A stretch of DNA of 64,000 nucleotides from Azolla caroliniana (lineage: Eukaryota; Plantae; Polypodiophyta). Position numbers and translations under genes: made by a program. Location: contig JBHGNT010000001.1 of assembly GCA_043228905.1 (NCBI GenBank), forward strand, positions 26,598,001-26,662,000, given 5' to 3'. Of this stretch, positions 1-64,000 are shown piece by piece. A model generated the notes under the pieces. The model worked only from the letters and a program-made list of their open reading frames with translations, was not told the origin of the DNA and did not search any database. Position 1 is the stretch's first letter. The number at the start of each line of letters is the position of its first letter.

Positions 1-464
1 GAATGTACAACAGTGAGTTCACGGAGGCAACGACCTCATGCTCACGATCCTCGCCACAGGCGGCGGTTATAACAGAGGCAACGACCTCTTGCTCTCTCTC
101 TCTCTCTCTGTACACTGTTACGTGCTCACTCTATTCTTGCACCAACAAGAATAACAACAACAACAGGCATCTAAAAAAGTTGCCCTAAGTCATATTTATA
201 CTAATATGACTTTTCGGCTATTTACAAATATAGCCGCGATGGACTCTCAGAAACATATTTACAAATATGTCTCTTCATCCGGAGAGCACTCCTCACCGGG
301 CCTGCATCATCCGGATCTCCGTAGCCGGGTCTGCACCATCCGGCTCTCCATAGCCGGGTCTGCACCATTCGATTTCGGCCTTGGCCGAGTTTTCTTATCA
401 ACATTGTTCTTCTCCCTTCCCATCCGGAGGGACCTGTCTCCCAACAGATCTATTGATTTACTCT

Positions 465-2880
465 AGAACACAAGCGGAGCATGATATACATGTCCGAAAG
501 GTACTCCAACGCTTAAGAGAGTATGGTCTTTATACCAAACTACAGAAGTGCAGTTTTGATTGCAAAGAAGTTGAGTTCTTGGGTTATACCATTTCATCCA
601 AAGGTATCTTCATGGATCCAGCGAAAGTTCAAACACTATTGGAATGGCATACTCCAAGTTCCGTTCGTGATGTCCAATGTTTCCTTGGATTTGCCAACTT
701 CTACCGCAAATTCATATGGAATTATTCGAAGATTGTATTGCCACTTACTCAACTCACCAAGAAAAATCAAGCATTTGTTTGGACTCCTGAAGCAAACAAA
801 AGCCTTTACTCAATTGAAAGAGGCATTCACATCAGCTCCTGTCTTAGCTCATGTTGATCCAGAAAAGCCATTTATCATTGAGGCAAATGCATCCAACTTT
901 GCATTGGGGAGCATCCTATCACAACCAGGTGAAGATGGGCACTTACATCCAGTCGCGTTTCACTCAAGGAAGTTTAATGTTGCGGAGATCAACTACAAGG
1001 TGCATGACAAAGAGTTACTAGCTGTGGTCGACTCTTTTGCGCAATGGAGACATTTCCGGGAAGGTTCACCTCATCAAATCATCATTTATAGTGACCACAA
1101 AAATCTTACATATTTTTTGACGACTCGAGTGCTAAATACGCAACAAGCTCGGTGGGCGCAATTTTTAACTCGTTTTGATTTCAAGATCATTTTCCGCCCA
1201 GGGAACCAACAAGGGCAAGCAAATGCTCTATCTCGACACTCATATTTGGCACTTCGCCCTGGAGATCCAGCTTTCTACAATCAAAAGCAAGTTCTCCTTG
1301 GTCCAACAAAGCTACAAGCAACCACGGTTTGTGCCACGCCATTGGATTCAAGTCTTCTTGATACTATTCGACAACAACTTAACTCTGATGATTTTGTTAA
1401 GGATGTCCTCACCCACCTTGGTCCAAATCATGCATTTTGCTCCACATTGCCAGGGACATCTCGACACTATAAGGAGTTCAAGTTACAAGATAACTTACTT
1501 TTCTACAAGAATCTACTTTATGTCCCTAATGGATCACCACGCCTTCGTGTGTTGGAGCACTGTCATGATGCTCGTATGGCCGGACACTTTGGTATTGCCA
1601 AGACCATGGAGCTAGTGAAGTGATCATTTTGGTGGCCTCATTTACAACAATTCGTTGAAGATTATGTTCGCACATGTGACACATGTTGTCGAGCTAAAAC
1701 GCCTAGGCATCGTCCTTATGGGTTGTTACAACCATTGTTGACTCTGAGCAAGCCATGGCAGTCAATTACTATGGATTTCATTACAGATCTGCCACCTTCA
1801 CAAGGTTTTGATGCTATTTTAACCATAGTGGATCGGTTTACCAAGATGGCACATTTTCTACCCTTCGTAAAAAGCATCAGTAGTCAAGAAACAGCAGATA
1901 TCATTATGCGTGAAGTATTTTGCCATCATGGTTTTCCAAACGACATAATTAGTGATCGTGGACCACAATTTATCTCTCACTTTTGGAATCACCTATGTGA
2001 CAGGCTCCGAATCTCTTGCAAACTCTCTTCAGCATATCATCCCGAAACTGATGGCCAAACAAATCGCACAAATCAAACACTTGAGCAGTATCTTCGATGT
2101 TTCATCAGTTATCAACAAGATGATCGGAGTCAGATATTGCATCTTGCAGAGTTTGCATACAATAACACCATACACTCTTCTACCAAGGTCACACCTTTCT
2201 ATGCCTATACTGGCAACCATCCTCGATGGTGTCTCTTGGACATTCTAGTGATCTCACCAAACCCTAGTGCAGAGCAACACCTCCACCGACTACAACATCT
2301 TCAGTCTGAGTTGTCTTCACATCTTCAGAAAGCTCAAGCCCAACATAAGGCCCATGCAGATCAACATCGTCTTCCGTCTCCATTCAAGGTTGGTGATCGG
2401 GTATGGTTGGTACGCTGTCACATAAAGACTACTCGACCGTGTGATAAACTAGATTATAAACACTTGGGTCCTTTTGTCATCACGAAGCGGATTAATGATG
2501 CAACATTCCATCTTGATCTTCCTGCAAGTTTGCGGCTTCATCCAATCTTTCATAGCTCTCTTTTGGAACCTTACCACACCAGCTCGATTCCCAATCGTGT
2601 CGTGCCGCCACTGCCTCCTCTCCAACTTGTTGATGGCCCAGAGTATGAGGTAGCCTCCATTCTTGATTCAAAGATTGTGTGCAATAAGTTGTATTATCTA
2701 GTTGATTGGCTAGGCTATACTCCGAGCGATCGCACATGGGAACCCATTGATAATGTTTGTAATGCTCAAGCTCTTATTGACGACTTCCATCGTCACTATC
2801 CCAACAAACCTAGCCCTACATTGTTAACAACTCCTTCCACTCGTCATTTTAAGAGGAGGGATAGTGTCATGAATCCGTGA
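465..2880 (+). mobile_element. Ty3/gypsy chromovirus pol (RT C-terminus, RNase H, integrase, chromodomain), decayed and 5'-truncated
   Basis: ORFs 381-857, 523-1623 and 1723-2880 give KCSF..EVEFLGY, FLGFANFYRKFI, AFHSRKF..AEINY..HDKELLA, the integrase HHCC (H..RMAGHFG...CDTC), ISDRGPQF, YHPETDGQT, a GPF motif and the chromodomain EYEVASILD..YLVDWLGY..RTWEP. Frameshift near 800 and a stop at 1621. Confidence 0.95.
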
Positions 2881-3209
2881 ACATTATGTGGCTTCACTTG
2901 GGTTTTGTAATAGACTGATATTGTAAATGTTCTAGAACATCCTAGAACATCTTAGAATATTCTAGGTCTAGAACATTCTAGAACATTATAGAAATCACTA
3001 GGTTATTCTATAGGAACCTATAAATATGGACATACAATTCTTCTCAAAACCAATTCGAATCAACACCAATCTTAAGCTCTCATCGCCTATCTTGTATCCA
3101 TTCTTATTCTACTTTAATACATTCATTCTTCTCTTATCATTTCATTCCTCTTCTTGTGATCTCTTTATATCTTTCTTCTATCACTTTACCTTCTCTCTTG
3201 GTTCAGACA
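2865..3209 (+). mobile_element. 3' LTR of the chromoviral gypsy element
   Basis: PPT AAGAGGAGGGATAG (2851-2864) is followed by TGTCATG. Contains TCTAGAACA-type subrepeats and a TATAAAT box. The CA end near 3209 is approximate, placed where copia coding sequence begins. Confidence 0.75.
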
Positions 3210-4100
3210 CACAAACACGGACTAGGCAGCCTACAAAGCAGATAGACGATCCACATTCAGATTCGTCTTCTCCCTCGGCAGCGGAGCGATCTCCTAGAGC
3301 AGTAAGAAGCAGTCGACAGTCGCACTGTCGAGCACAGAACCCGAATACAGGGGCGCAGCAGTCGCCACATGCGAAGCCGTATGGCTCAAGTGCATACTGA
3401 AGGATCTGGGCATTCCCATTACGGATCCAATTCGCCTCTTCTACAACAACATGAGTAACATCTACCTCACTCGGAACCCCGTCTTCCACACGCAGACTAA
3501 ACACATCGAAATGCACTACCACTTCATCCACGAGCGTGTATTGGCCGGAGAGATCGATCTACAACACATTAGTACGCCTATCCACATTGTCTATCTTGAG
3601 GGGGATTACTGCAGGAGACACATGCACTGTACGAAATTGACCGAGTACGTAACACGTAGATTAATCGAACCAAGCACGAAGCCGAAAAGCCGAACAATCC
3701 CGTTCGAGGATTACGAACGCCGGAAGTCGGATTCTGAAGACCGAACCGAAACAACTTTACGATACATGGAAGTTGTGTTCAAAGGGGCGTGTTGAGAGTC
3801 GAACTCAACTTCCCATAGTAATAAGTTTCACACTAGCTCATGGACATACCAAACTAGTTTTGTAAATAGTAGAAAGGGCACTTACCCTAGCTTAGTTGGC
3901 ATTTAAACCAACCCCTTGTAACTTAGTTACTATTGGAAGTATTTTGGTTAATGTAATATACAGTCTTTTATCTCTGTCTTCTCTCTCTCTGTCTTCTCTC
4001 TCTCTGTCTTCTCTCTCTCTGTCTTGCCTTACGTGCATACACACACACACACAGTCCTTCCATTGCATCTCAGCCACTCTTGCTCCTCATTTTATTTACA
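3210..4100 (+). mobile_element. Ty1/copia 3' fragment (RNase H, 3' UTR, PPT, 3' LTR 3790-4100)
   Basis: SSKKQSTVALSSTE.EY and RNPVFHTQTKHIEMHYHFIHE motifs. PPT AAAGGGGCG is followed by TGTTGAGAGTCGAACTCAACTTCC, the same LTR start as at 38708 and (reverse) 44023. Ends TTTACA. Confidence 0.88.
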
Positions 4101-4159
4101 CTTCTATTTCTTTACTTTTATTTAATCGGGTACTTCATACATATTTCACGTTATCGTGT

Positions 4160-4892
4160 TGTTACGCTCTCGCGCGGGAAACTAGGGCGGGACCACAGAG
4201 GCCTTGGACCGAGGAGGGCAAGAAACAAGGGGAAAGAGGAGAGCGCAAGCGTCTAACCGGTGGTCACCGGCTTCCGGCAAGCAGCGCTACCAGCCAAATG
4301 GATCACGACCGCGTGTACAGAACAAACAGAGACGCACACCCACCAGACAGTGAAAGGGGAAATATGCAAAAACCCAGAGAGACAATGAACTGGAGAATTA
4401 ATTCCAGATTACAACCGGCACGTCGGTAACAGACCCAACGCACGCACACAATTGCACACACATAGTGGAGCCTCTACCGGAAGCACTCGGGCTTTCCTCG
4501 AAGCAGGGGGGCAACCATTCTAGAAACCTGTAGAGAACAACGATAGAGGAGGAGAAAGCCCGGTCCCCAGTCCAACAGCACTCCTTCCTTGCTAAAATGT
4601 GATACCTGTTTCAGCCTTCTCCCCTCTCTTTTATAGGCCGCCGGGGAGAGCCGTCACATCCTGAATACATCATCTTTATTCTCTATCCCTTCAGACAGAG
4701 ATACGCATCGATTTCCTAACTACTAAATGTGTACTACCTAGTATATTTACATCAGCCGACCTATTCCTAATTATGTACAACTTATCAATCCTTGTGCCCA
4801 CGCGTAAGGGCCGGTTCATGCACCTTTCACACTGATTCCGCCTAAGACCGGTTTTCTTCACGACAACGTAATGTACGAAGTACGTTACGACA
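4160..4892 (-). mobile_element. Probable solo LTR (GC-richer, non-coding)
   Basis: Bounded by TGTTACG...GTTACGACA (TG..CA), with a minus-strand TATA box (CCTATAAAAG near 4630) and a compositional shift. No TSD recognised. Confidence 0.5.
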
Positions 4893-4909
4893 ACGGCCTC
4901 AAGTATTCT

Positions 4910-6400
4910 TAACTTATCCTAATATCCACAATGACCCTAATCTTACAATCTCTGTCATCCAAAGAGTGTTACAGTCTTGGCAAGGTATTCTCCTGACAGT
5001 TCTTTATCTGCAACTTGACAACACAACAAGAGAAAACAAAAACTCAACTGTGTCGAATTATTTAAGCATGCTAATCGAGAGGGGTATATTTAAAAATATT
5101 AAGGTCAACCTCTTACTAGTTGGTCATACTCATGATCATATAGATCAAATGTTTAATAGATTCTCAAAGAAATTAGTGAGATGTAATGTTTTCACACTTC
5201 CTATGCTATCAAAGATTATTAGTGAAGTTTATACTCCAAAGCCAGAAGTACGCCATTTGAATGAAGTTTATTATTTTAAACGATTCTACATGGATAATGA
5301 TCGAACTGAAGGTAGGGTTCTTGCACCGCTAAATAATATAAGTTTTAACCACATGTTCCTCATATAAAGAAGCTCGGAGGGCCACAACTAGACGTTGTTG
5401 TATGTCAAACAATACTCATCTAGTTCACAATGGGAGCCAGAAAAGGGGTGTAGTTTCTTATGGCATTTTCCAAATGTGGGAATCGATGGTGCAGAACAAA
5501 TGTCATATGATGACCATAAAAAACTAGTCCCGGTAGTTCAATTGATGAACAAAAAAGATATTGGATATGATGCCTTGAAGAGAAACAAAAATATATTGAG
5601 CACACCAAGACGTATGCTGGTGATCAAAATGTTGAATGTTGGGATGCCTTTTTCAACCACCAACATACGATTTTGGATAACTACATTGCTAGATATTGGG
5701 ACCTCCAATATCTGTTTAAATGGAACGTTGGTGCCCCATCAATGGTGTCAAGGACTTACACCACTCACTAGATAATACTAAACTCAATAATCTAGTTCAC
5801 CCATGACAGAGAGATATTTATGTGGGACCAAGAATATCGTGTACTGTAGAGGCAAGATGGCAATTTAGTCTGCATGAGCTACAAGTTGGAATGTTGGTTG
5901 CAACATTGGCTAACAATGATGAGTTGGGCCATCCTTTTTGGATTGCTAAAATTCTAGAAATAATGAGGGATGAACAAGGCAATCAAGTTAAGTCTATCGT
6001 GGTTAATTGGTATCACACCTCTTCCCCTGATGCATTTACTGGAAAGTACTCTTTAGAGATGGTGAAGGATGTCGTCATCACGAGTAGAAAGCAAGGAAGA
6101 AAGAATCTACCAAGCATGACTACTCTCACATTGGATAACGTTGACATACTAGTGTATGACTTCTCGTTGATCAAGACAGGCCATGCCATCTTAGGCAGAC
6201 CACAAATAAGATATTAAAAGAGAAGATCCCAAATGTGGGTCTAGACATGACACTAAGACGAACAAGGACTATGTCTTGGATGAAGACAATGTGTTGGTTG
6301 CAAGTGATGAAGATGATGAGACCTCACAAAGCTCTTCTACCTCATCGGATGAGTGTGAGAATGATGTCATAGCTTTGGGAAGTGAATGTTCTTATACATG
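4910..6400 (+). mobile_element. Decayed DDE/DDD DNA-transposon transposase, Sola-like
   Basis: YLQLDNTTRENKN...LLVGHTHDHIDQMF matches the DNxxxxNKN / GHTxxxxD catalytic pattern. Further broken ORFs at 5395-5775 and 5822-6217, then an acidic tail. Confidence 0.65.
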
Positions 6401-7452
6401 AACTGTACATATTGTATCTTACTTCAAAATGTCAATTTACGAATATCAATAAATGATGGTTGAGTCCATTTGTAAATTTTGTACATCCTTTTGTAAGTTT
6501 TGTGTGTCTATTATTTAGGCATTTTTTGAAAGCCTTAAAGTTTTTAACATTGCTAAAAAACAAATAATTTTGGTCATGTTTTAAATTCCCTTTACGCATG
6601 TGGCACCCATTTTTGTGAAATGACGTATTTTAGCCTTTTTTGGACGTAGACTTCCTAAAATGCGACATATTACCTATTTCAAATGACCCGGTGTTACAAA
6701 GAAAAGGGAGAGAGACGAGAACAAACAAGAGATAAAGATAGTGTAGGATTAAAGAAGCAATCAGTATATGATAAAAATATGCTTCATTAAATATAGAATA
6801 CAAAAAGTTATTTAGCAAAGTTACAATATTCGTCCATAAGGAAAGTTGGTACCTTATCTCTGCAAAAATTCAACTCGAGCCCTTGACTTTTATCTCAAGA
6901 GATTAGAAACTTTCAGAATGGGCTACCTTAATCTCTTGATTATTGATCAATGTATACCTTTTGATTGATAAATTGATGCTTATGTACCCTTCTTTCTTAT
7001 ATAGGTGTTTGAATGCATGTAATGTATGTACGAGTGCCATGTAATGCATGTAATGTGTCGTTGCCACTTGGCACACATGTGCTACATATGATCCATGACA
7101 ACCATGTTGCTCATTTGAATATGGAATATAGACACCATGTAGGTATGCAAAATGAGGAGATTACTTATGGTTAAGAGCTTAGAGAGTATTTGGCCTAGGT
7201 GTGATTGATATATCACATAGTTTGAAATATCTCGATTTGTCATCTAACAAAAGCAAATGAAGATAATTGTGATCATCCATTGAGATTACTTGCAATAAAA
7301 GTTTTCCCAATGTGTGAGGTTGCACAAGATCATGAGGTTTAATGTTGTTGAATTTCTTCCTTTCCCAAATAGAGCTTCAAATTAATTGTCATAATTGAGA
7401 CAAGATATCAATAGAAAGAGCGAGTGATGGGGATAGAGATAGAGGATATAAC

Positions 7453-7497
<45 letters not shown>

Positions 7498-7500
<3 letters not shown>

Positions 7501-7703
7501 AAATGGATGTAGCTCAGTTGGTAAGGTTACCTAATGGAGACCATGAGGTCATGGGTTTAACCCCTACATTCCATATTGGCATCTAGTGAATTAAGAGATA
7601 TGTATAAAGTATATAATAGAGAGGTGAGAAAATTGGGTTTCAAACCCAAGACGTAGTGTTGCTAATGTAGCAACTTACCACTTTGGGTACGCTAATTATG
7701 ATA
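7498..7703 (+). mobile_element. Bipartite tRNA-like (SINE-like) repeat, copy 1, inside a (GA)n tract
   Basis: A box TAGCTCAGTTGG (7510-7521), B-box-like GGTTTAACCC (7554-7563), an AT-rich linker and an opposite-strand A/B-box module. (GA)n on both sides; four more copies in the window. Confidence 0.85.
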
Positions 7704-8040
7704 GAGAGAGAGAGAGAGAGAGACTATGAAAAAAAATATTCTTTAAGATAAAGAGATACAAGAGAGAACTTACTTGGAGGACTCAAGATTGGTGTTGAAC
7801 TGAAAGAGAGAGAGAGTAATAGATAAAAAAGAGAGCTTAGTTGGAGGACTCAAGACTGGTGTTTAACTAAAATGTTCGATAAGAGTGAGGGGGCTTCATT
7901 ATATAGTTGGTCATGGAGCATTCTAGGGTGTTTTAGAATGTTCCAAGAAGTTCTAGAATTCCTTGGATGTTCTTAGAAGGTCTAGGAAGTTCTAGAATAT
8001 TCTAAGATTACTCTAATTATGATATTTAATAAATATATGT
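7704..8040 (-). mobile_element. Gypsy LTR-like remnant
   Basis: A cluster of TTCTAGAA-type subrepeats resembles the reverse complement of LTR 2865-3209 and shares CTAGAATATTCTAAGAT. Confidence 0.45.
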
Positions 8041-8061
8041 ATAAAATGGCTTAATCGCATA

Positions 8062-10535
8062 CAATGTTGGGCAAAATCCTAGGAACAGTGTCAACGTTCT
8101 GGTTGGGTTGGGACTTTTGCCGGCCAAGGTGGGGGAGAGCCGGAATTGATTCCAGATAGAATTTTCCCAAAATCGGAATCTAACCGGTTCATTTTTTTTG
8201 AACCGGCTATTTATACATTAAAAAAAAGTAATAAAAAGTGATTTTCTTTATTTCCCCCACCTTTTTGTTTGTTTTCCATTGTTTCCCTACACTCTCCAAT
8301 CCCTCTTTTTCCCCCTCTTTTCCATGTTTCCCTCATGTTTCCAAACTCAGAGATTCCCTGTTTCCCCCCATTTTCCCTCTCTTTTCCTGTGTTTGTATTA
8401 CCTCTTCGCGAATAGTGTGTTCTATTTTCAAGGTTTGTGCTTAAGTCATTTGATTGGGTTTTTTGTGCTTAAGTCGTTTATCATCAACTCTATTTATGCA
8501 TTTTGATCTTTTGTGCAATTAATATGGGCACTGATCTAATCTGTTGTCTCTATGTCAATTGCATAACAATGATGTGAGACACAAGGTCATCTGTCAGTAC
8601 TCATGTTGTGGAGATTATGAGATGTTTGATAGCCTTCCGATCTACGCAAATGTAGAAGGAACCCTCGACTCATCAAACCATTAGATGTATGTTTTCGTGG
8701 TTGCCTTAATGGGGCTAATTCATTAGTGTATTAAACTCCAAGCAGTTTGCACATACATCTCGATTCTCAACTATGGGTTGCTTTGTTTCTTTCATCTCAT
8801 GCACCTTTGTGGGTAAATAATAATGCCGGAAGCGATTGATGATGAGACTGATGAATATGTGGATGTTCATAAAAGGTAAAGAAAGTGAAATTTTAATTTT
8901 GCATGTTCAAAATCATCGATTAAAGAATATGCATTAATTATAAAAACAAGTTCTTTTGGGGAAGATCAATTGAATTTAAATGATTTTTTTACCTATTGAT
9001 TTGAACGAAAGCAAAATTAGAGTCGTTGTTTCTTTTGTATCATCAACGAGATCTACATCAGTTGCTCGGCTCTTGAGTTTGATTAGATTGAGTATCATAT
9101 CATTCCCCTATCTAGCTTTCTTTTATTAGTTTCACTTGATATGGTGTATATGTAGAGATATTAACTTTTAAGTTCAGTTCAATCCATTTCATGAATGTCG
9201 TTAATCAATTCGTGGAGGGGATATTGCACACTTACACAATGATGGGTCTATGTCAATGTAATACAATTATATTTGTTTTCTTATAATGAAGTTGTTTATA
9301 GACTAAATGAATGTGATTTTTAAAACTAGAGGACTATCTTGCCTGTGCATGTTGTTTGAAAATAGGGATTGATAGAATTTTTACTGTGTTCTGATTTATT
9401 ATAATTTGGCATGTTTGATCAAGGCTGCCAGAGAAGAAAGATTGCGCAGGGAATTTGAGGCAGAAGGTCAAATTATTCCTCCCAAGGAGAAGTCGGAAGC
9501 TTGTGATTCAAATGTAATCACACCAGGGACTCCTTTCATGGATAGTTTGGCGTTAGATCAAAGTAGGAACCTAGGTTCTACTGGCTAAATAGCATGACCA
9601 TCACATTTTGTTCCCACCCTATAGTATTTCTACATCTTAGGTTATTTTGTCGTGCAAACTCCCCAAGTGAAGGGGAGCATAAAGTAATGTCATACATTTG
9701 CTTGCAGAGAAATATTTGTGGCTTTGATTCCAATACTTTCCATTGTTTGTATGGACTTGTATGTATTTTCGACTGTATATGAAATAAAAATGGTTTTCAT
9801 TGTTATCAATTGTTTCTAGTATAACATCTTTGACACTCTAGAAATTGAGAAGGATGTTGATCTTATAATGTTGGCTCTTGCAAACCATGAAATACACTTT
9901 TCCATGTTAAGAGAGGTAATATTCCTATCATTGCCAATCTGATATCACATACAAGACAACTGGTAATTTATTTGGTGAAATTCAAGTTACATGACCCTTG
10001 TTTGTGGACTTGTGATAGTAACATGCTAATATGGACATACAACTAAGTTTTGGATTCTTGGACCTATATGTCATGACTCATATCTTAGAGATTATCCTTT
10101 ACGCTTAAACGTATACTCAACAAAGTTGCCAAAGAGAAGTATTTTTAGGTAAAAGCTCAATGCTCACCAGGTCATAACAGTATGTATGGTTTTAGTGGTG
10201 CTAGTCATTGTTTTTTACTGATGTAACAATGCTTCTATCATCAAAGGGGGAGGGTTTTGTCAATTGAACTCAAATGATCTCATGTGGGGTGGATAGTTTG
10301 CTATATATTTAGGACAACATAATGATTAGTGGACTCTCTATGTCCATATGTACATGGGGTGTCTTAAAGCCCATATGGTTGTTGCATCATACATGTGGTA
10401 AAAAAATAATTTAACATGTTTCAATTGACATTATCACTTGTAGGAGAGTGGCTGGTTAAAAATTTTAATTTTACGGTTAGGATCACAAGCAGCAAGAAAA
10501 TTTTCTGTAGGGGTTAAAAACTTTGCCCAACACTA
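8062..10535. mobile_element. Non-autonomous hAT-like TIR element carrying captured gene exons (Pack-hAT)
   Basis: 14-bp TIRs CAATGTTGGGCAAA (8062-8075) / TTTGCCCAACACTA (10522-10535), 12/14 complementary. 8-bp flanks ATCGCATA / ATGGTATA match at 6/8. No transposase inside. Confidence 0.7.
9424..9915 (+). pseudogene. XRN: Fragment of an XRN2/3/4-type 5'-3' exoribonuclease (three exons: 9424-~9560, 9641-9758, 9853-9915)
   Basis: [49 protein letters not shown] and DVDLIMLALANHEIHFSMLRE are XRN N-terminal motifs. AG acceptors precede all three exons and GT donors follow exons 2 and 3. Frameshift present; the rest of the gene is missing. Confidence 0.9.
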
Positions 10536-10684
10536 ATGGTATATATACATATAGCCTTATAGGTTATAGGTTTGAGACTTTTCATCTTATGGTGGCTATT
10601 ACATTAATTATATGTGGGACCACAAATTTTAATAGAATTGAAGTTCTTTCTATGTAATGTAGTTGCATATTGCATATAGTACAA

Positions 10685-10870
10685 GGTGGCTATTTTATGG
10701 TTATGGTTAGTTATTGTTTATATTGAATTTTGATCATTAATAAGTGAGATGGCTAGTTTACAGTTATGGTTAGTTATTGTTTAATATTAAATTTTGATCA
10801 TTAGTAAGCTAGGTGGCTATTTTACAGTTATGGTTAGTTATTGTTTAATATTGAATTTTGATCATTAATA
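10685..10870. repeat. Tandem repeat, ~63-bp unit x3
   Basis: The GGTTAGTTATTGTTT...ATTTTGATCATTA unit occurs three times. Confidence 0.9.
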
Positions 10871-12509
10871 ATCCCAAAATTGTGCAAGTCTAATAAATGA
10901 AAATGATGCCAACCCATTGTATGTGATAAATAAAGCATAATGCTCTAATATTAGGAAATTGTAACAAATGGAAAACCATGTGACACACCGCTATGTTTAT
11001 CTCTGTCTCGAGTTAACGAGCTATGTCTATCTCTATCTCTAGTTATATATATATATATATCATCACCATTGTATCTCAAAAATTCAAAATGTTCTAAACA
11101 CATATCATAAATCAACATCTTTATGTGCATGGTATGTTGTACCTAAACAATTGTGCCTAGAGGTTGAAGCTAACGTTTATTCTTCAAATTAAAGAGTTTT
11201 GATAGATTTTATGGTGGATAAAGGGGGGTAAACCCTTGTATGATGAAAAACTTCGGGATATCATTTGCTAGAATGATAAATATACCCCAATCCTATTTAG
11301 TTACCTTTGATGATTTTGGGACAATAGTGTTGAGAATGAGTTCATTGCATGATCGGATTATACACAAATCTATACATGGTTTTGTTAAAGTAAAAGTGTA
11401 AGCCAATGGGCACACAACTTTGTGTTGAACACATGGGTGTGTATGTTGGAATGGTTGGAAATGTTGCAACGTGCACAAAGATTAATAACACGAGTTGGTT
11501 TTTTTCAAGTAAAACTAAACATGTAGGTAGCACACATGTGGTTTCATAATGTAATGTTTCATGCATGTTATCGAGATATTATTTCCTAGTTTGATTACTT
11601 CGATTTTCACAAGAGCGTCAAGTTGTAAATTTAACTTGAATAATATATTAGGCTCACATGTTTATGCGTTTTAGCCATAAACAATAGAATACGATGGGGT
11701 GTTCATGAATCTACATGTCCACGAAAACCTTTTTCTTTTTCTTTCTTATTCCAAAAGAAACTCCTTCCATTAAGTATGTGAAAGCCTATTTCTAGAGTTA
11801 ATGCGACAATATATACCATTAATTGTTTGTGCACTACGTAGAGAAAGTTGTTCTTATACATGTTTGATCAAAATACAACACCGCATGTGATGACACAATC
11901 GGTTGATAGTGTTATGCCAAGTCTTAAACACCACTAGAGTGTGGCCACACTATTTATAGGTGAGAATAATGGCTATTTTAAGTAAACAAGACAAGGATAT
12001 ATATTGTAAGTTGTGTATTTGTAGCACACAATTGCTTCTTTGCGTTTTGAAAAGTCGGCACATTTAACATGCAAATATTGCTACTTTGTATCATTAGCAA
12101 ATACACTTTGTTAAGTGGATAAACATGTAAATACTATACAATAGGCATGAATAGACTATAGAGGACATTAGCTTATAAGAATATCATTAGGAATCAAGAT
12201 ACGAAATAGTAGAAGCTAGAATAGCGTATGAAAAGATACATATGTAAATTAAAATAAGCAAGCATACTCTACATTAATAATCAATTTGAGCCAAACCGAT
12301 ATGCAAAACCCTAGTTTAGTAGGTTAATTATTTAATGTATAAACAATTTAACAAATTGGGGAACATTTTTGAAATGTCTATTAGATATATAAATTAACTT
12401 CATAAGTTATATAATATTGTGAAATGCACACAAGAGATAAAAATCAGCCTAGTTAGCGTCTTACTTCTTACTGAATTATAGTTGATACAAAGGTACCCAT
12501 TGTTGGCTT

Positions 12510-12630
12510 AGCTAAAAAGGGTGTGTTAAAAGGGTGGGTCAGCTTAGGTACATGCATCCTAAAAAGGGTGTGCTAAAAGGGTGGATCGGCTTAGTACATG
12601 CATCCTAAAAAAGGTGTGCTAAAAGGGTGG
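12510..12630. repeat. Tandem repeat, ~45-bp unit x3, probably within a gypsy LTR
   Basis: AAAAAGGGTGTG(C/T)TAAAAGGGTGG-like unit three times, next to a minus-strand PPT at ~12656-12665. Confidence 0.8.
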
Positions 12631-12649
12631 CAAAGGAACACATGCACAC

Positions 12650-13560
12650 CACATTCCCCCCCTAAGAGAAACAAGAGACTAAGGAGCAGGAACAAGAGCA
12701 GTGGCTTATCGAAGGAGGGGGAGCATTTGTTGGAGATAGAGCCCCCCAAGTGGCACTATTCATGTTGGCATGTTTTGAATGGACATCAATGGACGATTCT
12801 GATAGGAGGCGAGGGTTACACCCATAGAGTGCCCGAAAAGGGTTGATCCGTGTCGACATCTGTACAAATGTATTGTAGGCGTGGGTGACGAAAGGCAAGA
12901 TTTGATCCCAGGTTTTGTGGCATGGATCGATGTAAGCGACAATCTCCTTCTTGAGGGTCTTGTTGAGGCATTTGGTGAGGCCATTTGTCGAAGGATGGTA
13001 TGGGGACGTAAACATCTATTGGACACTGAGTTGAGCTGCAACGGCGTTGAGGACATCCCCATGGAATTGTCGGCCCTAATAGTTGGACGGGGCTAGTGAA
13101 GAAAAACGGGCCATTTGTCGAAGGATGGTATGGGGACGTAAACATCTGTTGGACACTAAGTTGAGCTGCAACGGCGTTGAGGACATCCCCATGGAACTGT
13201 CGGCCTTGATAGTTGGACGGGGCTAGTGAAGAAAAACGAGCTAGAAATCGACGGATAAAGATCAATCGCTCATGTGGACTGAGGGCCACCTAGACTTGGC
13301 TGAGGTGGGGGACAAGAGGGCTATCGCATACGAGGTAGCAATTTGCGGATAAAGATCAATCGCTCCTGTGGAGTGAGGGCCACCTGGACTTGGCTGAGGT
13401 GGGGGACAAGAGGGATATCGTGTGGGAGGGGGATCATAGAAACTTGTGAGACAAGAAGTTAGTGGACAACCTAAGGTGAGGGGGAAGAGGTGGATGCTTG
13501 GACGTGGGGGATTAGTACCCCACATCCAACTCCTTGAATAGTTTGGGCGTGAAATGGTGG
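12650..13560 (-). mobile_element. Ty3/gypsy integrase fragment with internal tandem duplications
   Basis: TSPYHPSTNGLTKCLNKTLK..WDQILPFVTHAYNT..PFRALYG. Duplicated blocks of ~131 bp (12979-13240) and ~94 bp (13255-13415); G-rich PPT. Confidence 0.85.
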
Positions 13561-13591
13561 CTTTTTAACAACTCCTTGATTAGTTTGGCTT

Positions 13592-16500
13592 TGTTAAGAA
13601 TTAGGTAATTAAGCAATGGTTAATTAGTACCTAATTATGTGATTAAGTTAACTGGAAGATTAAGTGATATGTGTGTGTATATGTGTGAGAGGAAGTTAAC
13701 ACTATGAACAACACAAGATGGGGGATGATTAACTCTATATTAAATTAGCATCATCAAAAATACAAAAATACAAAAATACCCACAATGAGGTATATATACA
13801 TCTCATGTGCAAAGGTGCACATGTGTGAGTAGAATATAGGTACTAAGGTGTAAGTCCTATATTAAATGTACTTAGGAGTGGAGGATCTAGAATATCCCAC
13901 TTAAGTACAAGGTCCTATTTAAGGCGTAGTCAACACTTCTAACTAGATTCAATCTAGGTAACTACGAAGTTACATGGTTGATTAACTAACTAAACTAAGT
14001 TGAGGTTGATCTCTCAACACACTTGTATGCCTTCTTCTTTGACGAATATCCTACGAGGATACATTTCTCCGACTTCGCGTTGGCTTCTGTCAGTTTTCGT
14101 TCAGGATGCGTACATTCGCAATGCTTCCAACCACTTTGAGGTATGATAGGATCGGCTTCCTTCCGACAAGGAGCTCGTATGGAGTTAGCTCATGCACTCC
14201 ATTAGTGGTGCATCGATTCATGAGATAGACTGTTGTGGATGTCGTGTCGGCCCAATAGAAGTTCGGAATGTGCTTCTCATGCATCATGGTGCATGCTACC
14301 TCGAGTATTTGCCGATTCTTCCTTTCGGCGACTCCATTTTGTTGGGGTGTGTGTTGGCATGAGAATTCACTCCAAATGCCTTCACCTTGGAGTTAGGAGA
14401 TGAATTCGTCGGAGAAGTACTCCTTGCCTCCATTCGATCGTAGGCATCGAATGTGTCGACCGGTTTCTTTTTCGACTTGGCCCTTGAGCTAAATTTGGAA
14501 GTGGGAGAGCACTTTGCTCTTCTTCTTCATCAGAAAGATCCTCGTGTTGCGGGAGTAGGCGTCGATGAAGGTGACGTAGTATCGGCATCTGCCGATCGTC
14601 GGCGTTTGAGCTGGTCCCCATACATCTGAAGTATGACGTCGAGGAGGCCTTTGCTTACGTAGCTCTCCTTCGGAAATGGGAGTCGATGTTGTTTGTGGAG
14701 TTGACACACTTCGCACACTCGGTCGACTCGTTTCGACTCGAATTCCGGAAGTCTGATGACGACTCCCTTTGATTGCATCACTTGAAGCGATTAGAGGTTG
14801 ATGTGGCCGATTCTTTTGTGCAACAACTCAATGCTTGTCTCGGTTTTGTGACCTTTGGCATACATGGTTGATTTCACCTCGTTCGAATCGAGGATGAACA
14901 TTTGGCTGTCTCTCCCTCCCTTAGCTATGAATCGACCATCTTTCTTGATGAAGCATCCTTCGTTGTTGAAACGAACTTGCATGCCTTGCTCCACGATTTG
15001 GCCAACCCAAACCAAATTCCTTGTTATTGTGGGCACGTGCAAGACATTCTTGATGCAAGTTTGCTCGCCTTCTTTCTCGAATGGGACATTGTCGATGTGC
15101 CGAATGGTTTGTGTGGTGTCGTTTCCTGTCTCTATGAAGCCAGGTCGATCCGGCGTTCGTAACTCACGAAACCACTCTTGGTGTGACATCATTTGATGTG
15201 AGGCACTGGAGTCGACGAACCACACGTCTTCTAAGTTGGAAGTGCTCATGAAGTCAGAGACCGACATAGAGTTCGCTCTATGTCTCATTACGAATAGTCC
15301 ACCGTAGTCGTCATATTCGGAGTTGGTGGCGTAGTTTGTGAGTTGTCGGCTTGTCGAAGCTGACTCACTTCTCTTCTTTTGGCACTCCTCTTCGTGGTGG
15401 CCAATTTTGCCGCAATAGTTGCACATAGCGGGCTTCGTTTGCCAACCTTGTTCAGCATAGAAGCTCCCCCTTCTTTCAAAGGTTCCTTGATGGCTTCCGT
15501 CTTGTTGTCAAAGGTTTGAGTTCCCTTCGTGAGATGGGTCGAATCGACCTCTTCTACCACCTCAACCACCATCCGAATTCGTGAAGAACATTTGTCCTTC
15601 TGACTTCTTGCATTGGGTTCGAACATGGTTCTCCTCGACCAATAGCATTGATTGAAGGTCAAAGAACGAAGGAGGGTTTTCCCTCACCAAGATTGCCTTC
15701 CTCAACGAGTCGAATCATTGTGTGAGGCCGCCCAAGCATACTTAAACCATCTCGTCTTCGTTGACATTTATGTTGATGAAGCCAAGCGAGTCGCAAATGC
15801 CCTTGATCTTGGCGGTGTAGTCCGACACAAACATATCTTTTTGTCGAATGTTGTTCAACTCTTGTCGGAGTTGAAGCTTTTGGGTGGACATGTTGGCGAC
15901 GAAAATTTTCTTTAAGTTCACCGACGCTTCTTTAGGCGTCTTGGCGTCTCGAATGTGTTAAGCATGTGGTCGTGGACACATGTAGCTAAGCAATACATTA
16001 CCCTACTCGCTCCTTGGTCCCACATTGGGTAATTGGGGTTTGTGATGTCGGGTTTGTTTTCGAGTGCGTCATTGATGTAGCTCCAATACCCTTGGCGGAC
16101 AAGGTATTGGTTCATCTTGTACTCCCAAGATGAATAATTACTCTGGTCTTGCTTTTCACTAGGCAGCGAGCTACCCATTTGTGTGTTCATGTTAATATAG
16201 TTTCTTCCTTTTTCGATTTTCTTTGGTCATGTACATGTGCTACGTAGTGGCACTGCGGTAGCCGATAGCCAGATTTTGTCGTCAGCGTCTCAAGCACACA
16301 ATCATGGAGTCGGGTGGGCTTAGTGGATTTTCTAAACCACACGCTCTAATACCATGTTAAGAATTAGGTAATTAAGCAATGGTTAATTAGTACCTAATTA
16401 TGTGATTAAGTTAACTGGAAGATTAAGTGATATGTGTGTGTATGTGTGTGAGAGGAAGAGAGAGAGGAAGTTAACACTTATGAACAACGAGACAAGATCA

Positions 16501-16791
16501 GGGATGATTAACTATATTAAAAAGCATCATCAAATACAAAAATACCCACAATGAGGTATATATATACATCTCATGTGCAAAGGTGCACATGTGTGAGTAG
16601 AATATAGGTACAACCGTGTAAGTCCTATATTAAATGAACATGAGAGTGGAGGATCTACAATGTATCCTACTCAACTACAAAATCCTATTTAAGGATTTAA
16701 GGTCAACACACTAACTAGATTCTATCTAGGTAACTACTAAGTTACGCGTGTGACTAACTAACTAAACTAAGTTGAGCTTGATATCTCAACA
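13592..16791 (-). mobile_element. Ty1/copia element with two LTRs (13592-14019, 16355-16791), gag-PR-IN only, RT/RNase H absent
   Basis: Similar LTRs with TG..CA ends. PBS TGGTATTAGAGC (16343-16354), flanks GGCTT/GGGTT, zinc knuckle CNYCGKIGHHEEEC, protease WFVDSSAS, GAG-pre-integrase LHKRIGH, and an integrase ending KCILVGY. Many frameshifts. Confidence 0.92.
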
Positions 16792-17870
16792 GGGTTAAAA
16801 GGTCTCACATTTAGGTTTGAAATTGTTGGAGCTTGAGACTCCCGAACCAAATTGTTGCCAACTACTACTCTGTATGGTTTATGAAGGCACAATTGAATAG
16901 TGTTTAAATAATTCATCTAATTAACCTAGAGTTAATAGTAACTTCAATAAATTTGAGGAAAAGTTATTTCAAAGTTGTAGTAACAATAAATAGTACAATG
17001 TTTGGGTTGTTCATTCTCATAAGGTCTTATATTTCTAGTATAAATAGCAGATATATCCCAATTATGGGACCACCCATTATACAATTTTTTTCCTAGATTT
17101 TTGAGTCAACCACGTGGTAATTTAGTGAATTGATGTAGTATTTTTCTCCAATGGCAAATGTGCTATAAATCAACAAAGCCAAAGTAATAAAATTGTGCTC
17201 AAGTCTCAATTGTACTATTAAATATAAATAAGTTACAATGACATATTTTAACTTAGATATGAAATCGGATGTAAATGGTGTACCTGAATATCAGATTCGA
17301 TAATGGTTGTACAATTGAAATTATCGTCTACATATTCCAGTAGATCGATACGGACGATAAGGGTAATATTGTTGTATAGGACATACTAAGCATTATTCTC
17401 ATCCCCTCTACCCCTTGAATGCTTTAGAAGTCTACTTGGGATAGCGGTGTGAACTTTTACGTTCTACTGACACATGTACACAAACCATTTATACACCATT
17501 TAAACATTTTGCTGAAGCTTCAAAACCTCTACTCCTAGTGAACCATAAGAGCTTTCATCTTTGATCCAAAACAATGAAAGCTTTGAACTTTCACATTTTT
17601 GCCTTATGATTGACATGATACCTTTACAATCCATCATTTCATAAAAAAAGTGGAAGTTCTAGAACGTTTGAAAGTTTGTTCCCTCACACAACTTTGATTC
17701 AAACTCACATAATTTATTTGGATAGAGTTAAATCTTTTGAATTTTGCTAATCTAGCTCATGAATTAATAAAGATCACTATCGATTGACCAAAGATATAAG
17801 ACTATAAGGCCTATTTATTTTGATCGACAATTATTGACACCTCTCTCTATCTCTATCTCTCTCTCTCTCT

Positions 17871-17940
17871 TTTTATCGCAAGTACCTTACCCTAGTGGTA
17901 AGTTATTACACCACTGTGTCTTGGGTTCAAAACCCAATTA
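17871..17940 (-). mobile_element. Bipartite tRNA-like repeat, copy 2 (second module only), inside (CT)n
   Basis: TTTTATCGCAAGTACCTTACCCTAGTGGTAAG...GGGTTCAAAACCCAATT matches one half of the other copies, with (CT)n on both sides. Confidence 0.75.
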
Positions 17941-17954
17941 TCTCTCTCTCTCCC

Positions 17955-19330
17955 CGTAAATAATGGCTTTCATTATGAAAGAAAACAAAACCACAATGAC
18001 TTAACTTACTACAAAGTATAGAACCCTTCTAGGGAGCTAAATACTACCACAACTACAAACTCAATGCTACCCGACACACCAATTCAAGTTGTGACCTTAC
18101 AGAGTTCTCTCTCTTCATGGTTGAGATTTCATGACTTCTCTAGCATTGTCAATTGCCACAAAAGAAGTCCTTTTAACTTTATAACATATTTTCCCACTCC
18201 AACTTGTGAATCAAAAGTGAAGGCATTCCGCATATTCCAATTGAACCATAGCCCCCAATACCTCAAGAACTCAAAAATAATTTGGAAATGAAGCATCGGT
18301 TCATTGTTCTCCATATGTGCAAAAACCCAACTAAATGAAGATAGGCTCACTCCATTTAGAGGCATCCACACCAAATTGATACACATCCAAACCATCCTAG
18401 CCATCGGCCATGAAAGAAATTGATGCCTTTTATGTTCCAATTCCACCGAACGAAAGAAACACATTCCTCAAGCAATGTTTCTTTTTTATAATGCATCACC
18501 CAATGTCAAAGCTCCAAACATAACTCTCCAAATGAATACCTTAGTTCATAACATTAATCAAGAACACCAACATACCTTGATCACATGAAGCCACCAAGTA
18601 ATGGGCTTATGAAAACCCCATATCTTTATAACCCTTTCTTTCATCCATTGATGTTTGTCAATCAACTTGTGATAAGCATCGTTTGTTGATATCGTAGTCA
18701 ATCTCCTATTTCCAACAATCGTCCAATCAAGCTCTTGAGATCCCCCGTCTAAATCAGGAATTGACTCGTACGAAGAAAGTAATTATTGCAACTTATCCCA
18801 AATAAAGGTATAACCTTTTGGAATATGAAATGTTGATCTTGTTCGAAAGGCCATTAATCTTCTTTGTGACACCAACATAGCATTATTGATTGTTCCGAAC
18901 CCAATCTAACCATCCAATTAAATTGAAGGTTAAGAAGTTGTTTACCTTCCCACCTCAACAACCTTGATGTCGTCAAAACCTCAATGTGTAATGAATTAGC
19001 ACATCCCCTTTCTTGTGGAGGATGCCATTACACAAAATCGAAAATACTTTACCAAGATGTCAACAAATGTTTAACTATTAGAGAGCTTGCACGTTTGACA
19101 TACATTTTAGAATTATTGACATTCCATCAATTAGCTTCAACCATTATGTTTCCAAGTTTGGTTCTCATCAACCATCATGTCTTTTCTATAAAGTATGCGA
19201 CCGTTTTATCCAAGGTTGTACACCCTCAAACATTGAAAGAAAGTAAATCGATGAGCCACCATATGCTCATATAAAATTAATATCAATGCCCCCCCTCTTT
19301 CTCTCTCATAGGTCATATTTCACCTCAAAA
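17955..19330 (-). mobile_element. LINE (L1/Tx1-like) ORF2 3' part with zf-RVT, decayed
   Basis: Minus-strand KVFIWRVMFGALTLGDAL...MCFF.SVELEHKRHQFLSWPMARMVW...YWGLWFNWNMRNAFTF matches the zf-RVT region and the downstream W..W..RN...F motif. Confidence 0.75.
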
Positions 19331-19351
19331 GATGATAATAGAATCTCTCTC

Positions 19352-19512
19352 TTTTATCGTAATTAGCTTCCCCTAGTGATAAGTTGTTACACTACTCTTT
19401 TACTCCATATAGATATATCTTAATTTACTAGATGCCACTGTGGAATGTAAGGGTTGAACCCATGACCTCCTGGTCTCCATTGGGCAACCTTACCAACTAA
19501 GCGACATCCATC
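19352..19512 (-). mobile_element. Bipartite tRNA-like repeat, copy 3 (internal deletion)
   Basis: GGTTGAACCCATGACCTCCTGGTCTCCATTGGGCAACCTTACCAACT matches the other copies; preceded by (CT)n. Confidence 0.85.
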
Positions 19513-19678
19513 AAGACCGAATGATTATGCTAGCACACTTCAACTCTTGGTTGATATTCTTCTTTTAGTTCAACTAACACCCAATGTGCTCATTGTTGTA
19601 CTCATGATAATCCATAATTTAGCTTTCAAATAACACATCTTGAAAAGTTTTCAAACACACACACACTCTCTCTCTCTT
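19513..19678. repeat. Dispersed ~165-bp repeat ending in (CA)n(CT)n; paralog at 53500-53693
   Basis: CTTCAACTCTTGGTTGATATTCTTCTTTTAGTTCAACTAA...TTCAAATAACACATCTTGAAAAGTTTTCAAAC occurs at both loci. Confidence 0.9.
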
Positions 19679-21977
19679 GTAAATAAAGTTATATTACCTA
19701 TGTAAAAGGGAAATAATTGTTAATAACTTTAAGAATGACAACCTTGGAATCTCAACTGAGATTTTATGAACTTTATAAATTGTGAAGCCATGTGATGAAA
19801 AGGCCAATGAAAAAGGTGATTTATGATGCCTTACAAACTGACATATTTGGATCTCCTCAAGCATTGACACCTTTCCAATAACAAGAATTGCCAAACTACC
19901 TTTCAATTGCCTAAAATGTCCAAATTGGGCCTCAAATATGAAGACATTACACCAAAAACGTTATAACCACTAGGATCCCAAAAACTCAAAAACTATTCGA
20001 AAGTGTGAATGAGGGAAACCTAAATCAGATCCATTGGAATGGGGTACTATAGAAATACATACATGCCCAAAAAGACCTTGACATCAACCCATCTCTACCA
20101 CACATTGCCAGTGTATTATGGGCTTCATAAATCTCGTTTCTCTTGTAACCCTCTCTATCAACCACTCATGCATGCACATTAACTCATTATAAACATTGTT
20201 TGTTTTCATAGATAAGATGCCCATTTCCTACATATCTCCAATATGTCTTAGATGAAAACACAAGGAAATATGGAATCGGCCATCACAAAAGTGGGTAACC
20301 CATGTTTATATATTCTATAAAAGTAATATATATATATATATATATAAACAACCCAATAATATAAAAAATCCTCGGTGTCCCTACCATAATAGTGTGGTTT
20401 TTATGGCATGTTAATTACAATAAGCTGTTGTAAAACTACTTAAATTAAAGTTTCTAGAAGGACAAGGTGCCCATTATGCTAGTTGTGAAAACTCCTTAAT
20501 CAAAATTTTACTTTGAACATTCTTACCTATTGTAGTACTACATGAAGACCACAAAGGAAAAGCCTATTTTCTTATTCTCCAATTAAACCATAGACCTCAC
20601 TACATAACTAAGGCATAAAATACAACATTATATGATGGGAGGGAAATCACTAGTTCCTGAATCCTTAGTGAAAACCAACTAAAACGCGATAAAAAAGTCC
20701 TTGTTAAGAATGACCAAATTTATAAAGAACAACCCAAAAGACTTTAGCATTTGAGCATATAAAATATCTATGCTTCAAACCCTCCTTGATCATTGGACAA
20801 CAAAAATAACATATTTACACTATACATTAGTTCTCCTAGATGGTATTTCACATTGAGTATTGCAATAATGACTTATGGTCTCCAAAAAGTAAAGACACGA
20901 CCATCTCGGCAATGTTGTTATTAGCTCTCTTTGTCTCAATATTAAAGCCCTAAATTTCTAGTGAGTACTAATGGCATGGTTCCACTCAACACAAAAGAGC
21001 CCCAATCAATAATTGATTAGTGAGAATAGATAATTGAATCACTTATCTCCTTATATCTCAAATCCTAAAACCCCAAATTTTTAGCGTGGTGATGTTAAAT
21101 GCATGGTGTTTGTCAACGAGAATGTTATAATCACAACCTTGAGAACCAATTCAATAGTTAATTTGAATAGGTTAATGGTAGGATATTTGGGAAACTAGTT
21201 GCCCTGGGAACAAGCGGTGATTTGGGAGCTTTACATATTGGGCTATGTAAAGAGGACTAGCTACCTCCTGCATTACGTCAACTTGAGACGTTGTCAAGAT
21301 TTGTTGGTAAGGCGAAGCTTCCTTATATGGACCCATTATTCAACACCCAAGGTAAAACATAACATCATATTGATGTTAATACAATGACTAAATTTAAGTG
21401 ATCATGACATGTGTCCATTATGGGTTTGTCCCAAACCCTAAGATAAATTGTTTCCGACTATCCTCTCCCCTAACCCGTTAAAATTAGTTATAGAATTGGT
21501 TCGTAAGCTTAGTCCTACAACAACAATGACCCAAACAAAGTGACATTGACGATGGCCTAAATGAACAACAAATGGGGAGAAAAAAAAAATCGAGCCAAAC
21601 AAGAGGCCAAATCTTGCTCCAGAGAGGAGTAAGAAGCTGACATACATCCCATGATTCTTCACACTCCATCCATTTTCAGGTTTTAGAGAGAGAGAGACAT
21701 AGAGAGACAAAGACAGAGCAATTGGGGGGTCCTACGGCTATTGACTACATGCATTATAGAAAACACCCATAAGATAAAAGTACATGCTACTCTAGATATT
21801 TTGTGTCAGGGTTTTGTACCCTTTTTTCCTTTTTACCGTGTGGAAAGATGAAAGAGACATGTTACCTTTCCGGTGTCCGAGAGAAAGAAAGAAAGAAAGA
21901 TATATTAATGTCTTCTAAGACCAAAATTGGCCCACGAGACAATTGGTTTACAACAAAAGATGGGGTATTTACCCATT

Positions 21978-21981
<4 letters not shown>

Positions 21982-22038
<57 letters not shown>

Positions 22039-22325
22039 ATATTGGAATTTCCCGACTTTTTGTTTATATTAGCCCGATGGAAGAAAAGAGACCCAATGAA
22101 ATGACCGGTGTCCGAGTGCCCGAAGCACTTTGGCCAGGCAGTCCAATCCATCCCCAACATGTATGTATGTTATGTATGTATGTATGTATGTATGTATGTA
22201 TGCATGTATGTATGTATATATGTATGTTTGCATGTATGTATGTATGTATGTATGTATGTATGTATGTATGTATGTATGTATGTATGTATTGTATTGTATT
22301 TTTGTTTGTTTGTTTGTTTGTTGTA
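21982..22325. repeat. Microsatellites (GA)n, (TATG)n and (TTTG)n upstream of the kinase
   Basis: Directly visible simple repeats. Confidence 0.95.
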
Positions 22326-22756
22326 AGCTAAGGAAAATGATTCCCGAGTAAAATTAGACCTTGTCATATGAATGATGAGATGCAGAGATAGGAAAAGGAG
22401 AAAAGTCTTCTTAGGGTTCATCAATCTCCATATCCCATTCTCTGTGTCTATCACTAATTAAACCTGGAAAACCTCGCTTCTAATCTCTGTATATCTTCCT
22501 TTTGCATCTTTGTAGGGCATTTCTTCACTACTCAATCCATTTTTTGGTATCTGTCACTTCCCCTGTTTCAAATTACACAACCAAATCTGTTTTCTTCTTC
22601 TACTACTACTTTTCAACAAGGTCAGACACCGCCATCCTCATTGCTTTCTTTAAAATCTGTGCACTTATTAGTGTTGGATTTTATCTCTTTACCCCTGATT
22701 TGGTGCTCTTTTGTTACGGTCATTTAAACAGATAGATAGATAGATAGATAGAGTCA

Positions 22757-25700
22757 ATGGGCAAACATGTGAAAAATAGTGGAGGGGGATGTTTTTCTTG
22801 TCTTGATGGTTCCCCTGGAAGATCGTGGAAGCTTTCTTGCAAAGTGGAGAACCTGAAGTTTTCGCAACAGAAAACAGGATCATCTATACCCAAGAAAGGC
22901 CATTCAGGTACACATGTATACATATCTGTACTTCTCTACGAGGGTCTATATCTATCCATGCAATCGTGTGTAAGTACTTGTCTAATGTGTCAAAAGTGTG
23001 TGTCTATGATGTATGTATAAATCCTGGCGTAGTTGAGTAATTGTTGATTTCATTGGACAAAAGAAGCCAGATAAGCATGTGGCTGGGTGGAAAGTTATAT
23101 CTTTGGTGTAATTGTCTCTATTAATGTATGATTGGTAGCACACTGATACGTAAATCTTGTTATAATGGGTAGGGTATAGATCTAGGCTAAAGGGGAAGGA
23201 ACGCCTTGAAATGACCTTATTAGGAATCAAGAATAAGGCCAGAGCTAAGGTAAATGGGACTCTACCTAGCCCATGTTATTGATTTCTAATTAGGGTTACG
23301 TGTGTGCACATAACGCATAACATAAATAAACCTCATTTATCTATTAAAAGATCAGCTTGCTGACAATCTATATAATAAGAATAGGAATAAAGAAATTGTG
23401 TTGATCTCTAGCCTGGTATGAATCCTAATGAAATTTATACAGCGTTAACCAGATTCATTTTCCATTAAAGTGATGAGCTAGATGATCCTCTGAAAGGTTA
23501 CATTATTCTTTAGCTACAGACATTGGATATGTATGAATTATCTTGCAAACCTGTGAGTATCAGCTGTGTTTAATCCCTGCTATTAAGAAGTATCATTCTT
23601 TTACAGTGTATAGTGTTAGCTACATTAGTTTTGATTCATATGAAAGTTTCAGTAGTAGCATGGATTTTGATCCATATTTCTATGTGTATGTTTTGCGTCT
23701 GATGCTTCTAATATGATATAAAATTATTTCCTATGGGTGCAATGAAAGATGTGTACTTCGAGAAGTGCAAAGTGCAAATTTTTCTATGCACAGGTCAAAT
23801 TGGCATTGAGACATGTGTTTTCATGCCCCTGATGGATTGAGATGAACTCGTGCAGACTTCTCCATTTCCAGTGGTTCTAATATGACGTTGGATTCCTTTT
23901 TAGGGATGTAATTTAGTGAAGTTTGATGTTCGATGTTCCATTTCATAGAGTTATCCATGTTGATTTTCATCCATATGCTACTCATATATTCATATGAAAC
24001 TTTTAGTTTCTTCCACCTTGTTATAGTCTTATATTGTTAATTCATAGAATTCTATATATATGAAGCTAAACTGCTCCTTTGCCTTTGTTATCATCTCAAC
24101 TCTCATGTTATCAAATCATATAATTATATTTTCATCAAAGTTTTAATATATTTATGTTAAAGTCATTAGCTAATTTGTTACATTTTTATGGTCAAAGGGA
24201 CAGAACATTTGAATGATGGTGATGGAAAACACATTTCTGCTAAAACATTTACACTGAAGGAGCTTGCAGTGGCGACGAAGAACTTTAATGCAGGGTACTT
24301 TCTAGGGGAAGGTGGCTTTGGACGAGTGTATAAAGGCAAGCTTGAAAGCTCAGGCCAGGTTGGTTTTGTTAAGTTTTTTGAGGATTTCGATAACGTGACC
24401 GTGTAATTAAAGTTAATCTTGATGAACCAATAATCAAATAGAAGGCTTTGTGATTAACTCTCCAATGTCAATAAGAGACGAGGTAGCCCTTCCATTACCA
24501 TCAATTATGAAGTTTTGTGTGGATTTTGACAACTTGATTGTGTAATTAATTAAGTTAATCTTGATAAACCAATAAACAAATAGAAGGCATAGTGATTAGC
24601 TTTCCAATGTTCAATAACAGACTTGATAGCCCCACATATACGCATAAATTTTAGGCCAGATCACAGCTATTGAGACTAAAGCATGGATAAATAGGTTTGT
24701 CTGTGTACAAATGTGTCACATCTCTTAACCTTATTATAATCTCTAAAGTCTGGACTATGGTACCTAGCCCTTCATGCATTCCTAAACCCCTTCCACTAGG
24801 CCTATCCAGGTTGAGGATGGATATATCTATGCACATGCAAATGGGCCCATCTCTTCTGCTTTATTTTGGCATCCAGACTATGGCTATCCAAAGACATACA
24901 CATGACAAGGGTCCTCTCTGCTGTCTTATTTGAGATCTTAGCTATTCGTATTATGCATGGAGTTATGTGTGACATGTGTGCACATAACACTGAATTTTCT
25001 ACATTGGATTTCTTGCTTTTATATTATCATTGCTAGTATGCAGTATCATGTATGCGACTTGATATTTACTTTTTTCTTTTGCAGATTGTGGCTGTAAAGA
25101 TACTTGACACAAATGGCCCACAAGGTAACAGAGAATTTCTTGTGGAGGTATTGATTCTCAGTTTGCTTCATGACCCAAACCTTGTCAATCTCATTGGATA
25201 CTGTGCCGATGGAGATCAACGACTCTTGGTCTACGAGTTCATGCCTAATGGATCATTAGAAGATCACCTTTTTGGTATGAATCAAAAAAGTCAGAAAACC
25301 CACAATTTTGAATCAAGGGTCCAAAAAGAATTAAAAGAAAATGAAAAACATTGAATCAATGGTCAACAAGAAAAATTGTCCCTTTTTGGGTTTGCAACTT
25401 GCAGGATTTGTAAACTAGTCGTCAAATTTTGAAACAAAGGGTATATATGTATATATGTATGTATCCCCAATTCTGAGATGTTTTAGAATAAAGACCCTTG
25501 AAAAGTAGTAAGATTCCTGTGAATTTAAAACATTTTGACATATGCAGATGAAGATTGTTATGTTTATGTGAAAATGTGTTTTTCAAATACTAATTGGATA
25601 GAATCATTTTCATTATGTTTGTCGACAGTTATTTGGTTTGGATATGCCATGTTCTAAGATCTGCTTTTCTTTTACAGACCTTTCTCCTGAGACACCAGTG

Positions 25701-27430
25701 CTGGATTGGAATACAAGAATGAGAATTGCTGCAGGTGCTGCAAGTGGTCTCGAGTATTTGCATGATAAGGCAAATCCACCTGTGATCTTCCGAGACTTCA
25801 AATCATCTAATATCTTGTTAGATGAAGAATTCCACCCAAAGTTATCGGATTTTGGTTTAGCTAAACTGGGTCCTGTCGGAGACAATTCACATGTTTCCAC
25901 AAGGGTTATGGGTACTTATGGTTATTGTGCTCCTGAATATGCTATGACTGGCCAACTCACAGTTAAGTCGGATGTTTATAGCTTTGGCGTGGTTCTTTTG
26001 GAGTTGATCACAGGACGGAAAGCTATCGACGATTTGAAACCTCCAGCAGAACAGAATCTTGTTAATTGGGTAAGTATGAGTATCCAATGCAAAAAAGAAG
26101 GGGGGAAACACTAAAATATCCGTAATGTTTTGCATATTTATTATAAAACCAATTCCGAAAATGCCCAGAATTTAATTGGGATTTACTAAAAATATCCCCA
26201 AAGTTTTCAAATTTTACCAACTATTCTGTTGTAGTAAATTTTGTTGTACAGAGGGGCAGGCTGGTAAAATTTGAAAATATAGGGATTATGAAAAGAACAT
26301 AAGCTAAGGGGTATTTTGTACATACCCATCAATTAAAGCTGTATTTTGTTATTTTTGACCTTTATTACAACTACTAGCAGGATAAAAGAAAATCCCAAGG
26401 AGTTGTTAAATATAAACAATTGCCCAACTATATCCTACTAAATCCTAATAGCACAGATTTTTTTGAACGCCCAGGGTTAATCATAAATAGCCAAAAGTTA
26501 AACGGCGTTCTGGTATTTTGTGGCAACTTTTCATTTTGTAGCAAATATTAATGTAAATTCTTATTTTTTTGTCTGGGATACTTTTGATGAATCTTTTGAA
26601 AAGGTTCACAAAAAAAATATACGCAAAAATCCCGAAAAAGCCTTAAAAGATGTAGCCATTTGGTGGACATTATTACTCCCTATTTTGTCTATCAGTTATA
26701 GTTTAAAAGACTCCAAAACATCATGAGAAATAGAGATTATTAGTAGCAGCTGATTGTTTTCATGTCAGGGTTTAATTTCAGCATCTAAGAAATATATTGA
26801 AATAATATGTACTGATTAATGGTTTTGTAATATTTGGCAAAAATCCGTCAAGTACTTTGTTCCTACGTAATGATGGCAAGCTTCCTAAAACCTTGATATA
26901 TACCGTTTTGGAAAACTCCTAGTGAATAGTTTTCTTGATTTTTTATTTTCATCTCAAATAGCATGTGAGTATATGCTCAGTGTTTGTTAGTTTGATTTTT
27001 TTTGCTTGCCAATATGTATTGGAATTTAATAGCACTCAATCTTTTCTGTAATATTCAGTGAAGAAATCTTTCAAAGCATTTGATATATAAATTTAATTTG
27101 TTTTTATTTCAATGGAAGAATTAATTATGGTCTCCAACATTCATTATCTCTAATATACTTCATTTGGGGTCCATTTGTCAGGCACGCCCCTTGTTCAAGG
27201 ATCGAAGGAAGTTTTTGTCAATGGTAGACCCGTTATTACAAGGGCAATATCCTTTGAGAGGCCTTTATCAAGCGCTTGCGGTGGCGGCAATGTGTCTACA
27301 AGAGAAAGCAGATACCCGACCCCTTATTGCTGATGTCGTCACTGCCCTTACATACCTAGCTTCACAAACATATGATCCTTCGTCCATACCTCTACAGAAG
27401 AAAGAAGATGGGTACAAGACAACAACTTAG
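22757..27430 (+). CDS. PBS1/PBL-like receptor-like cytoplasmic kinase (RLCK VII); exons 22757-22907, 24198-24358, 25085-25274, 25678-26069, 27182-27430
   Basis: [61 protein letters not shown] and [16 protein letters not shown]. All introns are GT-AG with consistent phases. Confidence 0.93.
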
Positions 27431-29893
27431 GAATGGAAGGAATGCATACAAGTATCCACGACAATGATGACGATGACATCCAAATGAAGGCTTGATGGTC
27501 AAAGCTGGAATTCAGGTTTTTTATGAGTAAGAAAATAAAAAAATAGCAAAAAGAATATTAAAAGAAAGACAAGTCTTCACATCATTGTCTGTGGTGATAT
27601 TCCCTGGGAGCATAGCAAAAGTGTTCAGGTACTGGAAGGTATTCAAAATTGAGTTCACTACCAAAGGTTTGCAGACAGCTCATGCTATAAAACAACGGTT
27701 GGGCCATATGCTCAAGTGACCATGTCTTGATAAGATAAGGGGTCATATATATGCTCGGGAGACTATCTTGATAAGCAGATGGTCATATGCTGAGATAAGT
27801 CATCATCACCCTAGACAGATAAGTTATATCATATATCATTTGCTTGTATGTCACAAGCAAGATTGTTCTACCTCAACTGTATACAATCTGAAAGAGATTC
27901 GAACACCTTTCATGTACAATACAATGTACGGCTATCATTTCAATATATATTTTATATTTTATAAATTCATACATACATAGATACATACATGCATGCATAT
28001 AGTTTTGGATCACTTACGTAATATACACACATATTATGCATGCATATATAAATGATGATACATACATGTATACCCAAGTCAAAATGTTGTGCTGATGTTT
28101 AATACATATTCACACTAGAAGCGTTCTATCTTGATGTTTGTAACAAAGAGGTTCTTGCTATCTCTAATGCTTTGACCATCACACAATATTGTGAAATGGA
28201 TTGGCTTAAGGGCCCTTGCCTCATTTGGTTGATCTAGGTCATGATTTGTTTGCTTGCCAATCAGGATAAGTGAAATGTTATTTTTAATGTACATGAGGTG
28301 AAAGGTTGTCTTCTGTTGGTGAAAGATTGTCTTATGTTGCTGTTACATTTTATACCTGTCGGCATATAATAGAATACACTCTTCTGTTTGGCTTTTTACG
28401 GTTGTCTTGCCTTCACATATAAATTAACTAAAAGGTTTGGCTTCCACCTTGGATGATGTTTTACCTAGGGGTACCCAATTAGCTGCAGATTGGTAATGCT
28501 AAAGGAGAAGTAAATGTACATTCAGTTCTTTCCCTCCTGTGAACATGTCTTTCAATATGCATGATGCTCCATTGGAGAGGGCAAAATCTCCCCCCTGTGT
28601 TTGTTGTGGCTCCTTAACTTCCTCTAATTACTAAATGCTTTCTAGTTGTGATGTGGAAGTGTCTTAACTTGATCAAAGAGAGACTTCATTTACTAACTAT
28701 ACTTCTAATGAGAAAGTGGGTATGTATTTGATGGGAATCATGAGCTTAGTTTTTTAATTACACCTACATACACTACTTACAAAAGTTTATAAAGTCGACA
28801 TCAATTAATGTTGAAACTTGATACTAATTAGAATCCACCTATGCTTGATGCTAAAATAATTGCTATTATTTGCAGATGAAGGTTATAGATAACCCTTGAT
28901 TATGGTTATAATGTTGCTTGAGGTAACTAAGTTGTAAGTAACTTGTAACTATATGCAATGATAGTATGTTGGTATTGAATGCTTGTGTGCAACATGGCGC
29001 TAAAGATTGAGACCATGAAGTGGCAAAGAAATTCATAGTCTTGAAATACATATTCCAATGATATCAATGCAATAGATGAGGATTAGTGCGCATTCTCTGG
29101 AACAACCGATCAAAGTTTTGAGCTTGTCAATTCTAAATAAAAGGGAACAAAATTTGAGCCAAAGCAACAAAAAAAAATGCAGTTTTTCTTTCTTTTGTTC
29201 TCTCAGACATTCTTATGAGACAAAAAAGAGAGAAAAGTTGCTTGAGTGAAGAACCTTTGAGCCAGACATTGATGATTGTTGTCTATTATATGGGGGGGGC
29301 ATCGTGTCTGATTGTTGTTGCTGGGATTGATTAGAGTCTCTCTCAAGGAGTATGAAGAGTTGCGGCCTAGGCCTTTAAAACTTCTTGTTCACTGGTGAGC
29401 CCGGAATATGCATACAATTTATAAAGGAAGCCCAAAGATATTTACAAAAATACCCCTGATGTTTCACAGAAGTATGGACTCTGGTTTTTGGGAACAGAGG
29501 CATCTAATTGTTCTTTTTGGTCTCTAGCATTGAATGCTTCAGCATTCCACCCTTCATCTCAACCTGTAAAACTAGCCTTACAACCAATCCAAAAACCCTA
29601 AAAACCTTCAAACAACCCTAAAACCCCACCTCTCAAAACTGACCTTCACAGCACAACCTCTAACCTCTAACCGCCAAAAGCAACTTTATACTCCAATTCC
29701 GAGACCCAAAACTCTGAACCCTTAAAATTGGACAACCAAGAACCGGAACCTTAAACGCTGAAACCCTGAAGTACTTTCACGAGTATGTAGCTTAAATGTG
29801 GGATGGGGGGGTTTCTCCCCATCATTGTGCACTGGCTCAGCAAAATGCCATCATCATTCTTGTTCCTACACCAATTTGTTGTTATCCTTAGCA

Positions 29894-32197
29894 ATGAACG
29901 AAGCTCATGCTACAATAGCAAGAGCTCAGAAGAACTTATATAAAAAACTCTTGCAAGATTGTATCAAGTCAAAGGACCTACATAAAGGCATGCAAATCCA
30001 TGGCTTTATTACCCATGACATTGGACATTTTGAACCAAATAATTTATACCTTGAAAATACTCTGTTACACATGTATGCAGAATGTGGCAGTGTTTCCGAA
30101 GCTCGATATGTATTTGATGGCATGATAGAGCATAATCTCTTCTCGTGGACAGCGATCATATCAACATATGCTGGCCATGGACCTGTGGAAGAAGCTCTAC
30201 ATATGTATGAGGATTTATATCAATGTTCAGGTTTGATACTGGACAAATATGCTTTTCTTTCTGCCCTCAAAGCATGTGTCTCTATGCGATGCTTTGTTCG
30301 GGGAAAACATGTTCATGCCGATGTAGTTAAATCTGGATTCGAACTCGATATTTTTGTCACTAATACTCTTGTTGATATGTATGCAAAGTGTGAGACCATT
30401 GATGATGCGCGATGTGTTTTTGAGAGAGCTGTTAAGAAGGATATAGTTACATGGAATGTTATAATGTCGGGATGTCTTTATCAAGGGATGCATGATGAAT
30501 GTCTCAAGTATTTCTACCGAATCCAACATGAAAACATGATGCCTAATGATGTTAGCTTCATTTCAGGTTTAAAAGCATGTATTGGATGCACTTCACTGAT
30601 TATTGGTAAGCAAATTCATGTACAAGTCTTTGGAAGCTTCTTGGCTCATGCCAACAACATTAATGTGCTAAATACAGTGCTTGATGTGTATGCAAAATGT
30701 GGAGACGTAGACAATGCGTCTTTGCTATTCTGGTCATTGCCCAGAAAGGATCTAACCACATGGAATGTGATGGTTTTGGCCTTTGCAAAAGAAGGGCTCC
30801 TTCTGGACGCATATTCTCTTTTGGGATTAATGAAAGAGAATGGATTCGAGCCTGATGAGGTTACATTCTCTACATTGTTGAAAGCATGCACATCATTACC
30901 AAATCTGGAACATGGGCGATTTGGACATTTACTATTGGTAGAAAGTGGGACGATTTTAAATGCCTTTACGTGTAGTATTCTGGTTGAGATGTATGTGAAA
31001 TGCGGTAGCTATGATGATGCATGGAAAGTCTTTGAAGGGATGGGGGATAAGAAAAATAACATTGGATGGAATGTGATGATTGCAGGTTGTATTCAGCATG
31101 GGCATATAGATAACGCATTTTCTCTTTTCAATCAAATGTTATTGGAAGGGAATTTTCCTGATAAAGTGACTGCCCTTAGTATTCTCAAGACATGTCCAAG
31201 TCTTGCAACCTCTAGTTGTGGAAGGTTTTTTCATGTTTATCTGATGGAGATTGGCCTTCTTTCTGATGTTTCAGTAAGCAATTCACTTACCGAAATGTAT
31301 GTGAAACGTGGGAGCATCGAGGATGTGTATAGAATGTTCGCAAGCATGCAAGTTCATGATGTCACCTCATGGAATATCTTGATAATGGCACTTGTTCAGA
31401 AAGGCCTCGGGGAGGATGCACTTACCGTCGTTGGGGAGATGTTGCAAAAACAAGTGGAAGCAAACCACGTTACATTTAGTAGCATTCTCAAGGTTTGTTC
31501 CACTATGGCCATCTTAGAGTGGGGCATGGAGGTGCATAGTCTTGTTGTGGTGAGCTTCAATCACTGTGAATCGTTGTCATCTATCTCATCTATCGGAAGT
31601 GCTCTTGTTGACATGTATGCAAAATGTGGATCGATCAATGATGCAAGAAACATATTTGATGGTATGCGAGAAAGGCAAGTGGTCACTTGGACGGCTATGA
31701 TAACCGGATATTCTCTTCAAGGTCTCTGCAAAGAAGCACAAGATCTATGGAAAAAGATGGTAGATGAAGATGTGAAACCAGACGGCGTAACCTTTGGTGC
31801 AATTCTCTCAGCATACACTCGTGTGGGGATGGTGCAAGAAGGAGGACACATCTTCATTGCTATGCAGGTGTTTCATGATGTGACACGAACGTCGGAGCAT
31901 CTTGCTTGTATGGTTGACTTATTGGCACGATGTGGCCTCATACACGAGGCAAACTGTCTAGTAATGGAATCACATACTCTTTGTGATGATGTGGTATGCA
32001 TGGCATTGTTGGATGCTTGTAGAATTCATGGTGATATTGATAAGGGAAGATATGTGTTTCAATGGATTATCACCTATTGGCCTAATTGCTCCCAAGCATA
32101 TGTAGTGTTGTCAAACATGTATGCTCAAGCGGGTATGTGGGATGAGGTTCTCAAAATCCGGGACGAGATGAGAGATGCCTTGGTTGTTAATGACTAG
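29894..32197 (+). CDS. PLS-class pentatricopeptide repeat protein, E subgroup, no DYW domain (probable organellar RNA-editing factor)
   Basis: Intronless ORF with repeated LVDMYAKCG..A..VF....DVV.WN motifs, E motifs (HLACMVDLLARCG, ALLDACRIHGD, AYVVLSNMYAQAGMWDEV) and then a stop. First in-frame ATG at 29894. Confidence 0.93.
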   Translation: MNEAHATIARAQKNLYKKLLQDCIKSKDLHKGMQIHGFITHDIGHFEPNNLYLENTLLHMYAECGSVSEARYVFDGMIEHNLFSWTAIISTYAGHGPVEEALHMYEDLYQCSGLILDKYAFLSALKACVSMRCFVRGKHVHADVVKSGFELDIFVTNTLVDMYAKCETIDDARCVFERAVKKDIVTWNVIMSGCLYQGMHDECLKYFYRIQHENMMPNDVSFISGLKACIGCTSLIIGKQIHVQVFGSFLAHANNINVLNTVLDVYAKCGDVDNASLLFWSLPRKDLTTWNVMVLAFAKEGLLLDAYSLLGLMKENGFEPDEVTFSTLLKACTSLPNLEHGRFGHLLLVESGTILNAFTCSILVEMYVKCGSYDDAWKVFEGMGDKKNNIGWNVMIAGCIQHGHIDNAFSLFNQMLLEGNFPDKVTALSILKTCPSLATSSCGRFFHVYLMEIGLLSDVSVSNSLTEMYVKRGSIEDVYRMFASMQVHDVTSWNILIMALVQKGLGEDALTVVGEMLQKQVEANHVTFSSILKVCSTMAILEWGMEVHSLVVVSFNHCESLSSISSIGSALVDMYAKCGSINDARNIFDGMRERQVVTWTAMITGYSLQGLCKEAQDLWKKMVDEDVKPDGVTFGAILSAYTRVGMVQEGGHIFIAMQVFHDVTRTSEHLACMVDLLARCGLIHEANCLVMESHTLCDDVVCMALLDACRIHGDIDKGRYVFQWIITYWPNCSQAYVVLSNMYAQAGMWDEVLKIRDEMRDALVVND

Positions 32198-34509
32198 TAA
32201 CATGTTCACGAATTTTAATGTGAAATATTGTACATGTTTTCAAATGTAACCGTGTAGAGATACCTTTACGTCAACTCACACTGACATGGGTACCTCATAC
32301 ACCACATTCGTCAACTTTTTATCGATAACATACAGGTGCGGAATGTAATGATATACAAAACCCTTTTGATTCACTGCAACAATAATAGATCAATTGACTA
32401 TATAAGTTCGCACAAGCAACTCTAGACTCATAACAGAGTGTTGAAGGATGAAATAGCATCGAGAAGACTATGCGTTCATTTACTACTTTTTTATTACCCA
32501 TACAATATATTGTGCCCAAAGTTCTTCCAGCTTTTATTTTTGAAGCCATCAAGAAATGAGATAGTAAAATAAATTTATTAGAATCATAAAACTTAATTTG
32601 CTATTATATAATAGATTTGTGTTTTCAAGAGCATTTGTTATTGTTTTCTCTCCTTTTTCGCTGCTGAATGTGGGTAAATGTCAAATGTTTAAAAACCATT
32701 TTTTGGTAGCAACCAACTCTCCATCATCTTGAAGTCTACAATTTTGTATAATAAAAATGCAAAATAAAGCCCCTTGCTCGATACGTGAACCCTCAACATC
32801 AATGCTGCAAAGCACAAGTTTTACGACTGTCTCCACGATTATACTTAGCTTCTACATAATGATGCACAAAGGTTATGGTTTCACTACGTGCTTTAGCAAG
32901 CAATACCATGTTTCAAGTTCATAAGCTTCTCCACACACTAAACAACCATCAGCTACTTGACCTATAAACGTGTTATGAGGATGGCTTTATAAATAGAGAT
33001 AATACTTAATATACAGTGTTATTATACGTTAAGTTTTTATGAATAAAAAAACATGTGTTGAAGGTGGATGGTTTCCCATCTTCATTGGAAAAGCCGGCCC
33101 TTCAATTAAGCACATTCTTCAGACATGGTAACTTTTTCTTATGGCACAAGCAGCAATAGAGTTTTCAAGCTAGCTCAGTCATGGTGTTTCTTCACAGGAT
33201 AGTTGTCTCTAATATTCTCACACAGACCAAGAGGTGACACTCATATGACCAGTGTTTAATAGGCATAACGCAGGTTTGCTGTCCTTCACTAGAGGTAGTA
33301 AATTGTTGAATAGTGGTCAGTTACCTTAACTCAACCTCAATGACATTGTGGTGCATTATTATCAACAATCTTGTTTGTTAGACATGTAATGGGAACCAGA
33401 CCATAATTATCAGCCCCATATTCAAAATGGGGCATCTAGAGGTAAGTGGTAATAACTAGAGCACTGATTTATGAGGAATGTATTCTACATTTTATAACAA
33501 TTATTGGACAATGTTATTTGCATCAATAAAAGACTCAAAGAGTATGAGAGAGAGAGAGGTGCTATAACAATACTCTTACACAATTTTAGAAGAGCTGGGC
33601 TTTTCCAGAAGGAATAATCTGTAAGATATTCTACCATCCTTCTTTTCACAAGACTTTTGAGTGCGTCACTTTGATTTGATTGACTAAAGAAAAAGGACGA
33701 TTTGATCTAAAAAACATCATGCTTTTTCATTTTCGACAGAAGCATCTTGCACCAACACGATAACATAAATTATAGCCAAGAGAAAAATGTTATTCAAAAG
33801 TTAAAACTCAAAAGACAAGACTGCAAACAAAGCTATGAAAGATGAATCGTACACCATACATAAATCAGCAAACAAGAAAACCCCTTCAAATATTACTTTC
33901 TAATATACGCATAGGCTTCTTATACAAACACATCAAGATAATCGAATTATAAGCAAAAGGATGTCCTGTATAGAAATATAAGCCCCTGCACAAAACCATA
34001 TTCTGCCAGCCATACGATTTGCAAAATTGTAATGAGTATAGATAGTATCAACAACTTACCATAAGATCCATTCCATAATACTTCCCCTACAAACAACATA
34101 CAATATGAAGAGATGGGTAGCGAAGAGAGGCCATTGATCATATCCAACATGAGAAAGGATCTGTGAAATTAAGCTTACAAACTACATATGAAAAGATCAC
34201 AAACATAGAATGCTTCACAAGTCTTACAGTAGAATACAGAGACTTCCGTCCATATCTAGCAGTAAGAATGAACCTCATATATTCATGATTGAGAATAAGC
34301 ATTGTTGCAATAAACAGAACACTACAGCAATCATAAGATGAATAAAAGTGGGTCGCCATTTCAGCACTGTTAATCTGAACAGAACTCCTGGGCATTATTA
34401 GTATAACAAAATCCTTCCAGACATTGTTGATATAGGGAAAAATCATATTGGTGAAGTTATCCCAAGCCATGTAAACATGGATAAATAAACACTGGGAACT
34501 TAACTTCAA

Positions 34510-34995
34510 CAAACCATATCAGCGACGTTAACAAAACAGCACAGCAATTTTATAATGGAACAACTATATCAGCATTATTAACATGAAACCATGTCATCAA
34601 CAATACAAGTACACCAGGTTAGCAGAGTTAACATGAACAAACCATGTCAGCTTTGTAAACAGGGCAAAACCATGTCAATACCATTCACATAAATAAACCA
34701 CATCAGAATCATCAACATGAATAAACCACTTCAGCATTGTTCACAAAAACAAACAATGTTGACATAAATCTTCTCTGCGTTGTTGGAACGAGAAAAAATA
34801 TTCTTAGTATCTCAGTAATATTGACATCAAAATAACCACCCTCGGCATTGATGGCATTATAAAACTCTTCATCAATGTTGGCATGGAGGTAACCATCTTG
34901 TGAAAGATAGTAAGTAGCATAAAAACTTCTAAAGCTATGTCAATTTATCTCAGCATTGTTAACACAAACAAATCACCCCAGCATTGTTAACGATC
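34510..34995. repeat. Degenerate ~29-bp tandem repeat downstream of the GRP gene
   Basis: Recurring AAACCATGTCAGCATTGTTAACATGAA-like units at 34510-34770 and 34950-34995. Confidence 0.65.
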
Positions 34996-35335
34996 ATACA
35001 AGTTCTTAGAATTGCTTTAACATTACAGAGTCAGTCACTTCTCTACTGGTTGAAGAAAACCAAGTAAAACCCAAGCTAACCCTGGAATCTTCTTTCAGCA
35101 GAAATCCAACCCAATCACCCAAAAACATTATAAACCACGCAATAGTATCATCATCACAAACACAGGACCTGTATTATCACTAGTAGTAGTAGTAGCAGTA
35201 GCAGTAGATCCATAAAGAGCTGAACAAACGAGACCATCTCTCAGCATCGTTTTAACATTACAGAGTCCACCATGATAAATCCATCAACACGGTCAAAAAA
35301 GCACAAATCCAAAAAACCCAAACAAGACATTCCAA

Positions 35336-36948
35336 CTACCAGCCGCCTCCACCTGACTTGTTGCCATAGCCACCGCCTTCATTCCTATCCCTACCACCGC
35401 CATAGCCACCTCCACCTCCACCACCGCCGGAGCCATAGCCGCCACCACCACCGGATCGACCATTTCCATAGCTATCACCGCTTTCATATCTAGATCCACC
35501 ACCATATCCTCCACCGCCACCGCCGGAGCCACGGTAACCACCACCTGATCCACCTCCATAGCTGCCACCACCCCCGCCGCCAGAACCTCGGTAGCCTCCG
35601 CCTCCGCCACCACCACTCGAGCCACGGTAACCTCCACCACCACCACCAGATCCACGATAACCACCACCACCACCATCACCACCAGATCCTCGGTAGCCTC
35701 CACCACCTCCACCTCCACCTCCAGACCTTGCTTGGGCCTGGTTCACTGTAATGTTGCGGCCATCTAGCTCCTTTCCATTCATTGAGTCGATTGCATCTAG
35801 CATTGACTGTTCATCAGCAAAAGTCACAAAACCAAAACCCCGTGACCTCCCAGTTTCTCGGTCATTGATGATCTGGATCATGAACAATACCAAACGTTCG
35901 TCAAAAGTGAGGAGAAAATACTTTTTGGAAAACTAATGAGCAAAGTTAATTGGAAGATCCACATCTCAAACACCAGAGACAGATTCGGAGAAGAGCAAAT
36001 TCTCTCACGACAACAAAAGATCCAAAAAGTCTATTTCCCTCTCTGTACCTCTAATCTCTCTCTCTCTCTCCAACAGCTAAGACTCTCTGAAGAACATCAC
36101 GCTTCCTGGACTAACAGAAACTCACAAAGAATATTTCACAACTGCCTCTCTGATTATTTACACCAAGCTTCCATGGAAGACAGGAGAAACAAAGTGGGGA
36201 AGAAGACGAGGAATGAAATCAAAACAAATCATTTTCAAATCTGCACGCTTTACTCTTTTACCTCTCTGTTGAGAGAAGCTTCAATGGAAATTCTGCTAAA
36301 ATAAGAGAAGTAGATTTAACAAAATAGCAGAAGTCAAAACTTCTACTTTTCTGCTCGCTACCTCTCCTTCGTTTCTGTCGAAGTTTCCATGGATGGATGA
36401 CCCAGTGAAGGTGAAGGAAAAAAGGAAGATTGTGGACAAGTTAAATGGAGAAAACTTAAAAACCCTCTCTTTTCGCATCAAGGTTAAAGAGTGCCTTCTG
36501 TGTGTGTTACAGCACAGGGTAAGTCACAGGCAGAGGAGCAAGAATAAAGAAATGAAAAAGAGTATACACACACGACACGCACATCCCAGTGGAATCTTCC
36601 TTGGAAGGAAGGGAAGGAGTTAGGGAAGAGAGAAATCAGAAGGAAGGAGCCTCAGTGTCTCGCTGATGCATTTTTTGTTCTCTAGTATCGGAAGCTTCCA
36701 TGGAAGCTTGGGGAAGGAGAAATACTGTCTTCCTGGTCTGTTAGGCTGCAACAGTCCCATCCCATAGAAGCCGTACGCAAGATGAAGGCAGAGAGAGAGA
36801 GAGAGTAGATATATATATATGTATATAAATATACCTTGGAGTCTACGATCTCGCCATAGGGTTGGAAGGCGGCGCGGAGGCTCTCGTCATCGGTGGCCCA
36901 GGCGAGGCCGCCGACGAAGCACCGGAACTCCACATCCGCAGCAGACAT
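35336..36948 (-). CDS. Glycine-rich RNA-binding protein (RRM + Gly-rich tail), GRP7/GRP8-like, 216 aa; exons 36948-36835 and 35872-35336
   Basis: MSAADVEFRCFVGGLAWAT (RNP2)...DSK|IINDRETGRSRGFGFVTF (RNP1), then GGGGYRGSGG repeats. GT-AG intron at the conserved DSK/II position. Confidence 0.96.
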
Positions 36949-37106
36949 GGCGAAAGAGAAAGAGAAAGAGAAAGAGAAAGAGAAAGCAGAGGAAGGAAGA
37001 AAGCAGAGGAACAAGATGCAGAAGCAGTAGAAGAAGAAGAAGAAGAAGAAGAAGAAATAGTGAGGGGGGGGGAGAAACAGGGGAGGAGACGAAACCCTAA
37101 CTTTCG

Positions 37107-37147
<41 letters not shown>

Positions 37148-37354
37148 ACTACGACTACTACTAGTATGTATGTTATATATGTATGTGTATTATTGTATAT
37201 GTAATCTACATACATACATACACTTGGAAAGCAGAAGTACTTCTACTACTAAAGTAATAAGTATGTATGTGATGTACTACTACTTACTAGTAGTAGTAAT
37301 AGAGGAAGATGATGAGGAAGATATTTTTGTTAGGATGGGATGGGATAGGGTTCC

Positions 37355-37760
37355 TTTGTTTCTTGTCCGCCCAACACAGTGTGAAACCATCCCACTCACA
37401 CTTCCTCCTCCTCCTCCTCCTCCTCCTCCTCCTCCTTCTTCTTCTTCTTCTTCTTCTCGATTTGGTGAAGATCGAGAGATGGTACATGTAACATGGGCAT
37501 GGTACGTGGAGAGATGGTACGCGCAACATGCCCTGGGATAGGGTGCATGTGTTTTTCTTGTCCGCCCAACACTACGTGAAATTGTCCCAATGACACTTCC
37601 ATCTTCCATGCCCTCCTCCTCCTCCTCCTCCTCCTTCTAGATACATATGGTGAAGATCGAGAGATGGTACGTGTCACATGGGCATGGTACATGGAGAGAT
37701 GGTTCATGTAACATGGGCATGTGCATATTACACGTACCATCTCTTGATCTTCACCATATC
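37355..37760. repeat. Duplicated ~195-bp block with (CCT)n, ending in a 36-bp-stem inverted repeat, upstream of GRP
   Basis: TTCTTGTCCGCCCAACAC...GGTGAAGATCGAGAGATGGTAC occurs twice. 37645-37680 pairs with 37724-37759. Confidence 0.85.
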
Positions 37761-38707
37761 CATGCTCTACTCACACCTTGTGTGAAATTTGAATGGTTGT
37801 GTAAACGGAAGTGAAGTATCGAATACATCATTGAACCCATAATGTTTGATAGAAGTAAAAGGTATTACTTGAGACTGCGAGAATTTAAAAAATCGACATA
37901 TAGCAACCATGGGTTTAGACTTCGACTTATTGACATGTGCTAAGAGTTTTGGCCAACATCTAGGCATGTACAGTTGCAACAAGCCATGTTGTTTTTCCCT
38001 TTATCCTAGCGTGGGAAGAGCCTCTATTAAGGTCATCGCCTCTATCAATAGCAAGGGACATATAAACAACAAATTATTAACAAAAACAACTTACACATCG
38101 AAGAACAAAACAACAAATTAGTGCTATGTTAGTAGCCTTGTACATTGTAAGCATTGTCTTTCTTAAATCATTCTTGCCGTCTTTTAAGCCTTGGGTTGTG
38201 GATAATGAATTTATAATGTCGTTATCATTGTCAACTTGCGTAATCTCAAACTAAATGTGAGTAAAACATTTGACCCCTTCCTTGCAACTTCAACACAGAA
38301 ACTTACATATAAACTTGTAAAGCTTAAGATTTTTACCATTAAGCCATCTTGTTGATATATGAAGGATCTTCTATAAAGTAATAGCTCGAGTAAAAACAAT
38401 AAATTGTTAAATCAAATTGTTGGATCATCCAAAGTCTCTTATATATTGTTTCAAGTCATTTAGTATGTTATAATTTGTTGTTTTGTTCTTAGATGTATAA
38501 GTTGTCCATATAAAGCCTATAACTCTATAATATCTATTTATCATCATGTGATATCTAGACTTGAGGATGTAATTTCTGATTACCTAGAGTGAACTTGTAG
38601 TTGTTAAAAAGCGTGTATTGTACGTGTAGAATAAGTTTTAGAATACTCTAAAAGTATCTTGCATGTTAGACTGCCATTTTATAATATTTTACATATCTTA
38701 AGTATTT

Positions 38708-39202
38708 TGTTGAGAATCAAACTCAACTTCCTTAATGTGGAAACACACCTTAAGAATAACCAAGTGTGTGAACATCCCACCACTTTGTATCATAACTAAT
38801 GTGTCATAGAAGTTCAGTTCTATGACACATAGTTACTGGGTAGTCAAGTTTCTACCTCTTTTTCAAGAGGTGGTTGTAGTGAGAGAACATAAAGAGAAAG
38901 TAACTACATAAGCACCTTCTCCTCTTCTTTGTAATGTTGTTGGTTGTTTTGTTCTCTTGTTTATACAATCTTATTGTTTTTATATACTCTCTCTCTCTTT
39001 TATCGTAATTACCTTACCCTAGTGGTAAGTTATAAACGCTACAAGCACTGCATCACATGTTCGAAACCCAATTTCCTCACCTCTCTATTATATACTTCAT
39101 ATTCTCTTAATTCACTAGAGGCCATTGTGGAATGTCGGGGTTGAACCCATGACCACCTGGTCTCCATTGGGCAACCTTACCAATTGAGCTACATCCATCT
39201 GG

Positions 39203-39274
<72 letters not shown>

Positions 39275-40366
39275 AAACATCTCTTCCGTTACACAAAATC
39301 ACACCCGCTTCTTTACATTGTATCAGAGTGATTAGTAGCTTGATCCAAGCCCATCAATGTGTGTTGTGTTTACGCCAACGTTTACGAAGAACCGGCCAAT
39401 CGTTGTAGCAACAACCCTACACAGTTCGTATCACAGAGAAAAAGAAATTTGAAGTCGACCATCATGAACACTAAGATGGGTAACTCTCTCCCCAACGAAA
39501 AGTTGTACAGAAACAACTTCACATCTTGGGAGTACAAGATGCACCAATACCTTGTCGGCCAAGGCTATTGGAGTTATATTGAGAGAACATAAGAAACGCA
39601 ACCCAACCCACACACGCCAACTACCTAGCATGGGAGCAAGTGGCAAGTCGTGTGTTGTATTGTCTTGAATCATGCATTCATGATCACATGCTCGGCTACA
39701 TCTGAGAGGCCAAAACACTAAAGGAGGCATGGAGGAACCTCAAAAAGATATTCGCGGCCAACACAACCGCACGAAAACTTCAACTCCATCAAGAGTAGAA
39801 CAATATCCAACAGAGGGATATGTCAATTGGCAGTTGCACCTTGAAGATCAATGAGTTGTGTGACTCCATTGGGTCGATCAATGTCAACATTGATGATGAT
39901 AATATGGCACAAATATGCCTCGGTGGCTTAGCACCTTCGTTCGGCGCAATAAGGTCAGTCGTCCTCGCAAGGGAGAATACTCCCTTCTTCTTCAATCCCC
40001 AGTCGATGCTACTAGTCGAAGAAAATCTCGTCCGAACAAGGAGCAATGCTCATGAAGGCCACATGCTCTATTCGAACTCGGATGGAGGACGCGAACACAG
40101 GCTCTTCGAAACATATGACATCTCACCAAGAATGGTTTCGAGACTTGACATAACCCAAACAACCCCGCTATGTGGAAACATGGGATGACACAATTCACCC
40201 CATTCAGCATGTCGGCAATGTCCCATTCAAAAAGGATGGCGAGCTAGTGTACCTCGAGAACGTCTTGCATGTTTCAACTATAACAAAGAATCTGGTCTCG
40301 GTTAGCTAGATCGTGGAGCAAGGCATGCAAGTCTGGTTCAATCACGGAGGTTGCTTCATTAAAAAG
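38708..40366 (+). mobile_element. Ty1/copia 5' part: LTR 38708-39317, PBS, decayed gag/protease
   Basis: TGTTGAGAATC...CTTTACA followed by TTGTATCAGAG (Met PBS-like). MNTKMGNSLPNEKL..WEYKMHQYLVGQGYW is paralogous to the gag near 16190. Confidence 0.88.
38998..39205 (-). mobile_element. Bipartite tRNA-like repeat, copy 4, inserted in the (CT)n tract of a copia LTR
   Basis: Complete copy with TAGCTCAATTGG and GGTTCAACCC on the minus strand and GTTCGAAACCC on the plus strand. Absent from the sister LTR at 43668-44023. Confidence 0.9.
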
Positions 40367-42810
40367 TGTAAAGAATCAGATATGATTATTGTGCAACGGA
40401 AGAGATGTGTGTAATGTGTATGTGTGAGATGAAAGAGATGAGAGGAGAAAAAACACAAGATAGATAGATGAAAGAAAAATGAAGTACTAAAGAAGAAGGT
40501 GTATTTTAACAAGGAGAATAACAAATACCAAATGTAGCATTACAAGGAGTCACAACCGACTCTCTATGAAGTACGAGAAGGTTCAATTGATGTCTGCTTC
40601 AGCTGGTATTCGGTTCAGACGATCTCCAGTGTTCGCAACGGCTGGTACCCAGTTCAGACAATATTTGGTTCTCTCTTGTACTCCCCCCTCAAGCTTGACA
40701 AGTCAGGGATCGTCAATCAAAGGTCTAACACGAATTGTCGAAGCTTGTCAACTCCTAGGGCCTTGGTGAAGATGTATGATGTCTGAAGATTCATGTTGAT
40801 GTGTTGAAGGTCAATAGCTCCGGCCTGAACGTGCTCTCGAATGAAGTGATAGTGCACTTTGATATGCGTTGTGGGTGGGTGGAACACCGGGTTCTGAGCC
40901 AGATAGATATTGCTCATGTTGCCGCAGTAAAGGGGAGTCAGATCCTTGACGGGAACACCCAAATCCTTCAAAATCCTCTTGAGCCATACGACTTCACATG
41001 CAGTCACGGTTGCGCCCCGGTATTCGGCGTCCATGCTCGAAATTGCAAAGGTAGGCTGCTTCTTACTACTCTAAGATATTGCTCCGCGACCGAACAAGAA
41101 GACAAATATGGAGGTCGATCGTTGATCGGCTCTGTATCCGGCCCAATTGGCATCTGCGTACCCTTCGAGTCGAATCGGTGTGGCTGATTCGTAGAGAATA
41201 CCACAATCCATTGTGCCGCTCACATATCGTAATGCTCGCTTAACACAATCCAAATGGACAGTTTGCATGAATTGGCTAAGGAGGCTGACCGGCTAGCTCA
41301 GGTCGGGTCAAGTGATCGTGAGGTAGATGAGACTCCCGATTAGTTGTCGATACTGAGTTGGTTCACACTCTTCCGTGCCGGAGTCAGCATCCAATTTAAG
41401 GATGTAGTGTCGTCTCGATCGAAACCGGAGTCTAAATTACCTCAATGCCAAGGAAGTAATGGAGCTCCTTCATGTCCGTCATCTCTAATTTGTTGGAGAG
41501 GAGGAACTTCACCTTGTTGATGTCGACTAAATGCTGACCTCCAATAACCAGATCATCCACGTATAGGATGATGACAATCGGGCTTCTAGAGTCGTTTCAT
41601 ACGTAGAGGGAGTTGTCGGATTTCGACATTCGAAAGCCGATTTGATGAAGATATTACGTTATATTCAAATGCCAAGTACGCGGTGCTTGCTTAAGCCCGT
41701 AGAGAGGCTTCTTGAGTTGGCAGACGGCTTTTGGATGAATGCTAGATTCAAAGTCGGGTGGTTGTACGATGTACACCTCCTCTTCTAATTCGCCTTGAAG
41801 AAAGGCGTTCTTGATGTTCATTTGGTGGGGATGTCATCCTTTCGCTGTTGCGAGTGCGATCATGGTCCGCACTGTCATCATTTTTGCCATCGGGGCAAAT
41901 GTCTCTTCGTAGTCGACTCCATGTGTCTGTGCATATCCTTTCGTTACGAGTCGAGCTTTGTAGCGGTTGACGGAGTTGTTAACATTATACTTCACCTTAT
42001 AAATCCATCTGCAGTCGATTGCCTTCTTGTGTGGTGAGTGGGGAACGAGATCCCATGTCTCGTTCTTGCACAGTGTCCACATCTCCTCATTCATTGATTC
42101 GACCCATCGTGGATCCTTGGCTACTTCTGAAAAACTTTCCAGATCTCGAACTGTCACCACCTTCATCATAAAGGCATAGTGTTATGCCATATAATCATTG
42201 TAGCTGAATCAGCTAACGGAATTCTTCTCACGGGTGGAGCGACGAAGATTTTCGTTTGCCATGGCAATGGCTTTCTTTACATCGAATGTCCTCATGATAG
42301 GTACATCGAGGCCACCAAACTCACTGTCAAGGGAGTGAGTCGACTCGTTGTCGTCGAAGTGATCGTCTTCATATTCCGGCATTTTTGCCTTGCCTTTGTC
42401 CATCTTCGAACTAGGTCGGGATGTGCTTTGGTCGCTTGAGGGCTCTTATGGCCTAGTAAGCCTTGTCGTAATCAGACTTTCTTCGAACATGTGTTCAATT
42501 CGATCTCCATCTTCTATCTCTTGTTCGGTGGATTTCGGGTGAACTGGAAATGGTTCAAGAGGATTCGGCTCGGGTTCGACCATGATGCCGATTCGTCGAA
42601 GACTACATCTCGGCTTACATGAACCTTCCGAGTACAGGGGTTATAACAATTGTACCCCTTTTGCTCCAGTGAGTATCCCACGAGGATACATTTCTCCGAC
42701 TTCGGCTCGAGTTTTTGTCGATTCTCATCGGGAATGTGCATGTATGCAATGGAGCCGAATATCCAAACATGTGATAGATCCGGCTTCTTTCCGAAAAACT
42801 TCTCGTGCGG
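40367..42810 (-). mobile_element. Ty1/copia IN-end/RT/RNase H fragment with partial 3' LTR
   Basis: KCILVGY, W..SMNEEM..NETWDLVP, RYKARLV.KGYAQTHGVDYEETFAP, YADANWAG and HYHFIRE. LTR end TGTAAAGAATC at 40367. Confidence 0.9.
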
Positions 42811-43667
42811 GAAATATGAAAAGGAAAATGAATTAGAGGTATGCTAGTTGGTTCTTCAATAACATTGCTAGACTTCATCACACAAATCTTATTTGTTCAA
42901 AATTCACTTATACAATGAATTTTGTAGCTTCATGGCTTGTAAGATTTCTTCCTCTTTACCTCACGCACACATTTCATTCATGTATAAAATAGATTTTGCC
43001 GCTTCGATTTTCCTTAAAATTCTCACAAAATTATCCCCCACTCTCATTTATTTTATATTTTATTGTCTACTTGAGCACTCTTCTTCATATGTAGACACCT
43101 AGTTTTGAAGGTGACACCATCAAGTGAATTATCATCTTTTTGTTCACAATACATATGTGGTTCACCCTTGGCTCCATCCCCTCTTCCAACAATAGTAACA
43201 CTTCTCTAAACTAGTTTAGCTAGCTTATATCCTTAGGTTGCTTGTTGGAGAATGGACGATTGTTCAAATGGTTAAGAGGGTATGGAAATGCAAAGGTCCT
43301 CAAAATTACTTTCTATCTCCACCTAATATACCAATTTCTATATCGTGGTCATTACCTTGATGAGATCAAGACTCCATTTCTAAATATGCTTTTTTGTGTT
43401 CCTTGTGTTTTGCTCAAAATTTTCCCATTGTCCATAGCCAAGGGAAATTTCTTTCTAGGGTAATTACCTACTAATATTGCCCCTGATCCAATGCATTCTA
43501 TGGAAGAGGCTTGAAATTTCTCCTTTGTGAACTTTGAAGTATCCTTATTGTCATACATCTTGTAGGATGGTACAAAATTGTTTTCCTTGAGTAGTGGTTA
43601 CTAGTGATGTGGCACAATATCAATGTAAACATTAAATACTTGTTAAATATGTAGAATACGTCAAATA

Positions 43668-44569
43668 TGTAAAGAATCGGGTGTGATTCTATGTAGCGGA
43701 AGAGATGTGTGTGTGTGTGTGTAAGAGAGAGAGAAAACATTGTGTATGTAGAAAACAATGAGACTGTATAAACGAGAGAATAAAACAACCAACAACATTA
43801 CAAAGAAGAGGAGAAGGTGCTTATGTAGTTACCTTCTGTCTATGTTCTCTCACTACAACCACCTCTTGGAAAGGAGGTGGAGACTTAACTCCCTAATAAC
43901 TATGTGTCATAGGACTTAACTTTTATGACACGTTTGTTATGATACAAAGTGGTGGGTTGTTCACACACTTGGTTATTCCTGAGTGTGTTCCCACACTAGG
44001 GAAGTTGAGTTTGATTCTCAACACACCCCTTCAAGTACAACTTCCAGTCACTAGGAAGTCAGTTTGGTGATTGCTCTATTCGACTTTCGTTCTGTTCTGT
44101 TTGACTCCGAGTCGGGTTGCGGCTCATTACTCCCCCTCAAGCTTGGCTAATCAACGGTCGAGGGTCCTAGGTTTATCGTGAACTATTGTGGCTTGTCGGT
44201 TCCCAAGGCCTTCGTGAAGATGTTGGCCATCTGTAGGTTAGTGCTGATGTGTTGCTGGTTGACATCTCTAGCCAGGACACGTTCTCGAATGAAATGGTAG
44301 TGCACCTCCGATGTGCTTAGTCTGAGCGTGAAAAATCGTGTTTTGAGCTAGGTGAATACTACTCATGTTGTCGTAGTACAAGAGGATTGGATCTTTGATG
44401 GAGACGTCCAGATCCTTGAGAATTCTCTTAAGCCTTCGCATGCAGCCATGGTTGCGCCCCTATATTTGGCTTTTGTGCTTGACAATGCGAGATCATGCGT
44501 TTTGTTGATCATACGATCGTCAACAAGGAGTGTGAATGGTGTGTCATCGGTGCACGTTTTAGATAGCAT

Positions 44570-44624
<55 letters not shown>

Positions 44625-46550
44625 AACCTTGATAACTTAAATTACTATAGGGATTAAAACTTAAATATAACTAAAATATCTAAAAATATAGTGAGAAAGG
44701 GAGAGAGGGCTATTCATTACCACTTCTTACTACTCCATGATATGGCTCTGCTACCGAGTGAGAAGACGAATACTGATGTTGATCGTCGATCAGCTTTGTA
44801 GCCGGCCCAATCGACATTTGTGTACCCTCTGAGTCAAATTGGTGTGGCCGATTTGTAGAGGATGTCGTAATTGATCGTCCCACTTACATACTTTAGTACT
44901 CGCTCAACACAGTTTAGATGGATGTCGTGAGGTGTCTGCATGAGCTGGCTAAGGACGTCGACTAGATAACTAAGGTCGAGTTGAGTAATGGTGAGGTAAA
45001 TTAGGCTTTCGACTAGCTGTCGATGGTGAGTCGGCTCACATTCTCTTGTGTAGGAGTCGGCATCTAGCTTCAAGTTTTGATTAAGAGGGGTAGTGACAGG
45101 CTTACACTCTGTCATCCTAAACTTGAAGAGCAGATTGAGGATACAGTGTTGTTGGGAGATCATGTTGTTGTGTGGAGTCCAAATTACTTATGTTCCTAGA
45201 AAGTAATGGAACTCCTTCATGTCCTTCATTTCAAATCGGTTGGAGAGTAGCTTTTTGATATGTTCGATATCTGTCTGCTCTCCTCCAATGACCAAGTCAT
45301 CCACGTATATTAAGATGAATAGTTGTTCTTTGGAGTCACTCCAGATGAATAGGGAATTGTTAGACTTGGACATTTAGAAGACAATTTGATGAAGATACTG
45401 AGTTATCTTCAAATGCCATGCTCTAGGGGTCTACTTGAGGCCATAAAGAATGTTTTTTCAATTGGGAGATTGTTGTTAGGTGTGACCTTGACTTGAAGTT
45501 GGGTGGTTGTACCATGTAAACCTCTTCATCTAATTCGCCTTGAAGAAAGACGTTCTTTACGTCCATTTGGTGGAGGTGCCACCCTTTGGCTACTACAAGC
45601 GCTATCACGGTTCAAATGACCATCATCTTTGCCACCAGGGCAAAGGTCTCTTCATAATCGACCCCATGTGTCTATGCATACCCTTTCACAACAAGTTGTG
45701 CCTTATACTGATTGACGATGTCGTCGACATTGTGCTTCACCTTGTATATCCATTGACATCCAATTGATTTCTGGTGGGGTGAAGAGGGGATGAGATCCCA
45801 TTTTTCGTTCTTGAGAGTGCTTGCATCTCCTCATTCATTGCTTGGACCCATCGTGGGTCCTTAATGGCTTTGGAAAAAATTTCCAACTCTTGAACTGATG
45901 CCACTTTCATCATAAAGGCATAACGATATGCCATGTAGTCATTGTAGTCGAACTGATTGACTACATTCTTTTTGCGGGTGGAGCGTCAGAGTTTCTCGCT
46001 TTATATTGTGAACGCTTTCTTGGCTCTAGGTGTCCTTATGATAGGAGTATCAAGGTCATTGAACTCACTATCAAGTGAGTGAGTCGATTAATTTCCGTCA
46101 GATTGATCATCTTCATATTCTAGCATTTTGGCCTTGCTTTTGTCTAGTTTTAGACTTGGCCAATATGTGCTTTGGTCGCTCGGAGGCTCATGTGGCCCAC
46201 TAAGCATAGTCGTAATCAGACTTTGTTCTGTTAGATGCCATGGTCGAAGTATTCTTTGCCTCCGTCCGATCGACGTTGTTTTGAAATTTCTGGAAGTGTG
46301 AGAACACTTCACTCTCTTGCTACATCAGATAAATCGAGGTGCGCCTGGAAAAGTCATTGATGAACATGACGTAGTATCGACATCCACTAAACGTGGCCGT
46401 TTGAGCTTAGTCCACACACATTTGAATATATTACATTCAGGACCCCTTTGCTTACGTTCCTCTCTTTTGGGAATGGTTGTCTGTGTTGCTTGTTGAATTG
46501 GCAAGCTTCATACACTCCGACAATGTCCTTCTTTGTAAAGGTCAAGAGCA
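43668..46550 (-). mobile_element. Ty1/copia fragment: 3' LTR 43668-44023, PPT, RNase H, RT and partial integrase
   Basis: Reverse AAGGGGTG|TGTTGAGAATC...TCTTTACA; HQMDVKNVFLQG, LIYVDDLVI and SWSSKK motifs. Confidence 0.9.
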
Positions 46551-46554
46551 CCAT

Positions 46555-46860
46555 TAAGTCACCTCTTTGTATTCTAGCATTTAGTATGAGTCATAGAATC
46601 ATATTCTATGACACATAAATTATGAGCTTTCACATTCCCCATGCTCCATGAGTCTTGTAGTTAATGAAGAGAGAGGGTGACTATATAAAGCACCCTCCCC
46701 CCACCTTGTATGATGTTGAGTCTTTCTCCTTTGTCAATAGACTTTTACCTTGCGTATTCTCTGTGTTTCACTCTCTCACTCTCTCTCACTCTCTCTCTTA
46801 CACACACACATAACTCACATCTCTTCCGCTTCACAAGAATCCATCTCTTGATTCTTTACA
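46555..46860 (+). mobile_element. Truncated copia LTR of the same family
   Basis: TTCTATGACACATA, TAAAGCACC, (CT)n(CA)n and CATCTCTTCCGCT...GATTCTTTACA resemble LTRs 38708 and 43668. Confidence 0.75.
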
Positions 46861-49800
46861 GATCCCATTAATAATGTTTCTAGCCTTAGAGGGAAGTTGG
46901 AATGGCTTCAACATTATCATCTCTTTTGACTTAAGTTGTTTAACAATGGCAAGGCATGATCATCTCTTTTGACTTAATGTTGCTTAACAGTGGCAAGCCC
47001 TTGTTCAAATATATCATCATCATCTCCTTTGTATTAAGGTTGCAATTGGTTGTAAGCCATCATTTTACTAGTGCATTCACCCGGTTCACATCTCACTAAC
47101 CAATATATAATTAGAATATGGTAAATGGTGAGATTAACATTAAACTAAATTAACTTTTCTTAATAAAAGTGAATCAGTATTTCAAAATCAACTACGATAG
47201 TTTTCATTTTGTCCTTAATATGAGAACTCATTGTTTTATGTTTTCCTCTAAACATTAGGACATGTGCAACTAATAAGACACTCACATTCATACATTTGGA
47301 TGATTGTGCATGATTTTATTATTATGGAATGTAAATCTAGGAAAGACTAGTGGATCAATAATGTTTTATTTAAAAGGGGGATTCTTTAAACTTGACATAT
47401 AAACAATCTTCAAAATTTTCAAGGATCAACAATACACGAATGTTCAGGCTCTTGATTTTTAGAAAATATCTCAATTTTGTCAAGATAGACCATCATGAAG
47501 TCATATAAGTCTGCTTACAAAAACATCGTCCATTAGATGTTGAAATTTGGTTAGAGTGTTGATTTTTTCCCAAACTTTAATATAAATTAATATTTTTTTG
47601 TGTAATGAGAACCATGATCAGCAACCAAAGTGAGAAATCAAGTTTGGTTGCTATACACATCCTCATTGAACAACTCTTCACCTAAAAAGACTTGGTCAAG
47701 TATGCTTTAGAGCATGTATGGGTGTAAGTGCCCACATCGATGATACTCAATTGCACAAACCCATGACGTACGTGTTTGTGCATACCCATGATGTACCAAT
47801 GGTTGCGTCAACTTGAACCTCGAGACCATTATGTTTATTTAGGCAAGATGGAAGGTAACACACTAAAGTCTAGTCTGTCAAGATAAGGATAATTAAATTT
47901 GCATTTTCTTCTTATTATGCCAAGTACATCTTGTTGCGGCATCGTTGAGAACCATTTATTCCCCATTTTTTTATAATCACTTGTTTTCGTGTCAAACATT
48001 ACCAATTAGTCAAGGACTCTTTTGGAACATTTGTCATAACTTTCCATTTCCTCTAATTATGTCACATAAATTGTCCAAATGCCTTTTTTGACGGCTTTAC
48101 ATAACTTTGTAAATACAATTATTTGTTGAATCATTTATCCATGAGATATTTTGATCGCATCATTATGAGGCATATGCCTCATCATATTCTACCCACACAT
48201 ATATCCCCAAGGCATAATAGAATTGCCACAAACAACTAGATACATCAATGCAAAGTATGGTGAAAAATATCACCTCCGTTAGTACTTGTTTCTATGTTTG
48301 AACTTAAGAACAAATAGAAAATCCAAATATTCATAACTTTCAATGACTACGCACTATTTTTTCTTGAATCTACCAAAATTATTGCAAATATGTCTATTGT
48401 TTAGGATCCAAACAAACTAATATTATTAATTTTATTTTCACCCAATGGTTGCAAATATTAAATTCCATACAAAGTTTTCATCTTATGCAATATTGTTTTT
48501 GGGGCATTCTTGACACTGTTATTTCGTTATTGATTTGAGCTAGTCTGTTCATATGCATTGCATTCATTGCCTACAAGATACCTTAGACATCACCAACACC
48601 GACCATAAACAAAAACTTATTCTCATAAAGTATTGAGTTTGACTTTATCATATCAAAAATTTAAATATATAAAGATAAATCTATATATAAAAACTTTACA
48701 ACCTTGATAGTCCGGTTTCACTTATCAATAAATGGGTTAATTATAAGATTTTATCACTTTTTATAGTTAAGTTCATGCACAATATTAGTTTGCTTCAAAA
48801 ATTGTGGCTTTAAATGAAATCAATTTCCATCACCCAATGGTTGAAAATGATATACCATTGCCTATGAAATGTTAAGAAAGAGTTTTAATTCACAAATGCT
48901 TTTCTTTTCTCATGTAACAAACATTGGAACTTTGAGGGGAAGAGGGAAGTGCCTAATATCATATGGTATGAGAGATTAAGATGATGACAATAAAGAAAAC
49001 AAAAGAGCGTTGAGAGGAGATTCTTGAATTTTGGCATAGTGAGTCTAAGATTGATGGTCACATCGTCCTTTCTCATTAGAGGTCTCCTAATCCATTTTAA
49101 ATTGTCTGTCAACAAATTGTGTGCATCCTTCTCAAAATGTTGATCCCCCTTGGTAACGAGCTCTCCTTCTTCTTTAACGGCTTTCAATTGTTCACTTACC
49201 AAATAGCAACTTCCTTCGTAGCACTTGTCCCATGTATTATCGTTGCAAAAGGTACATTCCCCTTTTTAGCTTTCTCACATTCCCCGTCCATATATCAAGT
49301 ATTGTAGGTTAGTTCGAGTCATGGGAGGGGTTCAAACAAAGTCATTAATGAAAGTTTTTTGAGATATATCCGATGAAGTAAATACACCAAAGCTTCTAGA
49401 ACACTCTAACTCGTCATCTTTCTCACCTAGGGTCATTCTCGAAGGAGCCAACCCCCCCATTGGCAATGAGCTCTCCTTCTTTCTTAGGTTTGGAAAGTTC
49501 AATTATTGAAATACTAACACTTATTTTCACAACACTTGCCCGAAATCTTTAACCGTTGCAAAAGGTACACCTTCCTTTTCGTTTTCCTCGCATATCTCAT
49601 TCATATATATTGTGTACTAGCGATTTTCTCCCTTAACACATGCTAGGGGAAAGCTCCATATAGGGGAACAATTGGGTAGCACAAGCATTGGAAAATGATT
49701 CTTCCATGTTTCTACAAACCTCGTTGAGAATATTGAGAAGGGGATGCACGTATGGGATGACGACTTGCCTTTGTGTTTGGACTACATATTCACTAGAGGA

Positions 49801-50188
49801 AGTCTCACCTTATCCCATTTACTAAGAGGGATTTGAATGTTTAGGATAACAAGGATTTGTGAGTGAAAAATGCTCTATTTTTTAGCATTAGGGGTATCCA
49901 CTGGAATTGAATGTTAGAAATGCCCAATTGATTAAATGGATGACTCACAAGTTGAGGGATAAGTTCATGTATATTGAAGTCACATGGCCATATAATGTAT
50001 GACTTAAATTTGTTCAATGTATTAAGAATCAATGATCTAATATAATGTGTTGTTGCTATATGTACCAATAAGGCTCATCACTTTGTTTTGGAACCTCTTT
50101 AATGTTTCTCGTGGAGAAATAAGGATCATGTGGGTGGCATGTTTAAATAATAATAATTTAATTTTTTTGATTTTATTTATTTATTTAT

Positions 50189-50415
50189 TTTGGAAAAAAA
50201 AAACTTTAAACATGAATTCGATACATTTTATCGAATTCATGTTGAAAAGTCAGCTTTTCGACACGAACATCGAGTTCATGTTTAAAGGTTTTTTTTTCTA
50301 TTTATTTTGGGTCTTTTTGTTTTTTTATTTTATTTTGAAGTGATGAAAAAACTAGAGTTTTCATCACAAGTCAATATAATGTATCGAATTCATGTTTAAA
50401 GTTTTTTTTTCCAAA
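50189..50415. repeat. ~40-bp inverted repeat within an AT-rich foldback/MITE-like region
   Basis: TTTGG(A)nCTTTAAACATGAATTCGATACATT versus AATGTATCGAATTCATGTTTAAAG(T)nCCAAA. Confidence 0.8.
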
Positions 50416-51399
50416 TTAAAAAAAATAATAATCTAAAATTAATTAAATTAAATCAAAACAATTTTAAACAAATTTTAAAAAATTACTTTAAATATGAACT
50501 AGGTACATTGTACTGAATTGTGGTGAAATTTTTGGTTTTTTCATCAAGTCAAGTTCGATTTTTTTATTTTTTTATTTTTTTATTTTTTAAAATTCGGGTA
50601 CATTTGAAAATGAGGAGGAAGAGCCACAATTGTATATTAGCTATAGTAGTGATTCTCATGAAAGGAATGATGATAGTGATACAAATAATCCTAAATGTAT
50701 TTTTTGTGCAACGATATATAAGAAATTTAGACAACAATTTATCGCATGAAATAAAAAAGTTGGTTGTTTTGAAATCTTTCGCTTATGATTTCGTTAGGAT
50801 CTAAAATACCAGTAGTTGTAATTTCTCCTTAAAAATACACAAAGTTACTTCTTGTATTTAGCCAAAATTTGGCATTTTTCAAATTTACCAAATGGTGAAA
50901 ATTCTAGCTTTTTCATCAAGTTTTTGAGAACATGTGATATTGGTATCAAGGTGTTTTGTGAAATGGCCAAAAAAGCCCCAAAATAAGATGAATTATTCCT
51001 TATCCTTCCATTTGTGCGCGATCCTTCCACTTGTGAACACAAACGTGTTGAGTGTACTCTCTACCCCTCCTCATGAAAATATGCTTCAACCTCCGCCAAC
51101 ATCATCACTCATCCTTATCTAAACTAAAACATATGCTTCATTGTCTGCATCAACCATTTTAGAGATTACCGGCAAAATCGTCTCGATTCCTATATGCCAC
51201 AACCACCACCTCCATTGTAACTCATGTTCTTAGCTATGTCCACTTAACATTAGTGCCAACATCCAACATGATAGGAATAGATGACCAAACTCGTTGAATT
51301 CTCCTTCTTTTTCGATTAGCTTACAATTTTTTATGTACAATAATGTATAGTAATTCTAAGACCAAAGATAGGACTTTATAGAAGGTGTTAGAATTTTCT

Positions 51400-52450
51400 G
51401 TTGCACACTGCCATGATTTACTGATATTCAAGAAAGCGTCCATGGAAGTCAATAGTGCCATTTAGGCCCTTGAGTTGACTCTATAAACAGGGGCAACATT
51501 TTCCATAAGTGAAGAAGCTTCTTCCTTCTCTTATTCACAATCTTTGGGGAACCATGCATATTGTCATACTAGCCACAAACTATTACCAACAAGTTCTACC
51601 ATATCTCAAGCAAGCCATCTAAGAGACGTTAATCTGCCGCATCATAAAGTCGATTGCATCAACATATCCATAATGCCCATAACGTTATCATAGTCATTGT
51701 TTTCCAAACATTGACAGATGACACCTGCTTTCGAGGTTGCTGAAAGGGGCTAACTAATATCAATCTTCTATTATGTACCATCATTGCCTCCTGAACATCG
51801 CCTGTCTCATACAACATCAAGTTGGAATGTAACACTCCCCACATCGCTGATACCCATGAAAATAAGCAGTCGACATTGATTGTTAAAAATAAATGAAAGG
51901 ACTTTATTCCATACTTGTTGAGCCAAGGGACGGAACTAGAGGACATGCTTGGTAGTCTCTTGAGCTTCATGGCAAAAGCCACATTGCCAATGATTGGGTA
52001 TTACATTCCCTTTCGATGAATGACCAACTGGTAATGTCGTATCCGCTAATAGCCATATGAAGAGAATAAATTTAGTTGGCCCCCTTAAATGACCAAATCC
52101 ATCTCAAGTGGGTTTTAAAATGCAAAGTTGAGACCCCCCCCCCCCCCCCCCCCCAGGTGGTCCAATGTTTCTGAGTTGTTGGTATCATTGCATTCCGAGA
52201 GAGCAGTAATGATCTTCCAAGTTTTATTGAGAGTATTGAAAGAATGGAACCTTTATGATTTGTTCCCCCGAGGAATGTGACCAAACCCAACCCCCCATAT
52301 CCCATGTTAATCTTGCAACAAGGTCTTTTGTGTGCAACCACAACCTATCACACATATGAGCAATTGAAAGATAAGGATCAAGCATCCATTTCTTTCCAGT
52401 TTTAACAACCACTCAAACTAATGCAAGTTCGCAAGTGTTGTAGGTAACTG
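51400..52450 (-). mobile_element. LINE ORF2 3' remnant (zf-RVT)
   Basis: Minus strand reads WQCGFCHEAQETTKHVL*..LAQQVWNK, a CxxC...E...H...A..VW zinc-finger pattern. Boundaries are approximate. Confidence 0.6.
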
Positions 52451-53661
52451 CAATCAAAGGTATAAAGGTTGTAATCTATGGTTGTCTAGGACTTGAAAAT
52501 AAGAAGCGCACTCGTTAGGAGAAACACCCTTGATAACCATCATTGTGTCATTTATGAAGCATCCAAACCACCAATGTTCCTACTTGGTTTTCTTACATCA
52601 TTTGATTTTAAATTGTTATATTGGAATAATTATGGTAACTTTACTTATGAATATCTATTGCATATAATTATTGCATAATATGGGCATAAAAGATGTAATG
52701 AAAGGGAAAATGGTCATGTGGTGTGGTCCATTAGTCCTAACGTTATAGTCTACGAAGGCTAGGGGCATATAGTTAGCTACTACCAAGATGGCTAGGAGGG
52801 ACAAGTGGAACGTTGGTTGATATAATATATGGGATTAAATTTATCCACATTTCTCTATGTTGTCATAAATAATCAGTAATACACGATGTCACTTGGGACA
52901 TGACAATGAAAACGTGATGCCTCGTGTCATTGTCATTGTGTTGCCATTGGAACTTCAACACCTATTGTGATTCATCCCATAATCTAAAAAAAAAATAGTT
53001 TTAAAGGAAAAGACACAAAAGCGAAAACAATGACATGAATAATTGCAACTATGGAATTCGAAATCATTGTCATTAAAATCAGAACCTTGACCCATAAGAT
53101 TGCGCACATACAAGAAAATATTCTTCCAATTGTTGTATCTATTATTCATGATAGCTTTAATATAATCTTGATCCCTTGAATGTAGTTTATTTGGTTTAAT
53201 TCATAAGTTTCACTAAAGAGCAAAAGTTGGCCTTTTTAGTGAGCATATCCTTCTCAAGAATCGTTGTTTATTTAAACTTGAGGGTTTACTTATATACCCT
53301 CAAATCATGTCAATCATGGGAAGGCCTCGTTGTAACGTTTGTTATATCCTTAAATCTAGAAATCGACGGAGTCATCTACCAAAGTATAAATTATTACTTC
53401 AATGTGATTAGAGAGAAGAGTTGTGAGAGGTTGTGTTACACAATACACTATATACTCTTCTTATTTATAGTTAAATGGGAAAGTTTGAACTTCAAAATCA
53501 AGACTGAATGATTTTATGCCAGCACCTTCAACTCTTGGTTGATATTCTTCTTTTAGTTCAACTAATGCCTAATGTGCTCATCGTTGTACTCATGACTGTC
53601 CATAATTTACCTTTCAAATAACACATCTTGAAAAGTTTTCAAACACACACACACACACACA

Positions 53662-53694
<33 letters not shown>

Positions 53695-53757
53695 GTTGTG
53701 CGTGTCATCCTTGCACAGGGGCCATGTTAATCTTCTTTGTATCGTTCCGGTTTTATC
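53695..53757 (-). pseudogene. U6: U6 snRNA internal fragment (pseudogene)
   Basis: Minus strand GATAAAACCGGAACGATACAAAGAAGATTAACATGGCCCCTGTGCAAGGATGACACGCACAA matches the central part of U6. The ACAGAGA box reads ACAAAGA and the AGC triad reads AAC. The 5' stem and 3' U-tail are missing. Confidence 0.92.
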
Positions 53758-55255
53758 CCCCCCTTCCGCTCTCTGTATCTCTCTCTCTCGTGCGCGCGAA
53801 AACACACAACTATATTAATAAATGTGTGCCAAAAACACTAAAATGGTACAATTGAGTGTTGTCACTACTATGCGGAAGTGGTACATGTTGAATCGCCAAT
53901 AGGCAATATGAACACTCCGTGGAGGAAAGATTTTTTACTTTCTCCAATAAGCAAAACTACCACGTTAATACTCCCTTCAACCTTGATTGATGTTGCTATA
54001 TGGCAATCAAACCGTGGTTGCTTCGTCATTTGTATAAATAAAGGACCTCATATCAATGTTATACTTAGTAGTTGTTTCCAAATAACCTATGATTGGGCGG
54101 GGCCGGGGAATGTGTAATAATCTTCACACTTCAACAAAATCCAAAAATCTCTAAGATCGAACGACAACTACATCTCCCACCTCTTTGACCCCTAAATGAA
54201 CAAACGACTAAACCAAGATTATAATCTCTCCTTTCCATGGCAATATAATACTTGAGAAGACACAACTAATTGTCATGACAATAAGTTATTGGGAGGATGA
54301 TATATTGTCTATTTGTTGGGGGGGATGTGAAAAGGTGGGGTAGGGTGTGTTTGGATATTGTTTAATAAGTGGCATAGCACATTAAGTTTATGACTCTTTA
54401 GTAATGGCGTAGTTTGGTTTGTTTTTCACTAATTTCCCATTTGACTTTATCAAATTGGAGCTTGTTGTTTACCATACCCCTATAGTCATTGATGCCCCAC
54501 TTCTTGAACCCGTATAGGATGACATACACACTATGAAAGGGACATGATTTTATTTTTCTTTGTTGCAATGTTAGTGTTCAACCCAACATAACGTTAGACA
54601 ATATGGATCCATTCCCTTTTACCTTGTTCGTTTGTCGACCATTTCATGTATAGCCTGAATGCACATGATCTCATCCTTGTCTTTAGAACCATCATCGAAT
54701 AGGGTATGCATTATGATCCTTCTATGTTGCCATGGAAACAATCCTCTTTCATGCACCCACCTCTCCATGTTATATGTAGTATGTGATTTTGTAGGGCGAG
54801 TCTTGCTTTTGTATATGTACTTGTTGATATGCTAATAAAATTTGTAGAATAGTAAATGCACGTCGTAATATTGGGCAACGTTACGCGTCACTGCCAAGGT
54901 CATGTTGTGAACCTAGACTGTAATCATTTATCCTAATATTGTTAGCAGCAAAGGGAGGAACACTCATCAGTCCTTCCTAAGGTACTAGCGATAACATTAA
55001 TCACTTAAACAAAACTCTGCAACCTCTCTCATGGTTAAGCAACTATTGTTACTTTGTGACAAGATTCATTGGTGGTCTTCTTTCTTGTACAGTGGTCAAA
55101 TCTCCTTTTCACGATTGAGCCATGGGCCATATTGTGTGTGATGATCTCCATGAAGTACTAGAATGTTCACACGGGTGAAAAGGAGATAGATTTTACAAAA
55201 GTCCTAACTAAGGTTTCCAATAGACGTGCAGAGCCTTTGGCTGAAGTGCCTCCAT

Positions 55256-55281
<26 letters not shown>

Positions 55282-55286
<5 letters not shown>

Positions 55287-55506
55287 GTAATTAGCTTACC
55301 ATATTGGTAAGTTATTACACTACAATCCATTATGTATTGGGATTGGTTCGAAACCCAAATTTCTCACCTCTCGATTATGTATATACTTCATACATATCTC
55401 TTAATTCACTAGGTGCTACTGTGGAATGTAAGGGGTGAACCCATGAGCTCCAGGTCTCCATTGGGCAACCTTACAGACTGAAGCTATACATCCATATGGG
55501 CCCATT
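55282..55506 (-). mobile_element. Bipartite tRNA-like repeat, copy 5, inside (CT)n, ~300 bp upstream of the E2 start codon
   Basis: GGTTCGAAACCCAAAT...GAACCCATGAGCTCCAGGTCTCCATTGGGCAACCTTAC with (CT)n on both sides. Confidence 0.88.
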
Positions 55507-55600
55507 CTCTCTCTCTCTCAAATGGGTGGGTGTTTGAGAGTGAATTGGAATGGAATTCCTGGGTTTGAATTTGGCACGTGCGCTTGGACCCACACGTGAG

Positions 55601-55634
<34 letters not shown>

Positions 55635-55805
55635 ACAGACAGAGAGAGAGACAGAGAGAGAACTCAGAAGGAAGACGACATTGTTGCTCCGGCTACTAGG
55701 GCTTCCATTTTTCCTCTGCTATTATTTCCTTTTTTTCCTCTGTCTCCATCTCCATCTCCATCTCCGTCACCGCCCCCGCTTCTGTGCCTTTCTAGGGTTC
55801 CGGCC

Positions 55806-58800
55806 ATGGCGTGCTTCCGTTCTATGCTCCGTTCCTCCCGATTTCGCAGGCTCCCCTTCCGCTCGACGCACGCACCTCGTTCTTCTTCTTCTTCTTCCGA
55901 TATCTCCATTGCTGGATCCTCCTCCGTCCATCCCATAGAAAGCTTCGGGAACTCGAAGGTTAGATCGCATCTCTCTCTCTCTCTCTATTCTTTCCAGTTC
56001 CTTCTCGCGATGAGGTTGATTCATGATCTGCACAAGTCGTGTGTTTAATTGTATTCTGATCCTTGTACGAGTCTCTGTTATCCCTCGGTTAGAATCTCTT
56101 TTCATAATTTTTAGAATCTGTTGATATTTTCTCTTTTGATCTGCAGAAGTTGCCAATTAGTAGTCTTTTAATGCGTGTATGAATCTCTGTTTGACTCATG
56201 TTAGAGTCTCTGTAAATTTTGTAAGAATATCCATTATCTCTTGATGCTTGTAAGAAACTCTGTGGATCCTTGTAAGAATCGTTTGACAGACCCTTGATTC
56301 TATTTTGATTGAAAGAGAAGAACCCTAACTACCTTAATCTGATCTCACGTAATAAAAATAGTTATTTTGAACTATTTTATGATAATTGGGATCTTCAAAA
56401 TCTGCGACTAAGCATATGTATTGAAATTGTACATATTTCTAGAGGAAGATAATATTTCCTATCAGCATTTTTTATTTACTGGATTTGAATTATGTATAAA
56501 GTTTCTGTTGTCAGTATATTAGATTTCCATCACTCTATTCCTTCCCTTTAGACAATAGAAGTAATTGGTTTGGTAAAGATTGTGCATCAGTATTATGTTT
56601 GTGATATAATCTTTGTCCATATGCGAGTAGTTTCTTCACCATCTTTCCTTTAGTCAAGTGGCTGAGGGTGTCATTCGCCATATTTCCTTTTGTCAAAGTG
56701 TTGCTAAACTGGAGTGCAGAATTTTGTCTTCTATAATGAATTTCTCATGCAAATGAATTCAAGAGTACAATGAAAAGGTGAAAAACTTCATTTTGGCAAA
56801 TTTCTCTTCTTCAGAATAATTTGAGGCAGCCTATAATGTATAGGTCTATAACATAAAGAAATATCCTATATATAGAGAGAAATATCTCCTTGAGGTAACT
56901 ATCCTAAAGAGAGAGTTACTAGAGAGAGATTTTATTTTTCTGGTGCATGCAGCAAGACTTGTTTATCCCACAATTGCGGAATATCAGAAGTTTTCACTTC
57001 TTCACAGCTGCTGGTATTATGTTAATACCCATGCAAAAAATAGATGTTTCATTATTATTATTGCAAACTTTTAAGGCCTAAAATATGGTTGTCCGCAGAT
57101 ATTCATTCGAATGACTTGTTGAGGATGAACAGGATCAAGTGCGTATTCTCTAGCTGTTTTTGTTGATGATCATTTAGACAAGTAATTTATGTAAGAATGG
57201 GGTGAAAAGGGTTTCTTGGGGTTTATTTTTGCAGAATATTTTCTCATCTTAATAGAATGGATCACTTGTTACAAGGATCACTTAGATTCATGTCTTCTAC
57301 TCCAGGTTTGTGGTCATATTTTTGTATAATTTTTAAAATCAGATTGAGACACTGTAATGACTAAAACCCATCATTCACAGGTGAAATAATTGAAATAACT
57401 GTTCCACATATGGGTGAATCGGTCAGGGATGGAACCATTGCAAGCTTCCTAAAACGCAAGTAGTCTCTTTGTTTATGTATTCTTTATTAGTTTTATGCAA
57501 CCTGAGTTCCTGTAAATTTGTGTATTTATCCATGAGGACTATTTCTCAACATGGGACGCTAAGGTGTATACCAGAGTAACATGGTTTTGTTGAATAATAC
57601 AGAGGAAGGTGATCGAGTGGAAGTGGATGACGTTATAGCACAAATTGAGACCGACAAGGTATATCTCTTTCTCGGTTTCATAGCAAAAGTATACTTAAAT
57701 ATTCTATTGACGCTAACTTATTGCTACATGTAGGTGACAATTGATGTACGAAGCACTGAGAGTGGTATCATTGAAAAGGTAATAACTTAGTTTCAAGTTT
57801 CTATATGCTAGTGTTATGTTTTTAGTTTATGCCTTCTCCTCTCCCTTCATTGGCAACAACACGGGAAGCAGGAATTACGCTTTTTCTCTACCTTAATATT
57901 GTTTATTGGGAAGTATAACCCACTCACAGTCCTGAGAATATCCAGTTGGCGGTAAAGGAAGGGGATACAGTAACTCCTGGGACTGTTGTTGCAAGTGTTG
58001 CAAAAGGTGCAGCCCAAGCGAAATCTGCCGAAGTCCAGACTAGAAGTACACCTGCCGAAGCAACGGTAGAAACAAAGGAAAAGGATGAACCTCAAGTTGT
58101 GAGTGCTCCTCCTCCACCAAAGCCTACACCTTCTCCTCCTGCTGCAAGACCATTGACTCAAGCTACAGAGCCTAAACTTCCACCGAAAGACAAGGAACGC
58201 CGGGTTAGTACCTATAGTTCCATGTTTTCTTGAAATGTGTTTTGGAGGTTGTAAGTTCATGTTGTAACTTTCAGTTTGGTATGCTCTGAATGCTGCCAGG
58301 TTCCTATGACACGATTGCGGAAACGTGTTGCCACTCGACTGAAAGACTCACAAAATACCTTTGCTTTGTTGACCACATTCAATGAAATAGACATGTACAT
58401 GGTTTTTTTTTGTTGTTTTGTGTCTTAAAATATGCTTTAGATGAAAATGCATAATGTCTGCCTCTAGTCAACTTTCTGATAATAATGTATCCGATATGAG
58501 CACATGGTTAAATGAATAGCATCGTGATTGAAAGCATACAAATATGCATTTTTTTCTGCTTCCTTAATGATTTTTTATCATCTCACAGGACAAACTTGAT
58601 TGATCTACGAACACAATATAAAGACAAGTTCGAAGAGAAGCATGGAGTTAAACTAGGTTTCATGTCTTGCTTTGTGAAGGTAAGAAAAAGAAAGGTTGTG
58701 TATGAATATTTTGTGACATTTAAAGAACAGTAAACACTCCAGTAATATTTTCCTTATTGATCAACAATATGAAGTTTCAACTTTTGCATCTAAGACTGGG

Positions 58801-59899
58801 TGTGTCAATATTTGACGTATTCTTGGTTTTGTCAAATTGTAACAGGCTGCAGTGAGTGCATTGCAAGAACAACCTGTTGTAAATGCTGTTATTGATGGTG
58901 ATGATATTATATACAGAGATTATGTTGATATAAGTATCGCCGTGGGAACACAGAAGGTAGGCAATGACAATTTAACCGTTCATAATTACATTGGATCATT
59001 TATTATGTTTTATCATGCACTTGAGCGCTTGTATGTTTTATCATGCATCATTCATTATTTTTGTGTATGTTGGATTAGTCATTTTGTCTTAATGTACATT
59101 TGGAAAGTTCCGTATATTTTAACATACATGGATGAATCATTATGTTGTGACGTGCATCTGATGATTCATTAAGTTTTCGGATGCATTATTCAAATGTGAT
59201 TTAGGGGCTCGTGGTACCGGTAATTCGTGGTGCAGATACGATGAATTTTGCAGAGGTAGAGAAAACAATAAACAGTTTAGCTGTGAAAGCCAACAATGGA
59301 TTGATATCCATCGACGAAATGGCTGGAGGAACTTTTACCATCTCCAATGGTGGTGTTTATGGCAGCCTTTTAAGTACGCCAATCATCAATCCTCCACAGG
59401 TAAATAAATGTTTGATTATCAACTGATTTTATAGTCAATATGCAGGAGAAAAATCTTGTTTATTTATGAGTAAACCCCTAAGTTTCCAAAGATTTCCTGA
59501 GGGCCATCTGTCCTTCCAAAACTTGTAGGAGAGGTGTTTAAGGGTCATTTTTGTGAAGTTAAGGGTATTTTGGTAAATATGAAGCAAGTTAGGGTTATGC
59601 TCAATAAGTTTATCGGTGTTTTGGTGTTTTCCCTATTGATTCCATGCATGCTTAGCTAATAAATTTTTGTTCAAAACACATCTCTTTTGTGGTTTGATTC
59701 TATGCAGTCTGCGATTCTGGGCATGCATACAATCCAAAAGAGGCCAATGGTTATAAAGGACACAATAGTTGCTAGGCCAATGATGTTTATTGCACTCACA
59801 TACGATCATAGACTTATTGATGGAAGAGAAGCTGTTTTTTTCCTTCGTCGTGTCAAGGATGTTGTTGAGGATCCAAAAAGGTTGCTTCTTGATGTCTAA
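55806..59899 (+). CDS. DLST: Mitochondrial 2-oxoglutarate dehydrogenase E2 (dihydrolipoamide succinyltransferase), ~473 aa; exons 55806-55958, 56953-57013, 57099-57138, 57256-57305, 57381-57455, 57603-57658, 57734-57778, 57946-58203, 58300-58394, 58589-58679, 58846-58956, 59205-59399, 59708-59899
   Basis: Arg/Ser-rich transit peptide, lipoyl domain VPHMGES...IETDKV, Pro-rich linker, [23 protein letters not shown] and catalytic DHRLIDG. Exon phases are mutually consistent. Confidence 0.95.
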
Positions 59900-61279
59900 C
59901 TCTCATATTCGTGTTTGCCCAGTTGCAAATATCATGTTTTTCTTTATTTTTCTCTCAACTTTCTGCAAATGATACATTATATATACGTATATATATGTAT
60001 CAATGCTGCGGAATAATGTGGCATACGAGTTTTGTTTCATTATTTTGAACTATACGGGACATGTATTTTCCTAAAGAAATGAAAACATAAATACAAAATG
60101 TTTTTACAAATTTGAATAAATGGTTGGCCTGGTCTTGGTGAGTGTGCTGTTGTGTTTTAAGGGAAAACATATTGGAACGATATTGTAAACAAAATTATAT
60201 TGCAATATTGATCAATGTTATTTTTGTGAATCTTTAATTTTTTTGCAAAGGTTGCTTTCAAAAATTTGTATTTTCATTTAACTACATCACATCTGGTAGC
60301 AGTGAACAGCTAGCCTAGCCTTTGAAAATAGAAAGATAATGTGGCAGCGTGTTCTTATTCCATTGATCTTATTCAACGTTTAATGGAGTTATAGGATATT
60401 GTTAGCATGGGAGAAAGGCTTCAAGTTGATCTTGAATGAATGAAGATTTTAATTTGCCATGTAGAAAGATAAAATGTAGCATCAAAATTTAGCTTAAAAA
60501 TCTGCAAACAGGATGATTTTAGTTTGCTAGATTTGTACCCAAGAAGATGTTATTTGCAGAGTTTGCTATATGTGTAACCTTATATGTGTAACCTTATGTG
60601 TTATTTGCAGAGTTTGCTATATGTGTAACCTTATGGTATGTAAAATATGCCAAGCTGTGCATAAAGAAGACCTTGAGGTTTTTAGTTTCACAAAAGTAAA
60701 GTAGAAATCCTCTTTCTAGATCAGATATATAACACTTTTAACTGTTTGTGATTTGAATAGCATGATAATCTTGACCTTTCCTGAGTATGAAAAGTGTGTA
60801 GAGAGGAGAGGGTATCCCAATTGCCTCATCTTTTGAATATTAGGAACATAGTTGAACTGGTTTTGTCATACTATGCCGCAAGGCTCTATTACTTTGGTAC
60901 TCGATGCATTGATATTACTTTGGTGTATTATGTAAGTATGGAAACTCGATGCATTGACCTTGTTGCAGTGTGAAAGAGTAAGTAAGTAATACTCTTAATT
61001 AAAGGGGGAAATCACTTTTTGGCATGTATTGTTGTATGTTTGAATCCTTCAAGGATATTTTTGAGGTACTATTTATAAATATAAAGTGGAATTTTTACTT
61101 AATTAATCACCATTGTCCGAAGTGGATGGATTCAAAGTTGATGTTAGAAATAAATGATGACTAAAAGTATAAGTAGAAAATGTCCTAGAGAATATATCAA
61201 CATATTGTCCTTTGTATGAGTTTCACAATGTGAAACGAATGTATTTACCAATAGCGTTCGTCTCTGAAGTTGTCCAATG

Positions 61280-61439
61280 TCAACTTTGTCTCCCTAGTAC
61301 AAGGCTTATAATATAGAGGGATTGTGTGCCAGTCATAACGATGGTTAGTGCTTCCAAAGCTTTCTGCAAGGGATTAAATCACGTGAGTTTGTTCATGTCC
61401 CTTCTTTCTATTTGTCCAAATAGTCAAGACAAAATCTTT

Positions 61440-61470
<31 letters not shown>

Positions 61471-63721
61471 AATGACATAGTGCTTAAAAATATGATCTTA
61501 CTATATTTGGAGATCGATACTCAACAACTTGTATTTCCTTCGAGCTTAATCTGTAAAACATATGTGCAAGATGTTAAAAAAGATCTAGTTCTTAACAATT
61601 GAGCATAAAGCTTTGAATTGTTCGCCCTAAAGTTAATAATGTTGCTTTGACATTCCATCCCTACATTTTATGCACCACTTATTAGTTCAATAAAGTGTTA
61701 ATGAGAAGTTTTTCTCTTGGCATGTTAATGGCTGTCACATGATCTATTAGTTAAAAAAGTATTGGTAATGTGGTATTCTTCATCTAGAGACTAGGATTTT
61801 GACAAGCCTCATGTCATGGAATATTGATATAAAGGAAATTCTCTATGAATGAAATTGTGGAAGACACAATTTATGGTAGGGAGAACCAAGCAACGAAGAG
61901 GTACACCAAAGATTCTTGGCACACTACAAAATTGTGAGTTTTTTGAATATTGTGGCACCCATGTCTAGAGCAACAATTGAGGAAGATGCACAGAATGCCG
62001 GTTGAAATCTAGATAGTTCAGCTACCACCAAGCAATAGATGGTTGTTGATAGAGATGAGTCATTTGAAAGCATCTTTGGGGGTATTTATGTCTCCCTTCA
62101 TTTGGAAGGCATCAACCTCAAGGTGCGAATATTTTGTTTCTACAATGTGATGCCACTATGTAAAGGGCATAGATTGCCTAGGGGAAATTCAAGACCAATC
62201 AAACTAGAGGTCTTAATGGAAGTGTGCCAAGTATTTGATCAAAGTGAAGGACATTGAGTCAAGAAAGGAGCTTTTTGAGCCACATATTTACATCCCATGC
62301 AATTGAAATAGAGGTTGACAACCAATCTACCTTCCATAGGAGTCATGATCTTGCAAACGAAAACAAATGTAGCACATAGAGGAGTAGCCAAAGGGGACCT
62401 TATCTACGGTACATTTTTCTCCAAGCAGGAGCTCGAGGAAACAAGGAGTTGGCTCAATTGGCATGAGATGTTGTCAATCAACAATCATGTAACGCACAAG
62501 TTTCATCGAGCTGCTCCTATCGGCAACAACAATAAGCCTCCTCTCTTCAAGAGATGCACGATATGTAGTATGCTTCTTTATTGACAATGGAGCAAGTTTA
62601 TAAAGAAAAGGGAAAAGTACCAGGATACTCCTGGAAGTTCGTCTATTTACCAGAATGCCCCTGGAAGTTCCAAATTTACCAAACTACCCCTATGTCCAAA
62701 AAATTACCCTTTATAAAGTAATTATACAGTCAAATCTTTGGTAAATAGGGCTAGTTCGGGTCCATTTCTTCTATCTTTGGTAAATAGGGCTTGTAAATTT
62801 GAGTGTATAATTACTTTATAAAGTGTAATTTTTTGGACATAGGGGTAGTTTGGTAAATTTGGAACTTCCAGGGGCATTCTGGTAAATAGATGAACTTCCA
62901 GGGGTATCCTGGTACTTTTCCCTAAACAAAATAATACAAAGCCACAAGCAACCCTGGGGGCCACGTCTAAATGTTTCATTGATCATTTTATGTTGTTTCA
63001 CACAGACAATACATACATACAGTTAGACAGTACATACATACAATACGTACATACGATACATACATACTAACGGTACATACAATACAATACATACATACAA
63101 ACGGTACATACATACAAACGGTACATACAATACAATACATACATACAAACGGTACATACAATACATACATACGATACATACATACAAACGGTCCATAGAT
63201 ACATACACACACACACACACACACACATACATACATACATACATACATACATACATACATACATACATACATACATACATACATACATACATACATGCAT
63301 GCATACATACATGCATGCATGCATACCTACCCACATATGAATCATGATACATACATACATACAATGATGCATATGATACAAACGATACATACATACATAC
63401 ATACATACATACATACATACAATGATACATATGATACAAACGATACATACATACATACAATGATACATATGATACAAACGATACATACATACATACATAC
63501 ATACATAGTGATAGGATGGATAGATTCAACATTTTACCCAAGGCTTTCTAGGGCGAGCACCCAAGCTATGGCTGCAACTGCGATGGCGGAGCCGAAAGCG
63601 CCTTTGGAGCCGCCATTCCATATGAAGGCATTGAAGCCGAAGAGTGTGGATGCAAGCCCCACTGCAGCTGCCACCAGAGCAAACTCCATCATATAGAATG
63701 TCACCGCCGCATTCGAACTCA
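61280..63721 (-). CDS. AWPM-19-like (PM19) membrane protein, 3' exons 63721-63538, 61550-61502, 61363-61280; 5' exon probably beyond the window
   Basis: Spliced in-frame product NAAVTFYMMEFALVAAAVGLAS...AAIAWVLALESLG|LSSKEIQVVEYRSPNI|KALEALTIVMTGTQSLYIISLVLGRQS* follows the AWPM-19 pattern (GLACKEI...LEAF.II...TQLLY). GT-AG borders. Confidence 0.8.
62610..62922. mobile_element. Mutator-type MITE (~120-bp TIRs, 9-bp TSD) in the AWPM-19 intron
   Basis: 62610-62728 is the near-perfect reverse complement of 62804-62922. G-started termini GGGAAAAG..CTTTTCCC; flanks TAAAGAAAA / TAAACAAAA. Confidence 0.92.
63000..63506. repeat. Compound (ATAC)n/(AC)n microsatellite-minisatellite
   Basis: ATAC arrays interrupted by repeated AAACGGT and ATGATACAAACG units. 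Confidence 0.95.
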
Positions 63722-64000
63722 CTACAACAACATATCACGCCCACAAATCCCACAAAATTCAATACCTCATAAACATCATGCCCCACTCATAATCGACAAA
63801 ATCAACCAATCCAACTCTCAATTTCTGCTATCCAGATCAATTAAATTCCTTAATTATTCCAACTTCGGCGTTCTCTTGAGTTCCAATTGGAACCATGGAC
63901 CGCAATGGATTTCAATACTTGATCCCATCCATCCATTTGTTTATGAATCCAAGAATTTGGAATGGAATGAGATGAAATATGAAGATCATTAAATGGCAAT

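What the first reader, a model, noticed from the sequence alone, without database searches (positions are those of the whole stretch)
7498..55506. Microsatellite-dwelling element built from two convergent tRNA-like Pol III modules (5 copies in 64 kb)
Seen: copies at 7498-7703 (+), 17871-17940 (half), 19352-19512 (-), 38998-39205 (-) and 55282-55506 (-). The consensus has a head module GGATGTAGCTCAGTTGGTAAGGTTGCCCAATGGAGACCAGGAGGTCATGGGTTCAACCCCTACATTCCA: A box, B box, GGATGTA/TACATTCC acceptor-like pairing, ending in CCA. An AT-rich linker follows, then an opposite-strand module (TAGCTTACCCTAGTGGTAAG...GGGTTCGAAACCC). Every copy abuts (GA)n/(CT)n, with no poly-A tail, TIR or ordinary TSD. Known: tRNA SINEs have one head or same-sense tandem heads; (TC)n targeting is known for Tx1-clade Kibi LINEs in fish and (TA)n targeting for some rice MITEs. 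Inference: a high-copy, (GA)n-targeted element whose two convergent Pol III promoters could yield complementary transcripts. I do not recognise it as a described family.
Basis: partly seen in the sequence, partly recalled or inferred. Interest (0 to 1): 0.85.

Follow-up and report, generated by a model that had tools for sequence, protein, structure and literature searches.

The report
Fern SINE with inverted tRNA module
This 205-base repeat, from a plant that is likely a fern, starts with a tRNA-like unit, ends with a decayed tRNA-like unit facing the other way and sits mostly in GA microsatellites in one orientation; it is likely a jumping RNA element (SINE) copied from the first unit only, and whether the backward unit still makes an antisense RNA is untested.

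Summary
The five copies are real. Eighty-four more loci show a ~205-bp family, median 89% identical to consensus, in four species labels. It behaves as a one-way tRNA-derived SINE. The head is 65% identical to a tRNA over 75 nt, the 3' end is fixed and A-rich, 5' ends vary, and 3 of 35 two-ended copies have target-site duplications (one perfect 14 bp after A8). So 'no poly-A, no TSD' is wrong. (GA)n association is strong and strand-specific: 48 of 81 5' ends, (CT)n 0 of 81, background about 1.5%. It is not universal. The 3' third is an inverted tRNA-like unit: A/B boxes at tRNA spacing (0 of 5000 shuffles), but only 52% tRNA identity, no extra conservation and a looser spacer. It is most likely a captured inverted SINE head that now forms the 3' end. 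Poly(A) RNA-seq cannot show or exclude a ~70-nt antisense RNA. A U6 fragment sits at the same GA site, pointing to an unidentified microsatellite-preferring LINE. My ten paper searches found no inverted-dimer SINE. Verdict: new variant of SINE.

The parts
7497..7702 (+). Copy 1, full-length SINE (~205 bp)
7497..7575 (+). Copy 1 head: tRNA-derived module 1 (A box 7510-7521, B box 7554-7564)
   Evidence: Rfam tRNA 12.2 bits at 7503-7575; boxes; consensus head 65% identical to a tRNA over 75 nt
7576..7632 (+). Copy 1 AT- and purine-rich linker
   Evidence: consensus linker 31% GC
7633..7702 (-). Copy 1 module 2: inverted tRNA-like unit (B box/T-arm hairpin 7636-7646; A-box-like hairpin 7678-7689; T4 on the minus strand at 7629-7632)
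7457..7497 (+). 5' (GA)20 tract of copy 1
7703..7723 (+). 3' (GA)10 tract of copy 1
17871..17940 (-). Copy 2: 5'-truncated copy (module 2 plus A5 tail) between GA tracts 17941-17952 and 17856-17870; it begins at the element's internal GA-rich stretch
19352..19512 (-). Copy 3: internal deletion removes the second B box; A4+(GA)4 at the 3' end; no GA at the 5' end
38999..39204 (-). Copy 4: full length, A4 tail, between (GA)23 (39205-39250) and (GA)6 (38987-38998), inside an LTR-like repeat
43665..44046 (+). Paralogue of the LTR-like repeat without the element; it holds (GA)5 at the same place (near-empty site)
55283..55501 (-). Copy 5: full length, between GA tracts 55506-55519 and 55256-55282
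53673..53758 (-). U6 snRNA fragment between two GA tracts in the same orientation; not part of the element, likely a retrocopy made by the same machinery
   Evidence: Rfam U6 53.3 bits; same upstream repeat and GA tract as the SINE copy in L063

Best explanation
The element is a ~205-bp multi-copy repeat with a tRNA-derived head and an A-rich 3' end, likely a SINE that is predicted to be transcribed by Pol III from the head and copied into the genome by an unidentified LINE that likely prefers (GA)n tracts; its 3' third is a decayed tRNA-like unit in inverted orientation, likely a captured second SINE head that now only forms the 3' end. Steps. (1) Shown: A and B boxes in the head at tRNA spacing, and no T4 on the sense strand of the consensus. 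Inferred: Pol III reads the whole element and runs into the 3' A/(GA)n flank. (2) Shown: fixed A-rich 3' end, variable 5' ends, TSDs of 9-14 bp, same-orientation tandem arrays. Inferred: target-primed reverse transcription by LINE ORF2p in trans. (3) Shown: (GA)n lies on the sense strand at both ends, and a near-empty paralogous site already holds (GA)5. Inferred: the (TC)n strand is nicked and its 3'-OH pairs with the A/GA-rich RNA end, so endonuclease preference and RNA-target pairing could reinforce each other and hide most TSDs inside the microsatellite. (4) Shown: module 2 has A/B boxes on the antisense strand, and its predicted start coincides with the element's 3' end. Inferred: a founder transcript ran through a neighbouring inverted SINE head and the fusion became a source copy; its two hairpins may serve as the 3' structure that the LINE protein uses.
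For: Head: 65% identity over 75 nt to the best of 25 phage tRNAs, 0 of 300 shuffles as high, profile score 27.3 bits against a shuffle maximum of 1.2. A-B spacer 32 nt in 51 of 54 copies. Tail and TSD: L008 has a perfect 14-bp TSD after A8 (read by eye); L016 (13 bp) and L057 (9 bp, 1 mismatch each) pass a strict positional test that 12 of 1176 cross-pairs pass. A-run consensus follows the 3' end in contigs of organisms A, B and C. Direction: GA>=4 units at 48 of 81 5' ends and 18 of 39 3' ends; (CT)n at 0 of 81 (>=4 units) and 0 of 39 (>=3 units); background 0.7-1.6%. All 28 of 28 neighbouring hits share one orientation. Near-empty LTR-like paralogue. U6 fragment at the same GA site as a SINE copy. 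Module 2: A+B boxes found only on the antisense strand, 0 of 5000 shuffles on either strand; best-tRNA score above 300 of 300 shuffles, profile 7.8 bits against a maximum of 5.9, while its sense strand and the linker score as random; it aligns end to end with the head of a second repeat family seen in L046 (0 of 500 shuffles). Decay: box identity 0.88 against 0.90-0.92 for the linker, spacer 14-50 nt, CpG in the B box eroded.
Against: No partner LINE was found: 0 non-LTR domains in 64 window ORFs and 102 locus ORFs, and both RVT_1 hits are Ty3-type. Pol III transcription is not shown. Only 3 of 35 two-ended copies show a TSD, and a looser TSD test did not separate real pairs from cross-pairs (12 of 34 against 268 of 1108). 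5 of the 7 two-ended copies without GA show no TSD. The empty site is not exact: about 13 nt differ at the junction. 18 of 71 heads carry neither part of module 2, so many copies are also 3'-truncated or interrupted. Module 2 is only 52% identical to the best tRNA tested, below the 60% SINEBase rule. The second family resembles the head almost as well as it resembles module 2 (scores 52-55 against 52-62). The loci were picked by a head 23-mer, which hides module-2-only copies.
Confidence: 0.72

Rival explanations
1. Both promoters work. Module 2 is still a Pol III unit that makes a ~70-nt antisense RNA, ending at the T4 just behind its T-arm, which pairs with the 3' end of the SINE RNA and limits or silences the element.
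For: The antisense B box fits the box pattern in 25 of 55 copies, as often as the head's (26 of 55). The modal spacer is 32 nt in both modules. A T4 stop follows in the consensus and in 26 of 55 copies. Both hairpins are better kept than the spacer between them (0.89-0.91 against 0.81).
Against: The boxes are not better conserved than the linker. The A-box-like motif has C at the usual G10 position. A variant that breaks the T4 makes up about 45-57% of depth in two DNA runs and 19% in a third (position 410). There are only 3 double-change cells in the T-arm stem. No antisense-retroposed copy or (CT)n-flanked copy was found. Poly(A) RNA-seq shows no start or end peaks, though it cannot capture such an RNA.
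Confidence: 0.15
2. Module 2 is not a captured tRNA-derived head. It is a LINE-derived 3' tail, or a pair of hairpins whose resemblance to A/B boxes is incidental.
For: There is no RF00005 hit and no tRNA hit in phage blastn; identity to tRNA is 52%. 3' stem-loops are common in stringent LINEs and SINEs (PMC3747384, passage). SINEBase warns that A/B boxes are an indication only (PMC3531059).
Against: The box pair, its spacing, its strand specificity and the whole-length tRNA score all exceed shuffles. The top loose ends in three DNA runs show no unrelated sequence joined upstream of the tail (only the best 6 per run were listed, 318 not shown).
Confidence: 0.15
3. The (GA)n association is not targeting. 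The element carries a GA tail made by slippage, and new copies land in or beside older tails or hitchhike in GA-bearing LTRs.
For: Tandem arrays are common (24 of 84 loci have more than one hit). Several copies lie in the GA tracts of the same host repeats. Tail-target pairing is proposed for RTE SINEs (PMC6007223, passages).
Against: 5' ends at varied truncation points abut GA directly (7 of 81 at the A box). A paralogue without the element already has (GA)5. Copies at non-GA sites have A-tails rather than GA tails (L008, L016). A U6 fragment uses the same site.
Confidence: 0.2
4. It is a microsatellite-targeting MITE (Mutator-like) whose two modules are long, decayed TIRs, or a Helitron, or a fragment of an LTR/TRIM (Helenus- or Cassandra-like).
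For: The two modules are weakly inverted-similar (48 of 82 columns, 7 of 2000 shuffles). Pineapple Ac-mMITEs sit in (TA)n, cluster, and have 9/10-bp TSDs (PMC8449440, abstract). There is a hairpin near the 3' end.
Against: Orientation is strictly one-way (48:0, 28:0), there are A-tails, the ends are not inverted repeats of each other, and there is no CTRR end, TG..CA, PBS or PPT in the aligned copies. Copy 4 interrupts an LTR-like repeat whose paralogues lack it.
Confidence: 0.03

Closest known systems
tRNA-derived SINEs (SINE2) as defined in SINEBase (PMC3531059; part 1 of 5 and passages read)
   Same: Short interspersed repeat, tRNA head >=60% over >=60 nt, body of unknown origin, simple-repeat tail, TSDs.
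   Different: The body ends in an inverted tRNA-like unit. [quoted passage not shown] The supplement with consensus sequences could not be read.
Complex (dimeric) SINEs: Sbg9 of Blattella (PMC9191728, passages); tRNA dimers and trimers (PMC4758252, passages); Twin SINE of Culex (title in reference lists only)
   Same: Two tRNA-related units in one retroposing element.
   Different: Here the second unit is inverted and forms the 3' end. That described dimers are same-sense is recalled; the passages read do not state orientation.
Tx1-clade target-specific LINEs Kibi/(TC)n and Koshi/(TTC)n, and their passenger SINEU families (PMC4494074; passages and section 14 read)
   Same: Microsatellite or fixed-site preference passed from a LINE to non-autonomous passengers, frequent tandem insertions, and more than 20% of flanks being the target (that paper's criterion).
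   Different: The paper describes Tx1 as animal elements, and SINEU has snRNA heads. No partner LINE is identified here, so Tx1 membership is untested.
Au-like, RTE-mobilised plant SINEs (PMC6007223, passages)
   Same: Plant tRNA SINE, 3' hairpin, proposed pairing of the RNA tail with the target.
   Different: Au-like SINEs end in a T stretch and their TSDs start with T. This family ends in A, and its three TSDs start with A or G.
Ac-mMITEs of pineapple (PMC8449440, abstract)
   Same: Abundant short elements clustered in dinucleotide microsatellites; TSDs seen mainly off-target.
   Different: They are DNA transposons with TIRs in (TA)n. This element is one-way, A-tailed and has no TIRs.

Membership tests
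tRNA-derived SINE (SINEBase rules) | Short (<1 kb) interspersed repeat | tested here: met
   ~205 bp consensus from 55 near-full copies; dispersed, with some tandem arrays
tRNA-derived SINE (SINEBase rules) | >=100 copies per genome | tested here: met
   5 per 64 kb; 4190 contigs of one DNA run lie on the element (contigs are not a copy count)
tRNA-derived SINE (SINEBase rules) | >=60% identity to a tRNA over >=60 nt (head) | tested here: met
   65% over 75 nt against 25 phage tRNAs, a set chosen from the head's own blast hits; host tRNAs were not available
tRNA-derived SINE (SINEBase rules) | TPRT marks: simple-repeat/A tail, TSD | tested here: met
   A-tails; TSD in 3 of 35 two-ended copies, cross-pairs 12 of 1176
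tRNA-derived SINE (SINEBase rules) | Pol III transcription from the internal promoter | not testable with these tools
   Only poly(A) libraries were offered; 64-79% of reads run on into unlike sequence
tRNA-derived SINE (SINEBase rules) | Dependence on a partner LINE | tested here: inconclusive
   No LINE ORF in 166 ORFs scanned; no genome was held
Complex (dimeric) SINE | Second unit is itself a complete tRNA-derived SINE module (>=60% over >=60 nt) | tested here: inconclusive
   52% over 75 nt, below the rule but above 300 of 300 shuffles; only phage tRNAs were tested; aligns with a second head family
Complex (dimeric) SINE | Units in the same orientation (recalled as the usual case) | tested here: not met
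   Boxes and tRNA score lie on the antisense strand only
Tx1/Kibi-type microsatellite-specific retroposition | Target sequence in >20% of flanks | tested here: met
   48 of 81 5' ends and 18 of 39 3' ends with GA>=4 units; background 0.7-1.6%
Tx1/Kibi-type microsatellite-specific retroposition | Partner LINE of the Tx1 clade with the same target | not testable with these tools
   No host genome and no LINE sequence in hand
Au-like/RTE SINE | T-rich tail; TSD starting with T about 10 nt after a T stretch | tested here: not met
   A-rich tail; the 3 TSDs start with A, G, A (n is small)
Mutator-like microsatellite MITE | Terminal inverted repeats; no strand preference | tested here: not met
   Ends are not inverted; orientation 48:0 to GA and 28:0 between neighbours
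Helenus/Cassandra-type TRIM or LTR fragment | LTRs with PBS and PPT (PMC10886601, passages) | tested here: not met
   None seen in the aligned copies; the element interrupts an LTR-like repeat
Any named family in Dfam, Repbase or SINEBase | Sequence match to a deposited consensus | not testable with these tools
   These libraries are not available; the SINEBase supplement could not be read

The most novel reading that the evidence does not exclude
A self-regulating SINE: the inverted module is a still-working, tRNA-gene-like Pol III unit (A box, B box, T4 stop) whose ~70-nt RNA is exactly complementary to the 3' end that the LINE reverse transcriptase must engage. The element would carry its own antisense brake or dsRNA trigger, and it rides a plant LINE that is sequence-specific for (GA)n.
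Probability: 0.13. Interest if true: 0.8.

Novelty: new variant of a known kind. Interest (0 to 1): 0.45.

Why it matters
It adds an architecture that I did not find described: a SINE whose 3' end is an inverted tRNA-type head. It occurs in ferns, where the main texts of two genome papers searched for the word never mention SINEs. Its strict one-way placement in (GA)n, shared with a U6 fragment, predicts a microsatellite-preferring LINE in a land plant, a habit described for animal Tx1 elements, and tells where to look for it. If the inverted unit is still transcribed, the family would be a natural test of built-in antisense control of a SINE. If not, it is an ordinary chimera and mainly a useful marker family.

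Tried and rejected
No whole genome was held. Rfam over the whole window: no tRNA hit, only U6 above cut-off. Targeted Rfam scans gave tRNA 12-15 bits for the head and only a tRNA-like mascRNA model for module 2 (14.7-20.6 bits, cut-off 42.5). ARAGORN: 0 in the window, and 1 hit in 60 of 84 loci scanned, which is a SINE head plus an AT run in L035. At lowered thresholds it called the head (80%) and module 2 (70%) but also a spurious gene over the linker, so I set this aside. A loose TSD search did not discriminate. The tail 24-mer gave 0 matches in prokaryote genomes and viral contigs. Sequencing-run search: no RNA holder listed. Poly(A) RNA-seq runs X18-X20 (one study, organism C, about 12% of each run read): 373, 374 and 95 reads; both strands, mostly first mate on minus; no start or end peaks. 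This is not usable for or against short Pol III RNAs. Partner LINE: none in 64 of 78 window ORFs and 102 of 103 locus ORFs submitted; the L071 RT is Ty3-type. A module-2-only profile search found truncated or deleted sense copies, plus one diverged lone copy in L033 and weak hits to a second head family, but no antisense-retroposed monomer. The kinase search did not resolve the host lineage. Papers: ten searches gave no fern SINE and no inverted-dimer SINE. PMC12973397 has no mention of SINE or fern in its main text. PMC3242629 was not held. PMC5786205 and PMC3272025 passages were not relevant to orientation.

Full report
Host. The window is plant DNA: Ty3 and copia fragments, a PPR gene, a kinase and an RRM glycine-rich protein. 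Among named hits of similar length, the PPR protein is closest to Adiantum and Ceratopteris proteins at 48-50% identity, so the host is inferred to be a fern. No whole genome was held.

Observation. Pairwise identity is 76-91%, and a profile built from four of them finds five hits at E<=1.8e-13 and nothing else below 0.81. Copies 1, 4 and 5 are full length. Copy 2 is the 3' third only. Copy 3 has lost the second B box and has no GA at its 5' end. The 'CCA end' lies inside the acceptor stem of the Rfam alignment.

Family. An exact 23-nt head motif found 84 metagenome loci, a few of them the same site assembled twice. A profile found 120 hits in these loci plus the window. The 55 distinct near-full copies give a ~205-bp consensus, with identity to it of 77-97%, median 89%. 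Of 71 heads with 215 nt of downstream sequence (28 dropped at contig ends, 1 duplicate), 40 carry both hairpins of module 2, 13 carry one and 18 carry neither. Runs of four coded species labels hold the element; laid runs gave 4190 and 1484 contigs on a full copy and 1162-1874 on the 3' half. The copy number is therefore likely in the thousands; the tool's depths are not a count.

It moves like a SINE, one way. The 3' end is fixed and the 5' end varies: 49 of 81 5' ends are complete, and 7 of 81 have GA joined directly at the A box. A>=3 follows the 3' end in 14 of 39 ends and A>=5 in 9. In contigs of organisms A, B and C the loose-end consensus behind the 3' end is an A run followed by GA (long GA flanks break contigs, so A-tails are probably over-represented there). 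L008 has A8 and a perfect 14-bp TSD (by eye; the strict scan missed it because of a 1-nt shift in its head). L016 and L057 pass a strict positional TSD test that 12 of 1176 mismatched pairs pass. A looser test was uninformative. All 28 neighbouring hit pairs share one orientation.

(GA)n. GA>=4 units lies within 30 nt of 48 of 81 5' anchors and within 14 nt of 18 of 39 3' ends. (CT)n does so at 0 of 81 and 0 of 39, and background is 0.7-1.6%. These counts include the window's copies. Of 35 two-ended copies, 28 have GA on at least one side and 9 on both. Copy 4 interrupts an LTR-like repeat whose paralogue at 43.7 kb lacks the element and has (GA)5 there, with about 13 nt differing at the junction. 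A U6 fragment (53.3 bits) lies between two sense GA tracts, behind the same upstream repeat and GA tract as the SINE copy in L063. Its match to U6 ends where the Rfam consensus itself reads GAGA. I infer target-primed reverse transcription from a nicked (TC)n strand, helped by pairing to the RNA's A/GA-rich end. Target preference passed from LINE to SINE, with tandem insertions, is described for Tx1/SINEU in crocodilians, and (TC)n specificity for Kibi in fish (PMC4494074, passages and section 14). Tail-target pairing is proposed for RTE SINEs (PMC6007223, passages). The partner LINE was not found.

Module 1. It is 65% identical over 75 nt to the best of 25 phage tRNAs (0 of 300 shuffles; profile 27.3 bits against 1.2; the set came from its own blast hits). 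Rfam gives only 12-15 bits against a cut-off of 29, as expected for a decayed head. The A-B spacer is 32 nt in 51 of 54 copies, partly fixed by how the loci were chosen. The source tRNA is not assigned.

Module 2. On the antisense strand the consensus has an A-like box (1 mismatch) and a B box 43 nt apart, with a 5-bp T-arm stem and then T4. No such pair occurred in 5000 shuffles on either strand (box patterns recalled). Its best tRNA identity is 52% over 75 nt, above all 300 shuffles (profile 7.8 bits against 5.9), whereas its sense strand and the linker score as random. It aligns with module 1 at 48 of 82 columns (7 of 2000 shuffles) and end to end with the head of a second repeat family in L046 (score 62, 0 of 500; module 1 scores 52, also 0 of 500). 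Its leader begins where the element ends, which fits capture of a whole inverted head. Against present function: identity in its boxes (0.88) does not exceed that in the linker (0.90-0.92); the spacer is 32 nt in 21 of 45 copies and ranges from 14 to 50; the CpG in the B box is intact in 23 of 55; T4 is present in 26 of 55; the T-arm stem shows 3 double-change cells. For function: its B box fits the pattern in 25 of 55 copies, as often as the head's 26, and both hairpins are better kept than the spacer between them. Copies decay after insertion, so these counts say little about the source copies.

RNA. Three stranded poly(A) runs of one study gave 373, 374 and 95 reads from about 12 million records each. 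Of these, 64-79% run on into unlike sequence, both strands occur, and no start or end peak was reported. These are most likely copies inside host mRNAs; such libraries cannot show a 70-nt Pol III RNA.

Rivals. A MITE, Helitron or LTR fragment is rejected on orientation, tail, lack of TIRs and the empty paralogue. Pineapple Ac-mMITEs are the closest DNA-transposon analogue (PMC8449440, abstract), and Helenus needs a PBS and PPT (PMC10886601, passages). A LINE-tail origin of module 2 (0.15), working dual promoters (0.15) and GA as tail rather than target (0.2) remain open.

Novelty. It meets the testable SINEBase rules (PMC3531059, part 1 and passages), so it is a SINE by those rules, with Pol III transcription untested. 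Dimeric SINEs are common (13% of families in that paper; also PMC9191728 and PMC4758252, passages). Ten searches returned no inverted dimer and no fern SINE, and two fern genome papers have 0 occurrences of 'SINE' in their main text. The library lacks most subscription papers. Dfam, Repbase and the SINEBase supplement could not be checked, so a deposited consensus cannot be excluded. Verdict: new variant of a known kind, interest 0.45.

Noticed in passing
window 53673-53758 (-): U6 snRNA fragment, truncated at both ends, between two sense (GA)n tracts; same upstream repeat and GA tract as a SINE copy in L063. Likely a retrocopy by the same LINE.
   Followed up: partly
L046:1936-2015 (+), L063:1251-1318 (+): A second tRNA-head repeat family, seen twice, each time downstream of a SINE copy in the same orientation; candidate relative of module 2.
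   Followed up: partly
L033:722-773: Lone, diverged module-2-like sequence without linker or GA flanks; an old copy or an independent monomer.
   Followed up: no
window 19307-19345 and L002, L004, L016, L022, L032, L048, L057, L069: A non-coding repeat (several hundred bp in the loci) that starts at a (GATA)n/(GA)n tract and has a short hairpin; SINE copies often sit in that tract.
   Followed up: partly
L008 head: The head's A-box region has changed so that it forms the same hairpin as module 2, which suggests palindrome-templated mutation and a shared ancestry of the two modules.
   Followed up: no
window 4846-6217 (+): DUF7869 ORF (E 2e-40) and neighbouring frames, probably a decayed DNA transposon.
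   Followed up: no
window 62609-62923 and 50335-50552: Long palindromic, MITE-like elements (127-nt arms, 97% complementary, for the first).
   Followed up: no
window 22159-22325 and 63009-63507: Long (ATAC)n/(ATGT)n arrays.
   Followed up: no
window 354-2880 (+); 14.5-16.2 kb, 39.4-43.7 kb and 44.1-46.9 kb: Chromodomain Ty3 pol fragments and several decayed copia copies whose LTR-like ends carry (TG)n(GA)n tracts.
   Followed up: partly
window 25037-26111 (+), 29762-32197 (+), 35339-37242 (-), 58843-59169 (+): Host genes: PBS1/PBL-like kinase exons, single-exon PPR protein, glycine-rich RRM protein, 2-oxoacid dehydrogenase acyltransferase exon.
   Followed up: partly
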